Virus record (IMG/VR): IMGVR_UViG_3300045125_000168
Coordinates: 124,001 to 188,000 of that record
DNA length: 64,000 nt
Direction: 5' to 3' (one strand)
Shown: positions 1 through 64,000 of the stretch, in pieces
How positions within the stretch are numbered: the first letter of the stretch is position 1
Layout: each line of letters begins with the position of its first letter
The notes under the pieces: model-generated
The model's input: the letters and a program-made list of their open reading frames with translations, nothing else
Database searches by the model: none
What the model was told of the DNA's origin: nothing
Made by a program: the position numbers and the translations under genes

Positions 1-158
1 CATTGTGGGTGATCTCGAACGTAGTCTAAAACCTCGGAAGACCGAGGGCCTCGATCGATCAGATCACCCACAAAGATGATGTCATCCTGGTTAGGCAGCT
101 TTTTTATTAAGGCTTGCAGGGTTTTTAAACAGCCGTGAACATCGCCTATAATAAACAA
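1..158 (-). CDS. Metallophosphoesterase / Ser-Thr phosphatase (PrpA/NinI-like), runs off the window edge
   Basis: Manual translation MFIIGDVHGCLKTL...IFVGDLIDRGPRS contains the GDxHG and GDLxDRG motifs. Confidence 0.85.
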   Translation of the reverse strand, partial: MFIIGDVHGCLKTLQALIKKLPNQDDIIFVGDLIDRGPRSSEVLDYVRDHPQ

Positions 159-180
159 GTGCTTTCCCTTTCATCAGCCA

Positions 181-897
181 TCAGCCCCAATCGGCCTCGT
201 AGGATGTCGCGGACGGTTCGTTCCCCGTGGAGAACAAAGCGCCTTGCTTCATCGGACCTGAGGTGCGGTAGTTTCCGGTTTGTAGAGCCTCGGTGGCAAA
301 CTCTTTCGCTTCTCTCAGGAAGGCTCCTGCAAGCAGGAATTGCAGATCTTCTTCCGTCAACTCGCCACGGTGGATTTCGAGTTCGGAGGCGAGGGAGTTA
401 CCGTCCATCTCACCTGCTGCAACCCGTTGCTCCCAAGCCTGCATTTTCGGGTGCAAAGTGATTTGCGCGGCATCGACATTTGGGTTTTCAGTAGAACTGT
501 TTGCTGCTTGCGTCAGACTGACCGATTCCATGAGATTGGATTTACGTTCGCTTGCGGTTCCAGCGGTAAATTCCGAAGCATTCAAGCGAGCGTACTCAGC
601 CCGTCCTTTGGGACTGTTCAACATACTGAGGGCTTCTTTTTCGTCGATAATCCGCAGGATATTTTTTCGCAAGCTGTTGCGAATTTCCACGGAGGTTTCC
701 AAAATCCCACGGGGTAGAATGTCTGTCAGACAGTAGGGAATCCAAGTCTTTTGGAGTTCCAGTTTCACTTGTCTACCAGAGGTTGGATCGCTAACGGTGC
801 AGACAAAAAGGCCACGGGGTTCGGTATTGTTGATAACGTACACAGATTTGTCTTGACGAAGAGCGGTCTCAAACTTGGTGAGATTGTTGAAATCCAT
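181..897 (-). CDS. Hypothetical phage protein, possibly virion-associated
   Basis: 238-aa ORF with RBS-like AAAAGGG upstream. Confidence 0.6.
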   Translation of the reverse strand: MDFNNLTKFETALRQDKSVYVINNTEPRGLFVCTVSDPTSGRQVKLELQKTWIPYCLTDILPRGILETSVEIRNSLRKNILRIIDEKEALSMLNSPKGRAEYARLNASEFTAGTASERKSNLMESVSLTQAANSSTENPNVDAAQITLHPKMQAWEQRVAAGEMDGNSLASELEIHRGELTEEDLQFLLAGAFLREAKEFATEALQTGNYRTSGPMKQGALFSTGNEPSATSYEADWG

Positions 898-1006
898 GAG
901 CGGTCCCTTTTAATGAAATGTTAAAACTATGATAAAGCCAAAAATCAATTTCGGCATTATTTAATGTGCGCATATTCAGCGCATTTGGTTAAGATCATCG
1001 CCATCT

Positions 1007-1306
1007 TCACGAGCTTGTCGCGAGAAATGCCTTTGATAAGGAGGGGGAGTTCATCTCAAGATGCTTGCCGTTACCTTCATTCAGTAGAGAGAAAATATCC
1101 CAAGCCTTAAGAGATTGCTCCTCAACGCACTTTAGGATTTCGTGTAAGACCTTGGCTTCGTCACGTATCTCTTCAGCAGTACGACCTGTTTGCAATTCAG
1201 TTTGCCAGTTTTCGTCAGAGGCGCTTCCAGGGGAAAGATCGATGCTATTAGGTCCGTCCTCAGCTTGAAGAAGATACTTATTCTTCACGTGGTCGTAAAA
1301 GCGCAT
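1007..1306 (-). CDS. Leader-bearing hypothetical protein
   Basis: Starts MRFYDHVKNKYLLQAE; GAGG RBS; AAGATT at 1338-1343. Confidence 0.6.
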   Translation of the reverse strand: MRFYDHVKNKYLLQAEDGPNSIDLSPGSASDENWQTELQTGRTAEEIRDEAKVLHEILKCVEEQSLKAWDIFSLLNEGNGKHLEMNSPSLSKAFLATSS

Positions 1307-1367
1307 AGTCGTTCCTCTTGTTGATTCCTAAAAATATAATCTTTGGTAAGACCTCAAAAAAGGGTAA

Positions 1368-1917
1368 TCAATCGATCGTGCCCTTAGGGCTACTGATAGC
1401 ACAGTCGTAATTATCCGCGATAAATTGTGCTCCATAATGAATTGATTTTACAATTTCGTCTTCAAGAGCGACGATTTCGGGGTCTCCAGATCGATTTTTA
1501 TTGATCTGCGGATCAGAGAAATCCCATAAACCAATCAGCATTTTCTGGATTACAATTGAGAATGCATCGGTATTTTTACGCACATCGCAGATGGTCTTGC
1601 AGAAAGTTTTTTTCTGGGCGCCCTGATCATTTGTTAGTTGGACTGGATGGGCAGGGCTATCTCGCACCCCCATCCTCGTTCCTCTTACTGCTGATTGATA
1701 GTTTTGCTAAGTCTTTTGGTTTGGGTAGGTTGTTGACTAGGGGATATGGGATCGACCTCTCTGCTGGATCTTGATCCTGACTTGGCTCTTTTGTCCTCTG
1801 TCCCGCAACCATAGAGCAGTAGGAATGGAATCAGAGATTTTCGGAACTGGTCTTCCAAGCCTCGGGTATTAAACTAGCCTCTATCCGTTCTAACTGAGCG
1901 ATGTAAGACCAAGCCAT
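1368..1917 (-). CDS. Hypothetical protein (frameshifted)
   Basis: Starts MAWSYIAQLERIEAS and appears to join ORF 1368..1673. Confidence 0.4.
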
Positions 1918-1924
1918 GTTACCC

Positions 1925-3905
1925 CTAGTGCGGAAAGTATTTTGCGTCAAAGTGCAGTGATTTGTTGTGCGGTCCATTTTCGTACTGTAGTCGCACCTGA
2001 GAACCGACAACTTGGGCAGACCAAGAGACATCTAAATCTGCTGTTTCTGCGATACGTGTCCACAAACGAAGCATTACCATTATTGGCTCCGACATAAATC
2101 GTGCCGATGCGAACATCCCCGTTCGTTTGGTCTTTTAGGCGGCACTCAATTCGTGCTCCTGCATAATCTGCACTGCTAAAACTCGCAGCCGATATATAAC
2201 CTGACTGATTCGCATCTAAAATGAGGTTGGTATCGTATTTTTCGACTAGATGTAGGCTTGTGTCCGTAGGGTCGTTTTTACCAGCAGCTTTTCTAAAAGT
2301 GGTCGCATGATTGCGAATTTCCCCATCCGGTCCAACTTTTAACCCCAGCGTCAGGCGACCCCGTGGTTTGATTTATGACGGTGGTTTCTGAATAGTTATT
2401 GACCTCTGTTTTCGATTCGTTGACTGTTATAAGAGAGACGTTGCCCTCAAGGTGGTACTCTTGATTGGTGACGTTGATGATGGTGTCTCCGCCACCTAGG
2501 GATAAGTTGTTATTATTTGCTTCAAGGTAATAATTTACGACAGTTGTTCCACCACCACCAATATCTACATCGGCATCAAAGCCAAATTTGACTTTATTGT
2601 TGTTCATCTCAATTTTGCCGCCGCCACCGCCCGTGGAGACGATTTCAAAATTGTTCTCTACATTGGTGACATAATTGGTCGTATCGATTTGGTACTGTAG
2701 TGTTTCATACGTGACATTAGAGATAGTGTTGAACTGATTGTTTATCGTGTTGTTTTGTACATCGAATTGATTATTATTTGTGATCGAGTACGTGTTGAAC
2801 TCGTTATTGTTAGTGATAGAGATGTAGGTATCCCCACCACCTCCGCCACCACCACCTCCACCGAATTTGAAACCGATTTCGTTATTGTTTGCTTGAAAAG
2901 GTCATGTCACCTGTCAAGATGGCTACGGCACCTTCCTCGACGGTGAAAGACGTGCCACCGCCTGTGGATTGCACAACCATGGTTCCATCAATAGTCGTCG
3001 TCGAATTATCGTAAAAATTGATACTGTTATCGACGGTCTCGTAGACGTTGTTAGCGGTTACAAAGACGTTGGTCGTACTGCCCGTGTTTTGTAGAGCAAG
3101 ACCGCGCACATTTTTCCATTTGGAAAGGGATGCATCATATTGCAGAAGGTCATTGTTGCTCACATCGGTGATAAGAATGTTGTCTGCACCGAAAGGCTGG
3201 GAATCGACGTATCCCTTAGTTGCGGCTTCATCTGAATTTTCTGGGGTTGGCAAATTATATATTTTTATAATTATTGCGATCTAAGTCGTAGAATAAAAAT
3301 GATTTATCTAATTTCCCATCAGGATTGGTCGAAATCACTTCATCCCATAGACCAGAACCGTCAGGAGCAGCTTCCCACACGGCCATGACGTTTTGCCATT
3401 TAGTCCCATTCCAACGCGGAAAGTCATTTATGAGAAGGTCCACAATCAGGACGTTATTATCACCGAATATTTGATTGTCTGTGTAGTTTTTTGTTGCCGC
3501 TTCAGAGGGGTCTGTTGGTTCAGGTAAGTTATAAACCGCATATCCGTCTCGGTCCAAATCGTAGTGTAAAAAGCTCGCGTCGAGTTGACCGGAGGCATTA
3601 GTGCCGATCAAGTCATAAGCCGATCCAGAGGTCGCGGTGATGGTCGGTGACGTGGATTGCCAAACCTCACCGTTCCAGGTCATGTAGTCATTTTCTGACT
3701 TACCTGACACATCGATATTATCGGAACCAAATTCTTGCGCGTTGACATAACGCACTGTGGCAAGGTTTTCCCAGCGGTCAATTTGTCGAATCTTGATCGT
3801 CCCGTCCGTGGAGCTATAGTAAAGCGATCCCTCTTCGCTGGTGGCGTTGGGATATGTTTCAAGTGGTGTAAGCTGAATGGGAGTGGAAAAACGATACAGT
3901 TTCAA
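1925..3905 (-). CDS. Fibre/virion structural protein, paralog of 6382..9204 (several frameshifts)
   Basis: Fragments 3255..3905, 2882..3253, 2293..2607 and 1925..2116. Has EAATKxYVD stalk motifs; C-terminus ETADLDVSWSAQVVG...NKSL matches ETDDLGVTWAASVSG...NKSL. Confidence 0.7.
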
Positions 3906-3936
3906 AGTATTTCATGATTAGTAGCTCCAGTAGACT

Positions 3937-4143
3937 TTAAGAACAAAGCATCGATTTAAGAACAGAAAGAACCGCTTTGCGAACCTTCTCTTTGTTAGCG
4001 TTATGCTTACTCACCAATCTTTCCACCAGAAGTTTCAATTCGACATCTTTCAAAATGGCCTCGGATTCCTGAATAGCATATTGAATCACCAAAGGTTCTT
4101 TTGAAATTTCCGCGAACAGTAGATCATCTTTGTGACTTTTCAT
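3937..4143 (-). CDS. Hypothetical protein
   Basis: 68-aa ORF overlapping the upstream stop. Confidence 0.45.
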   Translation of the reverse strand: MKSHKDDLLFAEISKEPLVIQYAIQESEAILKDVELKLLVERLVSKHNANKEKVRKAVLSVLKSMLCS

Positions 4144-4463
4144 GTACAGTTCGGTGGTAACGTCATAAATCTCTTTTCTAAAGAATAAATATCTTTAGCT
4201 CCAAATAGAATGCGACAAACACTGTCCAGGTGATACAGGTTAGTGTAATCAAGCTGCACAGGGTTTTGACCGGGAAATTTTACAATCGCGTAATCTTCCT
4301 CGATTTCGACGACAAAAGCCGCTTGCGATGAGTCGCCCATCTTAATCAGGTATGCGGTCGATGCTCCTCGATTTTCAACGGAAACATACGTTTCGTTGTC
4401 GAGGTCAACCACACGGAAAAGGGAAGGAGCTTCTTCCATTAGAGCCAAGTATCCTAAAAGCAA
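4140..4463 (-). CDS. Hypothetical protein
   Basis: 107-aa ORF in the same gene run. Confidence 0.45.
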   Translation of the reverse strand: MLLGYLALMEEAPSLFRVVDLDNETYVSVENRGASTAYLIKMGDSSQAAFVVEIEEDYAIVKFPGQNPVQLDYTNLYHLDSVCRILFGAKDIYSLEKRFMTLPPNCT

Positions 4464-4499
4464 AAAGGATGATTTGAAAAAAGTATATTAAGTTTTCGC

Positions 4500-5100
4500 A
4501 GAAGACGCGAGACATATTGTCAAGGAAAAGTTGACGCTCACAGATTTCAATCAAAGTATGAATCACTTTGATGTGAAGTTCTTGAATCCGATCAGACCAC
4601 GGACTTCCCGTCATGTGCGTTGCAATCGTGATGTCCGCCAATTTTTCAAGCAGGGTATCTTTTTTCCCGTCAACGCTATGACCTTCGCGCCCTTTGCCGC
4701 CGCAGCACAGGCGGCTTTCAGCACATTCGGGCTTTTGCCACTGGTACTGATCGCCAGAAGCACGTCCCCTGCTTGAGCATGAGCTTCCACAAACCGTGAA
4801 AAAACATAGTCATAACCGTAGTCGTTAGCCACACAACTCAGGTGAGCGGGGTCACTGATCGCAAGCGCAGGCAGCGGCTCACGTTCCGCACGAGAAACTT
4901 TCCCGAAAGCTCCTCGGCAAAGTGCATCGCGTCCGACATCGACCCACCATTACCGCAACTGTAGACATGATTGCCGCGACGGAGGGCTTCCACCAAAAGA
5001 TCCCCGCTTGCACAACGGCATCGATCACCTGTTGGTCTTGAGCCATTGCTTGAGCAGCATCAGCCGCCTGCTTGAAGGCGGCAGAAACAAGGTCACGCAT
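4500..5100 (-). CDS. gmhA: Phosphoheptose (sedoheptulose-7-phosphate) isomerase, frameshifted
   Basis: [47 protein letters not shown] and [12 protein letters not shown] across frames; 3' end approximate. Confidence 0.9.
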
Positions 5101-5710
5101 ATTTTTTATTCCTTTGAAGGGGCTGCGGGTATTTTGCCGCGACTTGTCTGAAAAAGGAAGAGATAGGTGTGACATCGAGGACGTTTTCATCTTTAAGTTC
5201 GTCTTCGGTCATTCGTCGTGTGGGGCTTTGAGGTGCTGGTGCCTGGGGTTGCGGGTCCGGTAGAGCCCTCAGGCGGTTCAAGGCTCGGGAAAGCCCACTG
5301 TCGGTTCCTGAGTGGTCTGTCAAAGAAATCTGATTTTTGCGCTTAATCCGCAACGCTTCATTTTTAACGTCCTCAAAACCTTTCATAAAGGTCTCTTTCT
5401 TGAGGTTTTGATAATGATGCATCATCGGAGTGAAGACCCGCACATAAAATTGCCAGAGTTTGTCGCGGTCTTTCTCGGGAACATCCGGGCGCGTCAACGT
5501 GTTGACGATCTCGTAAAGAGTCCCGTCTTTGATGATTTCGATCTCTGCCTCAACGTGCCAAGCATGAAGAGCATCAAAAGTTTGCTTGGCCATGCCAGGA
5601 TCAATATTTGTCCCCATTGCTTTGTAGAGCAGCATATAAAATTTGTGCAAAAGGTCTTTTTTGGCGACGAGGGCCTGTTGGTTGGCTCGACGGGAAGGCA
5701 GATTGGACAT
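5093..5710 (-). CDS. Hypothetical protein with a leader-like motif near its C-terminus
   Basis: 205-aa ORF; SSFFRQVAAKYPQ near the end; AAGATT 31 nt upstream. Confidence 0.6.
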   Translation of the reverse strand: MSNLPSRRANQQALVAKKDLLHKFYMLLYKAMGTNIDPGMAKQTFDALHAWHVEAEIEIIKDGTLYEIVNTLTRPDVPEKDRDKLWQFYVRVFTPMMHHYQNLKKETFMKGFEDVKNEALRIKRKNQISLTDHSGTDSGLSRALNRLRALPDPQPQAPAPQSPTRRMTEDELKDENVLDVTPISSFFRQVAAKYPQPLQRNKKYA

Positions 5711-5766
5711 AAAAAAATCCCTCTCATAAGTTTGGAACCAAATCTTATGAGAGAGAGGTCGAGTGA

Positions 5767-6252
5767 CTACAGCATACCGAGAAAAACCACGACATAGTGA
5801 CGATTGACCTCAGCGACACCCATTTGCATCATGTTGTAATTAAGAAGAATACGCGAGGTATCTAGGCGCTTGGTCCAGGCATCGACTGCTTGCTTGGCGG
5901 TGAGATAATTGCATCCGATAATCTCAGCGGTCGCCGCACCTCGACACCCACGAATACGCTGGGATAGATCTGAGCCATCGGACCCGTGGTTGCTACACAT
6001 ATTTTTGGGACCAATATCCCAAGCATGACGTAGGGCAGCACAGGTCAGGGTCTCGTTCATAGTCAACTCGGGCAAGCCACGGACTCGCCTTGCAAGGTTG
6101 ACCTCCTCAAAAAGCTGAGTTGGGTCTGGTCCTGGGTAAGGCGTAGGCAAGGGGCTTGGAACGCTTGGCCCTTCGGTAACCACAGAAGGGGATTCTTCTC
6201 TTGAACAACTAACAAAAAACATCAGACCCAAGCACAAGAGGAAATGCTTCAT
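5767..6252 (-). CDS. CAP/SCP-domain lipoprotein
   Basis: Lipoprotein-type signal MKHFLLCLGLMFFVSC; VNLARRVRGLPEL, AALRHA, HGSDGS, AVDAW, MGVA. Confidence 0.8.
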   Translation of the reverse strand: MKHFLLCLGLMFFVSCSREESPSVVTEGPSVPSPLPTPYPGPDPTQLFEEVNLARRVRGLPELTMNETLTCAALRHAWDIGPKNMCSNHGSDGSDLSQRIRGCRGAATAEIIGCNYLTAKQAVDAWTKRLDTSRILLNYNMMQMGVAEVNRHYVVVFLGML

Positions 6253-6267
6253 AACGACTTGCTCCCT

Positions 6268-6306
6268 AAAAAAACCGTTGGCAGGTGTGTCGCCACACCC
6301 ACCAAC
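6268..6306 (-). terminator. Rho-independent terminator
   Basis: GTTGGTGGGTGTG-GCGA-CACACCTGCCAAC followed by a T-run, downstream of the fibre gene. Confidence 0.75.
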
Positions 6307-6381
6307 CAATCTTGAGTTTGAACCTTTGTGAAATTCCAGGTTACGTGGATGTGAGTCTCCACGCAACCTAAATATTCCAAA

Positions 6382-9204
6382 TTAGGCCAAGAAACGCTTG
6401 ATTTCAGCACTCAGAGACTTGTTCCCAGCGCCAGCCGTGTAAAGAAACTCCACATTACCACCAGACACGGAGGCGGCCCAGGTGACACCAAGGTCGTCCG
6501 TTTCAGAGAAGGTATCCGTGAAGGAAACCACCCCAGCCGAGTTGGAGACCAACATAGTTCCGACGCGAATCTTACCAGAAGAGTCGTCCTTCAGGTGATA
6601 GCTCACCACGCAACCAGAGTAGGTTGCGACAGGGTAAGAGAGGGCTGCCAACACCGTGTTGGACGATCCTCCAGCCAAAGCCATCGCGTCCTTGTAACGA
6701 TAATCGACATACCGAGCTTCGTTTGCGGGGTCGGCTAACTTGATGCCGGAAGCACCCGAAACGAGGAGGCCACCTGTCGCACTGACTTTGAGCTTCTCAG
6801 ACCCTGCGATGACGACTGCACCATCAACCGACGTGGTGGTGATGAGCGCATCCGAGCCATCACCGTCTTGCTCATAGGCTTTTTGCAGTGTCAAACCAAA
6901 AGCAGCAGAATCGACGTAGGACTTGGTTGCCACGTCAGAAGACGCTACCGGAGCACCAACATTGGAAATCGGGTATCCACCCATGTTGATGTTGTACTGA
7001 AGGAAGCTGGTGGCCAGAAGACCGGAAGCGTCCGTCATCAGGATTTTGCCTGCATCGGTTGCTCCTGAGGTCGCACTAATCGCACTCTCGTTTTCCCACT
7101 TGCCCGAGGTGCTGTTGTAGCGGAGCAGTTGGTTATCTGCCAAAGACGACAGACCGACATCGCTCAAGCCACTCAGGGCCAAGGTGTTCCAAGAGAGGTT
7201 GCCCGAACCATCGTTGACCAAAGCGTGGTTCGCACTCGCCGCTTGGGCCGCAGGAAACGAATAGGACACGTTATTGATCTTGGTCAAATCACCAGAGGCA
7301 GAGACACTGAACTTACCACTTCCAGCGGTGAACATACTGACAACTTCAGCACCTTTGTTCGCCGTGACTGACAACTTCTCAGAACCTGCGATGACGACTG
7401 CACCATCAACGGAGTTAGTCGTGATGATAGCATCACCACCGTTTACGTCTTGAGAGTACATGTCTTGCAGAGTCTTCGCATCCACATAACCTTTGTTCGC
7501 GGCATCCGTCGAAGCCACGGGTGCGGCAACTCCAGATAGGACGTTTCCGCCAAGGTTGACGTTATACTGAAGGAAGCTAGTGTCCAAACGGCCAGAGGCA
7601 TCCGACATGAGGATCTTGCCCGCATCAGCCGTACCCGCAGTGGCACTGATCGCACTCTCATTTTCCCACTTGCCCGAGGTGCTGTTGTAGCGGAGAAGCT
7701 GATTGTCCGACAAGGAAGTGAGGCTGAGATCGCTCAATTCGCTGACGGCCAAGGCACCCCAGGTCAAATTACCGGAACCATCATTGACCAAGGCATAATT
7801 AGAAACAGTGGCTTGTGCCGCAGGAAAGGAATACGAGACGTTATTGATCTTCGTCACGTTCCCAGAAGCAGACACGCTGAATTTGCCACTACCCGCACTG
7901 AACATACTGAGCACTTCGGCACCACTTGCCGCAGTGACAGAAAGTTTTTCGGAACCAGCAATCACCACCGCACCATCAACGGAGTTAGTCGTGATTGTTG
8001 CGTCAGAACCGTTGGCATCTTGGTCATAGATGATTTGCAGCGTCAAGCGATCAACATAGGCTTTGTTGGCAGCGTCGGTTGAAGCAACCGGAGTTGCAAC
8101 GCCAGATAGGACGTTTCCACCGAGATTGACGTTGTACTGCAAAAAGGAAGAGTCAAGATAACCTGCACCATTGGTGGTGACCACACTATAAGCGGAACCA
8201 GAGGTGCTAACAGGAGCTTCATTGACCCACTTGCCGATTGCCGAGTCGTAGCGAATCAGTTGACCATCTTGCAGGTTGGTCAGCATAAAGTCGTTCAAGA
8301 CATCAGATGAGAAATTCTTCCACGAAAGATTACCCGAGCCATCGTTCAGCAGCAGGTAGCCGCTACCAGAGGCTTGGGTGGTCGGGAAGCTATAAGACAC
8401 GTTGTTGATCTTGGTCAGGTCACCGCTCAAAGACACTCGGAAAGCACCGGACGAACCCACGGCCAACCCACTCGCCACCGACGCGGTTGTTCCGACGTAC
8501 AGGTTCGTTCCGATCGAGGCGTTTCCACCGACGTTCAGACCTTGGCTAACAGAAGCAGACGTCGTGACGCTGAGTCCACCCGTGGCCGTGATCGAGAGGC
8601 TTTCCGAACCTTCGATGATGACGGGGCCTTTAGCCGAGGTGGTGGTGATGGTAGCACCAAACATATAGGCGTTCTGGAGCGATTTACCTGCACCGGATAC
8701 CTGCGTCCACTCAATCTCGCTAACACCCATGGTAGCCGCAGAGTCAGGCGCGGTTACAACCCAAGCGGTTCCTGCATACACGTCACCGCCTTTGACGAAT
8801 ACATACTCCCCACCGTTGACTTCAATACCATCATCGAAATCGGCAGTGCGGACGAGGCTTCCTGCAACTACTTTGTAAATACCGTTTTGAGTTTTATTGG
8901 TCTGGGCACGAACCAATACGCGGTCGTTTTCTGCAAGCGTTACACCGTCAACCGATGCAGGCGCAGAAGCGAGCGAGATATTGCCTGTCGTGGCCGCTTC
9001 CACGCTTTCCTTGGGGTCGAAACCCGCAGCAACGGAATCCACGTAAGAACGAGAAGCAATGTTTTGCCACTGGTTATTCTCGTAGATTTTGAAATAGTTG
9101 TCGCTCGTGTTGTAGTACATCGTCCCGTTTGTGGCGGGATTGGGAGCGACACTCAGGGTGCCAATGCGGATCGCTGTACCGTGCTTCAAAATGTTCTTTG
9201 CCAT
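6382..9204 (-). CDS. Long fibre/virion structural protein with three ~190-aa repeats
   Basis: 940 aa; N-terminal YVDS...KESVEAAT...DRVLVRAQT...QNGIY phage structural domain; repeated STDAANKxYVD stalk motifs. Confidence 0.8.
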   Translation of the reverse strand: MAKNILKHGTAIRIGTLSVAPNPATNGTMYYNTSDNYFKIYENNQWQNIASRSYVDSVAAGFDPKESVEAATTGNISLASAPASVDGVTLAENDRVLVRAQTNKTQNGIYKVVAGSLVRTADFDDGIEVNGGEYVFVKGGDVYAGTAWVVTAPDSAATMGVSEIEWTQVSGAGKSLQNAYMFGATITTTSAKGPVIIEGSESLSITATGGLSVTTSASVSQGLNVGGNASIGTNLYVGTTASVASGLAVGSSGAFRVSLSGDLTKINNVSYSFPTTQASGSGYLLLNDGSGNLSWKNFSSDVLNDFMLTNLQDGQLIRYDSAIGKWVNEAPVSTSGSAYSVVTTNGAGYLDSSFLQYNVNLGGNVLSGVATPVASTDAANKAYVDRLTLQIIYDQDANGSDATITTNSVDGAVVIAGSEKLSVTAASGAEVLSMFSAGSGKFSVSASGNVTKINNVSYSFPAAQATVSNYALVNDGSGNLTWGALAVSELSDLSLTSLSDNQLLRYNSTSGKWENESAISATAGTADAGKILMSDASGRLDTSFLQYNVNLGGNVLSGVAAPVASTDAANKGYVDAKTLQDMYSQDVNGGDAIITTNSVDGAVVIAGSEKLSVTANKGAEVVSMFTAGSGKFSVSASGDLTKINNVSYSFPAAQAASANHALVNDGSGNLSWNTLALSGLSDVGLSSLADNQLLRYNSTSGKWENESAISATSGATDAGKILMTDASGLLATSFLQYNINMGGYPISNVGAPVASSDVATKSYVDSAAFGLTLQKAYEQDGDGSDALITTTSVDGAVVIAGSEKLKVSATGGLLVSGASGIKLADPANEARYVDYRYKDAMALAGGSSNTVLAALSYPVATYSGCVVSYHLKDDSSGKIRVGTMLVSNSAGVVSFTDTFSETDDLGVTWAASVSGGNVEFLYTAGAGNKSLSAEIKRFLA
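6800..8420 (-). repeat. Internal coding repeats, period ~570 bp
   Basis: CCCACTTGCCCGAGGTGCTGTTGTAGCGGAG recurs at ~7095 and ~7665, with a diverged third copy near 8230. Confidence 0.8.
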
Positions 9205-9250
9205 ACCAATAGCCCTTTAAAAAAATAACAAGGTTTAAGTAGCAAAGTAG

Positions 9251-9532
9251 CTAAATAGAGGTGTCCACTCTGGCACCATGAGCCAAGAGATGTGACCAAC
9301 GCTTGACGAAAGCTGCTCGCAGCACTTCGTCCTCAACGCTCGCGGCTAAAAGACATCCGAGCTTGTAAGACACGCTGCCCCCGAGGTCTGCTAACGGCAG
9401 ACCTAATTTTGAGGCGGTGCTCAAAAATGTATGCAACTCCTTTGAAAACGTGAGGAGAAGTCTCAACTCACGGTCAACTGGAGTCGATGTCCTTTTAAAA
9501 AGTAATCGCAGAAGCCGCATGAGTAATCCCAA
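9251..9532 (-). CDS. Hypothetical protein
   Basis: 93-aa ORF; AAGATT at 9557-9562. Confidence 0.4.
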   Translation of the reverse strand: MGLLMRLLRLLFKRTSTPVDRELRLLLTFSKELHTFLSTASKLGLPLADLGGSVSYKLGCLLAASVEDEVLRAAFVKRWSHLLAHGARVDTSI

Positions 9533-9639
9533 GTAAGCTGAAGTGGCGCAATTTTGAATCTTATCGACGCAATTTTGGCATCTTGAAAAGATGAGAAAGA
9601 AGAAGTAAAGAGAGGCTCTCTTCAGGAAGGGAGATTTTC

Positions 9640-10078
9640 ATGCGAGTTTTGGCGTTTTTCATGTTTCTTCTGTCTTTTCCGGCCTATGCAGGAATCGATT
9701 GCAACACAAACTGCGAGTCTTGGGCAGGCTTCAATTACCCTGTCCAAATTGGCGCAATCCGACCAAGGTTTGCCGAGGCACCGAGCCTACGACCTATGCG
9801 ATGTGTGCGACCGCCAAAGTGGCGTCCTGTGAGGTTTGGGCTCAAGCCGTTGATTTTGTGAGTGAAAAAGTGAAGCCCATGCTTGAGAAAGATTTCAACG
9901 CACAAGTGTGGGCACAGGCTACCTCGGACGGGGAACGCTCCGAATATATGATTAAGTGCGAAGCGGCTTTTATTGCGGTAGCTGCGGCGTTGGGCGCGGA
10001 ACTGGGCGGGCCTTGGGGGCTGCCGTGACCGGAGGGGTCGGCACTTTCGTGGGCTTCCAAATTTGCAACCAATCGACA
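9640..10078 (+). CDS. Secreted Cys-rich protein (frameshifted)
   Basis: Signal peptide MRVLAFFMFLLSFPAYA, continuing in frame 9699..10028. Confidence 0.5.
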
Positions 10079-10091
10079 AAGTGGTGATCTT

Positions 10092-10370
10092 ATGTATTAT
10101 CTAATCGGTTTTATCTTGACCTTGCTTATCAACGGTTGCCTTTCGGCCTCGCTGGAACGCGACCAAGGTGACCTCAAGACCATCGGGTACTACACAGGCT
10201 CTCTCGTGAAGGATGAGGGAATGTATCGCTCCCAGTTTGAGGGCGGAGCCTCCAAAGCCTGCAACGGCAAAAAATACGAAGTTTTAGAAAGAACTCGCAA
10301 TCCGTCTACTTTGAGCGGCATGGACCTGCCAAGCTCGAAGTTCTACTGGGTCATACGCTGCGAAAAATAA
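10092..10370 (+). CDS. Small lipoprotein
   Basis: Hydrophobic N-terminus ending LINGC. Confidence 0.6.
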   Translation: MYYLIGFILTLLINGCLSASLERDQGDLKTIGYYTGSLVKDEGMYRSQFEGGASKACNGKKYEVLERTRNPSTLSGMDLPSSKFYWVIRCEK

Positions 10371-10380
10371 CATGCCCGCA

Positions 10381-10405
10381 GAACCCGCTTCCCTAGCGGG
10401 TTTTT
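10381..10405 (+). terminator. Terminator between convergent genes
   Basis: AACCCGCT-TCCCT-AGCGGGTTTTT. Confidence 0.7.
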
Positions 10406-10933
10406 CTAGCGACAATCTTGGCAGCGCACCGATATCCAACCATCACCTTTTACTTTTCCAGGCTTCCCGCAGGCTTCGCAGATTGTCAGGCTTAAGTTTT
10501 CTGCCATAGCAACCGCACCGTACACATAGTCATCTCCACCTGCATAATAAAAGCAAAGAGCCCCAAATTTTTCTTTGACCTGAGAGGCCACCACTTGTGG
10601 GATCTCTTCGGGGATATCAACTTTTCTATCGATGTTGCTTTTTTCGGCTTCAATAAATTCTGGGGAAAAGCCTTTGAAATATTCTAAGAATTTTTCCCAA
10701 TACCCGGCCTTGGCCTCATTATAGATCGCTTGACGTTGAAGCCGACTCTCTCGCTGTTTTACCGAGTGGTCAATGTGCCCTTGAATGGTTGCACACAAGC
10801 GGTCGATGAGATCAAACCAGCCATCTCCGCACTCAAAGCCCCAGCACATGGCTGTTGTGCGCATATCACCATAACGATCGGCAAATATTTTCGGGTAGCG
10901 GTCACAGAGAAGTTTGTCTTTATCAGGGCTCAT
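10406..10933 (-). CDS. Conserved phage hypothetical protein
   Basis: CGDGWFDLI...QVKEKFG.L.FY...CEACG pattern, common in phages. Confidence 0.75.
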   Translation of the reverse strand: MSPDKDKLLCDRYPKIFADRYGDMRTTAMCWGFECGDGWFDLIDRLCATIQGHIDHSVKQRESRLQRQAIYNEAKAGYWEKFLEYFKGFSPEFIEAEKSNIDRKVDIPEEIPQVVASQVKEKFGALCFYYAGGDDYVYGAVAMAENLSLTICEACGKPGKVKGDGWISVRCQDCR

Positions 10934-11002
10934 AATTTTTCACCGATTGCTTTTAGCTTTGACATTGATAGACTCTAAGGAAATCTTCAAGGAGTATTTC
11001 TA

Positions 11003-12353
11003 ATGCTAAAGACCGCTTTTGCGGCCCTCGTGGGCCTGTCGTCTTCTGTTGCCCTTGGAGCAACGGTGGCTATCATCGATAGTGGGGTGGATGTGGACCA
11101 TGCAGATCTCAAAAAGTCTGTGTGGGTGAATCCCATCGATGGCTCTTTTGATTTGTTCGATGACGATGGCAACGGCAAGACCGATGACGTGTATGGATGG
11201 AATTTCCTCGATAACAACAATGTCCTGATCGACCTGACTCAGACCTCGCTGCTCACGTCTGACATCAAAACATTTTTTACCTTGCAGGGTAAAGTTTTGA
11301 CGGGAACGGCGACGGAAGAGCAGAAAACATGGTTGAAGAAAAAGATTTCTGACTCTTCGTTCCGAAGCCGCATCACCCAGTACGGGGCTTTTGCCCACGG
11401 GACTCATGTAGCAGGCATCGCCTCCGAGTTTGAAGGCAACAAGGTCTTCACCATTCGATTGATTCCCACCAAAATCCTTTGCAAGGCTTGCTGGATAAAG
11501 TCGGCAAAGCCTCGCAAGAGGGTAAGGACCCGAACTGGATTTTGAAAAATATCGTCAAGGGTGGTCTTTTTCTCTTTGCGCAAGTCCAAGGGCAGGTGTT
11601 CAATCCGATCGGCACATATCTCGCAGAAAAAGAGATCGATGTGGCCAACGGGTCTTTCGGTATGGGTGTACCCCAGGCTCGGATGCTCGTGTATCCGATT
11701 CTAAGACTCCTGGCAGGCAACAAAGAGCCGCGTGAAAAAACCGTTGATGAGCTTGCAGTCTTTTTGACCACGCAGGTTGCTAACGCGCAATCCGGTTTGG
11801 TTCGCAACTCTCCCAACACCCTGTTCGTTTTCGCCGCAGGCAACGATGGGTCCAGCAACGATGAGTTTCCCGTGGCTCCCGCGAATATCAAACTACCGAA
11901 CAGCATGTCGGTCGCGGCAACCACCCCGACAGGTGCGCTTGCGGTGTTTTCTAACTACGGCAGCACGGTGGACATCGCCGCTCCCGGTGTGGCGATTGAG
12001 TCCACCACCCCTCGGGGTCCGAAGCTCCCGCTCTCGGGCACCAGCCAAGCGGCACCTAAAGTCGCAGCCGTGGCAGGGGCTCTTAAAACTTTGAACCCAG
12101 GTCTGACACCTGCCGAGATCAAAGACATCCTGATGGGCACTGCGGACAAAAAGAGGCTCTCGAAGGCAAAGTCGCCTCTGGTCTTCTCAACGCCTCTCGG
12201 GCGCTTCTTGCCGCAAAGCTGAGTAAGGAAGTCGCGGTGGGGGCTGCGATTCAGCAGGCGCGAGATGCCGTGCAAGACGGATACATTCCTTATCTCAATG
12301 ACTACAATACGGGTGAGGGATTCATCAACGTCATGCCAAACCTTGTGTTCTAA
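11003..12353 (+). CDS. Secreted subtilisin-like S8 protease (frameshifted)
   Basis: Signal peptide; triad motifs IIDSGVD, HGTHVAG and SGTSQAAP; oxyanion AAGN. Confidence 0.9.
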
Positions 12354-12476
12354 GACTCGTGCGATTAGTCTTTCCTCTGTAGTTCCTTTATTCATGACTT
12401 TGGAAAGCCCTTGGATCACCGAGGGCTTTCTTTTCTCCGAGCCACAAAGATTTTCTGGCAGGTCTTGGAGGATGAC

Positions 12477-13246
12477 ATGGATTTTCAAAGAAAAGTTGAA
12501 GCTAAATACCGCATCGTCGCTGCCGATCTTTTGGTTTTTGTCTACGAGACCTTGATGGATAGCGACCTTTGGCAGTTGGTGGTCAAAAAGCTAGGCGATA
12601 AAGCGGGCACTCCCGATAAAATCCTCGGCTACCGCGAGATCAGCGTCGAAACAAACGACGGACCTGACTACCACACGTTAGTCAAAGATCCTGACGAGGA
12701 CGTGGAAGGCTTGGTCTACAGGATCAAACCAGAAGGTTTGGAAAAAGCTCGACCTCTGGGAAAGCCAGTATGAAAGAAAACTTTTATTTTACAAAGTGGC
12801 CGCAAAGCCTATGTCTACGTTTTGAAATCCGAGTCTTTAAAAGATTACGGCAAAAACACCTCTTATCAGGCAAAGCCCGAAGAGCTAGAAGAAGCCGAAA
12901 AATACACGTCGCTGGGCTTTCCTCTAACACCCATGCCGATCGTCAAGCATGTGCTTGACGCCGTGAAAAAAGGCTGAAGACGGGCAAGCATGAGGTCGAT
13001 AACGAGAAGCTCAATAAGTACCTGAAAAAGGAAACACATGGCGATCTGATGGATTTCGCTCGCTCGGCCATCAAATATTTCAAAGAGGGCAAGCTCGACT
13101 GGGAAGAGGGTCTAGGTCTTTTGCAAGAGGAGTATGCCCCCAAAGGACTGGACATCATCCCCTGGTCGTTCCTTAAACGAGAGCTTCAATTCGCAGGACC
13201 GAGCATAGAAAAAAGACTACCTAGAGCTTTAGTGGAGAAGTTTTAA
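12477..13246 (+). CDS. Leader-bearing gamma-glutamylcyclotransferase (GGCT/AIG2)-like protein (frameshifted)
   Basis: MDFQRKVEAKYRIVAA, then LVFVYETLM, VEGLVY, LDLWESQYER and KAYVYV after a frame switch. Confidence 0.65.
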
Positions 13247-14139
13247 TGGGATTTTTTGACGCTTTGAAATTGAAGTATGGCGTAGAAGGTGGCGTGAACG
13301 ACAAGGACTATCCTTACTACCGGGTCAGCGACAATCCAGCAAACCCTTCAGCGACTGAGGATAATAAACGTCATGATCCTTACGGGGTCTACCTTTTTAT
13401 CAAAAAACAATATGTCGATATCGAGGATTGGGGCGGCAAACGATATCGGTGGGATGCAAAGCTGAAGCCTGGGCTGAAACTACTTAATTTTGCAAAAATG
13501 CCAAAGTCTGTCGGATTCGCTATTCTCAAAGCCGCTGGTTTCAAGACCATGACGGAGATTTGGAATCTACATGCGCTTAAGCAAGGAAGTCGTTATGACA
13601 TTCCCAAAGAAGAAGTGTCCCATTTTTTCTATCCTCTCAACCCCAGTGAAGATAATCCCAGCGAAGAACAGTTACAAAAAATAGCAAATAAAAACATCTC
13701 AAATAATCCGAATGTCTATAGGATTATTCGTCTCGTCTATCCGACTAAAATAAAGACTAATCGTAACTTTTCAAAGATTTTTCAACGTCTGGGTTACGAC
13801 GGTATATTGGATTTGGATGGGGCTATGATGACCCTAGAGCCACAGTTAATTGTGTTCAATCCCAAGAATGTCATTTGGCATCAAAGAGAAGAAAACGTCA
13901 TAGATGGAAAGATATATCGACTACCTTTCTCTGAATATAGCCTAGCAAATATATTCATTCGGCAGGGCATAAAAGAGTCGCGAGTCAAAAAAGCGATCAA
14001 AAATTTTATGAGTTTTAACCGTTATTTAGACGATGATGACCCCCAAAAGGATGTTGAGTTTTGGGAAAAGAAAAAATTTGAAGACTTTGAGACTTTCATC
14101 GAAAAAAATATGCACCTGACCAAGAAACAGGTCAGCTAA
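13246..14139 (+). CDS. Leader-bearing ADP-ribosyltransferase-like (ART-PolyVal-like) protein
   Basis: MGFFDALKLKYGVEG; YYR...PYGVYLF...LGYDGI...QLIVFNP. Confidence 0.55.
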   Translation: MGFFDALKLKYGVEGGVNDKDYPYYRVSDNPANPSATEDNKRHDPYGVYLFIKKQYVDIEDWGGKRYRWDAKLKPGLKLLNFAKMPKSVGFAILKAAGFKTMTEIWNLHALKQGSRYDIPKEEVSHFFYPLNPSEDNPSEEQLQKIANKNISNNPNVYRIIRLVYPTKIKTNRNFSKIFQRLGYDGILDLDGAMMTLEPQLIVFNPKNVIWHQREENVIDGKIYRLPFSEYSLANIFIRQGIKESRVKKAIKNFMSFNRYLDDDDPQKDVEFWEKKKFEDFETFIEKNMHLTKKQVS

Positions 14140-14172
14140 GGAAAAGCGGCCAAAACCAAACGGGGAATCATC

Positions 14173-14535
14173 ATGAGCTTCCTATTTAAAGTGCAAAGTC
14201 GCTACCAATTAACGGCAAAATCCATGAAGTTAAAGGGTGTTAAATTAAGTCATTCTTGGAAAAAAATCACAATGAATTATGGATTTATGCCAAGTACAAC
14301 GGGAAGACCATAGGTTCTTTGTTTGTAGAGTCAGATTTCGACGAAATGCGACCTACACACGTAGAAGTGGAAAAAATATAGGCGCAAAGGTATTGCGACC
14401 GCTATGTATGTGTACGCTGAAAAAATAACAGGCGGCAAATTCACTTACCCTGAGGAAGAAGGCCCTTGGGCAGATTCTGTTAGTGAGGAAGCTATAAAAC
14501 TATGGAACCAACCTAATAGACCTTTCGGGAACTAA
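14173..14535 (+). CDS. Leader-bearing GNAT acetyltransferase (frameshifted, absent from ORF track)
   Basis: MSFLFKVQSRYQLTA; RRKGIATAMYVYAEK acetyl-CoA motif; SEEAIKLW. Confidence 0.65.
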
Positions 14536-14556
14536 TAGATCATCCCCCAAGCCCCT

Positions 14557-15051
14557 TTGAGTCTAGTGTATCAGTCAAAAAGCCTAGAGACGACGTTAGT
14601 CAAAATAAGAGATAAAACGGTGCAGGAAAAACCATGGTATCTCTATCTTTTGTATCATAGCGTCTCTAACCTAACTTATGTGGGCATTACAACAGAGGTT
14701 GCAAGAAGACTAAGGCAACATCGGCAAGAAATTCGTGGTGGTGCAAGGTACACAAAAAGAGTGCAAGACAGATTTCCAGGATCACCACCATGGGATCTGG
14801 TCGTAGCTCTCGGCCCCTTTCAGAATCGCAGCGAAGCCACGCGCTGGGAGCGGCTTGTCAAAATGCGCTGCCGAGGCATTACCGCGAGGCGAGAGGCGAT
14901 GCTTTCCCTATCTCTGGAGCAACATCCACGGCAGTTCACGGCAAAGCAAAAAGAAAAATTTCCAGTACCCAATGGTCTCAGTATCTTAGAAAAAAGAAGC
15001 CCTGAGAGTGCGAACTCCCAGGGTCTTTCTTTTCTGCGGATCGCAAATTAG
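14557..15051 (+). CDS. GIY-YIG nuclease (Slx1/YhbQ-like)
   Basis: WYLYLL...TYVGIT...RRLRQH...GGARYT...RSEATRWE; likely GTG start near 14619. Confidence 0.85.
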   Translation: MSLVYQSKSLETTLVKIRDKTVQEKPWYLYLLYHSVSNLTYVGITTEVARRLRQHRQEIRGGARYTKRVQDRFPGSPPWDLVVALGPFQNRSEATRWERLVKMRCRGITARREAMLSLSLEQHPRQFTAKQKEKFPVPNGLSILEKRSPESANSQGLSFLRIAN

Positions 15052-15911
15052 AGACGCGGCTTAAACCAGCAGGTGGGTCTTAGGCCAACATCAAACTGAC
15101 GGGACTTGGTGCAGTGGTGCATGGACGACGCTTCCTCATCTTTGAGGCTGTTGCCGTTGCCAGGGATGACGCTGGGGTCAAACTCCGAAAGACACACCGC
15201 TCCTGACATGTAAGTGTCGAGGCGACACTGCGCCTTGGGATGATTGTTATTCGTGCGACGGACCACACTCGTATCCGGTGTTTTCCAGTCAGGTTTCAGA
15301 TCCTGCAACTCGCCAAGGAGGGTGGCAAGGCTCTTGCCTGCCATCGCAATCCTGTAGCAGAGATTTTGAGCGTCTTCGGTTTTATAGATAGCATCGCACT
15401 CTTTTTTCGGCTCAGGGTCCACGGACTCTCTGGCCTTGGCATTCACATCAAACTCATTCTTCCAAAGAGTTGGTGCGCACTTGTGGGTGGCGAAGAAATC
15501 CGATTGGCCTTCGTTCGCAGCCCAAGACGAGTAAGGAAAGCCTGCAAGGTGATGGCCAAGTTCATGGCAGATCACCAAAGTAAAACCATCCTCAGTCACT
15601 TCAGGACGACGAGCAAGCCCACCGTACATGTTGACTTCCCAATCATTACCAGACTGGTACGCGCTTGCGTTGACTGTACTATCGGACCAAAGACGGTTAA
15701 AGTTTAAGTAGGCTCCATGGGCTTTAATAATAGGGCTGTACACCTTCTCTGCTTTGTCAATAAGCTGGTTAAAGTCTTTTTCAGACATTTTCTCCGATTC
15801 GCATTCAAGACAGTCTTGCAAGAAAAGGCTGTTTTGAGGAAGAATTTGAGAAAACCCAGAGGCAGAGAAACCGACGATACCGAGTAGCACCAACGCGCAC
15901 TGGCGAATCAT
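15048..15911 (-). CDS. Secreted HExxH zinc metallopeptidase (M48-like), Cys-rich
   Basis: Signal peptide; NASA...YGGLAR...VICHELGH; NEGQSD. Confidence 0.8.
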
Positions 15912-15979
15912 GGCGGACCTCCCTATTTGGACATGTACATTTAATCTTGGCCGCTTGGTCAATTAAAGGGAAGCACAAT

Positions 15980-16846
15980 ATGCGGAAGGGAATTATTCTA
16001 GCAGGCGGTTCAGGAACACGGCTTCATCCTGTGACCTTGGCGGTGAGCAAACAGCTTCTGCCTGTCTTTGATAAGCCGATGATCTATTACCCTCTGTCTG
16101 TGCTGATGCTCGCAGGTATTCGCGAGATTTGTGTGGTTTCAACGCCTGAGGATCGTGCGGCCTTTCAACGGCTCTTAGGCGACGGCTCGCAGTGGGGTAT
16201 TTCTCTGACATACTTGGTCCAACCAAAACCCGAAGGACTTGCCCAAGCGTTTTTGATTGCGGAAGAGTTTATCGCGGGGCAACCGTCTTGCTTGATTCTG
16301 GGTGATAACCTTTACTTCGGCCATGGCTTAACCAAAGTTCTTAAAAAGACCAACGCTCGGCTAGAAGGGGCCACGGTCTTCGGCTATCTTGTCAAAGACC
16401 CCGAACGCTATGGTGTCGTGGAGTTCGACCGCGAAGGACGAGTGGTGAGCCTTGAAGAAAAACCAGCGCAACCCAAATCCCCGTATGCCGTTACGGGGCT
16501 TTATTTTTACGATGCTCATGCCGTGGAGTACGCCAAGACGTTGAAACCTTCGCCTCGTGGTGAACTGGAGATCACCGATCTCAATCGCATCTACTTAGAA
16601 AAGGGTACTTTGAACGTCGAGACTCTCGGGCGTGGTTATGCATGGCTGGACACAGGCACTCATGAGTCTCTGCTCGAAGCCTCAAATTTTGTCCAAGCCG
16701 TGGAACAGCGGCAGGGATTGAAGATCGCTTGCCCCGAAGAGATCGCCTTTCACCAGGGGTGGATTTCTAAGGAAGCCTTGGACCATGCTGCCGAAAAACT
16801 CAAAAAGAGCACCTATGGGGCTTATCTCAAAAATATGATTATATAG
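15980..16846 (+). CDS. rmlA: Glucose-1-phosphate thymidylyltransferase
   Basis: [42 protein letters not shown]. Confidence 0.97.
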
Positions 16847-16908
16847 TTGATATTATGGAATTTTTCAGATCGCTATTGGCTTGGGCAGGCTCCTGAGCTA
16901 GAAGCTGA

Positions 16909-17904
16909 TTGACGCTGATTGATGCGTCAATCACTCCCAATCAAGAGATCCCCAAGATGCGATTTGGAAGGGTTTTGCACCCTGAGATAGTGTTAGGCAA
17001 GCGTGGCCGAAAAGAGGAAATTGAGTTCATCCAAAAGGCCCTGTCGATAACAGAGATCGACCCAAGAGGTGGCCTAACCTGGGAAGGCGACCGTGATGAT
17101 CTTTTAGCCGTTCTGATCGGAAGTGCTTTAGAGCAAGATCAGGTTTTCGTGCGGTGGGTGACAAGCTGCAAAAGGTTTGTGCAAACTAAAAACGCTCCGA
17201 CCTATCATGTGGGTCAAGAATTTTTGCAGGCGCTTCAAAAAGTAGACATTAAAGTGCCGATGGATATCATCCCCGAGACGTTTTGTGCTTATTTTTCGTT
17301 TGCCAGCAAAACAGTCTTCGATGAAGCAGATGAGATCGAAGGTGGCTATGTCTGTGTGGGGCGAGGACGAAACCTTGGAATGGATGCGAAATATGCCGAT
17401 CTTCGCATCATCACTTTTGCCTATAACTGCAAAGCCACCCAAGATAGTCCGTTCCCACCTGTCGGTAGCCTCACGGTTCCTCTCGATGTCAAGACGATAG
17501 ATGAATTGGCAAGTGGCGCACCTCTTCAAGACTATTTCGTCACGCAATCCGTCAAGCCCTCACAAGAGGCCAACGCCAAGCGCAACGAAGTCTTCCGCAC
17601 TCTTCTAAATTGTCTGATTTACATCCATTCAGAAGAGCCGATTATTGAAAGATCTGTGCCTCTGGCGGATTCAAATAAGACCATCAAAGAGCACAAGAAG
17701 CTCGGGCATATTATCAACGCCTGCACGATCCCAGTGAATTTCCTTTGGCCCAACTACCAAAAGGCGAGACGCTACAAAGTCGATTCCACTTGGATAGACA
17801 GTTTCCCTCGGTGGCAAAGGTGCGGCCCAGGGCTTACCAGCGTTAAATTAGTTTTTGTACGAGGGCACGAACGAAATTTCAATACTGACTCCTTAGGTTG
17901 TTAA
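16909..17904 (+). CDS. Conserved phage hypothetical protein
   Basis: 331-aa ORF; C-terminal RWQRCGPG...FVRGH. Confidence 0.6.
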   Translation: MTLIDASITPNQEIPKMRFGRVLHPEIVLGKRGRKEEIEFIQKALSITEIDPRGGLTWEGDRDDLLAVLIGSALEQDQVFVRWVTSCKRFVQTKNAPTYHVGQEFLQALQKVDIKVPMDIIPETFCAYFSFASKTVFDEADEIEGGYVCVGRGRNLGMDAKYADLRIITFAYNCKATQDSPFPPVGSLTVPLDVKTIDELASGAPLQDYFVTQSVKPSQEANAKRNEVFRTLLNCLIYIHSEEPIIERSVPLADSNKTIKEHKKLGHIINACTIPVNFLWPNYQKARRYKVDSTWIDSFPRWQRCGPGLTSVKLVFVRGHERNFNTDSLGC

Positions 17905-18026
17905 ACATGCACAATAATTTAGAAGATGTAAAAACAGAGAATCTGAGATAAATTGCAGAAAGGCTAGAGCCTAAGTTCAACGAAAATAAAAGGTCTGAAG
18001 AAGAAGAAATTTTAGAAAAAAAGGTT

Positions 18027-18512
18027 TTGTCTTTATTAGGGAACACGATGTCTTTGCGGGATATTGCCGCAAAACTTGCTATGACCTATTATCAAGTGCA
18101 AAAGATATCTTCGGCAGCGTGGATGATCGTGGTGACTCACTACCGCACCATTTCCCTTGGAGGTTATGATTTTCAAGTGCGAATGTTGCCGATGGCCGTG
18201 GCCTTGCACAGAATGAACAAGGAAATCGCAGCTTATCATATCCAAAGTGGACGAGACCTGATTCATGCGGTGGAGCTTCGCGTCGGAAATTCTGCGTGGC
18301 TCGATTTTGATCCCGTGCGTCTTGAAGGTATACGGGCAGAACAAATCGAATATTTCTATAACAAGCTCGTGCTCCCGGACTTTGCTAAGTCCGTGGCGAT
18401 GAACTTGGACTTCGCGTTGACGATGAAGACCTTTGAAATGTTTGTCGTCTTTTTCAAGAAGCCCGACGCTATTATGGAGAACGTGGGGACGAGTTCGCTT
18501 GGACCTCTTTGA
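18027..18512 (+). CDS. Hypothetical protein
   Basis: 161-aa ORF. Confidence 0.5.
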   Translation: MSLLGNTMSLRDIAAKLAMTYYQVQKISSAAWMIVVTHYRTISLGGYDFQVRMLPMAVALHRMNKEIAAYHIQSGRDLIHAVELRVGNSAWLDFDPVRLEGIRAEQIEYFYNKLVLPDFAKSVAMNLDFALTMKTFEMFVVFFKKPDAIMENVGTSSLGPL

Positions 18513-18601
18513 AGGAGCGCATCGAACGTCACCCACGAGGACAAGAACTCCTTGCCCGTGTCGAGAATCCTAGCTAACGTCCTACCACAAAATTAGAATG
18601 T

Positions 18602-19284
18602 GTGGGGCAATTTGTGAGCTTGGCTGTTCTCGAACGTAACAAGAGATTTTGGCTCTTGGGTGAGATGCAGTCGTTCGATAAGGGCTGGGTTCAGACGACT
18701 TTGATCGAGGACATGGTGTTTCACGACCCCATTTTGTCGATCAAAGGCCAGAGCTTCCAGTTTGACTTTCACATCGAAATCTCGAAAGTCATCGAAGGTC
18801 CCGATAAAGCCTGGGTGTATCTCCAATCCCACAGGCACATTTTGCGGATCAGACCGCCTCGTGAGCATGAATGGATGATGGCTCCCTTCCTTCCCTCTGC
18901 CAAGAGAAAGGTCATTCTACGACGCGGAACGCCCTTTTCGGTTCGCTCTTCGAGCCGCAAGTCTGGCAGCGACCCTCGCTCCAACTATGCCCCTCTTTGC
19001 AGTAAAGAGCCGCAACCAAGGCAGGGTCTTTTTAATTTGCGGCCTGTCCGGGAACCAAGTGGTAGCAGGGCTATCCTGAAGAGCCTCCTCTTTTGCAAAC
19101 GTCTTATAATGTCCGTGTTCCGAGCCATCCGTTTTTTAGGATCATCCAACACGAGTCACCCCCTGGTTTTTCCGAGAAAAAATCTTTTCTGGGGATCAAA
19201 AAAGCCCTTGCGGAAATTCAAAATCTGAGGGACCGTGTGGCGATTTCAAATAGGCTTCTACAATCTTTAGGAATTTTTCAATGA
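18602..19284 (+). CDS. Hypothetical protein (frameshifted)
   Basis: ORFs 18602..19228 and 19093..19284 appear to be one gene. Confidence 0.4.
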
Positions 19285-20354
19285 TCCAGATCCATCAGTG
19301 GACGGATGCGGCTATTGCCGACTTTTTTGCCGACCTCGAAGCTCTCATACAGAAATCTCCGGCACCTAAACCGAGCCTTAAGCTCGTAGATCCGATCCCA
19401 GACTTTGTTTCTAAGTATCTAAAAGGAAAGGGAAAAGGCAATGGTGAGTACAGTAAGGTGGCGCGTCTGCCGTGTACGGTAGAATGTGAAAAAGGCCACC
19501 GCCTCGCCAGTCGCTGGCTCTCTCGGTCGATCATGAAAGCACAAGGCACCGGAACCCCATTCACTCAGGTGCCCTGCCCCGATTGCGAGAAAGCCCATCA
19601 GACGCTCCGCTTACAACAAGTGCAAGACAAATGGGGTGTGAAACTTGCCGCCGCAAATTTGCAAAATGCAGCTAAAATTCAGGAAATCTCACGTTCTGAG
19701 TTTCTCAAGATAGCTGAGTTATTCAATAATGACCTTGATTTCTATAATAATAGCTACACCGTTTTTGGAAGATTTTATCAATTAAAAAATCTCCTAAAAA
19801 AAGAGATGCTACTCCTTGAGATCGTCGAGCGGGGGTTGAGCCTCAAGTTTGTTCCGTTCAAGATCTTACCGTTGAGCATGGCTGAACACTCGAAGCTCTT
19901 TGAGTCCTGGGCTATCAAGCATGTGGAAGATATCGCGCTAGAAGTCTGCCGAGGCCAATTTGAGATGTCTCTTAAATACCGGGAAGAAATCGAGCTACTC
20001 ATCCAAGATACCTCTTACTATGAACTATCCTATTCGCTGTACACCGCAAAAAAAGACACGATCTTTATGTGGGAAGAGCACAAAAGAAAACGTGACATCA
20101 CCTTCAAGCATTCTTTGCGCAAGGCGTTGCAAAACCTTTATGACGGGACATGGCCCAATATTTCAGAATCAGCCAAAAGGATGAGCCAGAGAGAAATCCC
20201 AGATCACTTCTGGCGTCTCGTGAGACTCAAAGAGCACAATCTGACGACGGAACAAATCCTCTCGTGTGACCTTGGCTATTTGGCCTTAGAGATTGATAAT
20301 GTCAACTTTTTTGGTCCAGAAGAGGACGAGGCTTCCAAAGATGTAACACTCTAA
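19281..20354 (+). CDS. Hypothetical protein with Zn-ribbon-like CxxxH...CPDC
   Basis: 357-aa ORF. Confidence 0.55.
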   Translation: MIQIHQWTDAAIADFFADLEALIQKSPAPKPSLKLVDPIPDFVSKYLKGKGKGNGEYSKVARLPCTVECEKGHRLASRWLSRSIMKAQGTGTPFTQVPCPDCEKAHQTLRLQQVQDKWGVKLAAANLQNAAKIQEISRSEFLKIAELFNNDLDFYNNSYTVFGRFYQLKNLLKKEMLLLEIVERGLSLKFVPFKILPLSMAEHSKLFESWAIKHVEDIALEVCRGQFEMSLKYREEIELLIQDTSYYELSYSLYTAKKDTIFMWEEHKRKRDITFKHSLRKALQNLYDGTWPNISESAKRMSQREIPDHFWRLVRLKEHNLTTEQILSCDLGYLALEIDNVNFFGPEEDEASKDVTL

Positions 20355-20710
20355 CTATCATGTTGTTTTTTGACCTCTGATGAAAACACAATAGGTGCAA
20401 GCTAGGGCTTTTAGCCTCGCCCTAAGAGGTCGAAGAGGGTAAACTTCTGACTCCCCATCAAGAACAGGAGCAGACCGATGTGCCCACATGACATCGCACA
20501 ACGTATCAAAGAACTGGTCCTAGCCGAGCAAGGCGAATCAGGCCAAGCTCCTTCCAGTCTTTTTTAGACCAAAAAGAGTTTGAGGTGATGGCTCAGGCTC
20601 TACGCTTGCCGAAAAGCACCCCTTGTATCCGGTGGCCGCTAGAAAATAAGGCCACCGTTGTACTGTACAAAAGAGGCTCCTGAGGATGCGGAACAAACCA
20701 GCCTCGCACA

Positions 20711-22059
20711 TCACCGAAGATTCTCGCCGGAAGCCCCTGGCTTTAGCCATGGGGAGGAAGGCGAGCCTTTCAAATACCTATAGTTATAGCCATCTTTTCT
20801 TTGTGAGACTCTAAAGTACCTATGAGATATTCCTTGTACTCGTCCCTGTCCCGTCGAAATATCAAAAGAACCAGTAGCTCGACAAAGTACCCTTCCTTTG
20901 TGTCTTCCAGCCTTTTTTCCCGAGGGAACTACAGCAATGACCATATCCCCAGTCTCAAAACCAAAGTGCTTTTTCATTGCGGAGCGATGCCTTACTGGGA
21001 AACCATATTTGTTCGTACCACAGAATTGGCGACTCCCGTGACCCGTTGATTTAATCTCAAGAACGTGCATCTCGGGATTGAGCCTAACCTCCGATCCGCT
21101 ACTACCCACACAGGCTGCGTCAATCCAGTGATCTTTTGGGTACTCATTTTTAATCCGATTGAACTTGGTCTGTGCTCCTGTTCCTGTTGAAACAACTAAA
21201 GAAACTTTCTGGAGCCCATTCAAGAGTGCATTTCGTGTTGCATTAACCGCTGCGGTTGAAGCTAGGGATCTTTTAGCCTGAGATAGTATTTTTTCAAGAA
21301 TTTCTGGTTTTTTTGAGAGGAAATCTGCGACAGACTTTGTGCCTTTCGCCTCATTACAAGGACGACAGGAAAGAGTCAGATTGGAAACTCTGTTAGAACC
21401 ACCCTTAGACTTTGGTTTAATATGCTCAACCTCTAAAGGTACATTCTCTGCTTCGCAGTAAACACACCTGCGCCCCCACTTTTCCAATAAATATTCTCGA
21501 ACCTCATATCCTTGAAGAGCCCCTTGTTGATACTCAACCCCTGATACTTCGGGATTCTCCATTTTTTGTGTGTCAAATTTAACTCTCTCAAGAGCTAAGG
21601 ATGCAATAGGAGAAAACTTAGAAAGTCGAGTAACCCAGGTCAGGGTAGTTTGTAGTCGGTGGTCAAGCGAGGGTGGTAGCCAACCTGTAGCCTTTGGACG
21701 ATTGTCAAACCTTGCTTTTCGATACCGTGTTTTTCTGTTTCTCCTCGACCTTCGAAGCTGTCTTCTTGAAAGAAGGCTACCTTTGATTTCTTGCCCCCTA
21801 TGAACAAGGTTCATTGCAAAAGAACTCTGTTCTGCCTCTTATGAATAAGAACCATTCCTGTTGTCTTAGCACCTGGATCAATTTTAGCTTCAAACGGAGC
21901 AGGCTTTCCTGCCTCCGTCCTCTTTAGAATGATAGTAAAGGGAAATTTTCGCAGGATTGCTGCTTTGCCATTTTTCAAAAGTTGTCTGGCACGAGCAGGA
22001 GTACACGGTGTTAAAGGCTTCCGATTAGTATCAAGAACAAAAACACAATTCTGTCTCAA
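20711..22059 (-). CDS. iscB: RNA-guided endonuclease IscB (one frameshift near 21815)
   Basis: PLMP-like KPLTPCTPARAR, RuvC-I IDPG, RRXRR helix, HNH EHIKPKSKGGSN..SNL, RuvC-III HWIDA. Confidence 0.93.
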
Positions 22060-22324
22060 ACCCTTAGAGGGTGCAGCTTTGACGCTGCCTCGCTGTTCTT
22101 TCGAACAGGTGATGTTTGCCTCGCAAATGTCTGAAGAACTTTTGCACAAAAAGGTCCGTCGTATCCCCAAATACGGCAGTGTCCTCTTTTGCAATAGAGC
22201 CAGGAACTGGCAAGCATTCCTGGGTATTATGATTCTTCAAACGTAGTCTCCTTTCAAAGACTAATGCTGGTCATGAACTGGGACTCTTTGACAAGCCCCC
22301 GGCTTTAGCCGTGGGGTTCATGAC
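20711..22324 (-). mobile_element. IS200/IS605-family IscB (OMEGA) element; no tnpA in the window
   Basis: Matching terminal hairpins CCCCACGGCTAAAGCCGGGGG (~22296-22316) and CCCCATGGCTAAAGCCAGGGG (20734-20754) flank the omegaRNA and iscB. Confidence 0.9.
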
Positions 22325-22344
22325 CTGCGAAGAATAGTTTTTGA
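22060..22344 (-). ncRNA. omegaRNA (HEARO-type) scaffold plus 5' guide
   Basis: ~260-nt structured leader GTCA...GACCAGC...GACTACGTT...CCAG...GCTCT...ACATTTGCGAGGCAAAC upstream of iscB. Confidence 0.8.
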
Positions 22345-22538
22345 GTCTGGTGAAATTTTCATCAGTTCAAGAACGATGTTCGTCATGTCCAAGTCCTTGC
22401 CAAAGTGTTTTTTGTGGATCTTTTGCAAGGCTTCGACGCTCTCTTTGACGTAGGGGTCTTTTTCCATAGCGGCCTGCAAATAACTCCAGGCATAACCTTC
22501 CACAGAATTTTTTCTTTGACCTTTGCAAGATAGCTCAT
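22325..22538 (-). pseudogene. 5' half of a leader-bearing gene interrupted by the IscB element; 3' half at ~20593-20712
   Basis: MSYLAKVKEK-SVEG...SKTILR; removing the element can join it to DVRGWFVP...GKRRA*. Confidence 0.55.
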
Positions 22539-22579
22539 GTGCCCCTCAATGGTTTTGTATATCCAATAATCTTGGACCT

Positions 22580-24577
22580 TCAGGCATAATAGAAGTCCAC
22601 ACCGCCTACGGTCCTCGGATGCTCGATAGCAGATTTTACCGTGCTCCAATCGAGGCCATAATGCACGGCAGCATCCTTGATTGTTTTGAAATACAAGTTC
22701 TCTGAGGTTCGCACGGCCCTTTCCTTGCTCGGCTTCTGCTTGTGCTCCTCAAGCTCATACTGAAACACCACATCCTGCTCTTTTGCCAGAACAGGCTCTT
22801 TATGCGTTAAAGACCAAGTGACGGTGTTCGGATGGATATCATAATGCTCGGCAGCTTCCTTGACCGTCTTGAAATGCAGACCGTTTGAGCAAAAGCACGG
22901 TCTGCACCGAGTCGGGTGATCTCTTTTCTTTCCCTTGAATTTGTGACTCAAGTTGTCCCGCACACTGGAGTCCTGCATCCGTCGTTTTTGTGCCAGAGAC
23001 TTTAAGCTGGGTGCCTTGCCGTTGACCATCTCCCATCGCTCTTTCACATCACTTCGAGTGCGACCATTGAACAACATGCTCAGGTAGCTCTTACTCACAC
23101 CCAACTTCTTCGCAACATCCTCTTGGCTTTGCAACTCTTTAAAAACAAGGTCAAAGGCTTGCAGCAATACCTCGTCTCGGATGAAATTTTTGTCGAGCTT
23201 TTTGTCCTTGATATACTCAGTTGAGACCTCTTTTGCGGTCTTTCCCGTCACGATCGTTGTCACCTGAGTTGGTGTAAGTCCAAGCTCCTGCGCAATCTCG
23301 ATATTTGTCACACCATCTTCATAGCGTTTTTTCAAAACCTGAGAGGCGACATCCAGATCGACTTTTTTGTCGTTGGTGTAGACAAAGGATTTTCCAGTCG
23401 AGGCTTCATATCTGGCCTTGATCTCTGGACGCATTTGTCCATTTAAGACGTACCATACATATTGTTTGGTCACATCTAATTTTTGCGCAATTTCCGTGGC
23501 GGGAAGACCAGAATCATATAGTTCAAAAATCGTTAAGACTTCTTCGTCATTGAGGGTTTTTTGTTTTTCTAAGTCCTGGTTTTCCTCAAGCCATTTTTGA
23601 CGAATTTCAGGTCTTACTCGGCCCCATATTACAGAATTTATTAGATCTCGATTAAGACCTATTTTTTTGCTTATTTCTGCATATTTTAGACCTTGCTTTC
23701 GTAAGTTGAACGCTTCAAACAAAACGTCTTCAGGGATTCTCAATGCGATGTAGTCGGGAGCGTAAGGATCGTTGTAGCCAATTTCTTTGTTTGTTGATTG
23801 GTATTTTCTAATCCAATAATTTTCCCTCTCTGTCAAATCCGCTATAGGTACTCGTTCAATCTCAGAGATACTGCATCGATAATTGCAATTCCGCATAGCT
23901 TCATGAACGGCCATGGTGGAACCATTTCGTGCGGAACTTAAATGACCTTTATATCGGTAATCGATTCCATTGCTCGTTTGCCCGATGTAAACCTTACCGT
24001 TTTCAAATTCAATTTTATAAATAACTCCGTTTGTTTTGTGTTCCCTGTGAAAAACAAATTCAAAGATAGCCTTTCTTGCGTCTATAACTTTGGTCAAGCC
24101 TAAGGTATTCGCATGTTCTGCTTCGCTAACTTCGAGTTTCGTGGCCTCACGCCATACTCTTTTTTTATGAAAGAACTCCCCGTCTTTTTCATAGTGATAG
24201 CTTTGTTTCGCAAAGCCTTTAAAAATGAAGTTATTTCTGAATACGTTCATTTTCTCTGATGTTGAATCCAAGTGAACCAGCAGACCAATTATTGAAGTAT
24301 GTTTTTGAAGGTATTTAAGTACCTTTTGTAAAAAAATCCCTTCAAGGTTCTGTGGCTCAACCCATAGGAGCGATATCTCCAGGTAGGCCGTGCGAAGATA
24401 TTCCGGCTGGTAAGCAGATAACGGCGAAACTAAAAGCACACCAAGAATACGAGAGTCATCCTCGTCCTTCTTTAGGGCGAAGCAGTATTTCACCGTAGAG
24501 GGGATGGTTTGGTGGTTTTCTTCCAGGAGTTTTTTAATGCTTCGGGTGAACGTGACGGATTTTACAAAGTAGCTCAT
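22580..24577 (-). CDS. Homing endonuclease-like fusion: degenerate Mom-like domain, GIY-YIG, and HTH/NUMOD1 repeats
   Basis: GVIYKI...GKVYIGQT...R...ERENYWI...GYN; several HTH repeats; FKTVKEAAEHY and FKTIKDAAVHY. Confidence 0.8.
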   Translation of the reverse strand: MSYFVKSVTFTRSIKKLLEENHQTIPSTVKYCFALKKDEDDSRILGVLLVSPLSAYQPEYLRTAYLEISLLWVEPQNLEGIFLQKVLKYLQKHTSIIGLLVHLDSTSEKMNVFRNNFIFKGFAKQSYHYEKDGEFFHKKRVWREATKLEVSEAEHANTLGLTKVIDARKAIFEFVFHREHKTNGVIYKIEFENGKVYIGQTSNGIDYRYKGHLSSARNGSTMAVHEAMRNCNYRCSISEIERVPIADLTERENYWIRKYQSTNKEIGYNDPYAPDYIALRIPEDVLFEAFNLRKQGLKYAEISKKIGLNRDLINSVIWGRVRPEIRQKWLEENQDLEKQKTLNDEEVLTIFELYDSGLPATEIAQKLDVTKQYVWYVLNGQMRPEIKARYEASTGKSFVYTNDKKVDLDVASQVLKKRYEDGVTNIEIAQELGLTPTQVTTIVTGKTAKEVSTEYIKDKKLDKNFIRDEVLLQAFDLVFKELQSQEDVAKKLGVSKSYLSMLFNGRTRSDVKERWEMVNGKAPSLKSLAQKRRMQDSSVRDNLSHKFKGKKRDHPTRCRPCFCSNGLHFKTVKEAAEHYDIHPNTVTWSLTHKEPVLAKEQDVVFQYELEEHKQKPSKERAVRTSENLYFKTIKDAAVHYGLDWSTVKSAIEHPRTVGGVDFYYA

Positions 24578-24622
24578 AGATTTGCTCCAATAACCAGCCG
24601 TTATTTGAATATCGGCATTCGG

Positions 24623-24651
24623 ATAGTAGAGCTTTACAGTGAAAATGTCAA
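24623..24651 (-). promoter_or_regulatory. Sigma70-like promoter for the endonuclease gene
   Basis: TTGACA-17 nt-TACTAT. Confidence 0.6.
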
Positions 24652-24718
24652 TTTACACCTCAAAAACTATCCGCTATTATTCATTTGTCCATCGTAGCGA
24701 ATTGGTGGACAAATAAAC

Positions 24719-24746
24719 AAAAAAAGCCGGGTAAAACCCGGCTTTC
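24719..24746 (-). terminator. Terminator after the capsid gene
   Basis: AAAGCCGGG-TTTTA-CCCGGCTTT followed by a T-run. Confidence 0.8.
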
Positions 24747-24764
24747 CCCTGATAAAACAGGATA

Positions 24765-25853
24765 TTAAGTACGTTGTCCGCGAACGCATGCCCTGGCATT
24801 CACCACGATTTGACTTTCGATCTGTTCCATGTACCATCCTCTCCAGCTTTGGCCGAGAGGAGCACCGAGAGTATTTTCGACGGTGAGGGGCTTACGCTCC
24901 ATCACGACGCCAAGAGCTTTCGGGGTACCGAGGAAGTAGACTTCGCCCGGATTCAGCACTTGGAGGGTCTCGTACCTGAAACCATCGGTCATCAGGGTGA
25001 CGCCGAAGAAGTTTCCGAGCACACCTTCCATAATCAACTGATGTTTAGAAACTGGATCGTAGTAAGAAGCAAAATGGTCATCGGTGAGGATATCGTTGTA
25101 GAGGTCGATGGCGATCAGGGCGTGTTGGCAAGGAATCGTCCAACGGGCGATCTGAGTGCGCATGGATTGGAAAACAGAAGGCGTGAAAGCGTTGAAATAC
25201 ACGAGGTCGTTGTATGCGGTAGCGGCTGCGTCGAAGAGAGCCTTGGTGCGCAAGTCTTCTTGACGAAGGATTTGTTCCAGACCGTCGTTGTACTTGTGCT
25301 CAAGCAGGTCCGTATCTGCGAGTTCAAGTTCGAGGTTGTCGATGCGGATGTTAGCGAGCAGGTAAGCATCGGGAGGCGTCACGTAGTTTTGACGCACATA
25401 GGATGCGACAACGGTCGGGGAGGAGTGCGCGATGTAATAAGCGAGCACGTCTTTTTTGCGAACGGCAATGCGAGCGATGTCGCCTCGTTTGATCGGCTTG
25501 AAGCCGAGCAGCTTACGGGTGAAGCCTTCGCGGCCCAGGGCTTCATAGATTTCTTCGGTGACGGTTTCGCCGAGGGCGAGCCATTTCTCACCAGTTTTGT
25601 CGTTGATCGCGTCTTCGAGGATCGCTTGACGTTCAGCGATTACGGAACGACGCTCGTCAGAAGACAGGGCTTCGGTTTCTTTGCGGGCCACTTCACCGGA
25701 GCGAACGCCATCGACGAGGTTTTTGATTTGGTGCAAGAGGTCTTGCTTGGAGGAAGCGTTGATTTCGCCACCAGCGCCCACGAGGCGCTCACCGCCGCGA
25801 GGGCGGAACTCGGTTGCGAGTGTTTTTGGACGGGCTGCACGATTGATTCGCAT
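24765..25853 (-). CDS. Major capsid protein
   Basis: ~362 aa with strong codon bias, GGAG RBS and its own terminator; HK97-like layout (EQILRQED; GVLGNFFGVTL...PGEVYF). Recalls phiRSL1/PaBG-like jumbo phage capsids, from memory only. Confidence 0.8.
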   Translation of the reverse strand: MRINRAARPKTLATEFRPRGGERLVGAGGEINASSKQDLLHQIKNLVDGVRSGEVARKETEALSSDERRSVIAERQAILEDAINDKTGEKWLALGETVTEEIYEALGREGFTRKLLGFKPIKRGDIARIAVRKKDVLAYYIAHSSPTVVASYVRQNYVTPPDAYLLANIRIDNLELELADTDLLEHKYNDGLEQILRQEDLRTKALFDAAATAYNDLVYFNAFTPSVFQSMRTQIARWTIPCQHALIAIDLYNDILTDDHFASYYDPVSKHQLIMEGVLGNFFGVTLMTDGFRYETLQVLNPGEVYFLGTPKALGVVMERKPLTVENTLGAPLGQSWRGWYMEQIESQIVVNARACVRGQRT

Positions 25854-26192
25854 GGGAACTTGTCTCCACAATGTTTTTAAGAGTTTTTGGAAAAAGAGAT
25901 CGTTTTACTACTGCAACCCCAGGACGAATTTTTATTCGCCTGATGAATCGGCTAGACAAGGGAGACTTTCGCTTTCCCAGCCTTATAATTGAGTTATGTC
26001 CTCGCGGTCTTTAGAGCGCAGAGGCACTAATTAGGTAAAAGGGGTGACTTCTAAAATAATCTTATCGGTCAATTTGCGAGGCGTCAAATTCGCTGGTTTT
26101 TTGTGTATAACTAACTGTAATTGTTGTTGGAAATTGTCTCAAGTTTACGTTCGGTTGTACCGATAGGTAGGCGTTAAACTTGGGAGAGTACC

Positions 26193-27392
26193 ATGCGGGA
26201 ACTATGGCTGATTTTAGCGATAGGTTTATTCTCTGGGTGTGGTTCTGGTGAGGGTTCGTCTGATCCTTCTGCTTCAGAATCGCCACAACTTAAGCCAACT
26301 AATTCTCCGTCCTCGACTACTACCAAATCCGGTGGTGTGACAAATAATCCGAAGAATCCTGGCCAGGATACTAACGATGCCCCTCTTACTTGGTCACCGA
26401 GGGTTTCGCAAAGCAAAACAAAGGATGTGCAAATCAAGCTCTTGATACCGGAGTTAAAAAACATAAAAGCCGTGCGTGTTTCGGAATCTTTGTGTGGTTT
26501 GATCTACAAGGAGTATCCGTATGCGACTTCAATCGATGTTTATTTCACAGGTCGCAATACAATCATTTCTTTGGGTGTGGTTTTAGTAGGGGAAGATGGC
26601 AGTGTTTCCACCTGCCAAACGGTCTCGTTTCAACAGGATTCGACGCCACCTGGAAAAGGAGAGATCACGATCAATAATAATGCTGTCTATACCAATTCAC
26701 GCCAAGTCAAACTGAGGATTAAAAATGACAGCGCATCCCAGATGTATGTGACTAATGCCATGAGTTGCTCTTATGGTGGGAACTGGGAAAGCATTCCTTA
26801 CGGGGAGATAAATTGGACGCTTGATAGGTCGAATACGACGGTAGAAGTGTATGTGAAGTTCAAAGACGATGTTGGAAATGAGACGGATTGCATCAAGGAT
26901 TCGATTATTCACGATGATATACCGCCAACTGTGCCATCGATCACGATTGCGAATGGTGCCGCGAGTACCTCAGTGGCGAATGTTAGTCTGTCGTTATTCG
27001 CGCTGGGTGCAAAGTATGTAGACTATGGGAGCGCGTATGTTTGCAGTTCTCCGACATGGGAGAGCTACACGACGACAGCTTCGTATGAGTTACCTAATAA
27101 CGGTAGTTCTCAGCAGGTTTTTGCGATCTTTGCGGATGAGGCTGGTAACCGCACCTCTTGTGTATCTGACTCAATCAACACTCCGAGTGTCACTCTGACA
27201 TACTATTGGTATGAGGGGTCTTACTATCCGACTTATACTCAGTGCGGTTATACCAAGGTGAGAGATTATACCTCTCTCAAAACAAAGGTCGTGACAAAGC
27301 CGCCCTTCAGCGTGGTCACATCGAACATGGTGGGGAACTGCGATTTCTCTTCGGTGGGTGGCAACTATGAATGTGATTTCACCGATAACTAA
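26193..27392 (+). CDS. Lipoprotein with tandem Ig-like beta-sandwich repeats
   Basis: Lipobox LFSGC; repeated D.TPP..ITI.NG...D..GN.T.C..DSI units. Confidence 0.75.
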   Translation: MRELWLILAIGLFSGCGSGEGSSDPSASESPQLKPTNSPSSTTTKSGGVTNNPKNPGQDTNDAPLTWSPRVSQSKTKDVQIKLLIPELKNIKAVRVSESLCGLIYKEYPYATSIDVYFTGRNTIISLGVVLVGEDGSVSTCQTVSFQQDSTPPGKGEITINNNAVYTNSRQVKLRIKNDSASQMYVTNAMSCSYGGNWESIPYGEINWTLDRSNTTVEVYVKFKDDVGNETDCIKDSIIHDDIPPTVPSITIANGAASTSVANVSLSLFALGAKYVDYGSAYVCSSPTWESYTTTASYELPNNGSSQQVFAIFADEAGNRTSCVSDSINTPSVTLTYYWYEGSYYPTYTQCGYTKVRDYTSLKTKVVTKPPFSVVTSNMVGNCDFSSVGGNYECDFTDN

Positions 27393-27505
27393 GCAACTGC
27401 GGTAGGATTTGGGAAAATCCCTATCAATGTAGCGGTATGATAGTTTATCAAGGCCGCTACTACCCAGGTGGTCTCCAATGCACCAAACCTCTTGGTGTGC
27501 CATAA

Positions 27506-28072
27506 TTAGGGGTCGTAGCCTTGCTCGTGCAGGGAGTTGCCATCGGTGAAGACTTGAGAGGCTCGGACCAACTTACTTTTGATTTTGAACTTTCCGTTCA
27601 AACTACTTTCACCGTGGTCTTTCGCGTATTTTCGATTGATCGTCACCCAGTCCCCTAGGTTGATCTCGGGGTAAAAGCCTCTTGGTGTGGTTTCTTTTTG
27701 AGGTCATCCTCAGGTCCGAGAGTTCATCATAGGATTTACCTTGAAAGTTGCTCGGCATTTTCCCGTACTTCAAATGGTATTTGAGAGCTTTTTCTAGTTC
27801 AGAGATTTTCTCGGTGGTCGAGGGTTCATAAGGTACCGCTCGATAGATGCGAACTTTGGCGTTTGGCTTTCCTTTGAGGGCTTTTAGATAGACCAGGATT
27901 CGTGGTCGTAGGGTTGACCATCCCCATAATACTGCGCACCCTTGGGGCCATAAAAATCCTCGGGGTATGTGCCTTTGAGATCATGCAGGGGCGCACCGGA
28001 ATCTTTCCCAGGGGCTTGATGCTGCATCCGGTAGTCGTCGGCTAAAACCAATAGTTTTTTCAAAAACACCAT
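27506..28072 (-). CDS. Leader-bearing ART-like polyvalent-protein domain (frameshifted)
   Basis: MVFLKKLLVLA, then IYRAVP...GDWVTI...YAKDHG...TDGNSLHEQGY. Confidence 0.6.
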
Positions 28073-28380
28073 AAAATATCCTTATATTACTTATATATGC
28101 GACATATAATCTTATTAATCTTGACTTTTCAGTAGAATTGGTATAATGAAGACCAAAACCGAAATGGTGTCATAATTATTTGTTGTAATAATTTGTGAGG
28201 TTTTTGTGGTATCTTTTAATGAAGCAGTGCAAAGGTTGCGTCAGGCGGGACCGAAATATCGAGGCGGATAATCTCGCAGCTTGGGTCAATAAGGACGGGC
28301 AGCGAGGCGGCTGGGATGGTTATGTTAAGAAACTCGGGCTTGCTCCCCTGATCTGGCTCTGAGGTCACGCTGAGAAAAAA

Positions 28381-28463
28381 TGGTGGAAGAGGGGATTGAA
28401 CCACCGAAGACGAAAGTCAACAGGTTTACAGCCTGCCCCCATTGGCCGCTCGGGCACTCTTCC
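28381..28463 (-). tRNA. tRNA-Tyr (GTA) with encoded CCA
   Basis: GGAAGAG acceptor stem, anticodon arm GCAGG-CTGTAAA-CCTGT, long variable arm, GGTTCAA, ends ACCA. Confidence 0.9.
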
Positions 28464-28691
28464 TTAGAAGGTAAACATTCAGCATCAGACACAATTAGTC
28501 TTTTTGCAAGAAAAAAGAACCAAGGTGTGGTGCTTGCCTTTTAAGGGGGCCTGTGTTTTAGTTCTGACCACTTCGAGCAGCGTGCTTGAGTTTCAGACAT
28601 TTTTTGCAGGTGCAAAAAACACACAGGAACATTGCTACCATGGCGATCAAGATCCTCTATTGTCTTTCTGAAATTGGCAAGCGCGACTATC

Positions 28692-28952
28692 ATGAAAACC
28701 CTTCGGATGTCTTCCCCAGATCCAGTTGTTCTAACAATCGAACCTCGTCACGAATGGTACGAGCCTTTGTGTGACTTTGTGGATTTGGAGTCCTTGACCT
28801 TCGACTTTTCCAGGCCCCCAGAAGGTTGGCCCGCGTTAAGAGTCAGTTCTCCCAGTGCTCCCTTTTTAATGCAGCTTGTTCTCCAGGGTGTTTATCTCGA
28901 ATCCGATTTTCATATCGATCCTTTTACACAAATAGTATGTGTCAAAAGTTGA
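28692..28952 (+). CDS. Hypothetical protein
   Basis: ORF from MKTLRMSS. Confidence 0.4.
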   Translation: MKTLRMSSPDPVVLTIEPRHEWYEPLCDFVDLESLTFDFSRPPEGWPALRVSSPSAPFLMQLVLQGVYLESDFHIDPFTQIVCVKS

Positions 28953-29431
28953 TGGCTGATCTCGTCTCCGCTTTGGATACTCTCAAAAAAGTCAATGTTC
29001 TGCGACAAAAACGCATCGCGGAGCTTTCAAAAAGTTCAGGTGATTACGAAATTGTTTGTCACGAGCACCACAACCATTTGCGGCAAGATAGTTTTGAGCA
29101 TCTGCGTGAGCTAGTAGATCATGGTCTGTATGTCCCAGGGTTTAGTGTCTTAGTCCTTTGGGATAGCGTGAGCATTTTTGCACTCATGCGAGATTTGAAA
29201 TGGTCCGGGGAATATAAGAATCCGCCTCTGGCTCTACCCTGGGATCAATTACAATTTACTTACGGTGCTTCGCGACTTGCTCACAAAAAATTGCCGATGG
29301 ATTTTTATGGTGTGATCGACGTTTGCGAGCAAAGAAAGATCTGCAAAAGAAAAACAGAAGTTAAGAGCTTCAATTATTGTGGAAAGGACTTACAAGGTTT
29401 AGTCCTAATTCCCAAGTACGAGGATTTTTAG
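28952..29431 (+). CDS. Hypothetical protein
   Basis: ORF from MADLVSAL, coupled to the upstream stop. Confidence 0.5.
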   Translation: MADLVSALDTLKKVNVLRQKRIAELSKSSGDYEIVCHEHHNHLRQDSFEHLRELVDHGLYVPGFSVLVLWDSVSIFALMRDLKWSGEYKNPPLALPWDQLQFTYGASRLAHKKLPMDFYGVIDVCEQRKICKRKTEVKSFNYCGKDLQGLVLIPKYEDF

Positions 29432-29501
29432 CCTTAGAGCAAAGTCTGCAAGCACAAGACCAAAGGCGTAGCGATTTTTTATTGACGGAAGCCTCACAGT
29501 A

Positions 29502-29924
29502 TTGCCGAAGGTTAGCTGCAAGCAAAAAAACTATGGGCATGTTCTTGATCGTGAAATCTTGACCAAAAAATATTCCGGTGATGGTGTTTATCTTCGTAAG
29601 CACCTTGACAAGCACGAATATAAGTCGCGCTCTTGTCCCAGTGCTATGGATTATTTTTTCTTGGAAGAAATTATGCAAAAGCACCCCGATCTCTCGGACC
29701 CGCGCTTCTTTTGGTTAGAAGTTCGAGAAAATGATACCGTCGTCTGGGCAAACTCGGTGGTAGTTTGTGAGTCAGCCTATCATTTTGACCTTGTTTTTGT
29801 AGACAAATTGGCTGAAGAAGAATTTCCCGCAGAGGCTTCGCAAAAACCCTACACAGAAGAGGAAATCTGGCTGATGACCACACTTTTGAATAATAATTCT
29901 GAAAAGGAAAACAACCGCCCTTAA
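29502..29924 (+). CDS. Hypothetical protein(s)
   Basis: 140-aa ORF; may be two genes. Confidence 0.35.
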   Translation: MPKVSCKQKNYGHVLDREILTKKYSGDGVYLRKHLDKHEYKSRSCPSAMDYFFLEEIMQKHPDLSDPRFFWLEVRENDTVVWANSVVVCESAYHFDLVFVDKLAEEEFPAEASQKPYTEEEIWLMTTLLNNNSEKENNRP

Positions 29925-30003
29925 AGGGGCAGGTGACAGCAATCAAAACATGCCTAGTTGACCTCTAGGACGCGAGAGACGGGGTTCGAGAGGCCCCCTC
30001 CTA

Positions 30004-30429
30004 CTAGATCACTAACTTGGCTCGCTCGAAAAAGCTGAATACTTTGACCTGATCCCACTGGATGCGGAGAAAAGGCTCTAGGATTTCTTTCTTGGAGATC
30101 CACGGATATTTTTTTAAGTCTACCTTGTTCAAGCAATCGGCAAACTTTTTCAACCAAGCGTAGTAGTTATTTTTGAAAACCTGTTGATTCCACTTTTTCT
30201 TGGTGTTGCTTTCAATCACAAAATAGGCTGGTGGTATGACGAAATGTTTGTGCTCGAAGTGCTGCTCTTTCATAATATCCAGAGCTTTGTCTGCAAGGTG
30301 TGCTACGCCATATTCCTCAAAGGAACGCTGAAACTCTTGTAGCATTTTGCTGATCTCGGAAGGAACAGCGGGATCTCGTGGATTGCTCATGGAAGCACCT
30401 GCTCGTGGTATTATTGCGCGATTCGGCAA
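30004..30429 (-). CDS. Hypothetical protein
   Basis: 141-aa ORF. Confidence 0.55.
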   Translation of the reverse strand: MPNRAIIPRAGASMSNPRDPAVPSEISKMLQEFQRSFEEYGVAHLADKALDIMKEQHFEHKHFVIPPAYFVIESNTKKKWNQQVFKNNYYAWLKKFADCLNKVDLKKYPWISKKEILEPFLRIQWDQVKVFSFFERAKLVI

Positions 30430-30450
30430 TCTCTTGCGTGATTTGCGCGA

Positions 30451-31524
30451 TTATTCGTCTTCGTCCTGGAAGTCGTCTTCGTCGTGATCGTCGTCTTGGG
30501 CTTCACCTTCGCGGTCCAAGTCGGGCTTGAGATTGAGAAGACGTTTTCGTTGTGCTGCCGAAAGGTGCTTGAGAGAGAAATTGTTTTCGGGACGATAACC
30601 GCCCCCGACAATATGCTCGACTCTGGGGTCTTCCAGGAGCTTGAGGATATACTTATGCAAATCCTTGGAAGGCTTTTCGTTTGCAAAGCCTTTCATCTCG
30701 CCGATCTTGCCGTCGTTCAAAATGAAGTTGAGGTGAGGTTTCCAAAAGAGTTCTTTTTTCTTTTGTCGCCTTTGCCTTTGACCTCTAGCTCGACAGGTTC
30801 TCGGAGGGAAAGGATAATATCCCCAGACTTGGTATGGGCACAGTTGCCGCAGTTGCGCATGGCTTTCGCCTCTCGCTTGCAGCATGACCTGTTGACAAGC
30901 TCCACCCATTTCCACTTGTCGGGGAATTTAATAAAATCCTTTTCGGGTCCACCTTCGTTCGGTTTTAGGAACCGCTCGTCCGGTCTTTTTGCAAGTTCGG
31001 CTTGCTCTAGGGTGCGCAGTTTTTCAAAGACTTCTTGCTGCGAGGCGTGGGGGCTGAAGGTAAAATCCATGACGTCATGGAGTTTATGGATGCGGGCATT
31101 TGCGAGAAAGTGCCGTATTTGGCCGATACTTTCCTCTAGCTTTTTGCCTTCTTCCGCGATCTTTTTCATCCGCTCTTTGCCGTTGGCACTATCAACCGGA
31201 GCATGGATGATTTTCTCAATTTTCTTTTTAAGAGTTTCTTTATCAACATTTCCATGGAGATATTGGCGAACCTTTTCAAGCTCGCTATCTGGCATCTGGT
31301 AAAATTCGATCAAGTCCGAGGCCAAGGCTTTGCGAAGGAACCACATGATGCGATCTTCTCGCTCAAAGGCTTCCATGGCATCCTCTGACGACTTTTTCCT
31401 TATGATCTTTAGAATAAGGAAGGTCTTTCAAGTATTCGAGGTAGCGGCTCTTGCGGGAGGCTTCGACGAGTTTGACTCTGTTTTCAAGATCGACAAGTCT
31501 TTCCAGAATTTCGATATACCGCAT
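30451..31524 (-). CDS. PcfJ-like domain protein (frameshifted), paralog of 55096..56950
   Basis: EAKAMRNCGN...ILSLREP...KPH...GEMKGFANEKP...GGGY. Confidence 0.6.
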
Positions 31525-31533
31525 GGTGCGACC

Positions 31534-31818
31534 TCAATGGGTTCGACTTAAACTGAGTTTAAGGATGAGTTCTATTGTGTGGTTAATGAGCGTCTCGCGT
31601 TCTTCTTCAGGGCATTGCATAGCCGCGATAAAGGTCCCGATGCGGTGACTCAACACGGCAAGGAGATTTCGCGGCTCGACCACACCAAGGTTGAGTTCCT
31701 CCGTGATAAGGCTATCGATATAATTGGAAAAGCGGAGCATAGCCTCCAACTCGGGGTCGGGCTTAGTCTTCCGCTTGGCGGATATATCGATCACCTTTTT
31801 CAAGGTTTGACCTTTCAA
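31534..31818 (-). CDS. Hypothetical protein
   Basis: 94-aa ORF. Confidence 0.5.
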   Translation of the reverse strand: MKGQTLKKVIDISAKRKTKPDPELEAMLRFSNYIDSLITEELNLGVVEPRNLLAVLSHRIGTFIAAMQCPEEERETLINHTIELILKLSLSRTH

Positions 31819-32063
31819 CCTGGGGTGATAGTCGAGTTGTCGTATATATTGGTGATGTACTCAATCGTCGAATACTGTTCGAGCTTGGCATAAAGATAGC
31901 CGATGACACCCTCTTGCCTGAGGCTCTCCTCCGACTTCTTTTTCATTTTCTGTTGAATTTTAATCTGCCTTACCAATTCAACGTAGATTGGTCGTTGGTA
32001 GCGAGTAAGATCGTTAAAGTTATAAACTTTGCCGTTGATCTCAAGTTGCGCTGGTACTTCCAT
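31815..32063 (-). CDS. Hypothetical protein
   Basis: 82-aa ORF. Confidence 0.5.
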   Translation of the reverse strand: MEVPAQLEINGKVYNFNDLTRYQRPIYVELVRQIKIQQKMKKKSEESLRQEGVIGYLYAKLEQYSTIEYITNIYDNSTITPG

Positions 32064-33076
32064 TGCGAATAGCCTCGTTAGCTTTGTGGTAAGCGGTTAA
32101 TACAGCATCGACAGTCGGGAGCTTGATCTTGCGGTAGATCAGGCTTGTTCTTTGCTCGGGATCGGTCCTTGGGTCGTAACTAGAGGCCGGGTAATAATCC
32201 TCAGCGTTTCCGACCACTGTCGTCTTATAGGCCATCGAACCAAAACGGTGAGGCGTTCGATACTCAGGAGCCGTCAATGTCGGAATATAAAGGTTCCAGC
32301 ATTTTTGTTGGTGCAAGACATCACGGCATTGCCGTTTTCGGTATTTACAGCAATCTTGGTCATGCTATAGAGCGCACACACCTGATGCAGGGTGAGCTTG
32401 TTGGTGAGATCGATGATGGCGTCTTGATTAAAAGCGGTGACAGGGTAAAGCTGCTTGGGCGCTTCTTTGATCCGGTACTGGGCAAGGTTCGGGTCGTTTT
32501 TCTCACGGTCAGGGTCATACGTCGCATAGCTCAGGTCTTTGCCCACGATGATAACCTTATCCCCAGTCTCTTTGTAGATACGGTCGATGACCTCTTGGTA
32601 AAATTCAAGTGGTAGTGTTCTTGAGGGCCAAGTGATCCCAGGGCAAATAACGGTAAAGTTATCGCCTTCAGGGTTCAACCCTTTTGGGTGAGGATTTCCC
32701 GTACCGAGTCTTCGTCGGCTTTTGTCCAAAAAAGCTCAAGGTCTTTTTCCTTGTCCCGTAGCACAAGGTTGCAAGTCCCTACCGTGAAATAATCGACTGT
32801 ATGGATATTGCTTTGCGGCAGTTTTGCAATCAGACCGTCAGGCTCGGTGGTGGCGCGGTATACGGCATCGAAATAAAAATCTCTCGGTTCCGGGACTCGA
32901 AAGCTCGACATCCTGTAGACTTCGCGCACGTTGGGATTGTTGATGAACGGCTCAGGGTTTCGACACCACACGTCCAAAGAATCATGGAGTGAGCGCAAAA
33001 GTCTTATCAGTGGTGTTTGATAGATCAAGTCACCAAAACTCGCAAAGGTTGTCAGCAGTAAAGCATGAGAAGCCAC
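32041..33076 (-). CDS. GT9-family (heptosyltransferase-like) glycosyltransferase (frameshifted)
   Basis: SFGDLIYQTPLIRLL; CPGITWPSRTLP; IDLTNKLTLHQVCAL...VNTENG. Confidence 0.75.
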
Positions 33077-33080
33077 TAGA

Positions 33081-33380
33081 TCACCTCACTTTGAGTGGTG
33101 AATTGTTTGTATACTTACGAGTCATTAACGCCTTGAGGTAGCGTTCTTCTGAATTGACGGGGATTCTTGCTTTGAAAACATTGTACCAAGCCTCACGAAA
33201 GTTTTTAAGAGCCTTCGCGTATTCTTTAGACTTTTGTTTGTTCGGGTCTTGTTGACGATACAAGAACAGGAGTTCTTGACGCGCATCTTCTAATTTCATG
33301 CGATGAGCGTCGTAATCTTCATCCCCGTCCTGAGCGAGATCATCAAAAGCGAGGCAACGGACCTTTTCAAGAAAGGACAT
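33081..33380 (-). CDS. Leader-bearing hypothetical protein
   Basis: MSFLEKVRCLA; GAGGAG RBS. Confidence 0.65.
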   Translation of the reverse strand: MSFLEKVRCLAFDDLAQDGDEDYDAHRMKLEDARQELLFLYRQQDPNKQKSKEYAKALKNFREAWYNVFKARIPVNSEERYLKALMTRKYTNNSPLKVR

Positions 33381-33420
33381 GTTTGGTCTCCTCTGTGGAT
33401 CGAAATGAATCTATTTCAAA

Positions 33421-33452
33421 GAAAAGGTGGGTGGCTTAAATAGCCACCCACC
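33421..33452 (-). terminator. Terminator
   Basis: GGTGGGTGGCTA-TT-TAAGCCACCCACC followed by TTTT. Confidence 0.75.
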
Positions 33453-33488
33453 CTGGGAAAGGAGATACACAAACCTTTTCGCTAACTC

Positions 33489-34168
33489 TTAGAGAAGGAA
33501 CTCGATTCCGAGATAAGGATCTGCTGCGGAGGAACGTGGACAACGCGAGCGTTGGGGATTGCTGCCCCACCTTCACCGAGCAGGCCATCAGCCTTAGCGG
33601 AAGGGGTAGCGGAAGACCAATCGACACTGGCGTCATAGTTCAGCGGTGCGCCTTGCCTTTGCCAACACCAACTTGAGCAAAGAAGTTTGCGTCAGGGTGG
33701 TTAGCAGGAGCTTCGTAGAATTTCTCTTGAGCTTCTTTCACCGTCATGTTGTAGCGATAGGTGACGGTTGCAGCTTTACCAGCCGCGCTGCTATGAAGCG
33801 TCAGCTTACCAGCAGTCAAATCAACTTTGAACTCACCAGCAGCAGGGGTGCCGGAAACTTGAGCCAAAGCTGCACCATCGACGACAACCAGAAGTTGTCC
33901 GTCAATCAGGTTGCCTTTGGAAAGTTCGATGCTGTCAGGAGCAGCACTGGGAACAACCAGAGACTCAACTCTAGCGTCCGTGGAGAACACTTTTGACGGT
34001 AAAGAGCGAAGCCGCAAACAACGCCTTCGCCTGTTGCGGGTTTCACTTTTCCATACCGTCTTCGAGCACGGCTTCAAGGGCTTGGCCTTCTTCCGAGACG
34101 GTAGCGCCCGCTGCGAGTGGCAAGGTGTCAGACCATGTGTAAAATGTACGCTTGATGTCAACACTCAT
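33489..34168 (-). CDS. Probable capsid decoration/cement protein (frameshifted)
   Basis: MSVDIKRT...EEGQAL...VTYRY...PYLGIEF; capsid-like codon usage, AAAGGAG RBS, own terminator. Confidence 0.55.
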
Positions 34169-34304
34169 CGAATCACTCCTTTACGTTAGGAAATCCAATT
34201 AGTCCTAGATCCAGTGCAAATTGTGTAGCGGGCTACACGGTCTTCTAACTTATTTTGTGAAAAGCTCTTTTTGAGAGTAGCGCCTAAAATAAATTTTGCA
34301 AGTG

Positions 34305-35351
34305 CTAAAGGAATCTTTTACTCACTCCTGCGGTGGTCACGGTTGTAACCAATCGCTTCCAGGATCGGCCCCCATCATAGGGTAGTGTGCATCCTTCCAG
34401 GCCATGGCCTTCCGAGGTATCCCTTGTCCTGTAAGCGGTAGTACATCTGTCGCCGAGCAGGCAGATCGAAGGCAGTCCATTGGTGCGGATAAAACTCACC
34501 CACCAGGATAGGCTTATCGGCTTTGAAGGCTGAGGCATCTTTGAAAAACGGATTATATTCTTTAGGCATGTGGTCATAATAATGAATCTGAAAAAAATCT
34601 AAATAGGCCATAGAATCTTGCGCGGCCTCTTTAAGGTTGCGATCGGTGAAGGTGCTTAAATATTTTGCAGAGACAGATCCTGTTGTAATCAGGACCGGGT
34701 GTTTGGCGGTCCTTCGGATCGTTGCCACCTGTTGCCCCACAAAACGAACAATCCTTGCGATCGGCAAACGGTCCTGGGGGAAGATGATGTCCCAATTTTC
34801 TTCGGTGGTGACACCCTCGGGTTCATTCATGATCTCCCAGGCGTAAAGAGCAGGATGCCCGTCGATCGCTTCCACCAGGGCTTGAGGCCCCTTGTCCAGA
34901 TAGGTTTTCAAAACGCGGTCATCGGCCAGGAGCTTTTTGTTGCGGTCTAACAAAACCCGAGACGCACCTTCGTTGCCTCGCAGAACATCATGGGACCAAA
35001 GGACAGGCATCAACCGACACCTTCGCTCAAAGCCACGTCGAAAATCGCCTTGAGATCTTGAGCCGCATACGGTCCAGGCCCGATCACGTCGCCTTGAGCA
35101 TCAAATTCTGGGGTGAGCCTCCCATCGGTATGCAACCAGATGCGGGCAACACCGATCCCACCGCCTTTGGTCATGCGGCCCAAAGCATGAAACTGTGCTT
35201 TCAGTTCGTCAAGCGGGGTGTCCGGTGCCCATGTCCCGTCCGAACTCCACCCACGCGACGTTCATGCCGTTCACAAAAGGCTCATTCTGAAAGTTTTCTT
35301 GATACACCCTGAGAGAAAAAGAAGCCCCACAAGGAGGCTGAACCACCTCAC
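34305..35351 (-). CDS. GH5-like glycoside hydrolase lipoprotein (frameshifted)
   Basis: MRWFSLLVGLLFLSGC; NGMNVAW; AWEIMNEPE acid/base; QIHYY; PILVGEF nucleophile. Confidence 0.8.
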
Positions 35352-35755
35352 CACTGCTCTTCTCCAAGATCGATGGCATATTGTTCCGAGGCTTTACTCG
35401 CTTCTTCGAGCAACCACTGCGCAAGTTCTTTCAACTCAGCGAGGGTCAAGGATTCTCCACCTGGGGCAAGATGGACGTTGGACCCTTGCAGTTTAAGATG
35501 AAGCCCTGCTTTGCGAACGACCGCAGGGAGAGATTCTGCGGGAATCGTTTCCAGCATGGTGATGGTGCCAATTCTTTGACCAAGGCTCAGGCTCGGGGCG
35601 ACTTGTTCTTCTTCAGACACCTCTTGCCAAAAATCTGGATCATCAAAATCGTCATCGTCGTCATCACCAAATAGAAGCTCTTCTTTTTTGGCTTTCGGAG
35701 CTTTAGCTTTTGGCTTACTCGCCTTTGGTTGCGCCTGCTTTTTCTTCTTGGCCAC
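35348..35755 (-). CDS. Hypothetical protein with basic N-terminus and acidic tract
   Basis: 135-aa ORF; AAGATT 30 nt upstream. Confidence 0.55.
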   Translation of the reverse strand: MAKKKKQAQPKASKPKAKAPKAKKEELLFGDDDDDDFDDPDFWQEVSEEEQVAPSLSLGQRIGTITMLETIPAESLPAVVRKAGLHLKLQGSNVHLAPGGESLTLAELKELAQWLLEEASKASEQYAIDLGEEQW

Positions 35756-35797
35756 GCTTCACCTCTTCATTGGTTGATACAAAGAATCTTCATGACG

Positions 35798-35828
35798 AAA
35801 ACACCCCGCTCAGGGCGGGGTGTTTTCG
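35798..35828. terminator. Terminator hairpin
   Basis: AAAACACCCCGC-TCAGG-GCGGGGTGTTTT. Confidence 0.7.
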
Positions 35829-35971
35829 AGCTTCTCTCGCAAGAGAGAAAACGCCTTTTCAAGAGACTTTTTAAGACGTTTTTTCTATGCGACGACTGCT
35901 CTTCGGGAGATCAAGGTATCGGGCAAGGACTCGCCAATGTTTGACGATTAGCGAGTTTCTGCCTGAAAAAG

Positions 35972-36565
35972 TTAGGCCCGAGCTTTCGCAGATTTCTTGT
36001 ACTGCCTTTTGGCCTTGAGAGGTTTCTTGGCAGATTTTTTCGCTGCGGTATTTTTGGAATACTTTTTCGCCTTCGCTTTGGACGCAGGTGCTTTTGCTTC
36101 CGGCTTCGAGGCAGCAGCTTTGGTTTTGCTCTCCTCCTTGGCAGGCTTGGACTTGCACTCAACTACCTCGATCAAGGTTGAGCGGTTTTTCTTCGCGTAG
36201 TTTTTAGCTTCGTTACGAGCAGAAAAGACTTGAATCTTTTCTTTGTTTAGCGCAAGAATCCAACGACGACGTGGTTTTGCTTTGAGACTCCCACGGGGTA
36301 GACTTGCGGTAACATCCCATGCCGTGACAGTCTGGCCTGTGATGCCACAGGTTTTGGTGCCAAACTCTTTGACGATCGAAAGTCTTTGCAGTTCCGAGAG
36401 GCGCGGGGACACGGAGTCACGAGGCAGAGACAGATGTTGACAGACTTCAGAGGCACTGAGAGGGCCGTGCTTATACAAAATGTCATAAACGTCACGACGA
36501 CGTTGACTTAACGTGCCGTTTGACATAATTGCTTGGTACGCGGCCTTGCTCGTTTCGCGGGTCAT
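35972..36565 (-). CDS. Winged-helix DNA-binding protein with Lys/Ala-rich tail
   Basis: VYDIL...GPLSASEV...SVSPRLSEL...G; C-terminus rich in K, A and P. Confidence 0.7.
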   Translation of the reverse strand: MTRETSKAAYQAIMSNGTLSQRRRDVYDILYKHGPLSASEVCQHLSLPRDSVSPRLSELQRLSIVKEFGTKTCGITGQTVTAWDVTASLPRGSLKAKPRRRWILALNKEKIQVFSARNEAKNYAKKNRSTLIEVVECKSKPAKEESKTKAAASKPEAKAPASKAKAKKYSKNTAAKKSAKKPLKAKRQYKKSAKARA

Positions 36566-36649
36566 GCAAAAACTCCCTTTTCGATCCCCCTGGCAGGGGA
36601 TCATATGATTGCAGTGTGATGGATTTGACTCTGCCTATCACACTGGCAA

Positions 36650-37351
36650 TCAAAGGGAGCCTATGTCAAGAATTTTTTGTGGCCGGTCTGGGTGGTCTTG
36701 GACGCCAGCTTTAAGACGAGCGACAATCGCCCGGTGGTTGCTTGGGGTCTGAAGGCCCCATACGCTGGCAAAAACAAACGTGCGGCCTGCGTGTTTGCCT
36801 CGCTTTAATTGACTGTAGCAATCGCCTAGCCGATCCGGGTGGAAAACCCCGTAGTCCTCTTTTTTCCCATCCCGATAGATACCATACAGATGATCGGAAC
36901 CTTCTGGCTTGAATCCAAAGGCTTCCTGCTTATACGTTTGGATGATCTCAAGCAGAAAATCTTTGAGGGCCTTCGCTTGCCCAGGTTTTCCATAGATCAA
37001 GAGACTGTCTTCTTGGACTTGGATCTCTCTTTCTTGATCCCACCAGTGCCCTTTGAGCCAGATATAACCAAAGCCCGCGACTCGCGCTTTTCTCGCAATT
37101 TCGAGATTGTTGGCCATCCCTAGTTCGATATCAATTTGTTCAACACCTTTGGTCAAAAAACCGGAGACGACACCGAAAGAAATATTTTTGCGTTGTGTGT
37201 ATTGCCAAATCCGTGAGAGAGACGACCCCAACGTAATCATATCGTAAGTCTCAAGAAACTCCCGAAGCTCAGGGCCTGCTACCGCATAAGCCTCGACTCG
37301 TTCTACGAGCGATTCCAGACGTTGTAATGTTGTTGGTAGTAGTGTGGTCAT
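36650..37351 (-). CDS. Conserved phage hypothetical protein
   Basis: SSLSRIWQ...GYIWLKGHW...EDSLLI...YKQEA pattern. Confidence 0.6.
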   Translation of the reverse strand: MTTLLPTTLQRLESLVERVEAYAVAGPELREFLETYDMITLGSSLSRIWQYTQRKNISFGVVSGFLTKGVEQIDIELGMANNLEIARKARVAGFGYIWLKGHWWDQEREIQVQEDSLLIYGKPGQAKALKDFLLEIIQTYKQEAFGFKPEGSDHLYGIYRDGKKEDYGVFHPDRLGDCYSQLKRGKHAGRTFVFASVWGLQTPSNHRAIVARLKAGVQDHPDRPQKILDIGSL

Positions 37352-37371
37352 AACTATCTCCCTCTCCTCTC

Positions 37372-37398
37372 TTATCGGTATCTTGCCGTAGGACTTTA
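37372..37398 (-). promoter_or_regulatory. Sigma28 (FliA)-like promoter
   Basis: TAAA-N15-ACCGATAA, 21 nt before the ATG. Confidence 0.6.
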
Positions 37399-37430
37399 GG
37401 GTTGCAAGTGCCTGTATACACTGAGCAATC

Positions 37431-37764
37431 CTACCTTTTGAAAGCGACTGCCAACCCTTCGCTCAAAAGCCAGTCGTTGACATTCATCTCCCCAAGCCAG
37501 ACCTCGGCCAGGAAACGACCAAACGAATCGGATTTTCGGTGCGAATCAGAATCTCTTTACCCGCCAAAAGTTCCGTCATGCGCTCTTTGGCCGAAGCGGC
37601 CCTAGCTCTCACGTCACCCTCTAAGGCGTGAAGCTCGGCAGTATTGACCCTCAAAAGTCTCAAGCGCCTGCGCGTAAAAGGTGAAAACCAACATCGATAG
37701 TCGCTTCGATCGTATCCCCGTCGATGACTTTTCCAACTTTAGCCTTGTAGACATAGGGGTCCAT
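37431..37764 (-). CDS. Thermonuclease (SNase-like), frameshifted
   Basis: YKAKVGKVIDGDTI; VNTAEL; DSFGRFLAEV; NDWLLSEGLA. Confidence 0.8.
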
Positions 37765-38027
37765 CTTCGACTCCTTAAAAGCCCTTTGCGTTCCCTGAGA
37801 AATTTCAGGTATCGTGTGGGTTCTAAAAAATCTTGCGAGACAACTGCTATGACTAGGCGACGTAAGCGGCAGACGCTTTTTTGTGCGACTTTGGACGAAG
37901 CCGAACGACTTCTCACTTCCGGTGATTCGATGGGATTTGAAGGGTACTACGTTGGAACTCAAATTATGCGTGGTGTGCTTTGGCATGTGATTGAGTTCCT
38001 TTCTTAGTGTTCTTTCTTCGCTCCTTC

Positions 38028-40156
38028 TTAATTTTTTCTTTTGATTTTATCCAAAACATCTTGGAGAGAGATGGGCTCGTCAAGCCATGCTTTTTCTTCA
38101 GGTGTGACTTGTTTTCCTTCAAGACTTTTTGGAAATCTCAAATTTCTTCCAGATAATGCTGATGATGTTCGAGTCCCACTCGTTCTCTTGAGCCTTGAGC
38201 CAATAGACGTTGACCATGTTTTTTTGACCGATCCTGTGCGCACGGTCCTCTGCTTATCGGATATCGCTCGGGGTCCAAGGCAGATCATTGAAAACCACTT
38301 TGTCGGCTCGTGTCAGGGTGGCACCGACCGCAAGGCTTTGTCTCGTCGAAACAAACACGCGACCTTCACCCTCTTGAAATCGCTGCTTGACGCTTTCACG
38401 GGCGTCATCGCGCATTTGACCGTGATGTAGCAGCGCGTCATCACCCAGGGCATTTTTGATGTCGATAGCCGCATCCACTGAGTCTGTAAATACCAGGATT
38501 GCCGAGTCTGATGTTTCGATGATCTCTTTCACGAAATCGACTGTCGAAGGGGCCTTGGCTCGTGCGACGTTGGCTTTAAGCCGACTCAGGTCACCAATCG
38601 TGGTGCCCTCTTCAATATCGGGACAATTTGGGACTTCGATATCGATGATGCTTCGCATTTTCTCGGGTAGATCTTTCAAAACCTCTTCTTTGGTTTTTGT
38701 CAGATAGAAATCCTGCATCACACTCCAGGTCAGGCCAATCGTCGCATTTTTAAGTTGTTCTTTAGAGCTAAAGGTTCCAGGACGGATAAGCTCAATTTGG
38801 GTGAAAAGCTCGGATTTTTTATTTTTGATGGCCATTACCGCTCAAGAGAATTTTGTGGGCGAAGAGTTTTTTGACTGAGTAAATCGCACGAGTAATCTGA
38901 GCTTTTTCGTTTTTAATGTAGTGGCTTTCATCGATAATCAACGTGTCGAAACCAGACTTGGCAATCGCAGGCAGGAATTTTTCAAACGAAGCAAAATTAA
39001 CCGTGGCCAGATTGTACCCTGATAGATCAGGCATCCCTTCCTTGCGCAGACGGTCGGGACGCAACTCGACACCTTTGAAGTAACCTGGAAAAAAGCGGTG
39101 AGCCTCTTGAACCCAAGTGCGACGGACCACCTTGGGACACACCACCAGGACGCGCTTACTGTGAGCGGCAACCCAACTCAGAGAGATAAGAGTTTTACCG
39201 AGACCCATCTCAGCACCGATTAAAGCACGGCCTTCGTTTCTTATCTAAAAACCGCACGAACTCGTTTTGGAGAAAGGGAACAGCGTGAATTGATCGGCCA
39301 GTTTTTCCACGACTGCGGGAACAGGTTTTTGTTCTGCTGCAAGAGCTTGGGTCTCTCTTGCTTCGTGTGCAGCAAGATCTTCAACGGCGAACACCCACGA
39401 GGGGACAATCTTGCGGGCTTTTTCAACGGCCTCTTTTGCGACGGCAAGACTGGTCGTCTCACGACTCCAATCCTCGGTGTTGACGAGGAAAATACCGGAG
39501 AGTTGGCCTGACTTGTTGCTAAAAAGTTGGTTGAGTTCTTGGTTGAAACTCCAACGAAAAACAAACGCCTTTTTCTCGGGCATATAGCGCGAACAAAAAA
39601 GGTTACGTCCTCGTTTCTGGTCGAGGAGACTCCAAAGCATATTCAGGCGACATCTCGCGGCTCGCTGGAGAAGTCGCAGGGGCAGGCGCGACCACAGGCA
39701 ACTCACCCACCACTTCGATCTCCAAGTCCGACATTTTAGAGCGGAAGCTTTCTAGGTCAAACGAGGGAATTTCATCACGGTAAACGATGCAACAGCCTAG
39801 CTCAGGCTTGTAGTGCATCCCGAACTCTCTTTGCGTTGCTTTAAACTCGTTAAAATGTTCTGTGCGACCGATCAGACGAAAAGCCACATAGTCTGAATCA
39901 GTGACGATCTCCAATCTTGTATCATGTATCAGGGCAAATTCAGTGACAACCTCGAAGGCTTCGCCAAAACGCGAGGAGAGTTGACGACGGTATTTTTTTA
40001 AGACGTCTGCCATATAGTTTGGATTATTGCGCACGGACAACCAACGATCTTTGTCTATACGATTGAAGCCCGCATCGTTGCGCTCTTTGACATTATCGAT
40101 AGAGTAGAGGTAGTCGCCCATTTGTGTGTAAGAATGTTGATTTTCTCATGCATCAT
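38028..40156 (-). CDS. SNF2-family helicase/annealing helicase (frameshifted)
   Basis: EMGLGKT, IIDESH, LLSG, VGATLTRA, DLPWTPSD; N-terminal NDAGFNRID. Confidence 0.85.
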
Positions 40157-40177
40157 AGAGCCCCTCCCGATACTTAG

Positions 40178-40204
40178 TTATCGGAAATAAAAGCCTTTAA
40201 TTTA
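40178..40204 (-). promoter_or_regulatory. Sigma28 (FliA)-like promoter
   Basis: TAAA-N15-TCCGATAA, 22 nt before the ATG. Confidence 0.55.
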
Positions 40205-40253
40205 TTTTTTAATTGTAAAACACTAATTTCACTGGTTTTATTTTTTAAGACCT

Positions 40254-41300
40254 TTAAAAAGCGGTCGTAATGGCTTCCGCAAGTCCCCGCTTGCGAGCAG
40301 GCTTTTCGCACTGCGAACAGGTTTGGCCCTTGTTTTTGAAAAAAAGTCGATCATCGAGAGGCTGATTTTTCTTATGACGAGCATAGTGCTTAGGGCACAT
40401 ACTCAGACATCGAGCTTCGAGATCGCACTCGGGGACGGAGCATTTTTTTCCGACATTTTTCCAGTTGGGATTATCTTTTCTGTCAAGGTAAGCCTCACCG
40501 GATTCGACAAGTCGAGTGTGGGTGCAGCACACACAGACCTTTTAGTCGCGCAGGACGTTCGCACACGAGGCAGGTCCGACCTTTGTTCTGGCTTTTTATA
40601 ATCAGCCGCTCCCCTTGCAGGGTGATGGTGCCGCGTTTGAGAGATCGCGCATGAAGGCGCACATGCTATTGCACACGGCTTTTGTGCAACCTTGGGCCTT
40701 GCAGGAGTGCCCTCAGGGTACTTCACAACCTTCATTTTGCGCAGCGGATTGCCGTAAAAATCGATGATGCCGTGGCGGAATCGGGTGTAGCAGGGTGTGC
40801 GGCAAAACCCAAGAATATAGGCTGGGCTTCCCACTCGCCCGCAGGCCGCACAGGCCCAGTCGCGGTTGTACTGACGGTTTTTTCTCTCATACTCGGGGTT
40901 CGGCTCACCTTTAGTGTTCAGGTGCCCTGCCGCATATTTTTGCGCATGTTTCGCGCAAAAACTCCATTTTCGCGGTCTTGTTTCGCAGCCTGGAACTTTG
41001 CAGGTTTCCCCATGATCCCGTAGCGGGCTCGTTTCAGCGGGCGCAGGCTTTGGCCTTCAAGATCGATCGCCCCACGACGATACTGGCGGTAGTGCTTACC
41101 ACACAGGCCGTGTTTTAAGCCCTCGTCCTCGATGCACCCTTGAACCTTGCACTGGTCGTAGTGCGTCTTAGCGCGGCAAAGGTCGGTGACCGTATTCGTG
41201 GACGGGTCGAGCCAGCCTTTTTAGTCCACCGATAATGACGGTCGCAGTAACCGAGGCTCACTGCTTTAAGGTCACAGGAATCTAACGCACACGTTGGCAC
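40254..41300 (-). CDS. Protein of tandem Cx4C-x7-9-Cx2H Zn-finger repeats (frameshifted)
   Basis: CALDSCD...YCDRHY, CSVPECD...MCPKHY and further copies; TTGACA-17-CATCTT upstream (41330-41358). Confidence 0.65.
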
Positions 41301-41362
41301 TCAGGGGCTCTCCCATTTGCGAAAGCCCCAAGATGCCTGTAGTCGCCAAATTTGTCAAAGGT

Positions 41363-41655
41363 ATTAGTGAGTTCGGAGCCTAGCTAGGGTAATCAAACGT
41401 CATACTCGTCAAAGTTTCCATATTTGAGATACCAATCGATCATTTTTTTGCTTCATTTATATCGTGGGCGATTGGCTGTCCCTGATTTAGTATCTCTCCA
41501 AGGTACTTACCAATTTTTTGGTCATAAATTATATAATTTTCATAGTCATCATCTTCTGCAAGATCAATATCAAAGCCTTTGTACACCCTTGCTGTACTTG
41601 AGGTAACCATTTTCGGCTGATATTTCTTTTTGACTCGCTGCAAAAACATGTTCAA
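41363..41655 (-). CDS. Leader-bearing small hypothetical protein
   Basis: MFLQRVKKKYQP; AAGATT at 41686-41691; 3' end approximate. Confidence 0.55.
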
Positions 41656-41697
41656 TTCCCTTTGTTTAAATTTTCAGATTAAAAAAATCTTTGATTC

Positions 41698-43929
41698 TCA
41701 AATCAACTCACGCAGGAGCTTCACAATCTCCGTGTCCTTGGCTTTGACCGTGCCTTCAAAAGGTCCACTTCCGCTCGCACAAAGTCGGCCACCGCCTCAC
41801 CCCTCAGACATCAACGTCAAGACAATCAGCACGACGAGAGGGCGAGCCGTGTCGTACTCCAGGTGGGAAAAAGACTCTTCGTTTGGTAGCTGCGGGTCTT
41901 TCCAACGGCTGAACCAGTTGAGCAACGCTTGGCCGCGTTCTCGGACTAATTTATGAAAGTTTTTATTTTGAGAAGTCCATAAAGTGGTCCAGGGTTGTGT
42001 TGGTGAAAGCTGCTCCCACAGACACTTTCGCAAAAGTTTTAATTTCACATCTGCAAGCGAGTCTTTCACCTCCTGCAAGCGGTAAGGCTCGCTATGCGCA
42101 AGACGGTCCTCGTGGGCAATCTCCCCCTGATCGATATGCACTCTTTTTCTGGACATTGATTCTTTGGACCCACATCAAGGGGATTTCTTCGATATCGTCT
42201 TCTTCAGGGTTCCAGACTAGAGCACTGTCTTTTTCCTGGAGGTGCTCTACAAGCGCGACGTCGGAGGCTTTTGCCACACGGTCGGGCTTGACGACGAAGC
42301 CAAGATCCTGGTGCAAGGCGGTCCAAATGCAACCGATCAAGACGGTCTCGTTCAAGATCAAGTCGTGCTTCCTGAATTTTGTGGTAAAGAGCCGATATTT
42401 GATCTTCAGTCAGCCGTTTGAGCTTACTGTGCAAGGTGCGTTGGTCGGATGACCAGTTGAGAAAATCCGTTCGTGCTGCGGTCGCAACGGCTTTCGTGTT
42501 GGTAAAAAAGACGCTCGTAAAAACCGTCTTCGACCCAATCACTCAAATTAGAATTGGCAGGGTGGTTTTCGGGCAGAGTGGGCAGGCGCGGGCTTTGCCA
42601 CGACTCGACAGGCTCTAGCTCTTGCTTGGTGTAGAGCTTCTCAATCCACCACATTGGTATATAATAGTTGCCATGCTTGGCCCAGAAAAGGACGTTGCCG
42701 CCTTTGGGAAGCTCTTTGATGACTCCCAAAAAAGTCTTCCCTAGCTTGGTGCCCTGGCCCCATCGGACCAAAGCCCACTGGTTGGGTTCGACCTTAGATC
42801 TTAGAAGGCCGCTTCTTTTGAGTCGCTTTTCTTCCAAACTCTGAGCCACGACATCAGAAATATCCCTAAGGCTACTTAGGTTTTGCGCCTTCGGTATAAC
42901 GTCTTGTTTTATGTTCTCTGGAATGAACTTATAGATCAGATCTAAGTCCAACGTCCTCAAATTCACTTTGATGTCATGCTCAGATAGACGAGGCATAGGG
43001 TTAGCCTTTGCTTAATTTGTCTAAGAAACTTTGAGCGACGATCCGGTGCCAAGCAGGATAGTTTTGACCATCGACGTCGAGGGAGGTTTTCTTAAAACCG
43101 AGATCTCTAGGAACGATATTGTAAAGACGTTCTAGCTTACTTTTCGATCTAGTTGCTTTTTCTTGATGGTTTCATCCCACATATAGACGTCATGAACCCC
43201 AGCCTTCCTCGCCATGCGGATGACAGTGGCGAGGAGCTTTTTTATCCCATTCAACAAAATGCTTGTAAAAGAACCGCTCTAGTTCTGTCTTGTCTGCGCC
43301 GGAGAGATTCTCTAGGATTTTTACACCAACGGGTTTACTACGGGTGTCCTCCGCGTAGTGTTCGTTGGTTTTAAGAGTCGCGCCCCAGATGTCGCTTTGA
43401 AGCTCCTCGATAATCCATTTGTCGTCAAACTTATAAACCCTCGCCCAAGCAATGGTTTGTGAATGGTTGGGGTGGAGCCGATCGTTGAGGATCTGTTGGG
43501 AAGTAAAGACTAAAGAACCGTTGGGCAACAGGATTGTCGTCTATGGCTTTTACAAGTTCGGGTCCGATATTGAGTTGGATCGCGACTTGTCGATGCGCAT
43601 GATCTCCTAGTTCCGTTTGGATTTGCCAGCCAGAGTTGTACGGTGCTTCTGACAACCAATAGCTCGCGTCCTCTTCAGTTACATTTTGAGCTATTTTTTC
43701 TTTTAGCTGTTTGATGGTAATTCGGTCTTTACCAGAAAAAGAGGTTTGATCTGTTGCTCTAGTGCAGGGTAAGCCTTCTTGACATCTGCCCAAAAGATGG
43801 TTGCATCATCCTCAAGATTTTCAAGGGTTTTCCCTTTTTTTCATCTAACAATAATTTTTTTGTCATAGGGCTAAGAGGTTTTTTAACCTCCGTCACCTTC
43901 GGATCAGCGACAACTGTGAAATAAAACAT
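41698..43929 (-). CDS. Large polyvalent/DarB-like protein with an EELQSD domain (frameshifted)
   Basis: MFYFTVVAD start after GAGG; HP...TIAWAR...WIIEELQSD. Confidence 0.5.
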
Positions 43930-43939
43930 GCGCCACCTC

Positions 43940-46900
43940 TTAGCGAGCAAGTTGAACTAGAAGACGAAATAACTCTTCTTTTGCGTGATGTTGAACTTTG
44001 GCGTTCTGAATCGGGTTTGGAATGTTACGCGAGTGTTGCGGCAATCGGTATTTGAATCGCGTATTTTGTTGCTCGTTCTTATGCTCATCCGTCAACTTTT
44101 GCTCCGACACCAAATGCTTGATGTGTTCTTTGACCGTATCGTTTCCTACGATATATGTCTTGTCGATAACAGCCTGGGAGATTGCATTTTGATGGTGACT
44201 GTTGGTGATGGCATCCGCAAGCATAATCGCCCTGTCTTCAGTCACATAATCAGCGGAGATAAAAGGAAGGACCGAGCCTCGCCTTTCAGAGCTTACTTTT
44301 TCAAAAACTTTTGGTGCCTCATCGGGAGCAATCTTCAACAGATCAAAAATGATGAGTCAGGTCTAGTTTTTCTGCGTGAGACAACGCGACCGCAGCTTCC
44401 TCTTTGCTTGGCTTGAAATCTTTCAGCGAGAGATTGTTGACAATACCAGGATTGTTGAACATCTTTAGCCGTTGATCGGCACCGAGAAAAGGACCAACGA
44501 TACTGGTGATGGTTTCAAAATCGTTGTAGAATCGCGATTTCGTCCAATCCTTGCGCGTGTAAAGATCGGCGAGAAATGCGCCATTTTCTGGATCTTCCGC
44601 CAGTTTTCGGAAAGAAATCTCTATGATCTCGGTGTCGGTCGAAGTCTCGGCAATCTTGCGGATCTCAGGATACGCGAGGTTACCAGACTGTTGAATAAGA
44701 AAGCGTAGAGTGTATCGATTGTACCCGCTTTTCTTCAAAGCCTGTGCCGCTGTCTCAGGCGCAATGGAAAAATCATCGGCTTCAACCGAACGTTCATAAA
44801 ATTATTGAAAAATTCTGGGCTTCTACAATTTTATTCTCTATCGTCCTGTTGTCATGTGATCTTTCAGAAGACTGTAAAGACGCGGATGCCTCTGCCGACC
44901 CGGATGGTGCAGGTGGCGTAATAAAAGTGTCAATTAAGAACCGATGGTTTGCCTTATCCTTTACAAGTGTTTCGTAGGCTTTATGAACCAAGTTTGTCGC
45001 TTATTCCTTTTGCCGCGATATCTTTTAAAAACTCTGGGTCTTGGATTTTTGGTATAATTTTCTCGGCAATTTGTTCTTCGCCCCAGTCTTTTGCCTCCAG
45101 GACATAGTTTTCAAGATGTCTTGATTCTTAATTCGCGAGGCGAGATTGGACACCACTTTTTCGTCTTTGGCTTTGAGGAACGCTTGTTCTAACGTCTTCA
45201 TATCGTCTTTAAAGGCGGGGAGCGCATCAGCACCGATGTTTGGATCATTGAAGAGAACAGATTTCAAAACCTTGAGGTCTTTAACATAGGGAAGTGCCGC
45301 TTTGCGCACGTCAGGGTCTACACTTTTGAGAGTCAATTCCGCATATTGTTCAGGACTCAGAGACGCTATCTTATGAAAGGCTTTCAAACCTAAATTGCTG
45401 TTTTCGAGCGCGATCTTATAAAGGTTTTCTGGCTTCTTGATATTTTTCAAGCATTTTGTGATTGATGTGTTTGATGCCAGAATTTTCGATCAGGAAATCC
45501 TCGTCTTTGATATGTTTGAGAATTTCATCTCGAAATTCTTCCTTTGTCTTATAGTATTTCATCAAGAGTTTTTGATCGTCGGCGATTTTGTCGATCAAAA
45601 GATCTCTTCTATCTAACTTATATTTCTTATCTCCTCCGATTTTGCCGTCTAATATCTTCACCACGGTCTTCTTGTCGAGCTTCCTAAGACCGTAGCTATG
45701 TGTGTCGTCGTCATCGAAATCATTGACGAGATACTCGGCAATTTTCTCTGGATTCTTGCGGAGCTTCAGATCAAGATATGACGAACACCCTTATTTCTTT
45801 CTTTCATCAAGAGCTTGAGAAGGATGTCGGGGTCCTCAATGTTCTTTATAATTTTTTCGCGTGGACCACTCTTCTTCTCTTTCTTGAGGAGACTTTCTAA
45901 ATAGGCGATATCCTCAATCACGGAGAGCGCCTGATAGTCTGCGGTTTTCTCATAGTATTTCTTAATGAAATCCTGGTTTTTAGCAAGTTTCGCGAGCCAG
46001 TCTTTGCTTAATTTCCCACCCTTAAGGGCCTCTTCCATCACGTATTTTTTATCTTCAATATGGTCGAGTGTTAGGTTGAAGTTAGCGCCATTGCTCGTCC
46101 TTAATCTAGCCCTCTGCTCTTTTTTCCAAGCATCGTCATCAATATACGCCCAAAGCTCGGGTTCAGTCTTGGCGATGTCTTTGATTTTTGATTTGTCTTC
46201 CAGGCGCGGCAGAACGATTTCCGGTGCCTCAACGACAAATTTTTTGAGAAAGGTTTTGATCTTTGGAGATACTGAGTGCGAGCAAAAATAAGTCGTCTTC
46301 GCGAGAATGATACCTGCGTTCTTTCAAGTTTTGGTCGCAGCTTTTTTCACCAGCTTCCGTCCCTCGCAGCTTATACAATGCGATTGCTCCTAGCGTCCTC
46401 TGTATGCATACCATCAACTTGCAGAATTTTTTCTAAAACCTTTTTATCTTGAGATTTGAGAGCAAGAGCGGTAGCTAGTCTGCGAAATTGATCTTTACTG
46501 TAAGCCATGCCAATTTTCCGGATCAGCTTCTGATCGGTCACACCTTCTAACAGATCAGAATGATAATCATGATCCAAAGATGGGTGTTCAAATCAAATCG
46601 ACGAGCGTATTTTTCGTTTTCGATCTTTTTCAACGCCTCTTCGGTCTGAATTTTACCAAAATTTTTGACGATAAAATTTTGATCTTTCAAGAGCTTACTA
46701 AGTTCTGAGGCCGGAAAATTTGACATATCCCACGGTCGGGCTAAGAAAAGCTCTTGGGCATCTTTTCGAGGAGTTAGTTTCCTTGCGGCTAGGCGCTTAA
46801 CCGATTCGTAACTTTTGAAAGAATTAGTTTTTCAAAAAGGCGACGTCCTGGACCTTTTCTAACGCGGCTAATTTGTCGTGTACTTTCTTGGATTTTAGAA

Positions 46901-47210
46901 CGGCTTCCTGATGGGCCTTTTCAACTTCTGGGGAATTTTTCTTTGGCGCATTCTTTTTGCTTTTTCTGACGTGAATCGCTGTCGTCTTCGTCGGTGTCCC
47001 CCTCGTCATCCTGCTTTTCAAATGTTTTGATGCTCTTATGTTTCTCAAAGTTTTATTTTTCTGGACAATCATTGCAGGTCGTCGATAGACTTGATTTGCT
47101 TTTCAACGTGGATTCCTCTTCCCAGGTTCATAAAAGTGCCAAGAGTTACCCCAACCCAAGACCGCATATCGTTCTGCCACTTTTTCCAAAAGTTGAGTCA
47201 AGGAAGCCAT
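43940..47210 (-). CDS. Leader-bearing large alpha-helical repeat protein (heavily frameshifted)
   Basis: MASLTQLLEKVAERYAVLG; many fragments with I.D..IL..I helical repeats. Confidence 0.55.
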
Positions 47211-47263
47211 ATTTGCAGCCCTCAGAAATATGAGTAGGGAGTTTGGAAAAATAATCTTAGAGC

Positions 47264-47296
47264 AAAAAAAGCCGAAGGGTCAAACCCTTCGGCTTC
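47264..47296 (-). terminator. Terminator after the scaffold gene
   Basis: AAGCCGAAGGG-TTTGA-CCCTTCGGCTTTTTTT. Confidence 0.8.
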
Positions 47297-47312
47297 CTCC
47301 AGGAGAACCTAA

Positions 47313-49905
47313 TTAAAAACTTACGGCTAAGTTGGAGACGACTACGGAGCATTTGTTCTGCTCACGAGCACTCATCGAGTCGAAAGCAGCTTGGATTTCA
47401 CGTTCCGCCATCGGGCTTCATGAGCAGGCTCAACCGGAGCAAGCGGCATAGAAGTACGGGCCAAACGGTCACGCAGGGTCTCGGTGGCAGTTCGTGACTT
47501 GAGACCTTGCGATGTTGCTCGCAGAGGTCACCATCTTCTTCGTCATCGCGAGGCTTCTTTTGGCATTTCCAGATACTCGTTGGCATCAGCCACAACTTGA
47601 TCGATGAACGGTTCAAAGGCTTCAGCCGAAGCATTCTTCGACGATCAAAGCAGGATTGTGGATGCCAAAGGGATCACAAGACGCTCCACGAAGGCTTTCT
47701 TGGGAGCGTTTGGTTTGTCGGCGAGCAGACCTTTGTTCAGGCTTTCAGCGGCCACGACCATAGCCTCAGTAAAGTCATTTCGCAGCGAAGCCAAGCGATC
47801 CTTGCGCTCAGGAAGCCAGAGAAGCAAGAGCTTCTTCTTTCATCTTACCTGCAGAGATTACCTTTGGTCACGGCGTTAGCGTAAAGCGGGCTTTCACGCC
47901 TTGCAGCATTTTCACGAAGACCGACTTTCTCAACGGTCTGAGCCACAACATTCCGGCCACTTCGCGTCGTCTGAAGAACGCAGCAACGTCTTCGGCGTGA
48001 TCTTGATCGGCAAGGTGAACTTCAGCAACAGAGCTTGCCTGCGGCTTGGATGACCCGATAAGGATCCAGCATGGTCAGACCCAGAACGTGAAAGCTTAAG
48101 AGCTTCGCGGCCTGGTTGCTTACATCCGAGACTATCAAAAGGACTGGAGCACTTCATAGTGCATGGCCTCGAGACTCCTGAGCTTCTTCCGCAGGTTTTT
48201 CTTCTGCGTGTTCCTCTTCGTGGTGCTCTTCATGCTCTTCTTCGTGGTGCTCTTCGTGCTCGGCAGGAGCTTTAGGAGCCTCTTCTGCCATCTCGTCCTC
48301 AGCAGGCACATATTCATCATCAGCCATCGGCTCACTGTCGAGTGTGTCTTCGATCGATTCTTCATCGACCTTATCCATCGCGTCAGCGATCTCAGCTGCG
48401 AGTTCTTCGTCTTTTAGCTCTTCAGCGATGATTTTTTGGCCGTGGAGAGACAGCCAGTGGATACCTGCGAGCAGGCTGCGGCCTTCGCTCACAAGGCTAC
48501 GACGCTCGGAAGCGGTGACTTGTTTACGGTCGAGGGAGTGAACGTCTTTGAGAGCGGCAGCCACTTCTTTTTCGAGGTTTTCAAGACGTTTTGCAGTAGC
48601 AAGAGCCGCCTTGAACTTTCCTGCGCGAGCCAAAGCACGAACCTTGCGGAACATGGCTTCTGCTTTCGCAGCTTCGTCTTTGTCACTGTCGATCGATTCT
48701 TGAGCGGCCTGAGGTAATTTCATTTCTTCGTCCTCCGAGTCTTCGTCATGGCTTGCGTCTTCTTCGTTAGCGAAACCCGCGTTCTTCTCTTCGTCATCCG
48801 CTGCTTCGGGAAGAGGAGCAGCGTGTTCCTCACTGGCAAGAGCCGCGAGTCCTTCGCGAGCCAGTTCAAAGTCACCTTTTTTGAGCAAAGCAGCGACCGT
48901 GCGGGTAGCCTTCAGGCGTTCTGCTTTTTTGAGGCAAGCGGTAGCCTTGGCGATATCACCTTGGCGAGCGGCAGCTTCCGCTGCGCTTTGAGCCTCTAGC
49001 TCGTCATGGCTTGGATCTTCAACCACCAATTCTTCTTTACCAGCTTCGGCTTCGTCTTCCAAAATCTCGTCAGAGGCTTCGCAGTGCTCTTCCCCTGGCG
49101 CACATTCTTTGGCTTTTGCCATCATGTCTTCGGCAGCTTTCATCATGCTTGCAGCTTTGGACTGATCGGCAGTCGGGTCTTTCATCATTTCTTCGGCAGC
49201 TTTCATCAGGTAGCAGGCTTTTTCAGCCTCAGCCTTTTTGCCTTCATCAGCGATAGCTTTGGCTTCTTCTTCCATCACTTCACTTTTGCAGACTTCACCT
49301 GATTTCTCATCGCACTCTTCAAGATCCGCTAGGATCTCTTCGAGGGCGCGAGCGCGAACGAGGTCGCCTTTTTTCTTAAGATTTGCCTTGAGCGTGGCCA
49401 AGGCTTCGCGTTGCGAGACCTTCATATCGTTATCCTCATCTTGTGGCTCTTGCGACATATTATAAGCCGTTAGGTACTTCCGAGCTTCAACAATGTAACC
49501 ACCGTTGAGCAACACGTTCGCAAGAATCGAAACTGTTTCGTTGCTTGCATCCGCGAAGTCTGCGTGGTCCTCTGGTGACTCCAGATAATCTCCACCAGCC
49601 GTAAAAGCTGCATCAGGCGCACCTGTCGGTGGCAATTCAGCAATCACGCTTGCAGCGATCTGCACAGATTCACCGTCTCGTTCGTGAACAAACGCTTCGA
49701 CCGCAGCACCAAGATAGGTGTGAGCCAAAGTGTAGTTCGGTTTTTCCTCACGAAGTAGCTTGGCCGCATGAGCTAAAAGTCTATGAGCCACAGGTTTTGA
49801 TGGGGCTTTGTTGTGATTTAAAACCTTTTCCAAGGCTTCCACTTCAGCCAATAAAACTGTGTCCCCACGATTTTTTAGCTCGCGCAGCGCATTTTTCAAT
49901 GTCAT
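47313..49905 (-). CDS. Probable prohead scaffold/core protein (frameshifted beyond 48154)
   Basis: Very Glu/Ala-rich coiled-coil protein, highly expressed codon usage, strong RBS and terminator. Confidence 0.6.
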
Positions 49906-50009
49906 GACGGATCTCCTGGAGAAATAAGTTCGCGCTGCTCAACACCTAATGGTAATAATGACGACAACCTCGTGGAGGAGGTTAGAAACTGAAATCGAAT
50001 ATTGAATCT

Positions 50010-50279
50010 TTACGCTTTAGCTTGTCCTTGCATCCGAGCTTGTTGCGACTTCAGGGCTTCTGAAAGACGCAGGGGTCGCCCACTCACTTCTTTACCTTGC
50101 ATCTCTTGCAAGGCCAGTTCTCCTTCTTTGACCTCGATAAAGCCATACCCTTTTGACCGACCAGTTTCGCGGTCTTTGATGATACGGATTGACCCAGGGC
50201 GAACACCATAAGGTTGGAATGCTGCCTCTAGTTCTTGTTCCGTAACCTTCCATGCTAAGTTTCCCAGATAAAGGCGCAT
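50010..50279 (-). CDS. RRM RNA-binding protein
   Basis: RNP2 LYLGNL and RNP1 KGYGFIEV. Confidence 0.9.
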   Translation of the reverse strand: MRLYLGNLAWKVTEQELEAAFQPYGVRPGSIRIIKDRETGRSKGYGFIEVKEGELALQEMQGKEVSGRPLRLSEALKSQQARMQGQAKA

Positions 50280-50427
50280 CACTGTGGGCTCCTGACTCCG
50301 TGTTTGTTGAAGTAACAAACAAAAACCCTTTAAATATCCCTAAAAGGGTTTGGAGTAACCGACCCACACCGATCTGGGGTGGGCTAAAAATTAAAAATCT
50401 CTTTTTTAATCTTGGACATGATTCTCT

Positions 50428-50817
50428 TTAGGTAATTTCGCTCCGCAGCAGTGACACCAGAAGTCCCGATCCTTTCAAAATCAGATGCATATTCTGCATC
50501 GTTTCGGAACCACATTGCGGGCATTCTACTTTTTGCAAATAGTCTTTTTTGAGATCATCCCTCAGCAGGCGCTCAAGCTGCATCGGGGTAAGCTCTTCAA
50601 TAAAACGCGCATACTTGCCCGAGAGAGGGCTGAAAGGATCAAGCCCCATCTCGGCATAGTATTGCTTCCCAGTCTCTGGGTCTTCATAAAGCCCGTAAGA
50701 AAACCCGCATCCGGTGGTGGTCCTCGAAAGAGATACACCGGACGATATGGCTGGTAATCGGTGGGTTTCTGGGTGTAAGGAAGTAGGCCCCCCACCAAAT
50801 CCTAAAATTAGTTTCAT
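50428..50817 (-). CDS. Hypothetical protein with CPQCG Zn ribbon
   Basis: 129-aa ORF. Confidence 0.5.
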   Translation of the reverse strand: MKLILGFGGGPTSLHPETHRLPAISSGVSLSRTTTGCGFSYGLYEDPETGKQYYAEMGLDPFSPLSGKYARFIEELTPMQLERLLRDDLKKDYLQKVECPQCGSETMQNMHLILKGSGLLVSLLRSEIT

Positions 50818-51583
50818 GACGGGCGACTCATGGTTTTAACATAATCCGAGCCTAGAATCTGCGTGACCGCACCCAACGCCCATTTTTCCCAGGTTTTCTG
50901 CGATTTCGTCGGAGCGAGACTGCTCGTGACTTCCAGAACGCGAAGATCGGACACATCCTTCGCGGCTTTGGCCAAGGTCACAATCTTTTCTCGGGGTAGT
51001 TCATAACGACTCCATGCGAGAGCAGATCCTGCATGGTCCAAGACCTCTTCGGCAATCGTTAGAAGCTCACGACGCAAACCCAAGTGGCAAGCGTCTTCAC
51101 TTGCAGAAGCCACGACAGGGGCTGGAAGCTCCAAGTCACCGACCGTCCAGTCCTGCTTCAGGTTGTAAGTGCAGATCACCGAGGCTTGGTCTTTCTGGGC
51201 GATCGCGACTTTCGCGTTCAACTCTTCAGCACCGATGGTGAACTCGCCAAGCGGAACAGCCGCGCCTTTGGTTTCCATCAGAAGAGCGTTGATCTCGTCT
51301 TGGAACGCTTTGAAAGCCGGGTTCAAATCTTGCTCTAGCTTGGTCAAAGCCGCTAAAATGCGCGATTTCGGGTCGATCGGTGCGGCTTCTTCTGGCGCAG
51401 GCGCAGCTTCTTCCTCAGCTTGCTCCTCGGCCTCTGGCGCTTCCTCGGGTTCCTCAGCAGGGGCCTCGGCAACCTCTTGGAGTGCGATCACGGCGAGGCG
51501 TTCCGCATCTTTTTTGAGATCGATCCTGCCTCAACCTTTTTTCTTAATTCAGACAAAAACGCTAGAGTATGAGCGCGTTGCAT
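50814..51583 (-). CDS. Acidic protein with leader-like N-terminus (frameshifted)
   Basis: MQRAHTLAFLSELRKKVEA joins ORF 50814..51491. Confidence 0.55.
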
Positions 51584-51595
51584 ACCACCGTCTCC

Positions 51596-52077
51596 TTAGA
51601 GTTCGTTGCGCAGAAGGGATTGAAGCTCGTGCGTGTGTTCCTGCTCTTTGGCCAGGATGTTTTCTAATTCTATTTTAAGGGGGAGTCTTCGCCAAGCTGC
51701 GAAATGATCTTCCCGTATAAGGCAACAGCCTCTTGCTCAAACTTGAGTTGCAACCGAATCAGGTCTTCAATCTTAGACCCCTTCGGAAGCTCGGGAATGA
51801 TGTGGCGCTTGACCGTAGGTCGTTCACCCATTCCGACGATGTAGCGTTGCAGGAGAGAAATATGCGAGGCTTCTTCTCCGGCATTTTCCTCGAAATCCGC
51901 AGCAATCGCTGGGCTACAAAGACCGAGGAGCGATTCTTTATAGGCGTAGTAAAGATCCCACTGCCTAAATTCGCCCATCAAGGCTTCTTGCAAAAGTCCA
52001 AGAACCCCCACGTCCTGAGCCGATAAGAGATCGGCAGGAGTAGCGGCTAAGACATATAATTTGCGCAAGAAAGACAT
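51596..52077 (-). CDS. Leader-bearing ferritin/bacterioferritin-like protein (frameshift near 3' end)
   Basis: MSFLRKLYVLA; E...Y, EEASH, E.EAVALY and EQEH di-iron ligand pattern. Confidence 0.75.
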
Positions 52078-52112
52078 AAGCTCTACCTTTATCAATATAA
52101 ATCTTGCCCGAC

Positions 52113-52388
52113 TTATTTTTTCAAACTGCTGAGATACAACCACTTCGCAAGAGCCGTGCGAATCTGTTTTTTGACGACCGCGAACTGCTCGGCGTTCTGA
52201 GCTTTTTCCAACTCTGTTTTAACTTTGTTCTCAATGCGAGATAAGTGACCAGCAAAGTCACTGCGCATTTTGTCTAAATCTTGGTTGACCACTTTCCACG
52301 CCTCTTCACCCAAAAACTCTTTGGTCGCGGGCGATAAGGTCGAACCAAGCGCCTTTTTGCGGTTGACTTTTTTCAAGAATGAAACCAT
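52113..52388 (-). CDS. Leader-bearing hypothetical protein
   Basis: MVSFLKKVNRKKALG; AAGATT at 52421-52426. Confidence 0.6.
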   Translation of the reverse strand: MVSFLKKVNRKKALGSTLSPATKEFLGEEAWKVVNQDLDKMRSDFAGHLSRIENKVKTELEKAQNAEQFAVVKKQIRTALAKWLYLSSLKK

Positions 52389-52417
52389 ACGGTGCCCCCT
52401 TCGCAAATCGATCAAAG

Positions 52418-52945
52418 CTAAATCTTGATGAGAGGCCAACTCTGATCGCGGGGATTGACTAAGAGAGGAGTCTCAGGCCATTCGATACCAAGCGCAGGGT
52501 CATCCCACCGGAGACCGTCTTCGGCACTTTTTTCATAAGGGTAATCGACTTTGTACTGAACGATCGCCGTTTCAGACAGAACTAGAAAGCCGTGGGCCAA
52601 ACCTTTGGGGACATAAAGACTCCAGTGGTTGTCCTCATTAAGATGAAACCCAGCCCATTTCAGATAGCTCGGGGAGTCAGGTCGAAGGTCCACAATCACG
52701 TCATAGATGGAACCCGCAACACACCGCACGAGTTTCGCCTGAGCCGATCCACCTTTTTGAAAGTGCAAGCCTCGCAAGGTGCCTTTCATGCTTTTGGACT
52801 GATTGTCTTGAATCCATCTCTCGTGGATGCCTGCGGAGCGGAAGTCTGACAGATTGTACGGGACCAAAAAATGTCCTCGGTCATCCGAAAAAACATCAGG
52901 CTTAAAGATGCAGGCTTGATAGACAGAAGTTGTCAACTTTTCCAC
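52418..52945 (-). CDS. rmlC: dTDP-4-dehydrorhamnose 3,5-epimerase
   Basis: DDRGHF, QDNQSKS, LRGLHFQ, QAKLVRC, GLAHGF. Confidence 0.95.
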   Translation of the reverse strand: MEKLTTSVYQACIFKPDVFSDDRGHFLVPYNLSDFRSAGIHERWIQDNQSKSMKGTLRGLHFQKGGSAQAKLVRCVAGSIYDVIVDLRPDSPSYLKWAGFHLNEDNHWSLYVPKGLAHGFLVLSETAIVQYKVDYPYEKSAEDGLRWDDPALGIEWPETPLLVNPRDQSWPLIKI

Positions 52946-53826
52946 AAGCGACCCTTTTCTTGGAGTTCCTCTAAGTGTTCGACTAACCTAATCTTCCAAT
53001 CGACGATATGCTGCGGAGCTAGGGCTTGTGCCTTGGTGGTGTCCAGGGCCGAGAAGGTCGGACGCAAGGCGCGGGCGCGGTGCTCATCACTACTTAAAAA
53101 CGGCTTGACTTTCAGATCGATATTCACCACGGCACTGAGATAGGACGCAATCACCTGAGCCTGATCGCAGCGCGAGGGCACCGTCGTCGCAGAACCCGAA
53201 ACATGGATTAGACCCCGAAGCCGAGCGTCACTGAGCGCCTGGACAATAAAGCCTGCGACATCCTGAGCGTGAGTTGGAAAGCCAAATTGATCGGATACCA
53301 CGGGTATAGAGTTTGAGTTCTTTAAATTGCGGACAATCGCTTCCGGGAACGACGCCCGTGCTCGACCGTACACCCAACTGGTGCGCACCAAAAGAAAAGG
53401 TTTTAAACAGTGCCTGAGAAATAGCTCTTCCCCGAGTAATTTGGTCAGACCATAGACCTGAATCGGCCCCGCTTGGTCGTCCTCACGGTAAGGGATGTGG
53501 TGCTCTTTGCCACCAAAGATATAGTCCGTCGAGATATGCACCACGAGCTTACAGGCTTGAAGCTCCGAACAGACCTTGGCTACCCGTTCGGCAAGAGCCG
53601 CGTTGAGTAGGAAGGCTTGGTGCAAATGCTGCTCGGCCTGATCGACGTTGGTGTAGGCCGCAGCATTGATGACCACTTCAGGGTTCACCGACCGCAGATA
53701 GAACTCCAGGGCCTCTAGGTTCGAGAGGTCACACTCCTGTCTCGTGGGGGCTAAGACAGGGTAGCCGTGCAAAAGTCGCCTAAGCTCCGTGCCGATCAGC
53801 CCTGAGCCACCCAGAATCACGATCAT
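52933..53826 (-). CDS. rmlD: dTDP-4-dehydrorhamnose reductase
   Basis: GGSGLIG, NAAAYTNVD, HISTDYIF, YGLTKLLGE, RTSWVY. Confidence 0.95.
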   Translation of the reverse strand: MIVILGGSGLIGTELRRLLHGYPVLAPTRQECDLSNLEALEFYLRSVNPEVVINAAAYTNVDQAEQHLHQAFLLNAALAERVAKVCSELQACKLVVHISTDYIFGGKEHHIPYREDDQAGPIQVYGLTKLLGEELFLRHCLKPFLLVRTSWVYGRARASFPEAIVRNLKNSNSIPVVSDQFGFPTHAQDVAGFIVQALSDARLRGLIHVSGSATTVPSRCDQAQVIASYLSAVVNIDLKVKPFLSSDEHRARALRPTFSALDTTKAQALAPQHIVDWKIRLVEHLEELQEKGRLWKS

Positions 53827-53980
53827 GTCGAACCTCGCTTGGATTGCTTGACAAACATCTTAGCTTGCTTTTAATTTGTAGACAAATCGCTAAAGCTACT
53901 TTGTGTACGGTAAAAAGGTGTTCTCATGGAGGGCACCTTTTTTGTCCCAAAAGATTCAACACGACCTAGAGGAGTCTTTC

Positions 53981-54471
53981 ATGCAGACCTTCCTGAAACG
54001 TGTTGCTGATAGATATAGTGTCGTGGCTGAGATTGGCTCGGGCAAACACGCCCTGACAACCGACGAGAGCGGGAAGTTTTGGGGGAACGCAGGTGCAGGG
54101 GGAGTGTTTTGGGCTAAGGAGACGGGCCGTATCCTTCTAGCGTACCGCAGCGCCTTGGTGAATGAGCCGCACACTTGGGGTGTGTGGGGTGGGGCCGTGG
54201 ACAAGGGCGAATCGCCAGAAGATACCGTGAGACGAGAAATCAAAGAAGAGACCAAGTACGCTGGGGCCTATCAACTCAAGCCGCTCTACGTCTACCAAAA
54301 CGGCAACTTTCGTTATCACAATTTTCTTATTACCGTGCCAAAAGAGTTTGACCCGATCCTCTGCTGGGAAACCGAAGACTTTGGATGGTTTGACTTAGGG
54401 GCTTTCCTAAGCCGCTGCACTTCGGTCTCAAAGCTCTTTTGCCGCACTTAGAAAAAGAAATCAAAAGGTGA
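53981..54471 (+). CDS. Leader-bearing Nudix hydrolase
   Basis: MQTFLKRVADRYSVVAE; Nudix box GAVDKGESPEDTVRREIKEET. Confidence 0.9.
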
Positions 54472-54476
54472 CCCCT

Positions 54477-55067
54477 ATGTTGTACAGCTTCCTTGAACAG
54501 GTATCGGCAAAGTACGCCGTGATTGCTGAACCCACCCTGACCCTGTGGCATGGTGGTAACCTGGAGTTTTCCTCGGAAAGCATCTCACATCGGGGTGGTA
54601 GATGGGAGCACGGTCCTGGCCTTTATCTCACCACGCACTATGATACAGCAAAAAAATATGCCAAAGGGTCTCGCAAGCTCTATCAAGTTGTCGTTCGGGA
54701 GGGAAAAGATCTTTCCGACGTGAACTTACCGATCGATGCTGTTCATGCTTTTATAGATGAGTATTTTATTCGAGCGCGTAAGCGAGACTTGTTAGCGCGA
54801 ATCGAAAAGCATGTGGTGAATAACAAAATCAACGCCGAGACTTTTTTGAATATTACGATCAATGAAAATGGCATCAGAAACACGGATACCGATCGGTTGA
54901 GAAATTTTTTAGTCCAGCAAGGAGCCGACTATCTGGTTGTGGATAACCCTTTTGGTTGGGGCGAAAGAATGCTTGTGCTTTTCAACATGAAAAACATGGT
55001 TAGTAAGAAAAGAATAACGCCAAAAGACACTATTGAAGTGTTTGATCTGCCGAAAGAGTTTGCCTAA
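54477..55067 (+). CDS. Leader-bearing ADP-ribosyltransferase-like protein (H-Y type, ART-PolyVal-like)
   Basis: MLYSFLEQVSAKYAVIAE; LWHGG...GPGLYLT...AKKYA...LVLFN. Confidence 0.65.
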   Translation: MLYSFLEQVSAKYAVIAEPTLTLWHGGNLEFSSESISHRGGRWEHGPGLYLTTHYDTAKKYAKGSRKLYQVVVREGKDLSDVNLPIDAVHAFIDEYFIRARKRDLLARIEKHVVNNKINAETFLNITINENGIRNTDTDRLRNFLVQQGADYLVVDNPFGWGERMLVLFNMKNMVSKKRITPKDTIEVFDLPKEFA

Positions 55068-55095
55068 TTTCGCAGATGATCTTTTTTGCGGTCCC

Positions 55096-56950
55096 TTAGT
55101 CCTCTGCGGCCTCGGGTTTTACCAGGATCTTCTTGATCTCGTCGGCGGCTTCGTTGATAAAATCCTCGTCATCAACGTCGATAGCGTAAAGTGTCCGCTC
55201 TTCATCTTCGTCCTCGACTTTATAAACGTACTTGATAACCCAACCATTACCGTCATGTTCAGGTTCGATGATCTCCGTGATGTTATCCTGCTCAATTTTT
55301 TCTTTGATATTGTCCTCTAGCTCGGACTCTAGTTGACCTTTTAAAAGATCGCGGACGGTTTCGTTTAACTTATCTTCGTCGATAACTAGAGCGAGACCAG
55401 CATCAACCTCAAAGTAAACATAGCCACTTCTCACAGATCCGCGTGATAGGTGTCTATTCACTTTATCTTGTTGCTCTTCCGAGAGGCTTTCCCACTCTTC
55501 TGCAAGGTCTTCTGGTAACTCCGTTTCTGTTTCACCTTGATGGTAATAGGCGAGAGCATAGTTTGGTGGATAGGACTCTTCATAAGTTTCAACCTGACAG
55601 CACTTAAAGAGACTTTCTTTTCTAACACATCCAAGACGTATCGGACTTTATCTTCGACATCGCTATCCACTTTATCTAAAATTTGCCTTTCAGCTAGATC
55701 GTTAAAACTCTCTTCCAATATATATTCATACTCTCCGAGCCAGTCTTCACTAGAATAGTGTTCTTCTTCTCCTTCAATATATTCATCAATTCTCTGAGCC
55801 AAATCCTCCAGATCAACCCCTGATGGAGCCAATTCAGGACGTTTTTCGATCAGCTTATCTTTTAAACCCTCGTCTAAGTCTGAGATCCTAAAATTGTTTT
55901 GAGCCGCGTACCCGCCCCCTTTGAGCTTGGTGATTTTGTCATCCTCTAAGAGCTTGACGATATAAGGATGCAGGTTCTCTTTGGGCTTCTGGTTGCTAAA
56001 CCCCTTCATTTCGCCAAGAGAGCCATCGGAGTTCCAAATAAAGGTCGCGTGGGGCTTCCACATTTTTTTGCCTTTTTTGGTCGTAATCGGCTCGCGCAAA
56101 GAGAGGATTCTTTGTCCCTTCCTGGCTGAAGGCACGTTGCCGCAGTGACGCATGGCGGCTCCCTCTTTCTCACACCCAGCACGGTCCAAAAGATGCCACT
56201 GCCAACCATCTTCAAACTTAAGGAAGGTCTTGTCGGCCCCTTGCTCAACCAAGCGGGCTTTTTCTTTTTGCAAAGACTCTGACTTTTCCGTGAGACTTTT
56301 AAGGTCTTCAAGCAGCTTATCGGACTTTTGGTCCTTAAATGTATAATTCAGAACAGGCTGATAATTATTGACCTCAGCGTTGCCAAGATAGTGGGTGATG
56401 TCAGTGAGCAGTTGGTCGATGTCTGAGGACTTTAAGGGATCTGGTGGCTCTTTACCTTGAAAGGCGGGCCGAGTGCCCCGTGCCTTCTTTAAGAACCACA
56501 CGATCCGATCCTCTCTTTTGAGATTCTTGATCGACTTAGCAATAAGAGCATCCCAATACTCCGGTTGGTCCAACCGATTGGAACCTGGATTCTCGTAGAA
56601 CGGTTTCAGCATCATCTTCAGCCGTGGCTTGCGACTAGCTAGGACTTCAATTCTTTGCAAAAACTCAAGTTCATTTGGATTTTCCTTTTTTGCAGCTTGC
56701 GGCTTGAGTAGAAGAGGTTCAATTTGCTTCTTCACGTCTCGAAGGAACTTTTTGTCATCTAACGGGATTTCAAAAAGGACTTTTTCTGCACCATCAACTT
56801 TGTAGTTGAGTTGCCAGGATTCTACATAGTCTTCATTTTCTCGCTCATTCGGACCGTAAATTTTACTTATCTTCTCCGATTTAATTTTCTTTTTGATCGT
56901 GGGCATCTCATCTGCATCGGCATCTCCTGGCAACTTTTGGGATTCATTCA
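55096..56950 (-). CDS. PcfJ-like domain protein with acidic C-terminus (frameshifted)
   Basis: EGAAMRHCGN...ILSLREP...KPHAT...GEMKGFSNQKP...GGGY. Confidence 0.65.
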
Positions 56951-56955
56951 TAATC

Positions 56956-57375
56956 TTACTTTGGAAGCCTAACCATCTCAGCGGACCCCCGCAAAACAAA
57001 CCCGTGGCGTCCGTAGAATTTCTTGAGCCTGCCTAGTGGAGTGCTCCCTTGGCGTCGTGGTCCCACACCGACATGAAGCTGCAAGACCACTTGGTACTTG
57101 TCAGCAAGCTCCGTCAGGTATCGGAGAGCCTCAGTCCCCGCACCTGAGCCTTTCTCAGCGGCACTGAGCCAGGAGATATAGACCGTGGGCTTGGTCCTCT
57201 CCTTCGTCTCAAGATCTAAAAAGGCACCGCCCTTGGAGGTCTGCAAAGCGTACCCCAGACCTCGGAAGTAACCCTTGGCCTTGGTTTTGAACTCGTCTAC
57301 CAGCTTTTGCGCTGGGGCATCCTCGGCACATAACACGGGATATTTGCGCTGCACGGAAGAAAAAACATGCCGCAT
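56956..57375 (-). CDS. Leader-bearing GNAT acetyltransferase
   Basis: MRHVFSSVQRKYPVLCAE; KGSGAGTEAL...LADKY...LKKFYGRHGF. Confidence 0.75.
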   Translation of the reverse strand: MRHVFSSVQRKYPVLCAEDAPAQKLVDEFKTKAKGYFRGLGYALQTSKGGAFLDLETKERTKPTVYISWLSAAEKGSGAGTEALRYLTELADKYQVVLQLHVGVGPRRQGSTPLGRLKKFYGRHGFVLRGSAEMVRLPK

Positions 57376-57490
57376 CCTCTGTAGTCTCGTGAGCTAGATA
57401 AATCTTGCTCAAACGACTTCGTGAGGTGCAAGTTGCATTTTGTCTTTGTTCATATTATATCATCATTCGGTCCAAGGGGAGACAACCATC

Positions 57491-57720
57491 ATGGTCGAAA
57501 AATGGATAGGCATCAAAGAGATCGCGGAGCACCTGGGCATTTCCGTGGTGACGATCTATAGATGGGTTGAAAATGGAAAAATCCCTTGCCACAGGGTCGG
57601 CAAACTCTGGAAGTTCAAACCTTCAGAGGTCGATGCCTGGGTGAGCAGCGGGCAGGCTTCGGGAACGAGTAAGACGAAAAAGAAAAAGAAGAAAAAAGCT
57701 CTAAATAATTATTTTACCTT
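57491..57720 (+). CDS. Excisionase-like HTH DNA-binding protein
   Basis: IKEIAEHLGISVVTIYRW...IPCHRVGKLWKF...VDAW. Confidence 0.85.
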
Positions 57721-58182
57721 AAAACCTTCACCCATCATCTCTTCTTTGAGAATTTCAAGCATATTGTCAGCAGCATAGTCGATCTCCGGGTTCACAATAC
57801 CGTCTGCGTTTTTCTTTTCACCCGTTTCGATATTGGTCGTAAGATCACCCACCCGCGTAATTTTTATACCTCGGGCCGAACCGTCCTCACACTTATAGGT
57901 GATCGAAACGGTGAAAACCTTGTCGTTCACCTTTTTCAGTTTCGCATCGACCTTGCACTCGACACCCGCATCCTGAAAAACTTTGGTCACGTCTTTGGCA
58001 AACGTATCCAACTTTTTGTCCGAAAACGTCATGCCGTGGGCAAAGGTGCTAAAAAGTCCTGTTCCGACGAGAACAGTGACCGTTTTTTTCAACTTATTCA
58101 AAAAGTCAAATTTGGCTTCAATCCTAGAACAATAGGAATAGGAGATTTTTTTGGCTTGGACTTTTTGAATATAACTGGCCAC
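57709..58182 (-). CDS. Leader-bearing protein with a hydrophobic segment
   Basis: MASYIQKVQAKK...SRIEA; TVTVLVGTGLFSTFAHG. Confidence 0.55.
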   Translation of the reverse strand: MASYIQKVQAKKISYSYCSRIEAKFDFLNKLKKTVTVLVGTGLFSTFAHGMTFSDKKLDTFAKDVTKVFQDAGVECKVDAKLKKVNDKVFTVSITYKCEDGSARGIKITRVGDLTTNIETGEKKNADGIVNPEIDYAADNMLEILKEEMMGEGFKVK

Positions 58183-58209
58183 TTGAAATCTCCTTCGATT
58201 GCCGCTGAA

Positions 58210-58944
58210 TTATCTGGAGCCGATTTTTTCCGCAATCTCAAAGAAGTTAGAACCATCCTTTTTCAGTAAAGGTATCTTGCTACGATCAATCCGCCACATC
58301 TGTGATGGCATCAGGATGCCTTCATGCGCGATGTTACCGTACTCATCTATAAGCTCAAGTTTCTGCTTGTCTGAAAGCAAAGGAAGAAGGATCTTTCCTG
58401 CTTTTATCCAAGCATCATAACACCCTTGAATAACTTCTTCGAGAAGAGTGGCGTTGTATTCTTCAACAGGTTCTACTTCAAGGTAGTCTTCCGCTAAATC
58501 TCTGAGCCACTTCCTCTTTTTCTTATCGAAGGCATCACGCGCAGCTTCACCGATCTGATCCTCGTCAGGATGGATATTCTGTAGTTCTTTACCAGAAATA
58601 ACAAACATGAATCCATAACGACCGCGTTTCTTTATCAAATCATATATGTATTCACTGTTAGTTCCTGCTACTGCCGCACCGAGAGCATAATGAAGTGCAT
58701 AGCCGACATTTTTGCTGATATATACCCTGTCATCTACTGCTCGGCTAAAACCTTTAGTGCGTGACATATTTGGTTTGATGCCATGCTTCCATATTTTTTG
58801 CGCTTTTCTCTCGGTGGTGGTCCCATGGTAATAAAAAGCGTTTTTTATTGCGTCATGTGGCAAGGCACTTTCGCAAACATCAACGTCTTCGTTGAGTGAA
58901 TATTTGGCCAATACTTTTGTGAAAAAGTTCACAAAATACTCCAT
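58210..58944 (-). CDS. Leader-bearing ART-like protein
   Basis: FFTKVLAKYSL; YYHGTT...GIKP...VYIS...ALHYA. Confidence 0.6.
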   Translation of the reverse strand: MEYFVNFFTKVLAKYSLNEDVDVCESALPHDAIKNAFYYHGTTTERKAQKIWKHGIKPNMSRTKGFSRAVDDRVYISKNVGYALHYALGAAVAGTNSEYIYDLIKKRGRYGFMFVISGKELQNIHPDEDQIGEAARDAFDKKKRKWLRDLAEDYLEVEPVEEYNATLLEEVIQGCYDAWIKAGKILLPLLSDKQKLELIDEYGNIAHEGILMPSQMWRIDRSKIPLLKKDGSNFFEIAEKIGSR

Positions 58945-58968
58945 GAAATTTGTATACCAGGAAAGATC

Positions 58969-59481
58969 CTACTTCGACTTCATGATATAACGAGTCTGCA
59001 CTGTACCCGGTAAGACTATGACCTCTTTTTCTTCGAGGACATCCTGCCGCAAAGCACTGTCAATGCCAGAGACTCTCGTTATATCGACAAGTATTAATGA
59101 TGGAGGAACTATGGCTTCCAGAACAATACCCTTCGTATGTGACTTAATATATCCACCAGAGTATGGGAAAAAGGCGAAACTCCGGGCTGCGTCTAGATCT
59201 TTGGACCAAGATGAAAGCTGGTCCGAGTGCAAAGAGAAGCTCTCACCTAACTCCAGTTTTTTGCCTGCTAAAGCTCGGATTAGTTTTTCAGGAGTTTTGT
59301 AATTACCTACCGAGATACCGCGATATAGCTTAAGAGAACGCTTGGGACTGGCTTCTTTTAAGCTCTCAATGATGTCAGGAGATGGTGGATCTTTGATATC
59401 AGAAATCCATTCTTCCAGCCATTCAATGGCATCATACCCCGGCCAAGTTTTTGCGATGATTTGTTTTAAAAAACTTTTCAT
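58969..59481 (-). CDS. Leader-bearing R-S-E type ADP-ribosyltransferase
   Basis: MKSFLKQIIA; LYRG...SSWS...EEKEVIV. Confidence 0.75.
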   Translation of the reverse strand: MKSFLKQIIAKTWPGYDAIEWLEEWISDIKDPPSPDIIESLKEASPKRSLKLYRGISVGNYKTPEKLIRALAGKKLELGESFSLHSDQLSSWSKDLDAARSFAFFPYSGGYIKSHTKGIVLEAIVPPSLILVDITRVSGIDSALRQDVLEEKEVIVLPGTVQTRYIMKSK

Positions 59482-59487
59482 GTTTAT

Positions 59488-60253
59488 CTAAACCTCAAAA
59501 ATACCAGAGTTGATGCGATTCCGCAGAAACGTCGGCTGGGCTTTCAACGGAACTCGTCTCAAAAAGTCTACACCGGAACATAAACTATAAGACAATATTC
59601 CGTCGTGAATAGATCCAGGAGGATACTTCACAGGCTTGTTGCCGTTGCTGATTTGTCCGGTGATAGAGTTGATGAAGCTGGAAACCCAGGCTCCCATGGA
59701 GTATCCGCGACGTTGCCCGCGCTCGATCTTGTTTGCTAGTGTGGGATCTTTTGTCGGCAATAACCGAGGAGCACATAGATCTTCCACACGTCCCAACCTG
59801 GAACCTTGCGCAAGGTTGCGTCGAAGTGAATGCCTTTGGCCTTGGTGAAGTCGCGGTTATCGTGATCGGCAAAAGTCGGTTTACCACTGAATGTTTGGTA
59901 AATAAATTTTCCGAAGCGTGGGTCAAAGTACGAAATCTCAGAATATGGAAAACAGTGCAAGTTGCGATTGGGGTACTCTACTGTTACGATCGGAACTTCT
60001 GTAAACAAGTAATCGTTTATATTTGCACTGATCTGATAGGTTTCACTCGCGCCCTTGAGCCAAGAATAGTCGATGGCATGACCGTTGACTTTAGCTACAC
60101 ACTTCTTGGTATCTTTGTCTTCGATCTTACGGAGGCGTTCCTTGGCGACTTCTTTTTTTGAGGAAACTCTTGAGGTGCGGCATCAGCGTAAACCTTAAAC
60201 CGTCCTTCGTGATGACGGGGTAGGCTTAGATGCGCGTGTGTGGGAAACCGCAT
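59488..60253 (-). CDS. Probable prohead maturation protease (frameshifted)
   Basis: PNRN..FP...TFSGKPTFADHDN...AKG..FD...KDPTLA...YSMGA, with His/Asp/Ser spacing typical of large-phage head proteases. Confidence 0.65.
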
Positions 60254-60395
60254 ACTTTGGTCCTTTTTTAGACTTCTAAAAGGTCGGAGCACGATGTTCT
60301 ATTTGATGAATCTTATAGACAATTCGGGGTACTAAAGCGTGTGCTAAACACCCTTGTAGTGCTTAACCTTTTAGAAGCGTCTTTTGGCCTGATTC

Positions 60396-60749
60396 CTAGC
60401 AGAGGGTACCAACGTCTGGGATTTTATCTTCACCATCGTCCTCATCGTCATCTTCTTCATCATCAAAGACTTTTCGTTCCTTGCGGATTGTATACACGGC
60501 AGAAACTAGCTGGTAATAAGCCTCTTCAAGATCGTTTCTCTTACTGCCGTGAAGGGCATTGTATAATAGGAGGACGTCATTGAGGCTACATGAGTAGAAA
60601 TTAAGCTCTCGCAGAGCATCGAGCAGATAATCGACCTCTTCTTCCGAGAGGCCATTCTCGTGACAAAAAGTTGCGATTTTGAGTTCCGCGCTATCGCTCA
60701 TTTCATCATAACGACGAAGAGCAGCTTCTTTCGGGTCGAGTATCGTCAT
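60396..60749 (-). CDS. Hypothetical acidic protein
   Basis: 117-aa ORF. Confidence 0.5.
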   Translation of the reverse strand: MTILDPKEAALRRYDEMSDSAELKIATFCHENGLSEEEVDYLLDALRELNFYSCSLNDVLLLYNALHGSKRNDLEEAYYQLVSAVYTIRKERKVFDDEEDDDEDDGEDKIPDVGTLC

Positions 60750-61539
60750 GCTAAAACCTCGCGGTAGTGAAGCGTCAGTTGGGGATTTGTCACAGGTTGA
60801 GCTAGAGGACTCAGGCGCACGGCTAAAAGTTCGGTGCCTGCTGGGAAGTAGGTTGGAGCGAAGCTCTCACTTGAAAGTTGGACCTCACGGGTGACCGGAT
60901 CGATCAACTCGAAGGCAATTCCAGCCGAGCCTTCGAGCTTGGTGACCAGAAAGGGAGTTGGGAAAACCAAAGAGCCCATCTCAACTTTTTTAGCCGAAGC
61001 GATCCCCTCTTTTTTCCATTCCTTGGTGATGACACTAACCGAGACCCAGAGATCAGAGGCTGGGTCATGAAAGAAAAGTCCACCCCCTCGAATACAAGGG
61101 TCTGGTAAGGATCAGGGTTAGGTGGAAGCAGAGAGGGGTCGGTAATGGTTTCCCAGGCGAGACTGACTCGCGCCCGCCCATGACTCTCTTGGTCTTCACG
61201 AGATTCGACTTTGAAGTTGCCAACAAAGTTGAGGGATGAAGTTTTATCGACCTTAACGACATAGTTTTCTTCAAGCCCAATGACCCCTGCTTCCATCTCA
61301 GGGTATCGAATGATTTTAAGAACTTTTCTTCGTTCAAGGTCGAGAACTTCAGCTAGTACAGCACGGAAATCCCGGTATTCAAGCTCAACATCTGTGTTAG
61401 GTGGGAGGGTGATGGTTCGAGACGCAAGGTCTTGCTTCTTGTCGATACCAACATCCCCAGGGATTCTTAGCTTGAATGCCTGCTTGAGCAGGTTACGGAT
61501 AACCCCTGTGCTAACTACAGTTGTGAGCTTGTGTGACAT
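60746..61539 (-). CDS. Hypothetical, possibly structural protein (frameshifted)
   Basis: ORFs 60904..61539 and 60746..60979; SSLNFVG motif. Confidence 0.5.
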
Positions 61540-61542
61540 ACG

Positions 61543-62025
61543 TTAGATTTTCTTTTTCTTTTTGGGTGCGGGTGCTGCCTCCACAGGGGCTGGTGCAGCA
61601 ACAGGCGCTGGTTTTGGTGGAGGAATCTGATCGACGATAAACTCTAGTTGGAGCAGATCATCCACGGTGATGGAAGTCATATCTCCGAGTTCATCGAGAA
61701 GCACATACGGGATGTCTATCTCCATATCGAGGAGTTCGCGCATATCGCGGTTAAAAAGTTCTTTGTTGGCATCAGTAATAGAAAACTGAGTGTAAAGCAT
61801 TCCGCGTTCATCGCGCTTCTCTTCACAGATCGCGTTGCCGTTTGCATCTTTATCAGCATAAAAACGCGCTTTCTCTGAGCGCATTTCTTCGAAGATTTTG
61901 GTCTCGTCACGAACTTTAGACACGACCTGCCTGAGCTTATAGCTGGTGCGGATGGGCAAGTGCAGGCCCGTGAGCTTATTCAGACTCTTTTGAAAACTCA
62001 TGTTCACGATCTTTTCTAGTTTCAC
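61543..62025 (-). CDS. Hypothetical protein following a fibre gene (possible chaperone)
   Basis: LPIRTSYKL...YADKD.NG pattern often seen after tail genes. Confidence 0.5.
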   Translation of the reverse strand: MKLEKIVNMSFQKSLNKLTGLHLPIRTSYKLRQVVSKVRDETKIFEEMRSEKARFYADKDANGNAICEEKRDERGMLYTQFSITDANKELFNRDMRELLDMEIDIPYVLLDELGDMTSITVDDLLQLEFIVDQIPPPKPAPVAAPAPVEAAPAPKKKKKI

Positions 62026-62055
62026 AGTAGCCTCCTGGTGTTAGATAAGACTAAG

Positions 62056-62080
62056 GTGGTTCCCCTTGCGGGGAACCACA
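62056..62080 (-). terminator. Terminator hairpin
   Basis: GTGGTTCCCC-GCAA-GGGGAACCAC. Confidence 0.65.
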
Positions 62081-62087
62081 GAAAAAA

Positions 62088-64000
62088 TTAGGCGACTTTG
62101 ATATACGTTACACGGATCACGTCACCAGAAGCTAGTTCTTCTGGTTGCCCAAGTGCAACGCTACCTGCGAAAGTCAAGCGGGTGATTCCACCGACCAAGG
62201 ACACGGAATAGTCAGACCCTGCGTGCAAGGCAAGACGATCTACGAAGGCACAGATGCTAAACTCGTGTGCTTCAAAGGCGAGGTCGATATAGCCTTGCGA
62301 GACTTCGGTTGAGGTGAGAGTAAAAACTTCTTTTTGGTAGTTGTCTGCTAAGTAAGACTTGACTGCGCTGACGCTTGGAGCTTGATCCGTTTCCAGACCG
62401 CTCATCGAGTCTACTACGGCAGCGTCTCTAGCTCTCTCGACCGTAAAATATTCGTTAGAGCCTTCAGCGATATCGCTGGTCGTGAGGATGACTGTTCCTG
62501 TGTAGCCGTTGACCGAATCAACCATATCCCCGTCGTTTAGGATCTGATAAGCCGAGCCATCCCAAATGTAGGATTTGCGGTTACCCTCGTAGTTATCATC
62601 GTCAAGGACGATTACCACGTCACCAATTTGGACCTGATTATCTTCGGTGCCGATAGTCAAGGCATCGCGAGCCGCGATATCAGCAACCACGATGACATCC
62701 GTGATCGAGATCGCGGGCAGTTGGTTGGAGGGAATCAGACCATTGGCGTCGAGGGTGGCAACACCGTTAGCAGCGGCCTTCTCGGATAAGCGGATACGTG
62801 CGTCTACACCATCAGCCAACTCATCCAAAGCGGTTTTAGCAGAAATCAAGGCACCGCTGTACAGCGCAGGTGTTTTTGGGATGTACTGTGCATCGGCCAC
62901 GGTCGCACCGAGTTTGAGGCGCGTGCCGTTCAGGGTGTCGGAGCTTTCGGAACGAATGACGTTAGAAAGAATGTAGCCGCAGGAACCGGATTTGTTAAAG
63001 GCCGCGTAAGCAGCGCCCGTCCAAAAGGTTACATCCGCCAACAAAAGAGCACCGCTGCTTGCGGTCGAGACGAGGCCCGCTACGTTTTCAAAACCGCAGG
63101 CAGACAAACTAACCGTTCCACCTGAATGAGTGATGGAGTGGATACGGGAGCAGTTCACGGCTCTAAAGATACCAGAAGAGATCGAAGATTGGCCGAAGCA
63201 GTAAACGTCGTTTAAAACGACTGCGGCACTGCCTACAGGCGAGCCTTCCATCACGATACCGTTGTTGCTACCGTTGCGAAAGTCATGCCAACGCTGATAA
63301 GAGCCTTGGAATTTGATCTTTCCGACAAACACGCAGTTATCGAAGTAGTGACGACCAGCCGATCCGTCGATGGTCATACAGACGTTGGCAGATCCACCAA
63401 CGGCTTCGATAAAGATGTTGCGCATCTTAACGCGGGTGGTCAAAGCACCGGAGATAGTGATCGAACCCACGATCTTGATTGGGATCGCATCGGTGCTGCC
63501 AACTTCGGTCATAAGAGTGATTTTGCCACCCTCTGCCGTGAGAGCACTTTTGCCGTTGGCAAGACGAGTCGCATTTGGATCAAACGTCAAGTTGACCGGG
63601 GTCGCGTTGTTGCCGTATTGCGGGGAATCCGATTGCTTGATGATAACCACAAAGTCGGAATTGGCGTTACCATACATATCCGACAAATAAGCGGCATCAA
63701 TACCAGCCTGAATCGTTTTATAAGGACGATACAAGGAACCATCAGACGCACCGTGAAGTGTGTCGTCGTAATTTTGATCGACATAGACCACGCGAGTCAT
63801 GGTCGAGAGGTCGATCAGGTTGGTGATCTCGTCGTCCACGTATTTTTTACGAGTTAGATCATCATCAGAAGACGGTGTGAATGCGGCTTTTGGAAGGATT
63901 TGAAAATCCAAACTGTCTGCCGAAGACAACTTAAAAAGGCTAAGATCGCTCCCCTCCGAGTCTTTAGCTACAAGGCTTTGCTCATTGAGCAGGCGGATTT
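62088..64000 (-). CDS. Tail fibre/spike-like protein, N-terminus outside the window
   Basis: DGSLYRPYKTIQAGID beta-helix cap, ANGVATLDANG, VDSVNGYTG.V.L, EGSNEYFT. Confidence 0.75.
   Translation of the reverse strand, partial: IRLLNEQSLVAKDSEGSDLSLFKLSSADSLDFQILPKAAFTPSSDDDLTRKKYVDDEITNLIDLSTMTRVVYVDQNYDDTLHGASDGSLYRPYKTIQAGIDAAYLSDMYGNANSDFVVIIKQSDSPQYGNNATPVNLTFDPNATRLANGKSALTAEGGKITLMTEVGSTDAIPIKIVGSITISGALTTRVKMRNIFIEAVGGSANVCMTIDGSAGRHYFDNCVFVGKIKFQGSYQRWHDFRNGSNNGIVMEGSPVGSAAVVLNDVYCFGQSSISSGIFRAVNCSRIHSITHSGGTVSLSACGFENVAGLVSTASSGALLLADVTFWTGAAYAAFNKSGSCGYILSNVIRSESSDTLNGTRLKLGATVADAQYIPKTPALYSGALISAKTALDELADGVDARIRLSEKAAANGVATLDANGLIPSNQLPAISITDVIVVADIAARDALTIGTEDNQVQIGDVVIVLDDDNYEGNRKSYIWDGSAYQILNDGDMVDSVNGYTGTVILTTSDIAEGSNEYFTVERARDAAVVDSMSGLETDQAPSVSAVKSYLADNYQKEVFTLTSTEVSQGYIDLAFEAHEFSICAFVDRLALHAGSDYSVSLVGGITRLTFAGSVALGQPEELASGDVIRVTYIKVA

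What the first reader, a model, noticed from the sequence alone, without database searches (positions are those of the whole stretch)
1007..59481. Shared N-terminal leader on ~18 unrelated proteins: candidate capsid-targeting, cleavable cargo-loading system
Seen in the sequence: starts 1306 MRFYDHVKNKYLLQA, 12477 MDFQRKVEAKYRIVA, 13246 MGFFDALKLKYGVEG, 14173 MSFLFKVQSRYQLTA, 22538 MSYLAKVKEK-SVEG, 41649 MFLQRVKKKYQ, 47210 MASLTQLLEKVAERYAVLG, 51583 ...AFLSELRKKVEA, 52388 MVSFLKKVNRKKALG, 53981 MQTFLKRVADRYSVVA, 54477 MLYSFLEQVSAKYAVIA, 57375 MRHVFSSVQRKYPVLCA, 58182 MASYIQKVQAKK and 58944 ...FFTKVLAKYSL. Short forms: 28072 MVFLKKLLVLA, 33380 MSFLEKVRCLA, 52077 MSFLRKLYVLA and 59481 MKSFLKQIIA. 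The consensus is an amphipathic basic helix, F-L-x-K-V-x-x-K/R-Y-x-V-x-A/G, directly followed by unrelated domains. The genes lie on both strands across 58 kb. The motif is too charged to be a Sec signal and is absent from rmlA/C/D, the helicase, the fibres and the secreted enzymes. Established: T4 internal proteins use a short N-terminal capsid-targeting sequence that the head protease removes. Inference: this is an analogous but distinct modular address tag that loads a swappable payload into the prohead, possibly useful for protein delivery.
Basis: partly seen in the sequence, partly recalled or inferred. Interest (0 to 1): 0.92.

Follow-up and report, generated by a model that had tools for sequence, protein, structure and literature searches.

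The report
Shared capsid-address tag on phage proteins
About 17 otherwise unrelated small proteins of this uncultured jumbo phage start with the same 10-17-residue tag, which most likely works like the phage T4 'capsid targeting sequence' that loads proteins into the virus head for injection into the host; so it is a new version of a known trick, not a new principle.

Summary
All 18 N-termini are at the stated coordinates. A scoring matrix trained only on other genomes puts 12 of the 14 long forms above every control. Synonymous codons vary, so the conservation is at the protein level, and the protein bodies are unrelated.

The window comes from a 351-kb metagenomic jumbo-phage contig with a phiRSL1-like capsid protein. 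A 262-kb relative has about 21 tagged genes in 30 kb, directly upstream of its capsid gene.

The key result is tag swapping. Homologues of three cargo families keep the domain but change the N-terminal tag according to the phage they sit in. In T4-like contigs the tag is the T4 internal-protein leader (MKTYQEFIAE type). The other genes of each locus share the local tag: 70 matches against 15.7 expected.

In the window, the tagged cluster begins right after a prohead protease gene. A model built from intact orthologues of that gene has the T4 gp21 fold.

My reading is a lineage-specific capsid-targeting tag on a fast-turning-over set of probably injected proteins (NUDIX, ART-like, ferritin-like and others). 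Packaging into the head and cleavage of the tag are inferred, not shown. The tag ends in aliphatic-x-Ala/Gly/Ser, not the Glu that gp21 requires. The 51583 case is the conserved N-terminus of a scaffold-like protein. This is a new variant of a known kind.

The parts
1007..1306 (-). Tagged gene, 99 aa, long-form leader MRFYDHVKNKYLLQA; no family match
   Evidence: Independent PSSM 11.9 bits. AAGATT box 37 nt upstream.
12477..12773 (+). Tagged gene, 98 aa, leader MDFQRKVEAKYRIVA; GGACT (gamma-glutamyl cyclotransferase-like) body
   Evidence: Pfam PF06094 E 1.4e-4, at the cut-off. PSSM 16.5 bits.
13246..14139 (+). Tagged gene, 297 aa, leader MGFFDALKLKYGVEG; body of unknown family
   Evidence: PSSM 9.4 bits. 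Leave-one-out score weak, 2.1.
14173..14313 (+). Tagged gene, leader MSFLFKVQSRYQLTA; reading frame broken after 46 codons (assembly indel). The GIY-YIG ORF at 14557-15051 is probably a separate homing-endonuclease gene.
   Evidence: PSSM 21.2 bits.
22318..22538 (-). Tagged gene, leader MSYLAKVKEK...; frameshift in an A6 run after codon 10, continues in ORF 22318-22503
   Evidence: PSSM 7.3 bits. AAGATT box 35 nt upstream.
27884..28072 (-). Tagged gene (short form MVFLKKLLVLA|DD), 62-aa piece; weak match to a ParB C-terminal-domain PHROG
   Evidence: phrog_2579 E 9e-6. Half-PSSM 6.5 bits, marginal. AAGATT box.
33081..33380 (-). Tagged gene (short form MSFLEKVRCLA|FDD), 99 aa, unknown family
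   Evidence: Half-PSSM 12.7 bits, above all controls.
41440..41649 (-). Tagged gene, leader MFLQRVKKKYQ, 69-aa piece, unknown family
   Evidence: PSSM 20.4 bits. Leave-one-out 12.0. AAGATT box.
46824..47210 (-). Tagged gene, leader MASLTQLLEKVAERYAVLG; in-frame stop after 35 codons, likely indel; continues in 46824-47072
   Evidence: PSSM 11.0 bits. Leave-one-out 8.6. AAGATT box.
50814..51583 (-). Acidic (pI 4.5) scaffold-like protein. Its conserved N-terminus (AFLSELRKKVEAG) resembles the leader. Frameshifted. A doubtful member of the tag set and a candidate docking partner.
   Evidence: 36% identical ortholog in L012, pI 5.2; ortholog directly after the protease in L081. PSSM 5.4 bits. Leave-one-out 1.0.
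51670..52077 (-). Tagged gene (short form MSFLRKLYVLA|A), 135 aa, ferritin-like/rubrerythrin body
   Evidence: PF00210 E 5e-7. Half-PSSM 10.0 bits. AAGATT box 28 nt upstream.
52113..52388 (-). Tagged gene, leader MVSFLKKVNRKKALG, 91 aa, unknown family
   Evidence: PSSM 15.6 bits. Leave-one-out 10.7. AAGATT box.
53981..54451 (+). Tagged NUDIX hydrolase, 156 aa, leader MQTFLKRVADRYSVVA|E
   Evidence: PF00293 E 6e-13. Leader present in about 30 of 42 homologues, absent in distant and cultured ones. AF2: residues 1-20 pLDDT about 65, helix 4-11, coil to 36, fold from 37. PSSM without its own family 24.4 bits.
54477..55067 (+). Tagged LWHGGN-domain protein (DUF3990 / ART-PolyVal-like, both below the Pfam cut-off), 196 aa, leader MLYSFLEQVSAKYAVIA|E
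   Evidence: 256 homologues with four or more clade-specific leader types at the same junction. T4-type leader on the homologue in L014.
56956..57375 (-). Tagged gene, 139 aa, leader MRHVFSSVQRKYPVLCA|ED (one-residue deletion in the N-terminal half). The body matches part of a 3925-position PHROG profile.
   Evidence: phrog_10691 E 1e-5. Leave-one-out 5.4. Ungapped PSSM only 2.0. AAGATT box.
57709..58182 (-). Tagged gene, GTG start, leader (M)ASYIQKVQAKK, 157 aa, with a hydrophobic segment after the leader
   Evidence: PSSM 12.2 bits. Leave-one-out 4.5.
58210..58944 (-). Tagged YYHGT-domain protein, 244 aa, leader ...FFTKVLAKYSLNE|D
   Evidence: PSSM 18.8 bits. 594 homologues, and the match always starts at query residues 22-36. 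20 of the top 150 embed the domain in 640-3090-aa proteins. Stand-alone homologues carry this tag, a T4-type tag, or none.
58969..59481 (-). Tagged gene (short form MKSFLKQIIA|K), 170 aa, first gene after the protease
   Evidence: Half-PSSM 12.0 bits.
59488..60253 (-). Prohead (head maturation) protease gene, in three frame pieces (two indels), immediately upstream of the tagged cluster
   Evidence: 35% identical to phiRSL1 ORF132. phrog_18299 E 2e-30. Intact orthologues are about 245 aa. AF2 model of the closest listed orthologue (P0163, 86% identical to the window piece): best PDB match is T4 gp21 (5JBL), prob 1.00, TM 0.52, next best prob 0.12 or less. AAGATT box 61 nt upstream.
24765..25871 (-). 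Major capsid protein (context: the shell the cargo would be loaded into); carries no leader
   Evidence: phrog_2522 E 7e-57. 31-34% identical to the capsid proteins of phiRSL1, Lu11 and Yoloswag. N-terminus shown.

Best explanation
The leader is a lineage-specific capsid-targeting sequence. It has a long form, F-L-x-K-V-x-x-K/R-Y-x-V-x-A/G/S, and a short form, F-L-x-K-V/L-x-x-L-A. It is a short N-terminal address tag that brings otherwise unrelated small proteins into the assembling prohead of this phiRSL1-related jumbo phage, so that they are enclosed with the DNA and delivered into the next host cell.

Shown here:
- The tag is N-terminal and selected at the protein level.
- It is fused to unrelated bodies that turn over fast between relatives.
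- Its sequence type follows the resident phage rather than the cargo.
- In T4-like contigs, the same cargo families carry the experimentally characterised T4 internal-protein leader at the same junction.
- The tagged genes sit in or next to the head module, after a prohead protease gene whose orthologue-based model has the gp21 fold.

Inferred:
- The basic tag docks on a prohead-core component. The acidic scaffold-like protein at 50814-51583 is the obvious candidate.
- The protease then removes the tag at the conserved aliphatic-x-Ala/Gly/Ser end.
- The freed cargo (NUDIX, ART-like, ferritin-like, GGACT-like and unknown proteins) is ejected and acts early, probably in host takeover or counter-defence.
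For: 1. Real, protein-level, N-terminus-specific motif.

2. Unrelated bodies and turnover. Only one ortholog pair is shared between 18 window proteins and 22 in a relative whose capsid protein is 78% identical.

3. In the clean 262-kb relative, 16 of 17 consecutive co-oriented genes directly upstream of the capsid gene carry the tag, and more lie further upstream.

4. Tag swapping on homologous cargo.
- The LWHGGN family has type 1 (this tag), type 2 (LLxALxKVxA), T4-like M[KL]S[YF]K[EQ][FY]..E, and MKxLKxFxE, all ending about 2-15 residues before the conserved domain.
- The YYHGT family has type 1, many ...aliphatic-x-E|MAxP leaders, leaderless forms that start at MAxP, and copies embedded in 640-3090-aa proteins.
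- In the NUDIX family, distant and cultured homologues lack the tag.

5. Genome specificity. In 30 non-redundant loci, the cargo's own leader matches 70 other ORF N-termini in its own locus against 15.7 expected from other loci. L014 carries T4_neck-protein and Terminase_6, and at least 11 of its 34 genes have leaders like T4 ipI-III. T4 ipII and ipIII start MKTYQEFIAE and ipI starts MKTFKEF.

6. Literature. T4 internal proteins share only a capsid targeting sequence that loads them into the scaffolding core and is removed by gp21 (PMC3012670, PMC5694885, PMC12373910). The N-terminal 30 residues of P1 DarB do the same job (PMC9024508).

7. The protease gene lies directly upstream of tagged genes 59481, 58944, 58182 and 57375. 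The orthologue model has the gp21 fold. The same protease, then scaffold-like, then tagged-gene order occurs in L080 and L081.

8. AF2 shows the tag as a low-confidence helix (residues 4-11) plus coil, detached from the NUDIX fold.

9. Co-regulation hint: an AAGATT box lies upstream of 10 of 18 tagged genes against 5 of 63 untagged ORFs (p=4e-5). It also precedes the protease gene and the head-fibre-like operon.
Against: - There are no virion or proteomic data for any phage with this tag, and no cultured relative carries it.
- Cleavage is unproven. The residue after the small residue is variable (E 9, N 6, K 5, T 4, S 4 and others). The aliphatic-x-A/G/S pattern is loose: 52% of control N-termini also contain it.
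- T4 gp21 cuts after Glu, which is not conserved here. Either the specificity differs or many tags are not removed.
- The hydrophobic moment is not above controls.
- About 21 tagged genes in 30 kb is far more cargo species than documented for T4, which could point to another destination.
- Several tagged genes in the window (1306, 12477-14173, 28072, 33380, 41649) lie far from the head module.
- The temporal class of the AAGATT box is unknown, and it is not a sigma-70-like promoter.
- The T4-like status of L014 and L015 rests on Pfam marks on neck and terminase genes only.
Confidence: 0.7

Rival explanations
1. The leader is an address tag for a destination other than the capsid interior. Possibilities are another phage-built assembly, the membrane, or a recruitment hub. 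The resemblance to the T4 arrangement would then be convergent.
For: The number of tagged proteins is very large. The phage has unusual cell-biology genes nearby, namely an actin-like Volactin homologue and an RRM protein inside the head module (context). 58182 has a hydrophobic segment after the tag. There are no virion data.
Against: The same cargo families carry the T4 internal-protein leader in T4-like contigs. Tagged genes nest between protease and capsid genes in three genomes. The tag has no hydrophobic core for Sec or membrane insertion. One cargo domain is also a module of giant multidomain proteins of the kind described as injected polyvalent proteins (PMC7824862).
Confidence: 0.15
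2. The shared N-terminus is a regulatory element rather than an address. It could be an N-terminal degron or chaperone-recognition signal, or a translation-initiation region constraint shared by co-regulated genes.
For: The tagged genes of the window share an upstream AAGATT box, so they are co-regulated. N-terminal recognition motifs for host proteases are also short and basic/hydrophobic (own knowledge).
Against: Synonymous codons vary freely, so there is no mRNA-level constraint. In the relative L010 the genes are packed in an operon without the box, yet keep the tag. The tag type changes with the phage's head-assembly lineage, not with the host-side machinery. T4-type tags on the same cargo are known packaging signals.
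Confidence: 0.07
3. The similarity is a by-product of recombination. On this view, gene starts are conserved because cassettes are shuffled through homologous gene-start and promoter sequences, as proposed for promoter-stem-loop cassettes in T4-type hyperplastic regions (recalled from memory).
For: The arrays turn over quickly between relatives. Window genes have a repeated upstream box.
Against: There is no DNA-level conservation in the leader codons. All synonymous codons are used at the conserved positions. Upstream regions beyond the 6-nt box are not alignable. The conservation pattern is physicochemical and extends over clades with 50-60% identical cargo.
Confidence: 0.03

Closest known systems
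Phage T4 capsid targeting sequence (CTS) of internal proteins IPI-III and Alt
   Same: It is a 10-20-residue N-terminal leader shared by otherwise unrelated, fast-evolving small proteins. The phage has a gp21-fold prohead protease. Homologues of two of the window's cargo families carry T4-type leaders in T4-like contigs. The literature describes loading into the scaffolding core and removal by gp21 (PMC3012670, PMC5694885, PMC12373910).
   Different: The sequence differs: a basic FLxKVxxKYxVxA against MKTYQEFIAE. The end is aliphatic-x-A/G/S instead of aliphatic-x-Glu. There are long and short forms. There are many more tagged genes per genome (about 21 in 30 kb of the relative). The phage lineage has a phiRSL1-like capsid protein. 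Packaging and cleavage are untested here.
Phage P1 DarB N-terminal packaging signal
   Same: It is an N-terminal signal of fewer than 30 residues that is sufficient to send a heterologous protein into the capsid, and the cargo is an anti-restriction protein delivered with the DNA (PMC9024508).
   Different: P1 has one large cargo with a stepwise Dar assembly pathway. It is not a shared tag on dozens of small genes, and there is no sequence similarity.
N-terminal propeptides of phiKZ/SPN3US head and ejection proteins
   Same: These are jumbo phages in which a gp21-like protease removes N-terminal propeptides thought to target proteins to the prohead. Two SPN3US propeptides are short, 20 and 24 residues (PMC10052503, PMC5694885).
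   Different: Most of those propeptides are 111-254 residues long. The cleavage motif ends in Glu. There are nine substrates, not a repeated short tag on many unrelated small proteins.
Polyvalent proteins of phages and conjugative elements
   Same: The domain repertoire overlaps. The YYHGT domain of 58944 is embedded in 640-3090-aa proteins. There are weak ART-PolyVal/DUF3990 hits and a match to a 3925-position PHROG. These proteins are described as injected with the DNA (PMC7824862).
   Different: Here each module is a separate small gene with its own address tag, instead of being strung together in one giant polypeptide.
Herpesvirus assemblin cleavage sites ((V/L/I)-x-Ala|Ser; recalled from memory)
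   Same: The protease superfamily has the same fold as gp21. The preference for P3 aliphatic and P1 Ala resembles the conserved end of the tag and the invariant V-Y-A(-S) at residues 11-14 of the protease family.
   Different: No cleavage data exist for this phage lineage. The residue after the small residue is not Ser-biased. This is a lead, not a test.
Encapsulin cargo-loading peptides
   Same: A short peptide plus linker directs diverse enzymes, including ferritin-like proteins, into an HK97-fold shell. 52077 is a tagged ferritin-like protein.
   Different: Encapsulin peptides are mostly C-terminal with a different motif and are not cleaved, and the shell carries no DNA (own knowledge).

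Membership tests
T4-type capsid targeting sequence (Ip leader) | Short N-terminal leader shared by proteins with no other similarity | tested here: met
T4-type capsid targeting sequence (Ip leader) | Leader sequence of the MKT[YF][QK]EF..E type | tested here: not met
   The window leaders are FLxKVxxKYxVxA. The T4 type is seen in T4 itself and in L014.
T4-type capsid targeting sequence (Ip leader) | Leader ends at a gp21 site (aliphatic-x-Glu) | tested here: not met
   Glu follows the small residue in only 9 of 42 KY-type leaders. The conserved end is aliphatic-x-A/G/S.
T4-type capsid targeting sequence (Ip leader) | Phage encodes a gp21-type prohead protease | tested here: met
   The window gene matches phrog_18299, E 2e-30. 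The AF2 model of its orthologue P0163 has T4 gp21 (5JBL) as best PDB match, prob 1.00, TM 0.52, E 5e-3. Sequence-profile comparison with gp21 is not significant.
T4-type capsid targeting sequence (Ip leader) | Leader is sufficient for packaging and is removed in the head | not testable with these tools
   This needs virion or procapsid biochemistry. No cultured phage with the tag was found.
Modular, genome-specific address tag (functional class) | Homologous cargo carries a different leader in a different phage lineage, and other genes of each genome share the local leader | tested here: met
   (70 against 15.7 expected).
Sec/Tat signal peptide | Hydrophobic core of about 10 or more residues after a basic n-region (twin-Arg for Tat) | tested here: not met
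   By inspection only, no predictor was run: the leaders are 10-17 residues long with Lys/Arg interspersed, and have no hydrophobic run and no RR motif.
Polyvalent-protein effector modules (cargo bodies) | Same domain found inside giant multidomain phage or conjugative-element proteins | tested here: met
   For 58944, 20 of the 150 best homologues are 640-3090 aa with the domain internal. For 57375, phrog_10691 positions 2690-2777 of 3925. For 54477 the Pfam ART-PolyVal/DUF3990 hits are below the cut-off, so inconclusive.
Direct DNA repeat / mobile cassette | Conservation at the nucleotide level, including synonymous sites and flanks | tested here: not met

The most novel reading that the evidence does not exclude
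Large myoviruses in general use genome-specific N-terminal 'address codes'. At least five sequence types were seen here: this tag, LLxALxKVxA, the T4 type, MKxLKxFxE, and LNEQIxRMKxMMG. If so, the whole set of injected proteins of an uncultured phage can be read from sequence alone. In this phiRSL1-related lineage the code marks dozens of proteins per genome. Its Ala/Gly/Ser end would mean a gp21-fold protease that has switched from Glu to small-residue P1 specificity, as in herpesvirus assemblin.
Probability: 0.35. Interest if true: 0.8.

Novelty: new variant of a known kind. Interest (0 to 1): 0.62.

Why it matters
If the tag is a packaging signal, it gives a sequence-only way to list the proteins that an uncultured jumbo phage injects with its DNA. 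Those are the likeliest early host-takeover and counter-defence factors, most of them of unknown function.

It would also show that the T4 internal-protein strategy is widespread and greatly expanded in other large phages. The tag sequence appears to co-evolve with the head-assembly machinery.

It makes a testable prediction about the specificity of a gp21-fold protease.

It would offer a second, unrelated tag for loading foreign proteins into phage heads in laboratory systems, as is already done with T4 and P1.

Tried and rejected
- The first all-against-all N-terminus script timed out. The vectorised version gave only a modest excess, 25 pairs at score 24 or more against 8-12 in controls, because the greedy ORF set is diluted by spurious ORFs.
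- hmmsearch with the 14-column window HMM was too insensitive on the relative L010. I replaced it with a regex test and an ungapped PSSM.
- Cultured relatives. There is no DNA match. The phiRSL1 and BcepSauron NUDIX genes and 40 kb around them have no tag. There is no cultured homologue of 54477.
- Type-2 NUDIX contigs (L009, L013) showed no arrays near the gene, and one contig had no DNA on file. So genome specificity of type 2 was not tested there.
- The capsid protein's N-terminal ...RLVGA was considered as a cleavage site. It is conserved inside the capsid family, including BcepSauron, so it says nothing.
- Extra HMM hits at 5155(-) and 31135(-) were rejected as C-terminal or out of frame.
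- Protease against T4 gp21 by profile comparison was not significant, and there was no PDB sequence hit. Only the fold search linked them.
- The sigma-70 and terminator scan of 51-60.5 kb showed no enrichment.
- Stop-codon recoding was considered as the cause of the broken ORFs. No single stop explains them.
- Literature searches found no description of this motif.

Full report
**Source and context.** The window is part of IMG/VR UViG_3300045125_000168 (236 kb). That record is a trimmed version of a 351,605-bp JGI contig. It is a phage.
- ORF 24765-25871(-) is a major capsid protein (phrog_2522, E 7e-57). It is 31-34% identical to the capsid proteins of the jumbo phages phiRSL1, Lu11, Yoloswag and Motura.
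- No cultured phage is close at the DNA level.
- Many genes are broken by frameshifts (helicase, protease, several tagged genes). No single stop-codon reassignment explains this. The breaks look like homopolymer indels of the assembly.

**Observation.** All 18 N-termini exist as quoted. Four independent lines show they are not chance.
- Leave-one-out HMMs give 7 of the 14 long forms at least 8.4 bits. The mean best score anywhere in a shuffled six-frame window is about 6.3.
- A PSSM trained only on 48 leaders from other genomes gives 12 of 14 long forms 7.3-24.4 bits. That is above all 89 untagged N-termini (maximum 4.2) and all 840 internal windows (maximum 7.3).
- Three of the four short forms beat all controls on the N-terminal half of the matrix, and 28072 is marginal.
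- The window-derived pattern [KR]Y.[VILT].[AGS] is found at 9 N-terminus-like positions in an independent 20-kb locus against 0.06 expected. It is found at none in 40 kb each of phiRSL1 and BcepSauron.

The conservation is at the protein level. TTT/TTC, AAA/AAG, all four Val codons, TAT/TAC and GCT/GCA are all used at the conserved positions. After removal of the first 20 residues, the tagged proteins have no BLASTP similarity to one another.

- The helical hydrophobic moment is not higher than in controls (0.48 against 0.45, p=0.06), although the leader is more basic (+2.1 against +1.0, p=0.001).
- The 51583 case is the conserved N-terminus of an acidic scaffold-like protein that has orthologues in relatives.

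**Relatives.** A clean 262-kb ENA contig (loci L010 and L012) has a capsid protein 78% identical to the window's.
- It carries the leader on 16 of 17 consecutive co-oriented genes directly upstream of the capsid gene. Four to five more lie further upstream, giving about 21 in 30 kb.
- Only the NUDIX gene is shared with the window's tagged set, so the bodies turn over quickly while the tag stays.

**Cargo.**
- Recognisable bodies are NUDIX (53981), a GGACT-like domain (12477), a ferritin-like domain (52077), and an LWHGGN domain with sub-threshold DUF3990/ART-PolyVal hits (54477).
- 28072 gives a weak ParB-C-like match. 57375 matches part of a 3925-position PHROG profile.
- The NUDIX domain occurs fused to proteins annotated as portal or protease in Bcep1 and BcepB1A.
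- The YYHGT domain of 58944 has 594 homologues. 20 of the best 150 are 640-3090-aa proteins with the domain internal. This fits the 'polyvalent protein' repertoire described as injected with phage DNA (PMC7824862).

**Tag swapping (the key result).**
- NUDIX homologues. About 30 of 42 have an N-terminal leader ending in aliphatic-x-A/G/S, followed by an acidic linker before the conserved IGxGKHALTTD. There are two flavours, FLxKVxxKYxVxA and LIxALxKVIA. The most distant homologues and the phiRSL1 and BcepSauron proteins lack it.
- LWHGGN family (256 hits). The domain always starts 15-30 residues from the N-terminus, and the extension type follows the clade. The closest homologues have type 1. 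Others have type 2, M[KL]S[YF]K[EQ][FY]..E, or MKxLKxFxE.
- The third type is the T4 internal-protein leader. T4 ipII and ipIII begin MKTYQEFIAE and ipI begins MKTFKEF. The contig carrying that homologue (L014) has T4_neck-protein and Terminase_6 genes. At least 11 of its 34 genes have such a leader.
- A 414-kb contig with a T4 gp13-like gene (L015) has its own flavour on six genes.
- YYHGT family. Stand-alone homologues carry type 1 (the closest ones), T4-like leaders ending ...aliphatic-x-E directly before a conserved MAxP, or no leader and start at MAxP.
- Systematic test. I fetched 61 more viral loci with the LWHGGN profile. In 30 non-redundant loci, the cargo's own leader matches 70 other ORF N-termini in the same locus. 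Applying the same leader to the other loci predicts 15.7.
- There are clear local dialects: L074 has MxLNEQIxRMKxMMG on eight ORFs, L069 has MKIxELLxE, and L047 has MRYHEIIxE.

So the N-terminal tag is a property of the resident phage, not of the cargo.

**Link to head assembly.**
- The window encodes a head maturation protease at about 59488-60253(-). It is in three frame pieces, matches phrog_18299 (E 2e-30) and is 35% identical to phiRSL1 ORF132.
- It is immediately followed by tagged genes 59481, 58944, 58182 and 57375.
- Intact orthologues are about 245 aa. An AF2 model of the closest listed orthologue (P0163, 86% identical to the window piece; pLDDT 76.5, pTM 0.75) finds T4 gp21 (5JBL) as its only credible PDB match. 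That match has prob 1.00, TM 0.52 and E 5e-3, and every other hit has prob 0.12 or less. Sequence profiles do not detect this relation.
- In L081 the order is protease, scaffold-like acidic protein, tagged gene, Gly-rich protein, tagged gene, RRM protein, large protein, then the capsid protein further on. L080 has a tagged gene right after the protease. The arrays of the window and of L010/L012 look like expansions of this module.
- A portal-like gene lies just beyond the right end of the window.

**Structure of the tag.** AF2 of the tagged NUDIX protein, using 43 homologues, gives pLDDT about 65 for residues 1-20. It shows a short helix at residues 4-11 (FLKRVADR) and then coil up to residue 36, where the confident NUDIX fold begins. 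The Y-x-V-x-A part has the alternating pattern of an extended strand. That is how protease substrates usually bind (inference).

**Mechanism proposed.**
- Shown: the tag is modular, genome-specific, N-terminal and selected at the protein level. It sits on the same cargo families that carry the T4 packaging leader in T4-like contigs, and it is genomically tied to a gp21-fold protease and the head module.
- Established elsewhere: T4 leaders load internal proteins into the scaffolding core and are removed by gp21. These proteins are injected and inhibit host restriction systems (PMC3012670, PMC5694885, PMC12373910). The N-terminal 30 residues of P1 DarB do the same job (PMC9024508).
- Inferred: the basic tag docks on a prohead-core component, perhaps the acidic scaffold-like protein. 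The cargo is enclosed, the tag is clipped after the small residue, and the cargo is ejected with the DNA.
- Cleavage is the least secure step. The residue after the small residue varies, the aliphatic-x-A/G/S pattern is loose, and gp21 itself needs Glu.
- The protease family has an invariant V-Y-A(-S) at residues 11-14. This and the tag end resemble the (V/L/I)-x-A|S sites of herpesvirus assemblin, which has the same fold. That resemblance is recalled from memory, so it is a lead only.

**Rivals.**
- A different destination cannot be excluded without virion data. The very large number of tagged proteins is the main argument for it.
- A degron or expression signal is unlikely, because codons vary and the tag type tracks the head-assembly lineage.
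- Recombination cassettes are contradicted by the absence of DNA-level conservation.
- Chance is excluded.

**Novelty.** The principle (diverse injected proteins that share only a capsid-targeting leader) is textbook for T-even phages. At least ten Ip genes have been reported, found through their signal sequence (PMC12373910). What is new is this tag sequence, its long and short forms, its non-Glu end, the lineage it occurs in, and the scale of the arrays. Six literature searches found no description of it. I rate it a new variant of a known kind.

Noticed in passing
window, e.g. 1343(-), 12447(+), 22573(-), 28113(-), 41691(-), 47258(-), 52105(-), 52426(-), 53951(+), 57406(-), 60314(-), 9562(-): A hexamer AAGATT, often (C/A)AAGATT(T/A), lies 28-61 nt upstream of 10 of 18 tagged genes against 5 of 63 untagged ORFs (p=4e-5). 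It also precedes the protease gene and the operon of the 940-aa head-fibre-like protein. It is a candidate phage-specific promoter element. It is not sigma-70-like and is absent from the operon-like array of the relative L010.
   Followed up: partly
window, many genes (e.g. 14173-15051, 22318-22538, 38028-39208, 46824-47210, 59488-60253): Frequent frameshifts and premature stops, including in an SNF2-type helicase and the prohead protease. No single stop-codon reassignment explains them. They look like homopolymer indels of a long-read assembly rather than pseudogenes, because intact orthologues exist in other metagenomes.
   Followed up: partly
L006 /: The JGI source contig is 351,605 bp, whereas the IMG/VR record is 236,430 bp. 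So the viral record was trimmed. The real genome may be larger, or the contig may include non-viral sequence.
   Followed up: no
L074 (IMGVR_UViG_3300023179_004149, 321 kb): Eight ORFs besides the LWHGGN homologue start with a quite different shared leader, M(K/N)LNEQ(I/L)xxMKxMMG(I/L). This appears to be another address dialect.
   Followed up: partly
protease orthologues, alignment A3 (residues 11-14): An invariant V-Y-A, usually followed by Ser, sits in an otherwise variable and low-confidence N-terminus of the protease family. It has the same aliphatic-x-Ala form as the tag end and may be a self-processing site.
   Followed up: no
window 50010-50318(-), L012:4154-4417, L081:12524-12766: A small RRM-type RNA-binding protein gene is conserved inside the head-morphogenesis module, between the protease and the capsid gene, in three phages.
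   Followed up: no
L079:4538-5553 (just right of the window), L080:3208-4227: An actin-like gene (Pfam Volactin in L080) sits next to the portal-like gene. In the source phage it is split by a frameshift.
   Followed up: no
window 20711-21814(-), 22580-24577(-), 14557-15051(+): Homing-endonuclease-type genes flank the capsid gene or sit next to tagged genes: an RRXRR/HNH protein, a 665-aa GIY-YIG protein with many HTH repeats, and a second GIY-YIG ORF.
   Followed up: no
window 5155(-) region, C-terminus of ORF 5093-5710(-): A leader-like string, FFRQVAAKYPQP, occurs at the C-terminal end of a 205-aa protein rather than at an N-terminus. It may be chance, or the remnant of a gene start fused in by an indel.
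   Followed up: partly
window 15947-16846(+), 52418-52945(-), 52933-53826(-): The rmlA-, rmlC- and rmlD-like genes are dispersed, and rmlC and rmlD are interleaved with tagged genes. L006 also shows a superoxide-dismutase-like gene and a metallophosphatase gene left of the window.
   Followed up: no

What the first reader, a model, noticed from the sequence alone, without database searches (positions are those of the whole stretch)
1338..60314. Recurrent AAGATT element upstream of tagged and structural genes: putative late promoter
On the coding strand, AAGATT lies 23-45 nt before the starts at 1306, 5710, 9532, 12477 (+), 15911, 22538, 28072 (twice), 35755, 41649, 47210, 52077, 52388, 53981 (+) and 57375. 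TAGATT precedes 33380. It also occurs further upstream of the protease (60309), scaffold (50005), decoration (34312) and capsid (26058) genes. I see no conserved -35, which resembles single-box late promoters such as T4 TATAAATA. Its overlap with leader-bearing genes independently supports late expression for packaging.
Basis: partly seen in the sequence, partly recalled or inferred. Interest (0 to 1): 0.7.

Follow-up and report, generated by a model that had tools for sequence, protein, structure and literature searches.

The report
AAGATT promoter box of a jumbo phage
A six-base word, AAGATT, sits just upstream of the capsid, protease and many small "tagged" genes of an uncultured freshwater jumbo phage and its relatives, and most likely marks the start sites of the phage's own class of virion (late) genes; it is a new promoter sequence of an already familiar kind.

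Summary
Every cited AAGATT is at its stated coordinate, 22-44 nt before an SD+start codon.

The window's total count is only chance (60 vs 60.4). The placement is not:
- AAGATT ranks 1 of 4096 hexamers for lying 15-50 nt before SD+ATG+ORF in this 236-kb genome (29/188 vs 4.8 expected, p 1.5e-14).
- It also ranks 1 in an 88.7-kb relative, and in 250 kb of 30 deduplicated metagenomic relatives (25/221 vs 6.4).
- [A/T]AGATT lies 160-410 nt upstream of the capsid ATG in most relatives, with unconserved flanks. It also precedes the protease gene in two lineages.

Anatomy:
- There is no -35 block.
- Flanking preferences are not-G, AAGATT, not-G, W, N, T, with A enriched about 8 nt downstream.
- It is enriched in divergent intergenic regions and is orientation-specific.
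- It is as close as 16-22 nt to the ATG, so it must act as a -10-type box.

Best reading: a single-box promoter for virion genes and tagged proteins. It works like a T4 late promoter but is not a member of that system, because no gp55 homologue was found. No phage RNA polymerase was found either, only one weak sigma-like ORF.

A separate sigma-28-like promoter class (CTAAAGTTT-N12/13-CCGATAAG) serves other genes.

Start sites and timing remain untested, because no RNA run was listed.

The parts
1338..1343 (-). AAGATT box, 31 nt before ATG 1306 (gene 1007-1306)
5741..5746 (-). AAGATT box, 30 nt before ATG 5710 (gene 5093-5710)
6308..6313 (-).
9557..9562 (-). AAGATT box, 24 nt before TTG 9532 (36 nt before ATG 9520). 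It heads the unit that continues into the 940-aa head-decoration/fibre-like gene 6382-9204; divergent region
10982..10987 (-).
12447..12452 (+). AAGATT box, 24 nt before ATG 12477, just after a hairpin plus T-run
15943..15948 (-). AAGATT box, 31 nt before ATG 15911 (287-aa signal-peptide protein), divergent region
22568..22573 (-). AAGATT box, 29 nt before ATG 22538 (tagged product MSYLAKV...)
26058..26063 (-). AAGATT box (context T-AAGATT-A), 204 nt before the major capsid ATG 25853 (gene 24765-25853). Equivalent boxes lie 160-410 nt upstream of the capsid gene in most relatives
28108..28122 (-). two AAGATT boxes (28108-28113 and 28117-28122), 35 and 44 nt before ATG 28072 (tagged MVFLKKL...)
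33408..33413 (-). TAGATT variant, 27 nt before ATG 33380 (tagged MSFLEKV...), after a hairpin plus T-run
34312..34317 (-).
35785..35790 (-). AAGATT box, 29 nt before GTG 35755, immediately after a strong terminator-like hairpin
41686..41691 (-). AAGATT box, 36 nt before ATG 41649 (tagged MFLQRV...)
47253..47258 (-). AAGATT box, 42 nt before ATG 47210, after a terminator hairpin. It opens a large frameshifted gene whose intact 1049-aa orthologue in relative G001 has CAGATT 32 nt upstream
50005..50010 (-).
52100..52105 (-). AAGATT box, 22 nt before ATG 52077 (tagged MSFLRKL...)
52421..52426 (-). AAGATT box, 32 nt before ATG 52388 (tagged MVSFLKK...)
53951..53956 (+). AAGATT box, 24 nt before ATG 53981 (tagged NUDIX hydrolase), in a divergent intergenic region. 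The orthologue in G001 has AAGATT 44 nt upstream
57401..57406 (-). AAGATT box, 25 nt before ATG 57375 (unit 57375 to 55096)
60309..60314 (-). AAGATT box, 55 nt before ATG 60253, the start of the frameshifted prohead protease gene (Yoloswag protease matches 60065-59742). The orthologue in L045 has AAGATT 31 nt upstream

Best explanation
AAGATT (fuller form: not-G, AAGATT, not-G, W, N, T, with an A-rich position about 8 nt after the hexamer) is the -10-type core of a phage-family-specific, single-box promoter class. It has the A at hexamer position 2 and the T at position 6 that sigma-70-family region 2 reads at -11 and -7. It has no -35 partner. Transcription is inferred to start 7-9 nt downstream. 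That gives short leaders of about 15-40 nt carrying the Shine-Dalgarno for most genes, and long leaders of 100-390 nt for the capsid, the 583-aa ORF and a few others. The class drives head genes (capsid, prohead protease, head-fibre/decoration-like operon) and a regulon of small proteins and enzymes sharing an N-terminal M-x-F-L-K-R-L tag. It is therefore most likely the late (virion) class. No phage RNA polymerase is detectable, so the host core enzyme is presumably redirected by a phage-encoded specificity factor. Shown here: the motif's reality, placement, orientation, flanking preferences and conservation across relatives. Inferred: promoter activity, the start site, late timing and the identity of the recognising factor.
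For: - Ranks 1 of 4096 hexamers upstream of starts in three independent data sets: G000 29/188 vs 4.8, p 1.5e-14; G001 8/58 vs 1.6; 30 deduplicated metagenome loci 25/221 vs 6.4, p 9e-9.
- In G001 the pentamer AGATT is the top upstream 5-mer (19 vs 5.0).
- Conserved at orthologous genes while the flanks diverge. [A/T]AGATT lies within 420 nt upstream of the capsid start in 34 of 39 relatives. Exact AAGATT occurs in about 21 of 27 deduplicated loci, against about 5 expected by my own arithmetic from the frequency. Also conserved at the protease, NUDIX and the 1049-aa gene.
- 62-site profile: no upstream block. G avoided at -1 (5/62) and just after the hexamer (3/62), W next (50/62), T at the 4th nt after (35/62, p 4e-5), A at the 8th nt after (29/62, p 5e-4).
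- Spacing to the ATG is as short as 16-22 nt with an SD in between, which leaves no room for another core element.
- Density is 24 per 10.3 kb in divergent intergenic regions, against 0.8 per kb genome-wide and 7 per 6.6 kb in convergent ones. In co-directional gaps the count is 30 sense vs 12 antisense.
- Several boxes sit right after hairpin+T-run terminators.
- Canonical sigma-70-type sites are at chance in window 40-60 kb (15 vs 17.9).
- Genes served: capsid (phrog_2522), head-decoration-like, protease, tagged NUDIX. Tag association has odds ratio 24.
- No T7-like RNAP, no beta-subunit domain, no Sigma70_r2.
- The capsid's distant cultured relatives (Lu11, Motura; group 2.2) are reported to lack RNAP and to encode divergent sigma factors (PMC7824862, PMC7412058).
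Against: - No transcript data: no RNA run was listed for this sequence, so start sites and timing are untested.
- The total count of AAGATT is at chance, and about 150 of the 188 genomic copies are probably inert.
- The tail/baseplate block at 0-24 kb has no AAGATT at gene starts, so the box is not universal to virion genes.
- Some orthologous pairs carry the box in only one genome.
- No recognising factor is identified. gp55 families are absent. The only sigma-like ORF is weak (TIGR02937 E 0.001-0.01; structural neighbours TM 0.40-0.51; AF2 pLDDT 50) and has a region-4-like HTH that a box without a -35 would not need.
- My crude terminator scan found no genome-wide association with terminators.
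- Gene calls in G000 are degraded by many frameshifts.
Confidence: 0.72

Rival explanations
1. AAGATT is the -10 hexamer of the unknown host's ordinary (housekeeping or alternative) sigma factor. The box would then be a real promoter but neither phage-specific nor late-specific.
For: It keeps the A(2)/T(6) pattern of sigma-70-family -10 elements (sequence). No phage factor could be identified. Some phages use host-type promoters for all classes (PMC5780444).
Against: There is no -35 or TGn extension. A second, quite different two-block class (sigma-28-like) coexists in the same genome. The box is tied to head genes and the tagged regulon. A distant cultured relative with a different host uses a different single hexamer, TAATTT, at the same kind of position, as expected if the phage lineage sets the specificity.
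Confidence: 0.12
2. AAGATT is the binding site of a phage transcription regulator (activator or repressor), or a -35-type or initiator element, rather than a -10-type box. With the modal spacing of 29-33 nt it could even direct leaderless transcripts.
For: The modal spacing to the ATG is 29-33 nt. Two HTH proteins are encoded together outside the window.
Against: The motif is asymmetric, has no dyad and is strictly orientation-specific. No second conserved block lies downstream. Sites at 16-27 nt and at 100-390 nt from the ATG do not fit a fixed leaderless geometry. The genes carry strong SD sequences, which leaderless mRNAs would not need.
Confidence: 0.09
3. AAGAUU is an RNA-level signal (a processing site, or a stability or translation element in the 5' leader), not a DNA promoter.
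For: It is sense-oriented and upstream of the SD. A few copies lie directly after the stop codon of the preceding co-directional gene (34312, 50005).
Against: It is most enriched in divergent intergenic regions, where no upstream transcript in that direction is expected (24 in 10.3 kb). It occurs directly after intrinsic-terminator-like hairpins. Its distance to the start codon varies from 16 to 390 nt.
Confidence: 0.05
4. It is a chance or compositional artefact, or an echo of duplicated gene cassettes.
For: The total count in the window equals chance. About 40% of box-driven genes belong to one tag-sharing set.
Against: It ranks 1 of 4096 in three independent data sets. Sequences between box and ATG, and upstream of the box, are unrelated among sites. 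Untagged single-copy genes (capsid, protease) carry it across relatives.
Confidence: 0.02

Closest known systems
Bacteriophage T4 late promoters (TATAAATA at -10; gp55 sigma, gp33 co-activator, gp45 clamp)
   Same: A single short A/T-rich box at the -10 position with no -35 element, serving virion genes. Host core RNAP is presumably redirected. The strong capsid sites here form an 8-mer of the same length, T-AAGATT-A.
   Different: The sequence is different. No gp55-family gene was found (phrog_234 and phrog_12791 gave nothing in G000, G001 or G002). The gp45-type clamp gave only a sub-threshold hit (E 0.017), and its intact orthologue in G001 matches no PHROG. The capsid is not T4-like: it is phrog_2522, 33% identical to Lu11/Yoloswag/Motura.
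Group 2.2 jumbo phages (Lu11, PaBG, Motura, phiRSL1) with divergent phage-encoded sigma factors
   Same: The capsid is distantly related. No phage RNAP was found. A divergent sigma-70-family-like ORF is present at G000 194796-195398. This matches the reports that these phages lack RNAP and encode highly divergent sigma factors (PMC7824862; PaBG genes 118 and 112, PMC7412058).
   Different: No promoter consensus is described for those phages in the papers read. The sigma-like ORF here has no detectable sequence match in cultured phages. Only 33% capsid identity separates this uncultured freshwater lineage from them.
Erwinia phage Yoloswag structural-gene region (seen here, not from the literature)
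   Same: A single hexamer lies 15-50 nt before SD-ATG of structural genes, including the capsid, with no evident -35.
   Different: The hexamer is TAATTT (5 of 9 copies so placed), and AAGATT is not enriched there (0 of 29). Only 41 kb was examined.
Sigma-28 / FliA promoters (TAAAGTTT-N11-GCCGATAA; consensus quoted from memory)
   Same: The same genome carries about 20 two-block sites, CTAAAGTTT-N12/13-nCCGATAAG. Both classes share a central GAT in the downstream box.
   Different: AAGATT sites have no TAAAG-type -35 block and serve a different gene set. The two are distinct classes.

Membership tests
T4-type late transcription system | Single promoter box at -10 with no -35 element | tested here: met
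   62-site profile shows no upstream block
T4-type late transcription system | Consensus TATAAATA | tested here: not met
   The consensus here is (T)AAGATT(A/T)
T4-type late transcription system | gp55-family late sigma encoded by the phage | tested here: not met
   phrog_234 and phrog_12791 (both matched by T4 gp55) give no match at E<=10 in G000, G001 or G002. G000 is 236 kb and an estimated 87% complete, so absence is not proven
T4-type late transcription system | gp45-type sliding clamp acting as mobile enhancer | tested here: inconclusive
   phrog_223 gives one sub-threshold hit (E 0.017, a TGA stop inside) at G000 98960-99130. The intact G001 protein that matches the adjacent G000 ORF 99201-99641 matches no PHROG
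T4-type late transcription system | gp33 co-activator | not tested
   No gp33 profile search was run
Sigma-70-family -10 promoter element | Hexamer with A at position 2 and T at position 6 (the -11 and -7 bases) | tested here: met
   A-A-G-A-T-T, invariant in all sites by construction. Single-base variants of the hexamer are not enriched in G000
Sigma-70-family -10 promoter element | Transcription start 6-9 nt downstream of the hexamer | not testable with these tools
   No RNA run was listed. Indirect evidence only: A is enriched 8 nt after the hexamer (29/62, p 5e-4), and the minimal spacing to the ATG is 16-22 nt
Canonical sigma-70 promoter | -35 TTGACA at 16-18 nt, or a TGn extension | tested here: not met
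   No conservation at these positions. Consensus sites are at chance in window 40-60 kb
Sigma-28 / FliA promoter | TAAAG-type -35 block 15-16 nt upstream of a CCGATA -10 block | tested here: not met
   This is a separate class in the same genome. AAGATT sites lack the -35 block
Single-subunit phage RNAP promoters (T7-like) | Phage-encoded T7-like RNAP and a conserved promoter of about 20 bp | tested here: not met
   PF00940 gave no candidate, but the control genomes gave none either, so this is weak. Conservation spans only about 10 bp
phiKZ/AR9-type multisubunit phage RNAP promoters | Phage-encoded beta/beta'-like subunits | tested here: not met
   PF00562 found nothing at E<=1. None of the 30 ORFs of >=230 aa scanned against Pfam (10 in the window, 20 of the 33 outside) matched an RNAP domain. 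Divergent subunits and the part of the source contig not held could be missed

The most novel reading that the evidence does not exclude
The AAGATT boxes are read by host core RNA polymerase carrying a phage specificity factor with no detectable similarity to sigma region 2 or to T4 gp55. This would be a new late-sigma family, perhaps among the ORFans of the HTH/sigma-like gene cluster at G000 194.4-197.4 kb. The boxes would define a co-regulated set of head genes plus about 20 proteins that share an N-terminal M-x-F-L-K-R-L tag and may be packaged into the capsid. Non-virion genes would be run from sigma-28-type promoters. Together this is a two-tier promoter programme not described for any phage in the papers I searched.
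Probability: 0.25. Interest if true: 0.65.

Novelty: new member of a known kind. Interest (0 to 1): 0.45.

Why it matters
The box gives a sequence-only handle on the transcription programme of an uncultured freshwater and sediment jumbo-phage lineage in which most genes are ORFans. It marks true gene starts in a frameshift-ridden assembly. It groups about 30 genes into one probable late/virion regulon, including the tagged proteins. It separates them from a second class of genes with sigma-28-like promoters. It also gives a concrete target sequence for finding the factor that redirects the host polymerase, in a clade whose cultured relatives are known to carry very divergent sigma factors with uncharacterised promoters.

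Tried and rejected
- RNA evidence: no RNA run was listed for the capsid region, and the DNA runs hold only 7-9% of the sampled words.
- Literature search for AAGATT as a phage promoter: the only phage hit was a PCR primer.
- Terminator association: my crude hairpin+T-run scan showed no genome-wide link. Only individual examples are cited.
- Sigma candidate: AF2 on a 2-sequence alignment gave pLDDT 50, so no fold search was run on it. tblastn against cultured phages found nothing. The homologue search found only itself and one 76%-identical protein.
- PHROG and Pfam scans of about 20 box-driven proteins returned almost only ORFans.
- Yoloswag proteins as annotation probes: only the capsid and protease matched.
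- Stop-codon reassignment as the cause of the short ORFs: no clear signal. Comparison with G001 shows frameshifts instead.
- Capsid leader as a known RNA: no Rfam family, and the fold is no more stable than shuffles (z -1.16).
- A second viral-contig scan with a capsid alignment returned the same three loci.

Full report
**Context**

The window is bases 124001-188000 of a 236,430-bp IMG/VR virus record. GC is 47%. The record is labelled 'provirus' and estimated 87% complete. It is a jumbo phage. Its major capsid protein (window 24765-25853, minus strand; phrog_2522, E 6e-57) is about 33% identical to those of Lu11, Yoloswag, BCSR5 and Motura. Only freshwater-type metagenomes hold similar DNA, and no RNA run was listed.

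Many genes in this assembly are broken by frameshifts relative to intact orthologues in a relative. My gene caller covers only 72% of the genome. This adds false 'starts', so the enrichment figures below are conservative.

**Observation check**

All cited hexamers are present. On the coding strand each lies 22-44 nt before its stated start, nearly always with a Shine-Dalgarno in between. The window total is chance (60 vs 60.4), so only position matters.

Three tests address position:
- With 401 gene calls genome-wide, AAGATT is the most enriched of all 4096 hexamers at -60..-11 (29 vs 7.1, p 3e-10).
- Without gene calls, I asked which hexamers are followed 15-50 nt later by SD+ATG+ORF of at least 30 codons. 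AAGATT again ranks 1 (29 of 188 vs 4.8, p 1.5e-14).
- In G000 the single-base variants of the hexamer that I tabulated are not enriched.

**Replication in relatives**

- IMG/VR relative G001 (88.7 kb, capsid 70% identical): the top upstream pentamer is AGATT (19 vs 5.0), with the first base relaxed. AAGATT ranks 1 in the SD-ATG test.
- A metagenome scan gave 45 capsid loci, 64-91% identical. After removing anything that shares 21-mers with G000, G001, G002 or each other, 30 loci (250 kb) remained. AAGATT again ranks 1 of 4096 (25 of 221 vs 6.4, p 9e-9).
- The 25 sites precede many different genes and have unrelated flanks.
- Capsid gene: 34 of 39 loci have [A/T]AGATT within 420 nt upstream, usually as T-AAGATT-A and 160-390 nt from the ATG. 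By my arithmetic from the background frequency, about 18% of loci would be expected to carry exact AAGATT.
- Orthologous conservation also holds for the prohead protease (window 60309 and L045), the tagged NUDIX gene, and the large gene that starts at 47210.
- Some orthologous pairs have the box in only one genome.

**Anatomy**

A pooled profile of 62 sites shows:
- no conserved block anywhere upstream, so no -35;
- G avoided just before the hexamer (5/62) and just after it (3/62);
- W at the second base after (50/62);
- T at the fourth base after (35/62, p 4e-5);
- A at the eighth base after (29/62, p 5e-4).

Spacing from hexamer to ATG is 21-48 nt in G000, with a mode of 29-33 nt, and goes down to 16-18 nt in relatives with an SD in between. 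A second core element plus a start site cannot fit in that space. The hexamer must therefore be the start-proximal (-10-type) element. It keeps the A at position 2 and the T at position 6 that sigma-70-family region 2 reads at -11 and -7 (established knowledge). The A-rich position then falls at about +1 or +2.

**DNA signal or RNA signal**

- AAGATT density is 24 per 10.3 kb in divergent intergenic regions.
- Genome-wide it is 0.8 per kb, and in convergent regions 7 per 6.6 kb.
- In co-directional gaps, 30 copies are sense and 12 antisense.
- Several boxes sit immediately after hairpin+T-run terminators: 12447, 33408, 35785, 47253, 53951, and the capsid boxes of L001 and L002.

These features fit re-initiation at a promoter, not RNA processing. 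A crude genome-wide terminator scan did not show a general association.

**Genes served**

The box precedes:
- the capsid gene;
- the prohead protease;
- the unit containing a 940-aa head-decoration/fibre-like protein (phrog_2647);
- a 583-aa ORFan;
- a NUDIX hydrolase;
- many small ORFans.

Twelve of 20 genes whose products begin M-x-F-L-K/R-R/K-L/V carry the box, against 19 of 326 others (odds ratio 24, p 2e-9). The same tags follow AAGATT in relatives. The tail/baseplate block at 0-24 kb has no box at gene starts.

**A second promoter class**

The runner-up hexamer in the SD-ATG test, CCGATA, belongs to about 20 two-block sites, CTAAAGTTT-N12/13-nCCGATAAG. This is the sigma-28/FliA consensus as I recall it. 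The sites concentrate at 30-105 kb of the genome, near DnaB, helicase and RecA fragments. They precede an Xre-type HTH protein, a NIF3-like protein, a GIY-YIG endonuclease, a collagen-repeat protein and ORFans. They also occur in G001 and G002.

The contrast in location and in genes served supports, but does not prove, that AAGATT is the late class. Canonical sigma-70-type sites are at chance in window 40-60 kb.

**What reads the box**

In the 236 kb held I found:
- no Sigma70_r2 domain;
- no T7-like RNAP, though the controls were silent too;
- no beta-subunit domain;
- no gp55 family member;
- only a sub-threshold clamp hit.

One ORF outside the window (G000 194796-195398, minus strand) is weakly sigma-like. 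TIGR02937 covers positions 54-164 of 165 at E 0.001-0.01. Its three best Atlas structural neighbours are sigma-70-family proteins at TM 0.40-0.51. The AF2 model is poor (pLDDT 50), and only one homologue exists in the protein collection. Next to it lies a 204-aa protein with an N-terminal region-4-like HTH.

The literature reports that the capsid's distant cultured relatives lack RNAP and encode very divergent sigma factors, without defined promoters (PMC7824862, PMC7412058). The sigma-like ORF has a region-4-like HTH, so it fits the two-block sigma-28-like class at least as well as AAGATT. The recognising factor for AAGATT is unknown. The sigma-like protein's record points to a 351,605-bp contig, so part of the genome may not have been searched.

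**Comparison and verdict**

The box works like a T4 late promoter: a single -10-type box in front of virion genes. It is not a member of that system, because the sequence differs and gp55 is not found. A distant cultured relative, Yoloswag, shows a different single hexamer, TAATTT, in the same position before structural genes. This suggests that single-box late promoters with lineage-specific sequence are general in this broad clade.

I rate the finding a real, conserved, promoter-like element, a new member of a known kind, and of moderate interest. Start sites, timing and the specificity factor remain to be shown.

Noticed in passing
window 26137-26168 (+), before gene 26193-27392; CCGATA boxes also at 24610-24615 (-), 37373-37378 (-), 15680-15685 (-), 40179-40184 (-); about 20 sites genome-wide, mostly G000 30-105 kb: A second, two-block promoter-like class, CTAAAGTTT-N12/13-nCCGATAAG, matching the sigma-28/FliA consensus as I recall it. 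CCGATA is the second-ranked hexamer before SD-ATG (14/113 vs 2.9). The class is also present in G001 and G002. It shares the capsid's divergent intergenic region with the AAGATT box. I found no paper describing phage use of sigma-28-type promoters.
   Followed up: partly
whole genome; e.g. window 43943-47162 (-), and G000 120386-121886 (-): Genes are heavily frameshifted relative to intact orthologues in G001. A 1049-aa protein maps across frames -1, -2, -3, -2, -1, -2. Breaks lie near homopolymer runs, and G000 has about twice as many runs of 5 or more as G001. RecA is in two ORFs about 260 nt apart. These could be assembly indel errors or real decay; I could not decide which.
   Followed up: partly
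window starts 22538, 28072, 33380, 41649, 52077, 52388, 53981(+), 14173(+); 20 genes genome-wide: A shared N-terminal tag, M-(x)-F-L-K/R-R/K-L/V..., on small ORFans and on a NUDIX hydrolase. It is also present in relatives. It may be a targeting or propeptide signal for packaged proteins.
   Followed up: partly
window 25854-26057 (-); equivalent regions of L001, L002 and L033-L077: The capsid gene has a leader of 160-390 nt containing short conserved blocks (C/G-TAATTA repeats; in many relatives a block reading CTCTTTGACAATTGAATA). No Rfam family matches, and the fold is not unusually stable (z -1.16).
   Followed up: partly
G000 194796-195398 (-) and 195395-196009 (-), outside the window (window scale about 70.8-72.0 kb): A weak sigma-70-family-like ORF sits next to a protein with an N-terminal region-4-like HTH. 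Both lie in a minus-strand unit headed by an AAGATT box at 197418. One AAGATT copy (194949) lies inside the sigma-like ORF's HTH coding sequence.
   Followed up: partly
L003/G002 2555-4742; L054, L059-L063, L065, L066, L068: In several relatives the capsid gene matches in two pieces, or over a span longer than the protein, with a break near residue 235. In G002 an insert of about 1.1 kb separates the pieces, and a homologue of the window's GIY-YIG endonuclease lies next door. This suggests introns or inserted elements in the capsid gene. In the window, the GIY-YIG/multi-HTH endonuclease (22580-24577) lies just downstream of an uninterrupted capsid gene.
   Followed up: no
L031 (Erwinia phage Yoloswag, 41 kb around the capsid gene): TAATTT is the top hexamer 15-50 nt before SD-ATG (5 of 9 copies), including before the capsid gene. 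AAGATT is not enriched there.
   Followed up: partly
window 52418-53826 (-): RmlD (dTDP-4-dehydrorhamnose reductase) and RmlC (3,5-epimerase) homologues sit among the virion and tagged genes, so the phage carries rhamnose-pathway genes.
   Followed up: no
window 28381-28463 (-): tRNA-Tyr (GTA) gene, just upstream of the doubled AAGATT box at 28108-28122 on the same strand.
   Followed up: no

Follow-up and report, generated by a model that had tools for sequence, protein, structure and literature searches.

The head protease of phage T4 cuts the capsid-targeting leader (CTS), MKTYQEFIAE, a single time (PMC8442874; PMC5694885), and T4 cargo includes the ADP-ribosyltransferase (ART) Alt as well as anti-defence proteins (PMC3012670, PMC5694885, PMC8442874). 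In the phiKZ-like giant phages (phiKZ, 201phi2-1, SPN3US), the prohead protease takes the propeptides off ejection and inner-body proteins, and many head-internal proteins of a giant myovirus are targeted via N-terminal propeptides, which are cut after Glu (PMC5694885, PMC10052503). For polyvalent proteins, which occur in phages and conjugative elements, packaging and delivery have been predicted (Iyer et al. 2017; PMC5512222). In other phages, ART and Nudix effector domains exist as fusions with MuF, portal or head-protease proteins (Atlas rows; phrog_15528, phrog_3778), a physical coupling to head-assembly proteins that serves delivery.

The DNA analysed here (the window) is a stretch of 64 000 nucleotides from a 236-kb virus record, IMGVR_UViG_3300045125_000168, which was taken out of a 352-kb contig. 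The source is a large (giant) tailed phage with contractile-tail-type baseplate genes. At least 18 ORFs of the record carry a common N-terminal tag: 14 in the window (Table 1; genes are named by the position of their 5′ end) and four in the rest of the record (26424+, 58317−, 200204+ and 200702+, genome coordinates). The tag core, F-[LF]-x-[KQR]-[VIL]-x-A-[KR]-Y-x-[VLI], starts 1–6 residues past the start codon; a short, variable linker with much Ala, Glu and Asp usually comes next. Two length variants were found; the leader has 11 residues (F-[LF]-x-K-V-x-A-K-Y-x-V), and a short variant is carried by 28072 and 52077. In the six-frame translation of the genome the core regex gave 19 matches, compared with 2.5 ± 1.6 (maximum 8) in 200 shuffles, an excess that is somewhat inflated because the regex was designed post hoc from known matches; a Met was present within six residues for 11 of the 19 (binomial p = 2e-7).

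Almost all tag positions differ in codon between the copies yet retain their residues, so conservation acts on the peptide and not on the DNA; a comparison of the DNA upstream of the tagged genes showed no conservation between copies. By all-against-all BLASTP the similarity of the tagged proteins was confined to the tags, and the cargoes are unrelated. The same tag was found on homologues in other large contigs (63–262 kb) and on further unrelated genes there, and was retained on homologues only 35–55 % identical, in distant contigs. The shared tag is real and is selected as a peptide; it is portable between cargoes that are unrelated, and a clade of large uncultured phages has conserved it. 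The observation in the first-pass annotation of one tag on separate small genes was thereby borne out.

Table 1. Tagged genes of the window (a slash marks the boundary after the tag).
Position	Strand	Feature	Sequence and remarks
12477..13246	+	GGACT-like tagged gene	MDFQRKVEAKYRIVAA...; broken
13246..14139	+	Tagged 297-aa protein	MGFFDALKLKYGVE...
14173..14535	+	GNAT-like tagged gene	MSFLFKVQSRYQL...; three frames
27506..28072	−	Tagged gene, short tag variant	MVFLKKLLVLADD/YRMQHQAPG...; three frames
41440..41649	−	Tagged 69-aa protein	MFLQRVKKKYQPK...
47103..47210	−	Tagged ORF, stop after 35 codons	MASLTQLLEKVAERYAVL...
51670..52077	−	Ferritin-like protein, 135 aa	Short tag variant MSFLRKLYVLAA
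52113..52388	−	Tagged 91-aa protein	MVSFLKKVNRKKAL...
53981..54451	+	Predicted Nudix hydrolase, tagged	MQTFLKRVADRYSVVAE/IGSG...
54477..55067	+	Tagged 196-aa protein	MLYSFLEQVSAKYAVIAE/PTLTLWHGG...
56956..57375	−	Predicted GNAT-fold tagged protein, 139 aa	MRHVFSSVQRKYPVLCAE/DAP...
57709..58182	−	Tagged 157-aa protein, GTG start	VASYIQKVQAKKISY...
58210..58944	−	Predicted ART-fold tagged protein, 244 aa, H-Y-E type	YYHGT ... RVY ... PDEDQIGE
58969..59481	−	Predicted R-S-ExE ART, tagged, 170 aa	LYRG ... SSWS ... EEKEV

Five tagged proteins had been proposed to be ART-like. The proposal stood for 58944 and 59481, whose predicted ART fold is solid, and probably for 54477. Among 33 homologues of 58944 the residues H40, Y75 and E128 were invariant, and every top match of its AF2 model (pLDDT 89.4; below 50 in the tag region) by Foldseek and VIA was an ART-fold chain (Z 5.3–7.1). 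Protein 59481, with its R-S-ExE residues, was matched by structure to DRAT, ADPrib_exo_Tox and MuF-ART clusters of the Atlas (TM 0.58–0.66). Protein 54477 is probably an H-Y-E type ART: H25, Y50 and E163 are invariant in its family (A3), hhalign placed it with the 58944 family (E 0.009; HG and Y motifs aligned), and Pfam gave DUF3990 (3.8e-5) and ART-PolyVal (9e-4), both sub-cut-off, with equally weak matches in homologues. Protein 13246 is a lead only, a candidate ART-PolyVal-like enzyme with an Atlas feature score of 0.89 to ART-PolyVal clusters; no Pfam or PDB match was obtained, and hhalign gave no link to other ART families. All eight members of its family are tagged. An ART assignment of 28072 was unsupported: the AF2 model of the intact homologue P0055 (pLDDT 89.7) gave no significant fold match. 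An exhaustive search with 28072 returned 60 matches, including full-length proteins of ∼205 aa and giant proteins.

The first-pass annotation also named two GNATs. Protein 57375 has a solid GNAT assignment by predicted structure (GNAT clusters of the Atlas: features 0.94–0.96, TM 0.57–0.74) and matched phrog_10691, a 3925-position profile, at 1e-5; Pfam gave no match. Gene 14173 is a probable GNAT; its pieces (14173–14310, 14244–14378 and 14365–14532, with A7 and A6 runs at the frame breaks) gave no Pfam match separately, and the third resembled the C-terminal GNAT of gp205 of the cultured jumbo phage Tunturi_5 (5e-5), the C-terminal end of which exceeds the Pfam Acetyltransf_1 cut-off (22.9 bits; cut-off 20.7). 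The proposed Nudix, GGCT and ferritin domains were all supported by Pfam, and as sequence-based assignments we regard them as solid. Protein 53981 contains a Nudix box (GAVDKGE-x7-REIKEE; Pfam NUDIX 5.7e-13; PHROG MutT/NUDIX 1.9e-21), 52077 matched Ferritin (7.3e-7; 29.6 bits, cut-off 24.5) and 12477 matched GGACT (22.9 bits, cut-off 22.8). The first frame of 12477 stops at 12773, with further pieces at 12774–12974 and 12959–13243; at the matching position of an 82 %-identical relative's contig lies an intact 256-aa gene with an unmarked GGACT match.

Two of the cargo families occur in other phages behind a bona fide T4-type CTS; one such phage belongs to the Straboviridae. In the 28072 family, gp92 of the Vibrio Schizotequatrovirus R11Z begins MKTYTEFLSE/YHMQHRAP, and P0055 and P0086 begin MKLFKEFVAE and MKTFEQFVVE; in the window, the tag of 28072 stops at the matching domain boundary (...LADD/YRMQHQAP). 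Members of the 58944 family begin MKTFKDFILE/MAIP or MRFKQYIHE/MAMP, and in L025 the pattern M[RK][FL]xxY[IL]xE opens five adjacent genes. Two fused relatives of the tag-domain-tag-domain type (P0003, P0039) have internal tags exactly at the domain junctions, and L026 has a tandem double tag, which would fit a modular tag-plus-linker unit undergoing processing. The proposed resemblance to the polyvalent-protein domain set is upheld by these tag-bearing fusions, by the phrog_10691 match, by the 1987-aa protein P0043 (28072 domain, PBECR5, NUDIX and a sub-threshold ART-PolyVal match) and by Tunturi_5 gp205 (853 aa), in which a 58944-like ART is fused with a 14173-like GNAT.

As in the polymorphic T-even internal-protein loci (IPI/II/III and Alt), the tagged genes are clustered and encode otherwise unrelated small proteins with a short N-terminal leader as their sole shared feature, and the 28072 and 58944 families sit behind a T4-type CTS elsewhere. 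The set described here is, however, much larger (at least 18 genes) and enzyme-dominated, with ferritin, GGACT and Nudix; its leader has a longer, 11-residue core in two length variants, lacks a fixed terminal Glu and is unlike MKTYQEFIAE in sequence, which counts against a capsid function; T4-like gp21, gp22 and gp23 were not detectable, and internal tags occur in fused relatives. ART, GNAT, Nudix and 28072 domains overlap with those of polyvalent proteins, from which the present set differs in being separate genes with their own leaders (two-domain fusions only in relatives); neither an MPTase nor a Zincin-like processing peptidase was identified. The propeptides of the phiKZ-like phages are mostly 80–160 residues long, share no single short motif and have a well-defined cleavage motif, A/S/G-X-E; phiKZ-type head genes were not recognised here. 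In the MuF-, portal- and protease-fused effectors the link is a covalent fusion to a structural protein, whereas here it is a short portable peptide.

We lean, if only slightly, towards reading the tag as a capsid-targeting leader on injected effectors. Head location, cleavage, the protease, injection, targets and timing are what we infer within this reading. During head assembly the 11-residue leader on these small accessory proteins would dock them to scaffold or core, so that they would be enclosed in the prohead; a head protease would probably then cut the leader off. In mature form the enzymes would remain with the DNA and reach the host on infection, ahead of any phage gene expression. 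The cargo would comprise at least two, probably three or four, ARTs, two GNAT acyltransferases, a Nudix hydrolase, a GGACT-like cyclotransferase, a ferritin-like protein, an LRR protein and several proteins of unassigned function; their action would be to alter host proteins or nucleic acids, or to draw down defence-related metabolites. This reading is favoured by the tag statistics, the peptide-only conservation, the same tag in other large contigs, the junction and tandem tags, the AF2 prediction of the tag, at low confidence, as a short helix standing apart from the folded domain, and the head-protein fusions of ART and Nudix domains; the cargo types also match polyvalent-protein domains predicted to be virion-packaged (PMC5512222). 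The CTS leaders on homologues of two cargo families lend packaging and injection indirect support, as do several tagged genes that are co-directional with tail or structural genes. Genes 57375–59481 run in the same direction as the gene for a tail-like protein (613 aa) that lies downstream and as a connector gene, and in L015, a 262-kb relative, two tagged ART-like genes lie co-directionally in a baseplate operon, flanked by a baseplate wedge gene and the gene for a 962-aa protein that has an endolysin-like domain; both positions suggest late expression.

The L015 pair is among baseplate genes and not head genes, which counts against a head location. The tag might instead place cargo within the tail or baseplate or on its surface, with delivery at infection retained; the N-terminal packing signals of extracellular contractile injection system effectors are a proposed analogue. 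The L015 pair beside the wedge gene, tagged genes flanking beta-helix fibre-like proteins in L026 and the 613-aa tail-like neighbour of 57375–59481 would agree with such loading. The lumen of the myovirus tail tube, however, is normally occupied by the tape-measure protein, and the position of a gene does not determine that of its product in the virion. With the same cargo families bearing a T4-type CTS elsewhere, and the CTS of T4 itself sending proteins to the head core (PMC3012670), we consider tail loading distinctly unlikely. Within the 236-kb record we recognised neither a head maturation protease nor a scaffold or major capsid protein: searches with PF04586 and PF05065 were negative, as were those with PF03420, PF07068, phrog_207 and phrog_138, which also gave no match in control genomes. 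The sole protease candidate was a broken ClpP-like ORF adjoining the DNA polymerase, away from any recognisable head module. Nor was a clear cleavage motif found; a manual count on the tag alignment placed Glu or Asp soon after the core in ∼20 of 28 tags (∼55 % expected by chance), the helical hydrophobic moment of the tag was no greater than that of shuffled sequences, and some tags, such as that of 12477, directly abut the fold, which also counts against the capsid-targeting reading.

The ClpP-like ORF, the lack of a recognisable prohead protease or scaffold and of a significant cleavage motif, and the many potentially toxic enzymes in need of control would suit a peptide that docks to an intracellular partner. 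It might be a degron by which an AAA+ protease of phage or host shortens the lifetime of toxic enzymes, a signal for a chaperone or for localisation, or a handle for a common inhibitor. Such a role would leave the genuine CTS on homologous cargo in T4-like phages, the tags at internal domain junctions and the tagged genes in relatives' structural operons unexplained, and we hold it to be unlikely. It is hardly credible that the tag arose from recombination or duplication of 5′ gene ends, or from common translation-initiation signals, and does nothing itself as a peptide. Gene starts do get shuffled in hyperplastic phage loci, and the tagged genes are clustered; the present data nevertheless argue against it, given the varied codons, the unconserved upstream DNA and the retention of the tag in distant homologues and at internal positions.

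Frameshifts interrupt five tagged genes, namely 12477, 14173, 28072 (frames 27887–28072, 27612–27887 and 27509–27703), probably 47210, and genome 58317. The ferritin-like 52077 has its own start with a Shine–Dalgarno-like AAGGTAGAG upstream, and in 58182 the tag is followed by a hydrophobic stretch, TVTVLVGTGLFSTFAHG.

The tag, an N-terminal leader with the core F-[LF]-x-[KQR]-[VIL]-x-A-[KR]-Y-x-[VLI], heads 14 ORFs in the window and four elsewhere in the record, 18 in all (ORFs are named here by their window start). Alignment of 28 tags from the record and its relatives gave the consensus F-[LF]-x-K-V-x-A-K-Y-x-V, in which no Glu is fixed: F at core position 1 (26/28), L or F at position 2 (16/28), K, Q or R at position 4 (24/28), V, I or L at position 5 (28/28), A, S or L at position 7 (21/28), K or R at position 8 (25/28), Y at position 9 (23/28) and V, L or I at position 11 (23/28). 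One to six residues separate the initiator from the core, and a short variant, MxFL[KR]KL[YL]VLA, is carried by the ferritin-like protein and by ORF 28072. The six-frame translation of the genome was searched with the core as a regular expression and yielded 19 sites, against 2.5 +/- 1.6 in shuffles, an excess that is somewhat inflated because the expression was written after the fact; 11 of the 19 lie within 6 residues after a Met (p = 2e-7). Copies of the tag differ in their codons, the DNA upstream of them is dissimilar, and all-against-all BLASTP of the tagged proteins gave matches confined to the tags. Given the excess of sites, the differing codons and the tag-only matches, the first-pass annotation holds: separate small genes share a single tag. 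The aligned tags gave no significant sign of a cleavage motif at a Glu downstream of the core. An amphipathic helix was rejected as a description of the tag; its hydrophobic moment did not exceed the values for shuffled sequences.

On other large contigs, of 63, 83 and 262 kb, homologues of 58944 and 13246 bear the tag at their N-termini (e.g., MSFKYKIQSKYIV, MRFVRKVYAKYDVLPAE and MSFLSKVELKK), and additional tagged genes of different types are present there. Judged by these N-termini, the tag is a clade character. Following KH, SLT and thioredoxin genes, one relative has a 58944-like ADP-ribosyltransferase (ART), and another has a tag-domain-tag-13246-like fusion in the equivalent place (L022 3252-4490 and the contig of the homologous protein P0007); different tagged cargo in one syntenic slot suggests that cassettes are swapped there. 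Internal tags were found in the fused relatives P0039 and P0003, exactly at the boundary that precedes the second domain (...ASFSEKVKRKYVAAE then SYPYYRVS, and ...FDKVHAGYEGLPAE then AAP, respectively). The first domain of P0039 resembles a 2H phosphoesterase by two H-x-S motifs, with no supporting match. One gene of another contig (L026, 13320) bears two tandem tags (FKDAVAKKYKIVA...FMQRIQARYTIQAEE). On the 83-kb relative contig (L021, 5473-6275), a tagged ORF of 101 aa is immediately followed by a gene with the precomputed Pfam annotation AcrIF11_ADP_ribosyl, which was not reproduced by our own Pfam scan at E <= 0.05.

Members of two cargo families in other phages carry other leaders. Gp92 of Vibrio Schizotequatrovirus R11Z, a member of the 28072 family, starts MKTYTEFLSE, then YHMQHRAP, and metagenomic members of this family start MKLFKEFVAE and MKTFEQFVVE; in the window the tag of 28072 ends ...VLADD and is followed by YRMQHQAP, the same domain boundary as that of the gp92 leader. 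Other members of the 58944 family start MKTFKDFILE then MAIP, or MRFKQYIHE then MAMP. On a 128-kb, AT-rich phage contig (L025, 9354-13232), five adjacent genes, one of them a 58944-like ART, start M[RK][FL]xxY[IL]xE; this looks like a T-even-type internal-protein locus with a T4-type leader. As read from these starts, other phages place cargo of the 28072 and 58944 families after another leader, one that is well known. A homologue of 54477 and another gene on one further contig (L012, 997 and 9920) share yet another leader, ..IKEE[LF]xxL, which may be a third dialect.

The record (236,430 bp), of which the window covers bases 124,001-188,000, belongs to the IMG/VR class provirus and has a CheckV completeness of 87 %. 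One of its proteins is also found on a 351.6-kb contig, about one third of which the record lacks; no close relative was found among GenBank phages. Its genes include those of a baseplate wedge protein, a head-tail connector, head-decoration-like and tail-fibre-like proteins and an exonuclease. Only eight stop-to-stop frames of at least 500 codons are present in the record, and many genes resume in another frame. An A or T run of at least 5 overlaps eight of nine inspected frame breaks, e.g., at window 14260 (A7), 14371 (A6) and 12966 (A6); as such runs are common, the overlap fits indel errors and is no proof of them. Neighbouring genes are intact in an 82 %-identical relative. The breaks point to assembly indel errors or recent decay. 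An alternative genetic code was rejected because the breaks are frame changes and not in-frame stops; recoding of any stop codon gave no specific return of long ORFs. Broken genes were kept unrepaired and their pieces were searched one by one.

A Nudix protein, a gamma-glutamyl cyclotransferase-like protein (GGACT) and a ferritin had been proposed among the tagged proteins, and all three were recovered by Pfam matches at or above the gathering score. ORF 53981 matches NUDIX (5.7e-13; 49.5 bits, cut-off 21.1) and has an intact REIKEE box; the ferritin-like ORF 51670-52077 (7.3e-7; 29.6 bits, cut-off 24.5) has its own start and ribosome-binding site; and 12477 matches GGACT only just at the cut-off (22.9 against 22.8 bits), an intact GGACT gene of 256 aa lying at the equivalent position on a relative's contig. 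Two GNATs had also been named. ORF 57375 gave no Pfam match and has a GNAT fold (TM 0.57-0.74 to GNAT clusters), with KGSGAG read in its sequence for acetyl-CoA motif A. The pieces of the broken ORF 14173 gave no Pfam match; this ORF is probably a GNAT, its last (RRKGIA) piece matching the Pfam-GNAT end of gp205 of the cultured Tunturiibacter phage Tunturi_5.

Of the five tagged ARTs in the first-pass annotation, two stand as fold and motif predictions. ORF 59481 has an R-S-ExE ART fold (TM 0.58-0.66 to DRAT and ADPrib_exo_Tox clusters, MuF-ART fusions included) and the motifs YRG, SSWS and EKE, and is a predicted ART of the R-S-E clade. The model of 58944 (pLDDT 89) gave top Foldseek and VIA matches that were all ART-superfamily chains (pertussis S1, Tpt1/KptA, TreTu, DarT1, Arr, scabin and PARPs); the best 50 VIA matches were all ARTs, with middling Z values (5.3-7.1), and H40, Y75 and E128 do not vary among 26 sequences. 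On these uniform matches and the conserved triad, 58944 is a predicted ART of the H-Y-E clade. ORF 54477 matches DUF3990 and ART-PolyVal below the Pfam cut-offs (23.9 and 20.4 bits against 32.2 and 31.2); the same weak matches recur in its homologues, in which H, Y and E are conserved, and hhalign of the 54477 family with the 58944 family gave E 0.009. It is probably an H-Y-E ART, a distant member of ART-PolyVal/DUF3990. The profile of the 54477 family also weakly matches PDB 9xph_B, named 'PHIKZ101' (E 0.032). For 13246, a candidate ART whose family has eight members, no Pfam, PDB or hhalign match was obtained; Atlas language-model features gave 0.89, and TM was <=0.47 on a poor model. The fifth, 28072, was not supported as an ART: the model of its intact homologue P0055 (pLDDT 89.7) had no significant match among PDB or AlphaFold DB clusters (best Foldseek PDB match E 0.25; best AFDB match E 0.033, TM 0.30), and a wide VIA search returned only helical-hairpin matches (Z <=5.2). 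PDB sequence searches with the 58944, 59481, 57375 and 54477 families gave nothing informative.

The proposed resemblance to the domain set of polyvalent proteins, a repertoire of ART-PolyVal, GNAT, Nudix and LPD-type domains, was upheld. The 28072 domain occurs in a protein of 1987 aa alongside PBECR5, NUDIX and a sub-threshold match to ART-PolyVal; a PHROG profile of 3925 positions is matched by the 57375 GNAT; and Tunturi_5 gp205 (853 aa) joins a 58944-like ART (1.4e-15) to a 14173-like GNAT. The GNAT of polyvalent proteins typically neighbours an ART, and capsid packaging has been predicted for these proteins (Iyer et al., PMC5512222). Polyvalent proteins carry two to fifteen effector domains per polypeptide, whereas the window has single-domain genes; two-domain fusions were found only in the relatives P0003 and P0039. 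By domain composition, the window shows the one-domain-per-gene end of the polyvalent spectrum, and the relatives its two-domain intermediates.

Through the capsid targeting sequence (CTS) of T4, MKTYQEFIAE (PMC8442874), internal proteins and Alt dock to the scaffolding core, and gp21 then removes this sequence; T-even internal proteins are highly diverse defence proteins, of which the conserved CTS is the sole common feature (PMC3012670; PMC5694885). The tag is likewise a short N-terminal leader common to unrelated proteins of one phage, but its core lacks the fixed Glu found at about residue 10 of leaders of the MKTYQEFIAE type. The phage lineage was not recognised as T4-like by any test run. 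T4 gp20-24 as tblastn and phmmer queries had no match in the record, and no gp21, gp23 or gp20 signal was obtained; PF03420, PF07068, phrog_207 and phrog_138 had none either in this frameshifted record, 236 kb of the 352-kb contig, nor in the control genomes. There was no match to an HK97-type protease or capsid, and a PHROG search with about 40 ORF segments returned only baseplate, connector, head-decoration-like and tail matches. Protease, scaffold and capsid protein were not recognised by profile and T4-protein searches, which are weakened by the frameshifts. The only protease-like candidates were a subtilisin-like Peptidase_S8, conserved (450 aa) at the equivalent position in a close relative and unlikely to process the tag because it has a signal peptide, and a broken ClpP-like ORF (Pfam 2e-12) beside a DNA polymerase-like gene recognised by eye (genome 81538-85850, + strand). 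The latter gene has an apparent HNH/Hint-like insertion.

The most economical reading is that the tag would be a functional analogue of the T4 CTS; it draws on the clade-wide tag, the T4-type leaders on the same cargo and the internal tags at domain junctions. Loading of the tagged proteins through the tail is a live rival, since on one contig (L015) the tagged genes are flanked by that of a tail protein with a lysin domain and by the baseplate wedge gene. So is a role of the tag as a non-virion docking signal or degron. As a functional analogue of the CTS, the tag may plausibly be a new sequence variant of the capsid-targeting-leader principle, itself already known for injected internal proteins, with an unusually large enzymatic expansion, and the earlier interpretation of its cargo as an injected arsenal is plausible as well.

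A broader proposal is tentative, and we lean slightly against it. An undescribed portable virion-targeting peptide would define an uncultured giant-phage clade and mark about 20 injected enzymes in each genome, an arsenal that is hypervariable and swaps slots. Among them would be ferritin and gamma-glutamyl cyclotransferase-like proteins, which are not known to be injected by phages as effectors. The same peptide would double as a linker for internal processing; genes for single domains, fusions of two domains and giant polyvalent proteins would form one evolutionary continuum; and widespread leaders would make up a code with the T4 CTS as one of its dialects, cargo families moving between dialects.

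If the leader serves to load proteins into the virion, the injected proteins of an entire clade of uncultured giant phages could be listed from their N-termini alone, and the enzymes that take over the host and counter its defences in the first minutes would be catalogued directly. The small internal proteins of T4 and the giant polyvalent proteins would be joined in one testable framework, with the same effector domains tagged singly or strung together. The T4 CTS already serves as a handle for loading foreign proteins into capsids, and a short portable packaging peptide of a non-T4 phage would be another such handle.

Further tagged ORFs and other genes in the window (tagged ORFs by start)
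Feature	Window position	Strand	Evidence	Remark
Tagged ORF	41649
Tagged ORF	47210
Tagged ORF	52388
Tagged ORF	58182			hydrophobic segment after the tag
SIS/GmhA-like gene	about 4640-5100	-	by eye	broken
Peptidase_S8, subtilisin-like	10979-12350	+		N-terminal signal peptide; broken into three frames; directly upstream of first tag cluster
GIY-YIG homing-endonuclease-like	14557-15051	+		right after broken GNAT gene 14173
RmlA-like thymidylyltransferase	15947-16846	+	Pfam 2.3e-76
RRXRR + HNH homing-endonuclease-like	20711-21814	-
GIY-YIG with string of HTH domains, homing-endonuclease-like	22580-24577	-
tRNA-Tyr (GTA)	28381-28463	-		single; just upstream of tagged ORF 28072
RmlD	52933-53826	-	PDB 2.5e-36

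Window 24765-25880 has overlapping open frames of 368 codons on both strands, neither with a Pfam match. The sugar-nucleotide genes (RmlA-like, RmlD and SIS/GmhA-like) may act in the modification of DNA or of surface glycans. Immediately ahead of the SIS-like gene, a tag-like ISSFFRQVAAKYPQPL (5093-5164, - strand) lies at the C-terminal end of ORF 5093-5710; it could match by chance or be the start of a tagged gene that is frameshifted.

What the first reader, a model, noticed from the sequence alone, without database searches (positions are those of the whole stretch)
20593..22538. IscB/omegaRNA element inserted in a tagged cargo gene, with guide and TAM readable
The element has twin terminal hairpins and begins GTCA right after ...AAAAACTATTCTTCGCAG. 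It ends at ...CTTCGGTGA-TGTGCG. IscB guides derive from the 5' flank and the TAM lies at the other junction, so the predicted target is the empty allele followed by a (G)TGA-like TAM. One junction choice gives CGC AGT GAT GTG, restoring ...TILRSDVRGWF...RRA*; there is a 1-nt ambiguity, and the alternative gives a stop. With no tnpA here, the element may spread by RNA-guided homing between co-infecting phages.
Basis: partly seen in the sequence, partly recalled or inferred. Interest (0 to 1): 0.6.

Follow-up and report, generated by a model that had tools for sequence, protein, structure and literature searches.

The report
IscB guide-RNA transposon in a phage

Summary
The element is real. It is a non-autonomous ISC/IS200-IS605-type transposon on the minus strand, at 20715-22324. 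It holds a HEARO/omegaRNA (127.7 bits against a cut-off of 83), an IscB gene and twin subterminal hairpins. A 98%-identical sibling copy in a freshwater metagenome matches 20711-22324 and then runs into unrelated flanks, so both ends are mapped.

An orthologous locus without the element (L085) joins the two window flanks directly: ...TATTCTTGG|GTGATGTGCG.... The ortholog's gene stops at that TGA. The empty allele therefore reads ...TILRR*.

The guide is AAACTATTCTTCGCAG (22340-22325) and the TAM is GTGA (20714-20711). Relatives show the same RTGA rule, as does published work on ISC elements.

The held 236-kb record has no tnpA. iscB is broken by a one-base loss in a T5 run. The sibling is intact there, and the two copies differ by 12 synonymous and 5 non-synonymous changes. 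The phage's own reads were not available, and at least two other genes in the window are also broken, so real decay and assembly error cannot be separated.

This is an ordinary member of a known family in a less usual host. Homing between phages remains untested.

The parts
20715..22324 (-). The transposon proper (1,610 bp). iscB and the omegaRNA read on the minus strand. The TnpA-defined top strand is the window's + strand, with the left end (LE) at 20715 and the right end (RE) at 22324.
   Evidence: A sibling contig in run X1 matches 20711-22324 at about 98% and then runs into unlike flanks on both sides. The empty-site ortholog assigns GTGA 20714-20711 to the target.
22109..22324 (-). omegaRNA scaffold (Rfam HEARO RF02033, model positions 1-211). 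The true 3' end probably runs on towards the iscB start.
   Evidence: 127.7 bits against a gathering score of 83, E 4e-26. All 20 relatives tested have the same RNA upstream of iscB.
22325..22340 (-). Predicted 16-nt guide AAACTATTCTTCGCAG. It is the last 16 nt of the host gene's coding sequence, just outside the RE.
   Evidence: Position relative to the HEARO start and the published geometry. Its only perfect match in the 236-kb record is this locus, where it is followed by GTCATG rather than a TAM. The 16-nt length is assumed from characterised IscBs.
20711..20714 (-). TAM / target motif GTGA (TCAC on the + strand). Its TGA is the natural stop of the host gene in the empty allele. In the occupied allele it is the stop codon used by iscB.
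   Evidence: Likeness to the sibling ends here. L085 has GTGATGTGCG directly after the 5' flank. Relatives' ends are followed by GTGA or ATGA, after which copies diverge. Kapitonov 2016 reports the targets GT|GA and N|ATGA.
21814..22059 (-). iscB N-terminal piece (PLMP domain and RuvC-I, ...KIDPGAKTTG...). The probable start is TTG at 22059.
   Evidence: Pfam RRXRR positions 1-73; OgeuIscB residues 4-74; alignment with relatives.
20711..21814 (-). iscB C-terminal piece (bridge helix RRxRR, RuvC-II, HNH, RuvC-III, TAM-interacting domain). It has no stop of its own: it reads through the LE hairpin to the TGA of the TAM.
   Evidence: Pfam RRXRR 78-174 plus HNH; solved IscB structures. Stop positions compared with relatives, most of which stop at DGYxYxF* before the hairpin.
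21815..21822 (-). Frameshift site: a run of four T (A4 at 21818-21821 on the + strand) where the sibling has five.
   Evidence: The sibling has an extra A behind 21817 and 21822 G>T, giving ...RQNRVIFAMNLVHRG..., which matches relatives such as L016 (...IVFAMELEHRG).
22296..22316 (+). RE subterminal imperfect hairpin CCCCCGGCTTTAGCCGTGGGG, 8 nt from the RE cleavage point (...TTCATGAC|). It also forms part of the first omegaRNA stem-loop region.
20734..20754 (+). LE subterminal imperfect hairpin CCCCTGGCTTTAGCCATGGGG, 19 nt from the proposed LE cleavage point (TCAC|).
   Evidence: Relatives carry their own matching pair of hairpins at both ends.
22318..22538 (-). Host small gene. ATG 22538 with RBS GAGGGG opens one frame. 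The conserved ...EGYAWSYL...TILRRS* frame (22503..22318) is reached only if the run at 22508-22513 has one more base.
   Evidence: Ortholog P0002 reads MSYLVRVKEKNPIEGYAGSYL...SKSILG* in one frame, with a run of seven A where the window has six.
22580..24577 (-). Neighbouring free-standing GIY-YIG endonuclease-like gene with many HTH repeats (context, not part of the element).
   Evidence: Pfam and PHROG hits. 84% identical and syntenic in the element-free locus L085.

Best explanation
This is a non-autonomous ISC2-type transposon of the IS200/IS605 superfamily, 1,610 bp at 20715-22324. It carries an IscB nuclease gene and its omegaRNA (HEARO), and it sits in a large phage-like genome.

It inserted without target duplication directly 5' (in iscB sense) of a GTGA motif whose TGA is the stop codon of a small phage gene. 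The gene product changes only from ...RR* to ...RRS*.

The element lies in the same orientation as that gene, so read-through transcription can supply an omegaRNA whose first 16 nt (AAACTATTCTTCGCAG) are the end of the host gene. An IscB-omegaRNA complex would recognise that sequence only when it is followed by GTGA, that is, the empty allele. In the occupied allele it is followed by the element's own GTCA. The complex would cut the empty allele, and repair from an occupied copy would reinstall the element.

Arrival at this site, and at the sibling's different site, needs a Y1 TnpA supplied in trans; none is in the record.

Shown here: identity, ends, empty site and the TAM motif. Inferred: transcription, cleavage and homing.

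As assembled, iscB is split by a one-base deletion in a T5 run. Either the copy has only just died, or the assembly is wrong at that run.
For: - HEARO at 127.7 bits against a cut-off of 83.
- IscB domains and hits to solved IscB structures in both pieces, with motifs aligned to relatives.
- Twin hairpins, which co-vary as pairs in relatives.
- The sibling copy ends exactly at 22324 and 20711, with unlike flanks beyond.
- Syntenic element-free ortholog L085: the upstream GIY-YIG gene is 84% identical, the small gene 76% identical, and the flanks are joined as ...TTCTTGG|GTGATGTGCG with the stop at that TGA.
- RTGA follows the 3' end in 14 relatives, after which copies diverge.
- Published targets are GT|GA and N|ATGA with a 5'-GTCA terminus. 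The omegaRNA is bounded by the RE, the TAM lies beside the LE, the GstIscB TAM is TTCAT (ATGAA in iscB sense), only about 1.5% of iscB genes lie near tnpA, and insertions tend to share the orientation of the upstream gene.
- 12 synonymous against 5 non-synonymous differences between the two copies, spread over both ORF pieces.
- The guide has a single perfect match in the record, beside GTCA rather than a TAM.
Against: - iscB is not one open frame as assembled.
- The frameshift could not be checked in the phage's own reads: runs X1-X3 do not show the phage flanks.
- No RNA data, and no promoter above chance.
- The only empty-site ortholog is a diverged relative with a 3-nt difference next to the TAM. 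It shows where the element sits but is not itself a target of this guide.
- Whether the G at 20714 is target or element rests on frame conservation with the ortholog and on published empty sites of related elements, not on an identical empty allele.
Confidence: 0.8

Rival explanations
1. One reading: the element interrupts a longer gene, and excision (junction CGCAG|TGATGTG) restores ...TILRSDVRGWF...RRA*, ending at 20593.
For: That junction gives an open frame of about 43 further codons (reading). The one-G ambiguity is real at the sequence level, because the 5' flank also ends in G.
Against: - The ortholog's gene stops at the TGA of GTGATGTGCG (...SKSILG*), and similarity to the window is lost about 10 nt after it.
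- The sibling shows that the element starts at GTCA, not GGTCA.
- Related elements keep a complete 4-nt RTGA in the empty site.
- The GstIscB TAM includes the base before TGA.
Confidence: 0.05
2. Inert relic: the frameshift is real, no transposase is at hand, and the element is a dead passenger that will decay. The guide and TAM are then only historical marks.
For: - iscB is in two frames.
- No tnpA in the record.
- Other genes in the window are also broken: the host small gene and an SNF2-type helicase with a frameshift and an in-frame TAA. This fits a decaying, possibly integrated ('provirus') genome.
Against: - There is only one lesion. All catalytic motifs, both hairpins and the omegaRNA are intact.
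- The 12:5 ratio of synonymous to non-synonymous changes against a 98% sibling means selection acted until very recently.
- The iscB lesion and the host small-gene lesion are single-base losses in A/T runs, which is the typical long-read consensus error. The source contig name (Ga0494335_066, 351,605 bp) hints at a long-read assembly, which is my inference.
Confidence: 0.4
3. Phage weapon rather than selfish element: the phage keeps IscB/omegaRNA to cut competing related phages at this locus during co-infection (marker exclusion), next to its GIY-YIG endonuclease, whether or not the element is copied.
For: - The element lies in an endonuclease-rich spot, directly downstream of a free-standing GIY-YIG gene.
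- Homing and competitor killing by phage endonucleases are documented for protein-guided enzymes, and the idea has been extended in theory to OMEGA systems.
- IscB elements are shared among co-circulating Ralstonia phages.
Against: There is no evidence of activity. The one relative found has a diverged target that this guide would not match. The guide is simply whatever flanks the insertion, as in every ISC element, so nothing points to selection for a defensive target.
Confidence: 0.1

Closest known systems
ISC2 transposons (IscB-encoding members of the IS200/IS605 superfamily; Kapitonov, Makarova & Koonin 2016, PMC4810608)
   Same: About 1.3-1.7 kb and encoding only IscB. 5'-GTCA terminus, subterminal imperfect hairpins, no target duplication, target GT|GA or N|ATGA, and usually non-autonomous.
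   Different: The host here is a large phage-like genome. This copy's iscB has no stop of its own and uses the TGA of the target, and it is frameshifted as assembled.
Geobacillus stearothermophilus ISGst IscB element (Meers et al. 2023, 10.1101/2023.03.14.532601)
   Same: omegaRNA upstream of iscB and bounded by the RE, guide from the flank, TAM beside the LE shared by TnpA and IscB, and the donor joint as the target. The TAM TTCAT (ATGAA in iscB sense) resembles GTGA(T) here.
   Different: In Geobacillus a TnpA is present in the genome and activity was shown. Here there is no TnpA in the record and nothing has been assayed. The TAM has G instead of A at the first position.
OgeuIscB and other solved IscB-omegaRNA complexes (PDB 7xht, 7utn, 9k30 TbaIscB)
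   Same: The same domain order. The N piece aligns to OgeuIscB residues 4-74 and the C piece to 145-351.
   Different: Similarity is distant (E 1e-18 to 1e-28). No structure or activity is known for this clade. Its nearest relatives (55-62% identity) are in filamentous cyanobacteria.
IscB/HEARO elements in cultured phages (Ralstonia phages Heva and Adzire, Microcoleus and Nodularia phages)
   Same: IscB 51-55% identical, HEARO upstream, ATGA next to the 3' end, annotated only as 'HNH endonuclease' or hypothetical.
   Different: Those copies are intact single ORFs. One element is 99% identical across two unrelated phage genera.

Membership tests
ISC / IscB-omegaRNA (OMEGA) transposon | IscB protein: PLMP/RRXRR N-terminus, RuvC split by an arginine-rich helix and an HNH insert, and a C-terminal TAM-interacting domain | tested here: met
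   Pfam RRXRR 1-73 and 78-174 plus HNH. Solved IscB structures are hit by both pieces. The motifs DPGAKTTG, ERVKFD, VEHIKP...CRPCN and DHWIDAACVG align with relatives.
ISC / IscB-omegaRNA (OMEGA) transposon | iscB is a single intact open reading frame | tested here: not met
   Two frames as assembled, caused by a one-base loss in a T run at 21818-21821. The sibling is intact there. Whether this is real or an assembly error is open.
ISC / IscB-omegaRNA (OMEGA) transposon | HEARO-type omegaRNA directly upstream of iscB on the same strand, beginning at the element end | tested here: met
   RF02033 at 127.7 bits (cut-off 83), full model, start at 22324.
ISC / IscB-omegaRNA (OMEGA) transposon | Subterminal imperfect hairpins at both ends, in direct orientation (Y1 transposase binding sites) | tested here: met
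   20731-20754 and 22293-22316 are 92% identical; both fold with a bulge.
ISC / IscB-omegaRNA (OMEGA) transposon | Site-specific insertion at a 4-5-nt motif with no target-site duplication, shown by an empty site | tested here: met
   The L085 ortholog joins the flanks at GTGA. The sibling's ends are at 20711 and 22324. The RTGA rule holds in relatives.
ISC / IscB-omegaRNA (OMEGA) transposon | Y1 TnpA in cis (autonomous element) | tested here: not met
   No PF01797 hit in the 236-kb record. This is the usual state: about 98.5% of iscB genes lack a nearby tnpA. It makes the element non-autonomous, not a non-member.
ISC / IscB-omegaRNA (OMEGA) transposon | RNA-guided, TAM-dependent double-strand cleavage of the empty site | not testable with these tools
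   Needs expression and a cleavage or TAM-library assay.
Homing element spreading between co-infecting phages | Presence/absence polymorphism at the same site among near-identical phages, with the empty allele matching guide plus TAM | tested here: inconclusive
   Only one element-free relative was found, with gene identities of 76-84%. Its site has the TAM but differs from the guide by a 3-nt indel next to the TAM. No joints were seen in the runs laid, and there were no other alleles in viral contigs.

The most novel reading that the evidence does not exclude
The element is, or was until a very recent one-base slip, an active TnpA-independent, RNA-guided gene drive among co-infecting large (probably cyano-) phages. 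Read-through from the small phage gene would make the omegaRNA. IscB would cut element-free alleles at the gene's stop codon, and phage recombination would copy the element in. This 'non-restorative homing' has so far been proposed only in theory for phages.
Probability: 0.15. Interest if true: 0.65.

Novelty: new member of a known kind. Interest (0 to 1): 0.3.

Why it matters
IscB/omegaRNA elements are the ancestors of Cas9, and their natural role has been shown only in bacterial chromosomes and plasmids. A copy in a large phage whose ends, guide, TAM and empty site can all be read from sequence is a clean natural example. It also shows that such elements travel with phages, where co-infection would let an RNA-guided nuclease act like a classical phage homing endonuclease.

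In itself the element follows the published rules of its family, so the value is mainly as an example and as a pointer. The pointer is to the cultured Ralstonia phages noticed in passing, where phage-to-phage homing could be tested at the bench.

Tried and rejected
- **Relatives in IMG/VR.** Searches with the small host gene, the 357-aa neighbour and a conserved DNA pattern of the host gene found none. Megablast of the region against GenBank phages found no match.
- **Reads.** Only one run (X1) held any of the region, and what it held was a sibling copy elsewhere, not the phage. No joint or empty-site read turned up, and the frameshift could not be verified in the phage itself. Both read tools are now at their caps.
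- **Sibling's flanks.** They are not present in this phage record.
- **'RTGA TAM targets stop codons' as a general rule.** On 21 elements, 4 have at least 40 open codons upstream in the TGA frame, against 2 and 5 in the other two frames. There is no trend, so the idea was dropped.
- **Alternative genetic code.** Reading any one stop codon as sense raises ORF cover, as it must, and none stands out. The iscB break is a frame change, not a stop. Not pursued.
- **Programmed frameshift.** Rejected: relatives and the sibling are in a single frame, and the site is not a slippery heptamer.
- **Promoter and terminator scan.** Counts do not exceed those from shuffled sequence.
- **Hairpin folding energies.** They are unremarkable against shuffles (z -1.2 to -1.6). 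The case for the hairpins rests on their duplication and on family-wide pairing, not on energy.
- **Heva/Cimandef as a scarless empty site.** Not quite: Cimandef has 25 extra nt between two ATGA motifs.

Full report
**What is there.** The window is bases 124001-188000 of a 236,430-bp IMG/VR virus record. IMG/VR classes it as a 'provirus' and estimates it 87% complete. Other ORFs in the window hit head-decoration, virion-structural and tail-fibre PHROGs, and most have no Pfam family, so a large phage is a reasonable reading.

On the minus strand, Rfam's HEARO model (the IscB omegaRNA) matches 22324..22109 over its full length at 127.7 bits, against a gathering score of 83. It is the only copy in the record.

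Downstream lie two ORFs in different frames:
- The N-terminal piece runs down to 21814 from a probable TTG start at 22059; it matches Pfam RRXRR positions 1-73.
- 21814..20711, matching RRXRR positions 78-174 plus HNH.

Both pieces hit solved IscB structures. The N piece aligns to OgeuIscB residues 4-74 and the C piece to 145-351. Aligned with six relatives, the two pieces cover the whole protein, with the RuvC-I, RuvC-II, HNH and RuvC-III motifs in place. The only defect is a frame change between ...HKRQNRV and MNLVHRG....

The 'twin hairpins' are a 24-nt direct repeat, 92% identical, at 20731-20754 and 22293-22316. The motif is otherwise absent from the window beyond two weak matches. Each copy folds as an imperfect hairpin with a bulge.

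**Ends of the element.** One public freshwater metagenome run holds an 1,844-bp contig that matches window 20711-22324 with 21 substitutions and a few indels. On both sides it continues into sequence unlike the window. This is a sibling copy at another site, and it maps the ends:
- The RE ends ...TTCATGAC at 22324. This is GTCA..., the HEARO start, on the iscB strand.
- Likeness at the other end stops at TCAC, 20711-20714.

All 20 relatives examined also begin with GTCA (one has ATCA) at the HEARO start. Many carry their own matched pair of hairpins at both ends.

**The empty site.** The 61-aa ORF that ends at the element (22503..22318) has a 76%-identical homolog, P0002, on a 1,286-bp ENA contig (L085). 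L085 is syntenic. Its upstream gene is 84% identical to the C-terminal half of the window's GIY-YIG protein and ends at the same residue.

- L085 reads ...CCAGAATCAAAAAGTATTCTTGG|GTGATGTGCGTTGAGG....
- The window reads ...CCAGACTCAAAAACTATTCTTCGCAG, then the element, then GTGATGTGCGAGGCTGG....

So the two window flanks are contiguous in a relative that lacks the element.

The homolog's ORF stops at that TGA (...SKSILG*). With the G at 20714 assigned to the target, the window's empty allele reads ...ATT CTT CGC AGG TGA (TILRR*). That is one codon longer than the ortholog and stops at the same place. The occupied allele reads ...CGC AGG TCA TGA (RRS*).

It also conflicts with three other lines of evidence:
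- the sibling's start at GTCA;
- published empty sites of ISC elements, whose targets are GT|GA or N|ATGA, with the whole 4-mer kept in the empty site;
- the experimentally defined GstIscB TAM, TTCAT, which is ATGAA in iscB sense and so includes the base before TGA.

I put about 0.85 on the stop-codon junction.

**TAM.** In relatives that occur as several similar copies, likeness between copies ends at the following motifs, after which the flanks diverge:
- ...cGTGA in L007, L008, L011 and L014;
- ...tcATGA in L010, L015, L018, L019, L020 and L027;
- ...GATGA in L022, L024 and L030.

The motif lies roughly 19-25 nt past the hairpin foot (19 nt in the window, as in IS608 by my recollection).

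On the TnpA top strand the window has ATCAC| at the LE flank and ATGAC| at the RE end. These differ by one base, which fits cleavage after AC at both ends. It also means IscB must tell GTGA (empty site) from GTCA (occupied site).

The predicted guide has one perfect match in the record, at its own locus next to GTCA.

**Mechanism.** Meers et al. state that the omegaRNA upstream of iscB is bounded by the transposon RE, and that the TAM lies 5' of the LE and is shared by TnpA and IscB. They also state that the donor joint is the nuclease's target, that only about 1.5% of iscB genes have a tnpA nearby, and that IscB elements tend to share the orientation of the upstream gene. The window fits each point, including orientation: host gene and element are both on the minus strand.

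The record has no Y1 transposase. The sibling at a different site therefore implies mobilisation in trans.

The nearest IscB relatives (55-62% identity) are almost all in filamentous cyanobacteria and in Microcoleus and Nodularia phages. This suggests a cyanobacterial host, though that is inference only.

Homing into co-infecting phages is listed as a theoretical possibility in a 2026 review. That review cites experimental support only for a TnpB drive in plasmids. Nothing here tests it.

**The frameshift.** The sibling has one more A behind 21817 (five instead of four) and G>T at 21822. This gives ...RQNRVIFAMNLVHRG..., in a single frame and like the relatives.

Of 17 coding differences between the two copies, 12 are synonymous and they lie in both pieces. 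Selection on the whole protein therefore lasted until very recently.

The phage flanks were not seen in the runs available, so the lesion is unverified in the phage itself.

Two observations cut both ways:
- The host small gene is also shifted by one base in an A run relative to its ortholog (six A against seven).
- An SNF2-type helicase at 38254-39208 is split by a frameshift and has an in-frame TAA where motif VI expects Q.

Against that, RmlA, RmlC, RmlD, a NUDIX protein and the 665-aa GIY-YIG protein are full length.

The two nearby single-base losses in A/T runs (host gene, iscB) look like long-read consensus errors. The source contig's name and size fit such an assembly, but that is my inference. 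A decaying integrated phage would give the same picture. I leave it at roughly even odds.

**Verdict.** The element is a textbook ISC/IscB-omegaRNA transposon whose ends, guide, TAM and empty site can all be read. It is a new member of a known kind.

Noticed in passing
window 20711-20790 (-): iscB has no stop codon of its own. It reads about 25 codons past the usual ...DGYxYxF end, through the LE hairpin, and stops at the TGA of the target motif. The sibling's 3-nt insertion in the hairpin keeps that frame. Most relatives stop before the hairpin, and three stop in its loop.
   Followed up: partly
window 22508-22513 (T6 on the + strand): The host small gene is itself frameshifted. ATG 22538 with RBS GAGGGG opens a frame that stops at 22383. 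The conserved frame is reached only with one more base in this run, as in ortholog L085 (A7; MSYLVRVKEKNPIEGY...).
   Followed up: yes
window 38254-39208 (-): An SNF2/ResIII-type helicase is in pieces. There is a frameshift near 38820-38835 (...ILLSGNGHQK* against AIKNKKSELFTQIELIRPGTF in another frame). There is also an in-frame TAA at 38254-38256 where motif VI expects Q (...DIR*AEDRAHRIGQKN). This could be decay, assembly error or something else.
   Followed up: partly
L087 (Ralstonia phage Heva NC_054960), L088 (Adzire NC_054462), L089 (Cimandef NC_054956): One IscB/HEARO element of about 1.7 kb, 99% identical, sits in two unrelated genera of cultured Ralstonia phages, annotated only as 'HNH endonuclease'. 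Heva's 98.9%-identical relative Cimandef lacks it. At that place Cimandef has Heva's 5'-flank sequence followed directly by ATGA, plus 25 nt that Heva lacks, and a solo ISC-like end hairpin just upstream. In all, 19 of 50,697 GenBank phage records have an IscB hit.
   Followed up: partly
L004 4276-4438 (IMGVR_UViG_3300025390_000524): A viral contig with an IscB 50% identical to the window's has a second HEARO hit (118 bits, 163 nt) directly downstream of iscB with no second iscB after it. This may be an ORF-less tandem element.
   Followed up: no
window 22580-24577 (-): A free-standing GIY-YIG endonuclease-like gene (665 aa) with many HTH/NUMOD-like repeats lies directly upstream of the small gene. 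The pair is syntenic in L085, so this stretch is an endonuclease-rich spot.
   Followed up: partly
window 22057-22059 (-): The only canonical in-frame start close to the PLMP domain is TTG at 22059, and the sibling copy has TTA there. Either the sibling starts elsewhere or that copy has lost its start. Most relatives use ATG (MSNxVFVLD) and one uses TTG.
   Followed up: partly
window 15947-16846 (+), 52418-53826 (-): Full-length dTDP-rhamnose pathway genes (RmlA, RmlC, RmlD) and a NUDIX gene sit in a phage-like genome.
   Followed up: no
window 20400-20432 (+): A weak third hairpin, gcaagctagggcttttagcctcgccctaagagg, resembles the element's end hairpins (GGCTTTTAGCC core) about 300 nt beyond the LE. 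It may be a remnant of an earlier insertion or chance (reading).
   Followed up: no
window 28384-28463 (-): A tRNA-like gene with a long extra arm scores only just above the Rfam threshold (33.5 against 29 bits).
   Followed up: no
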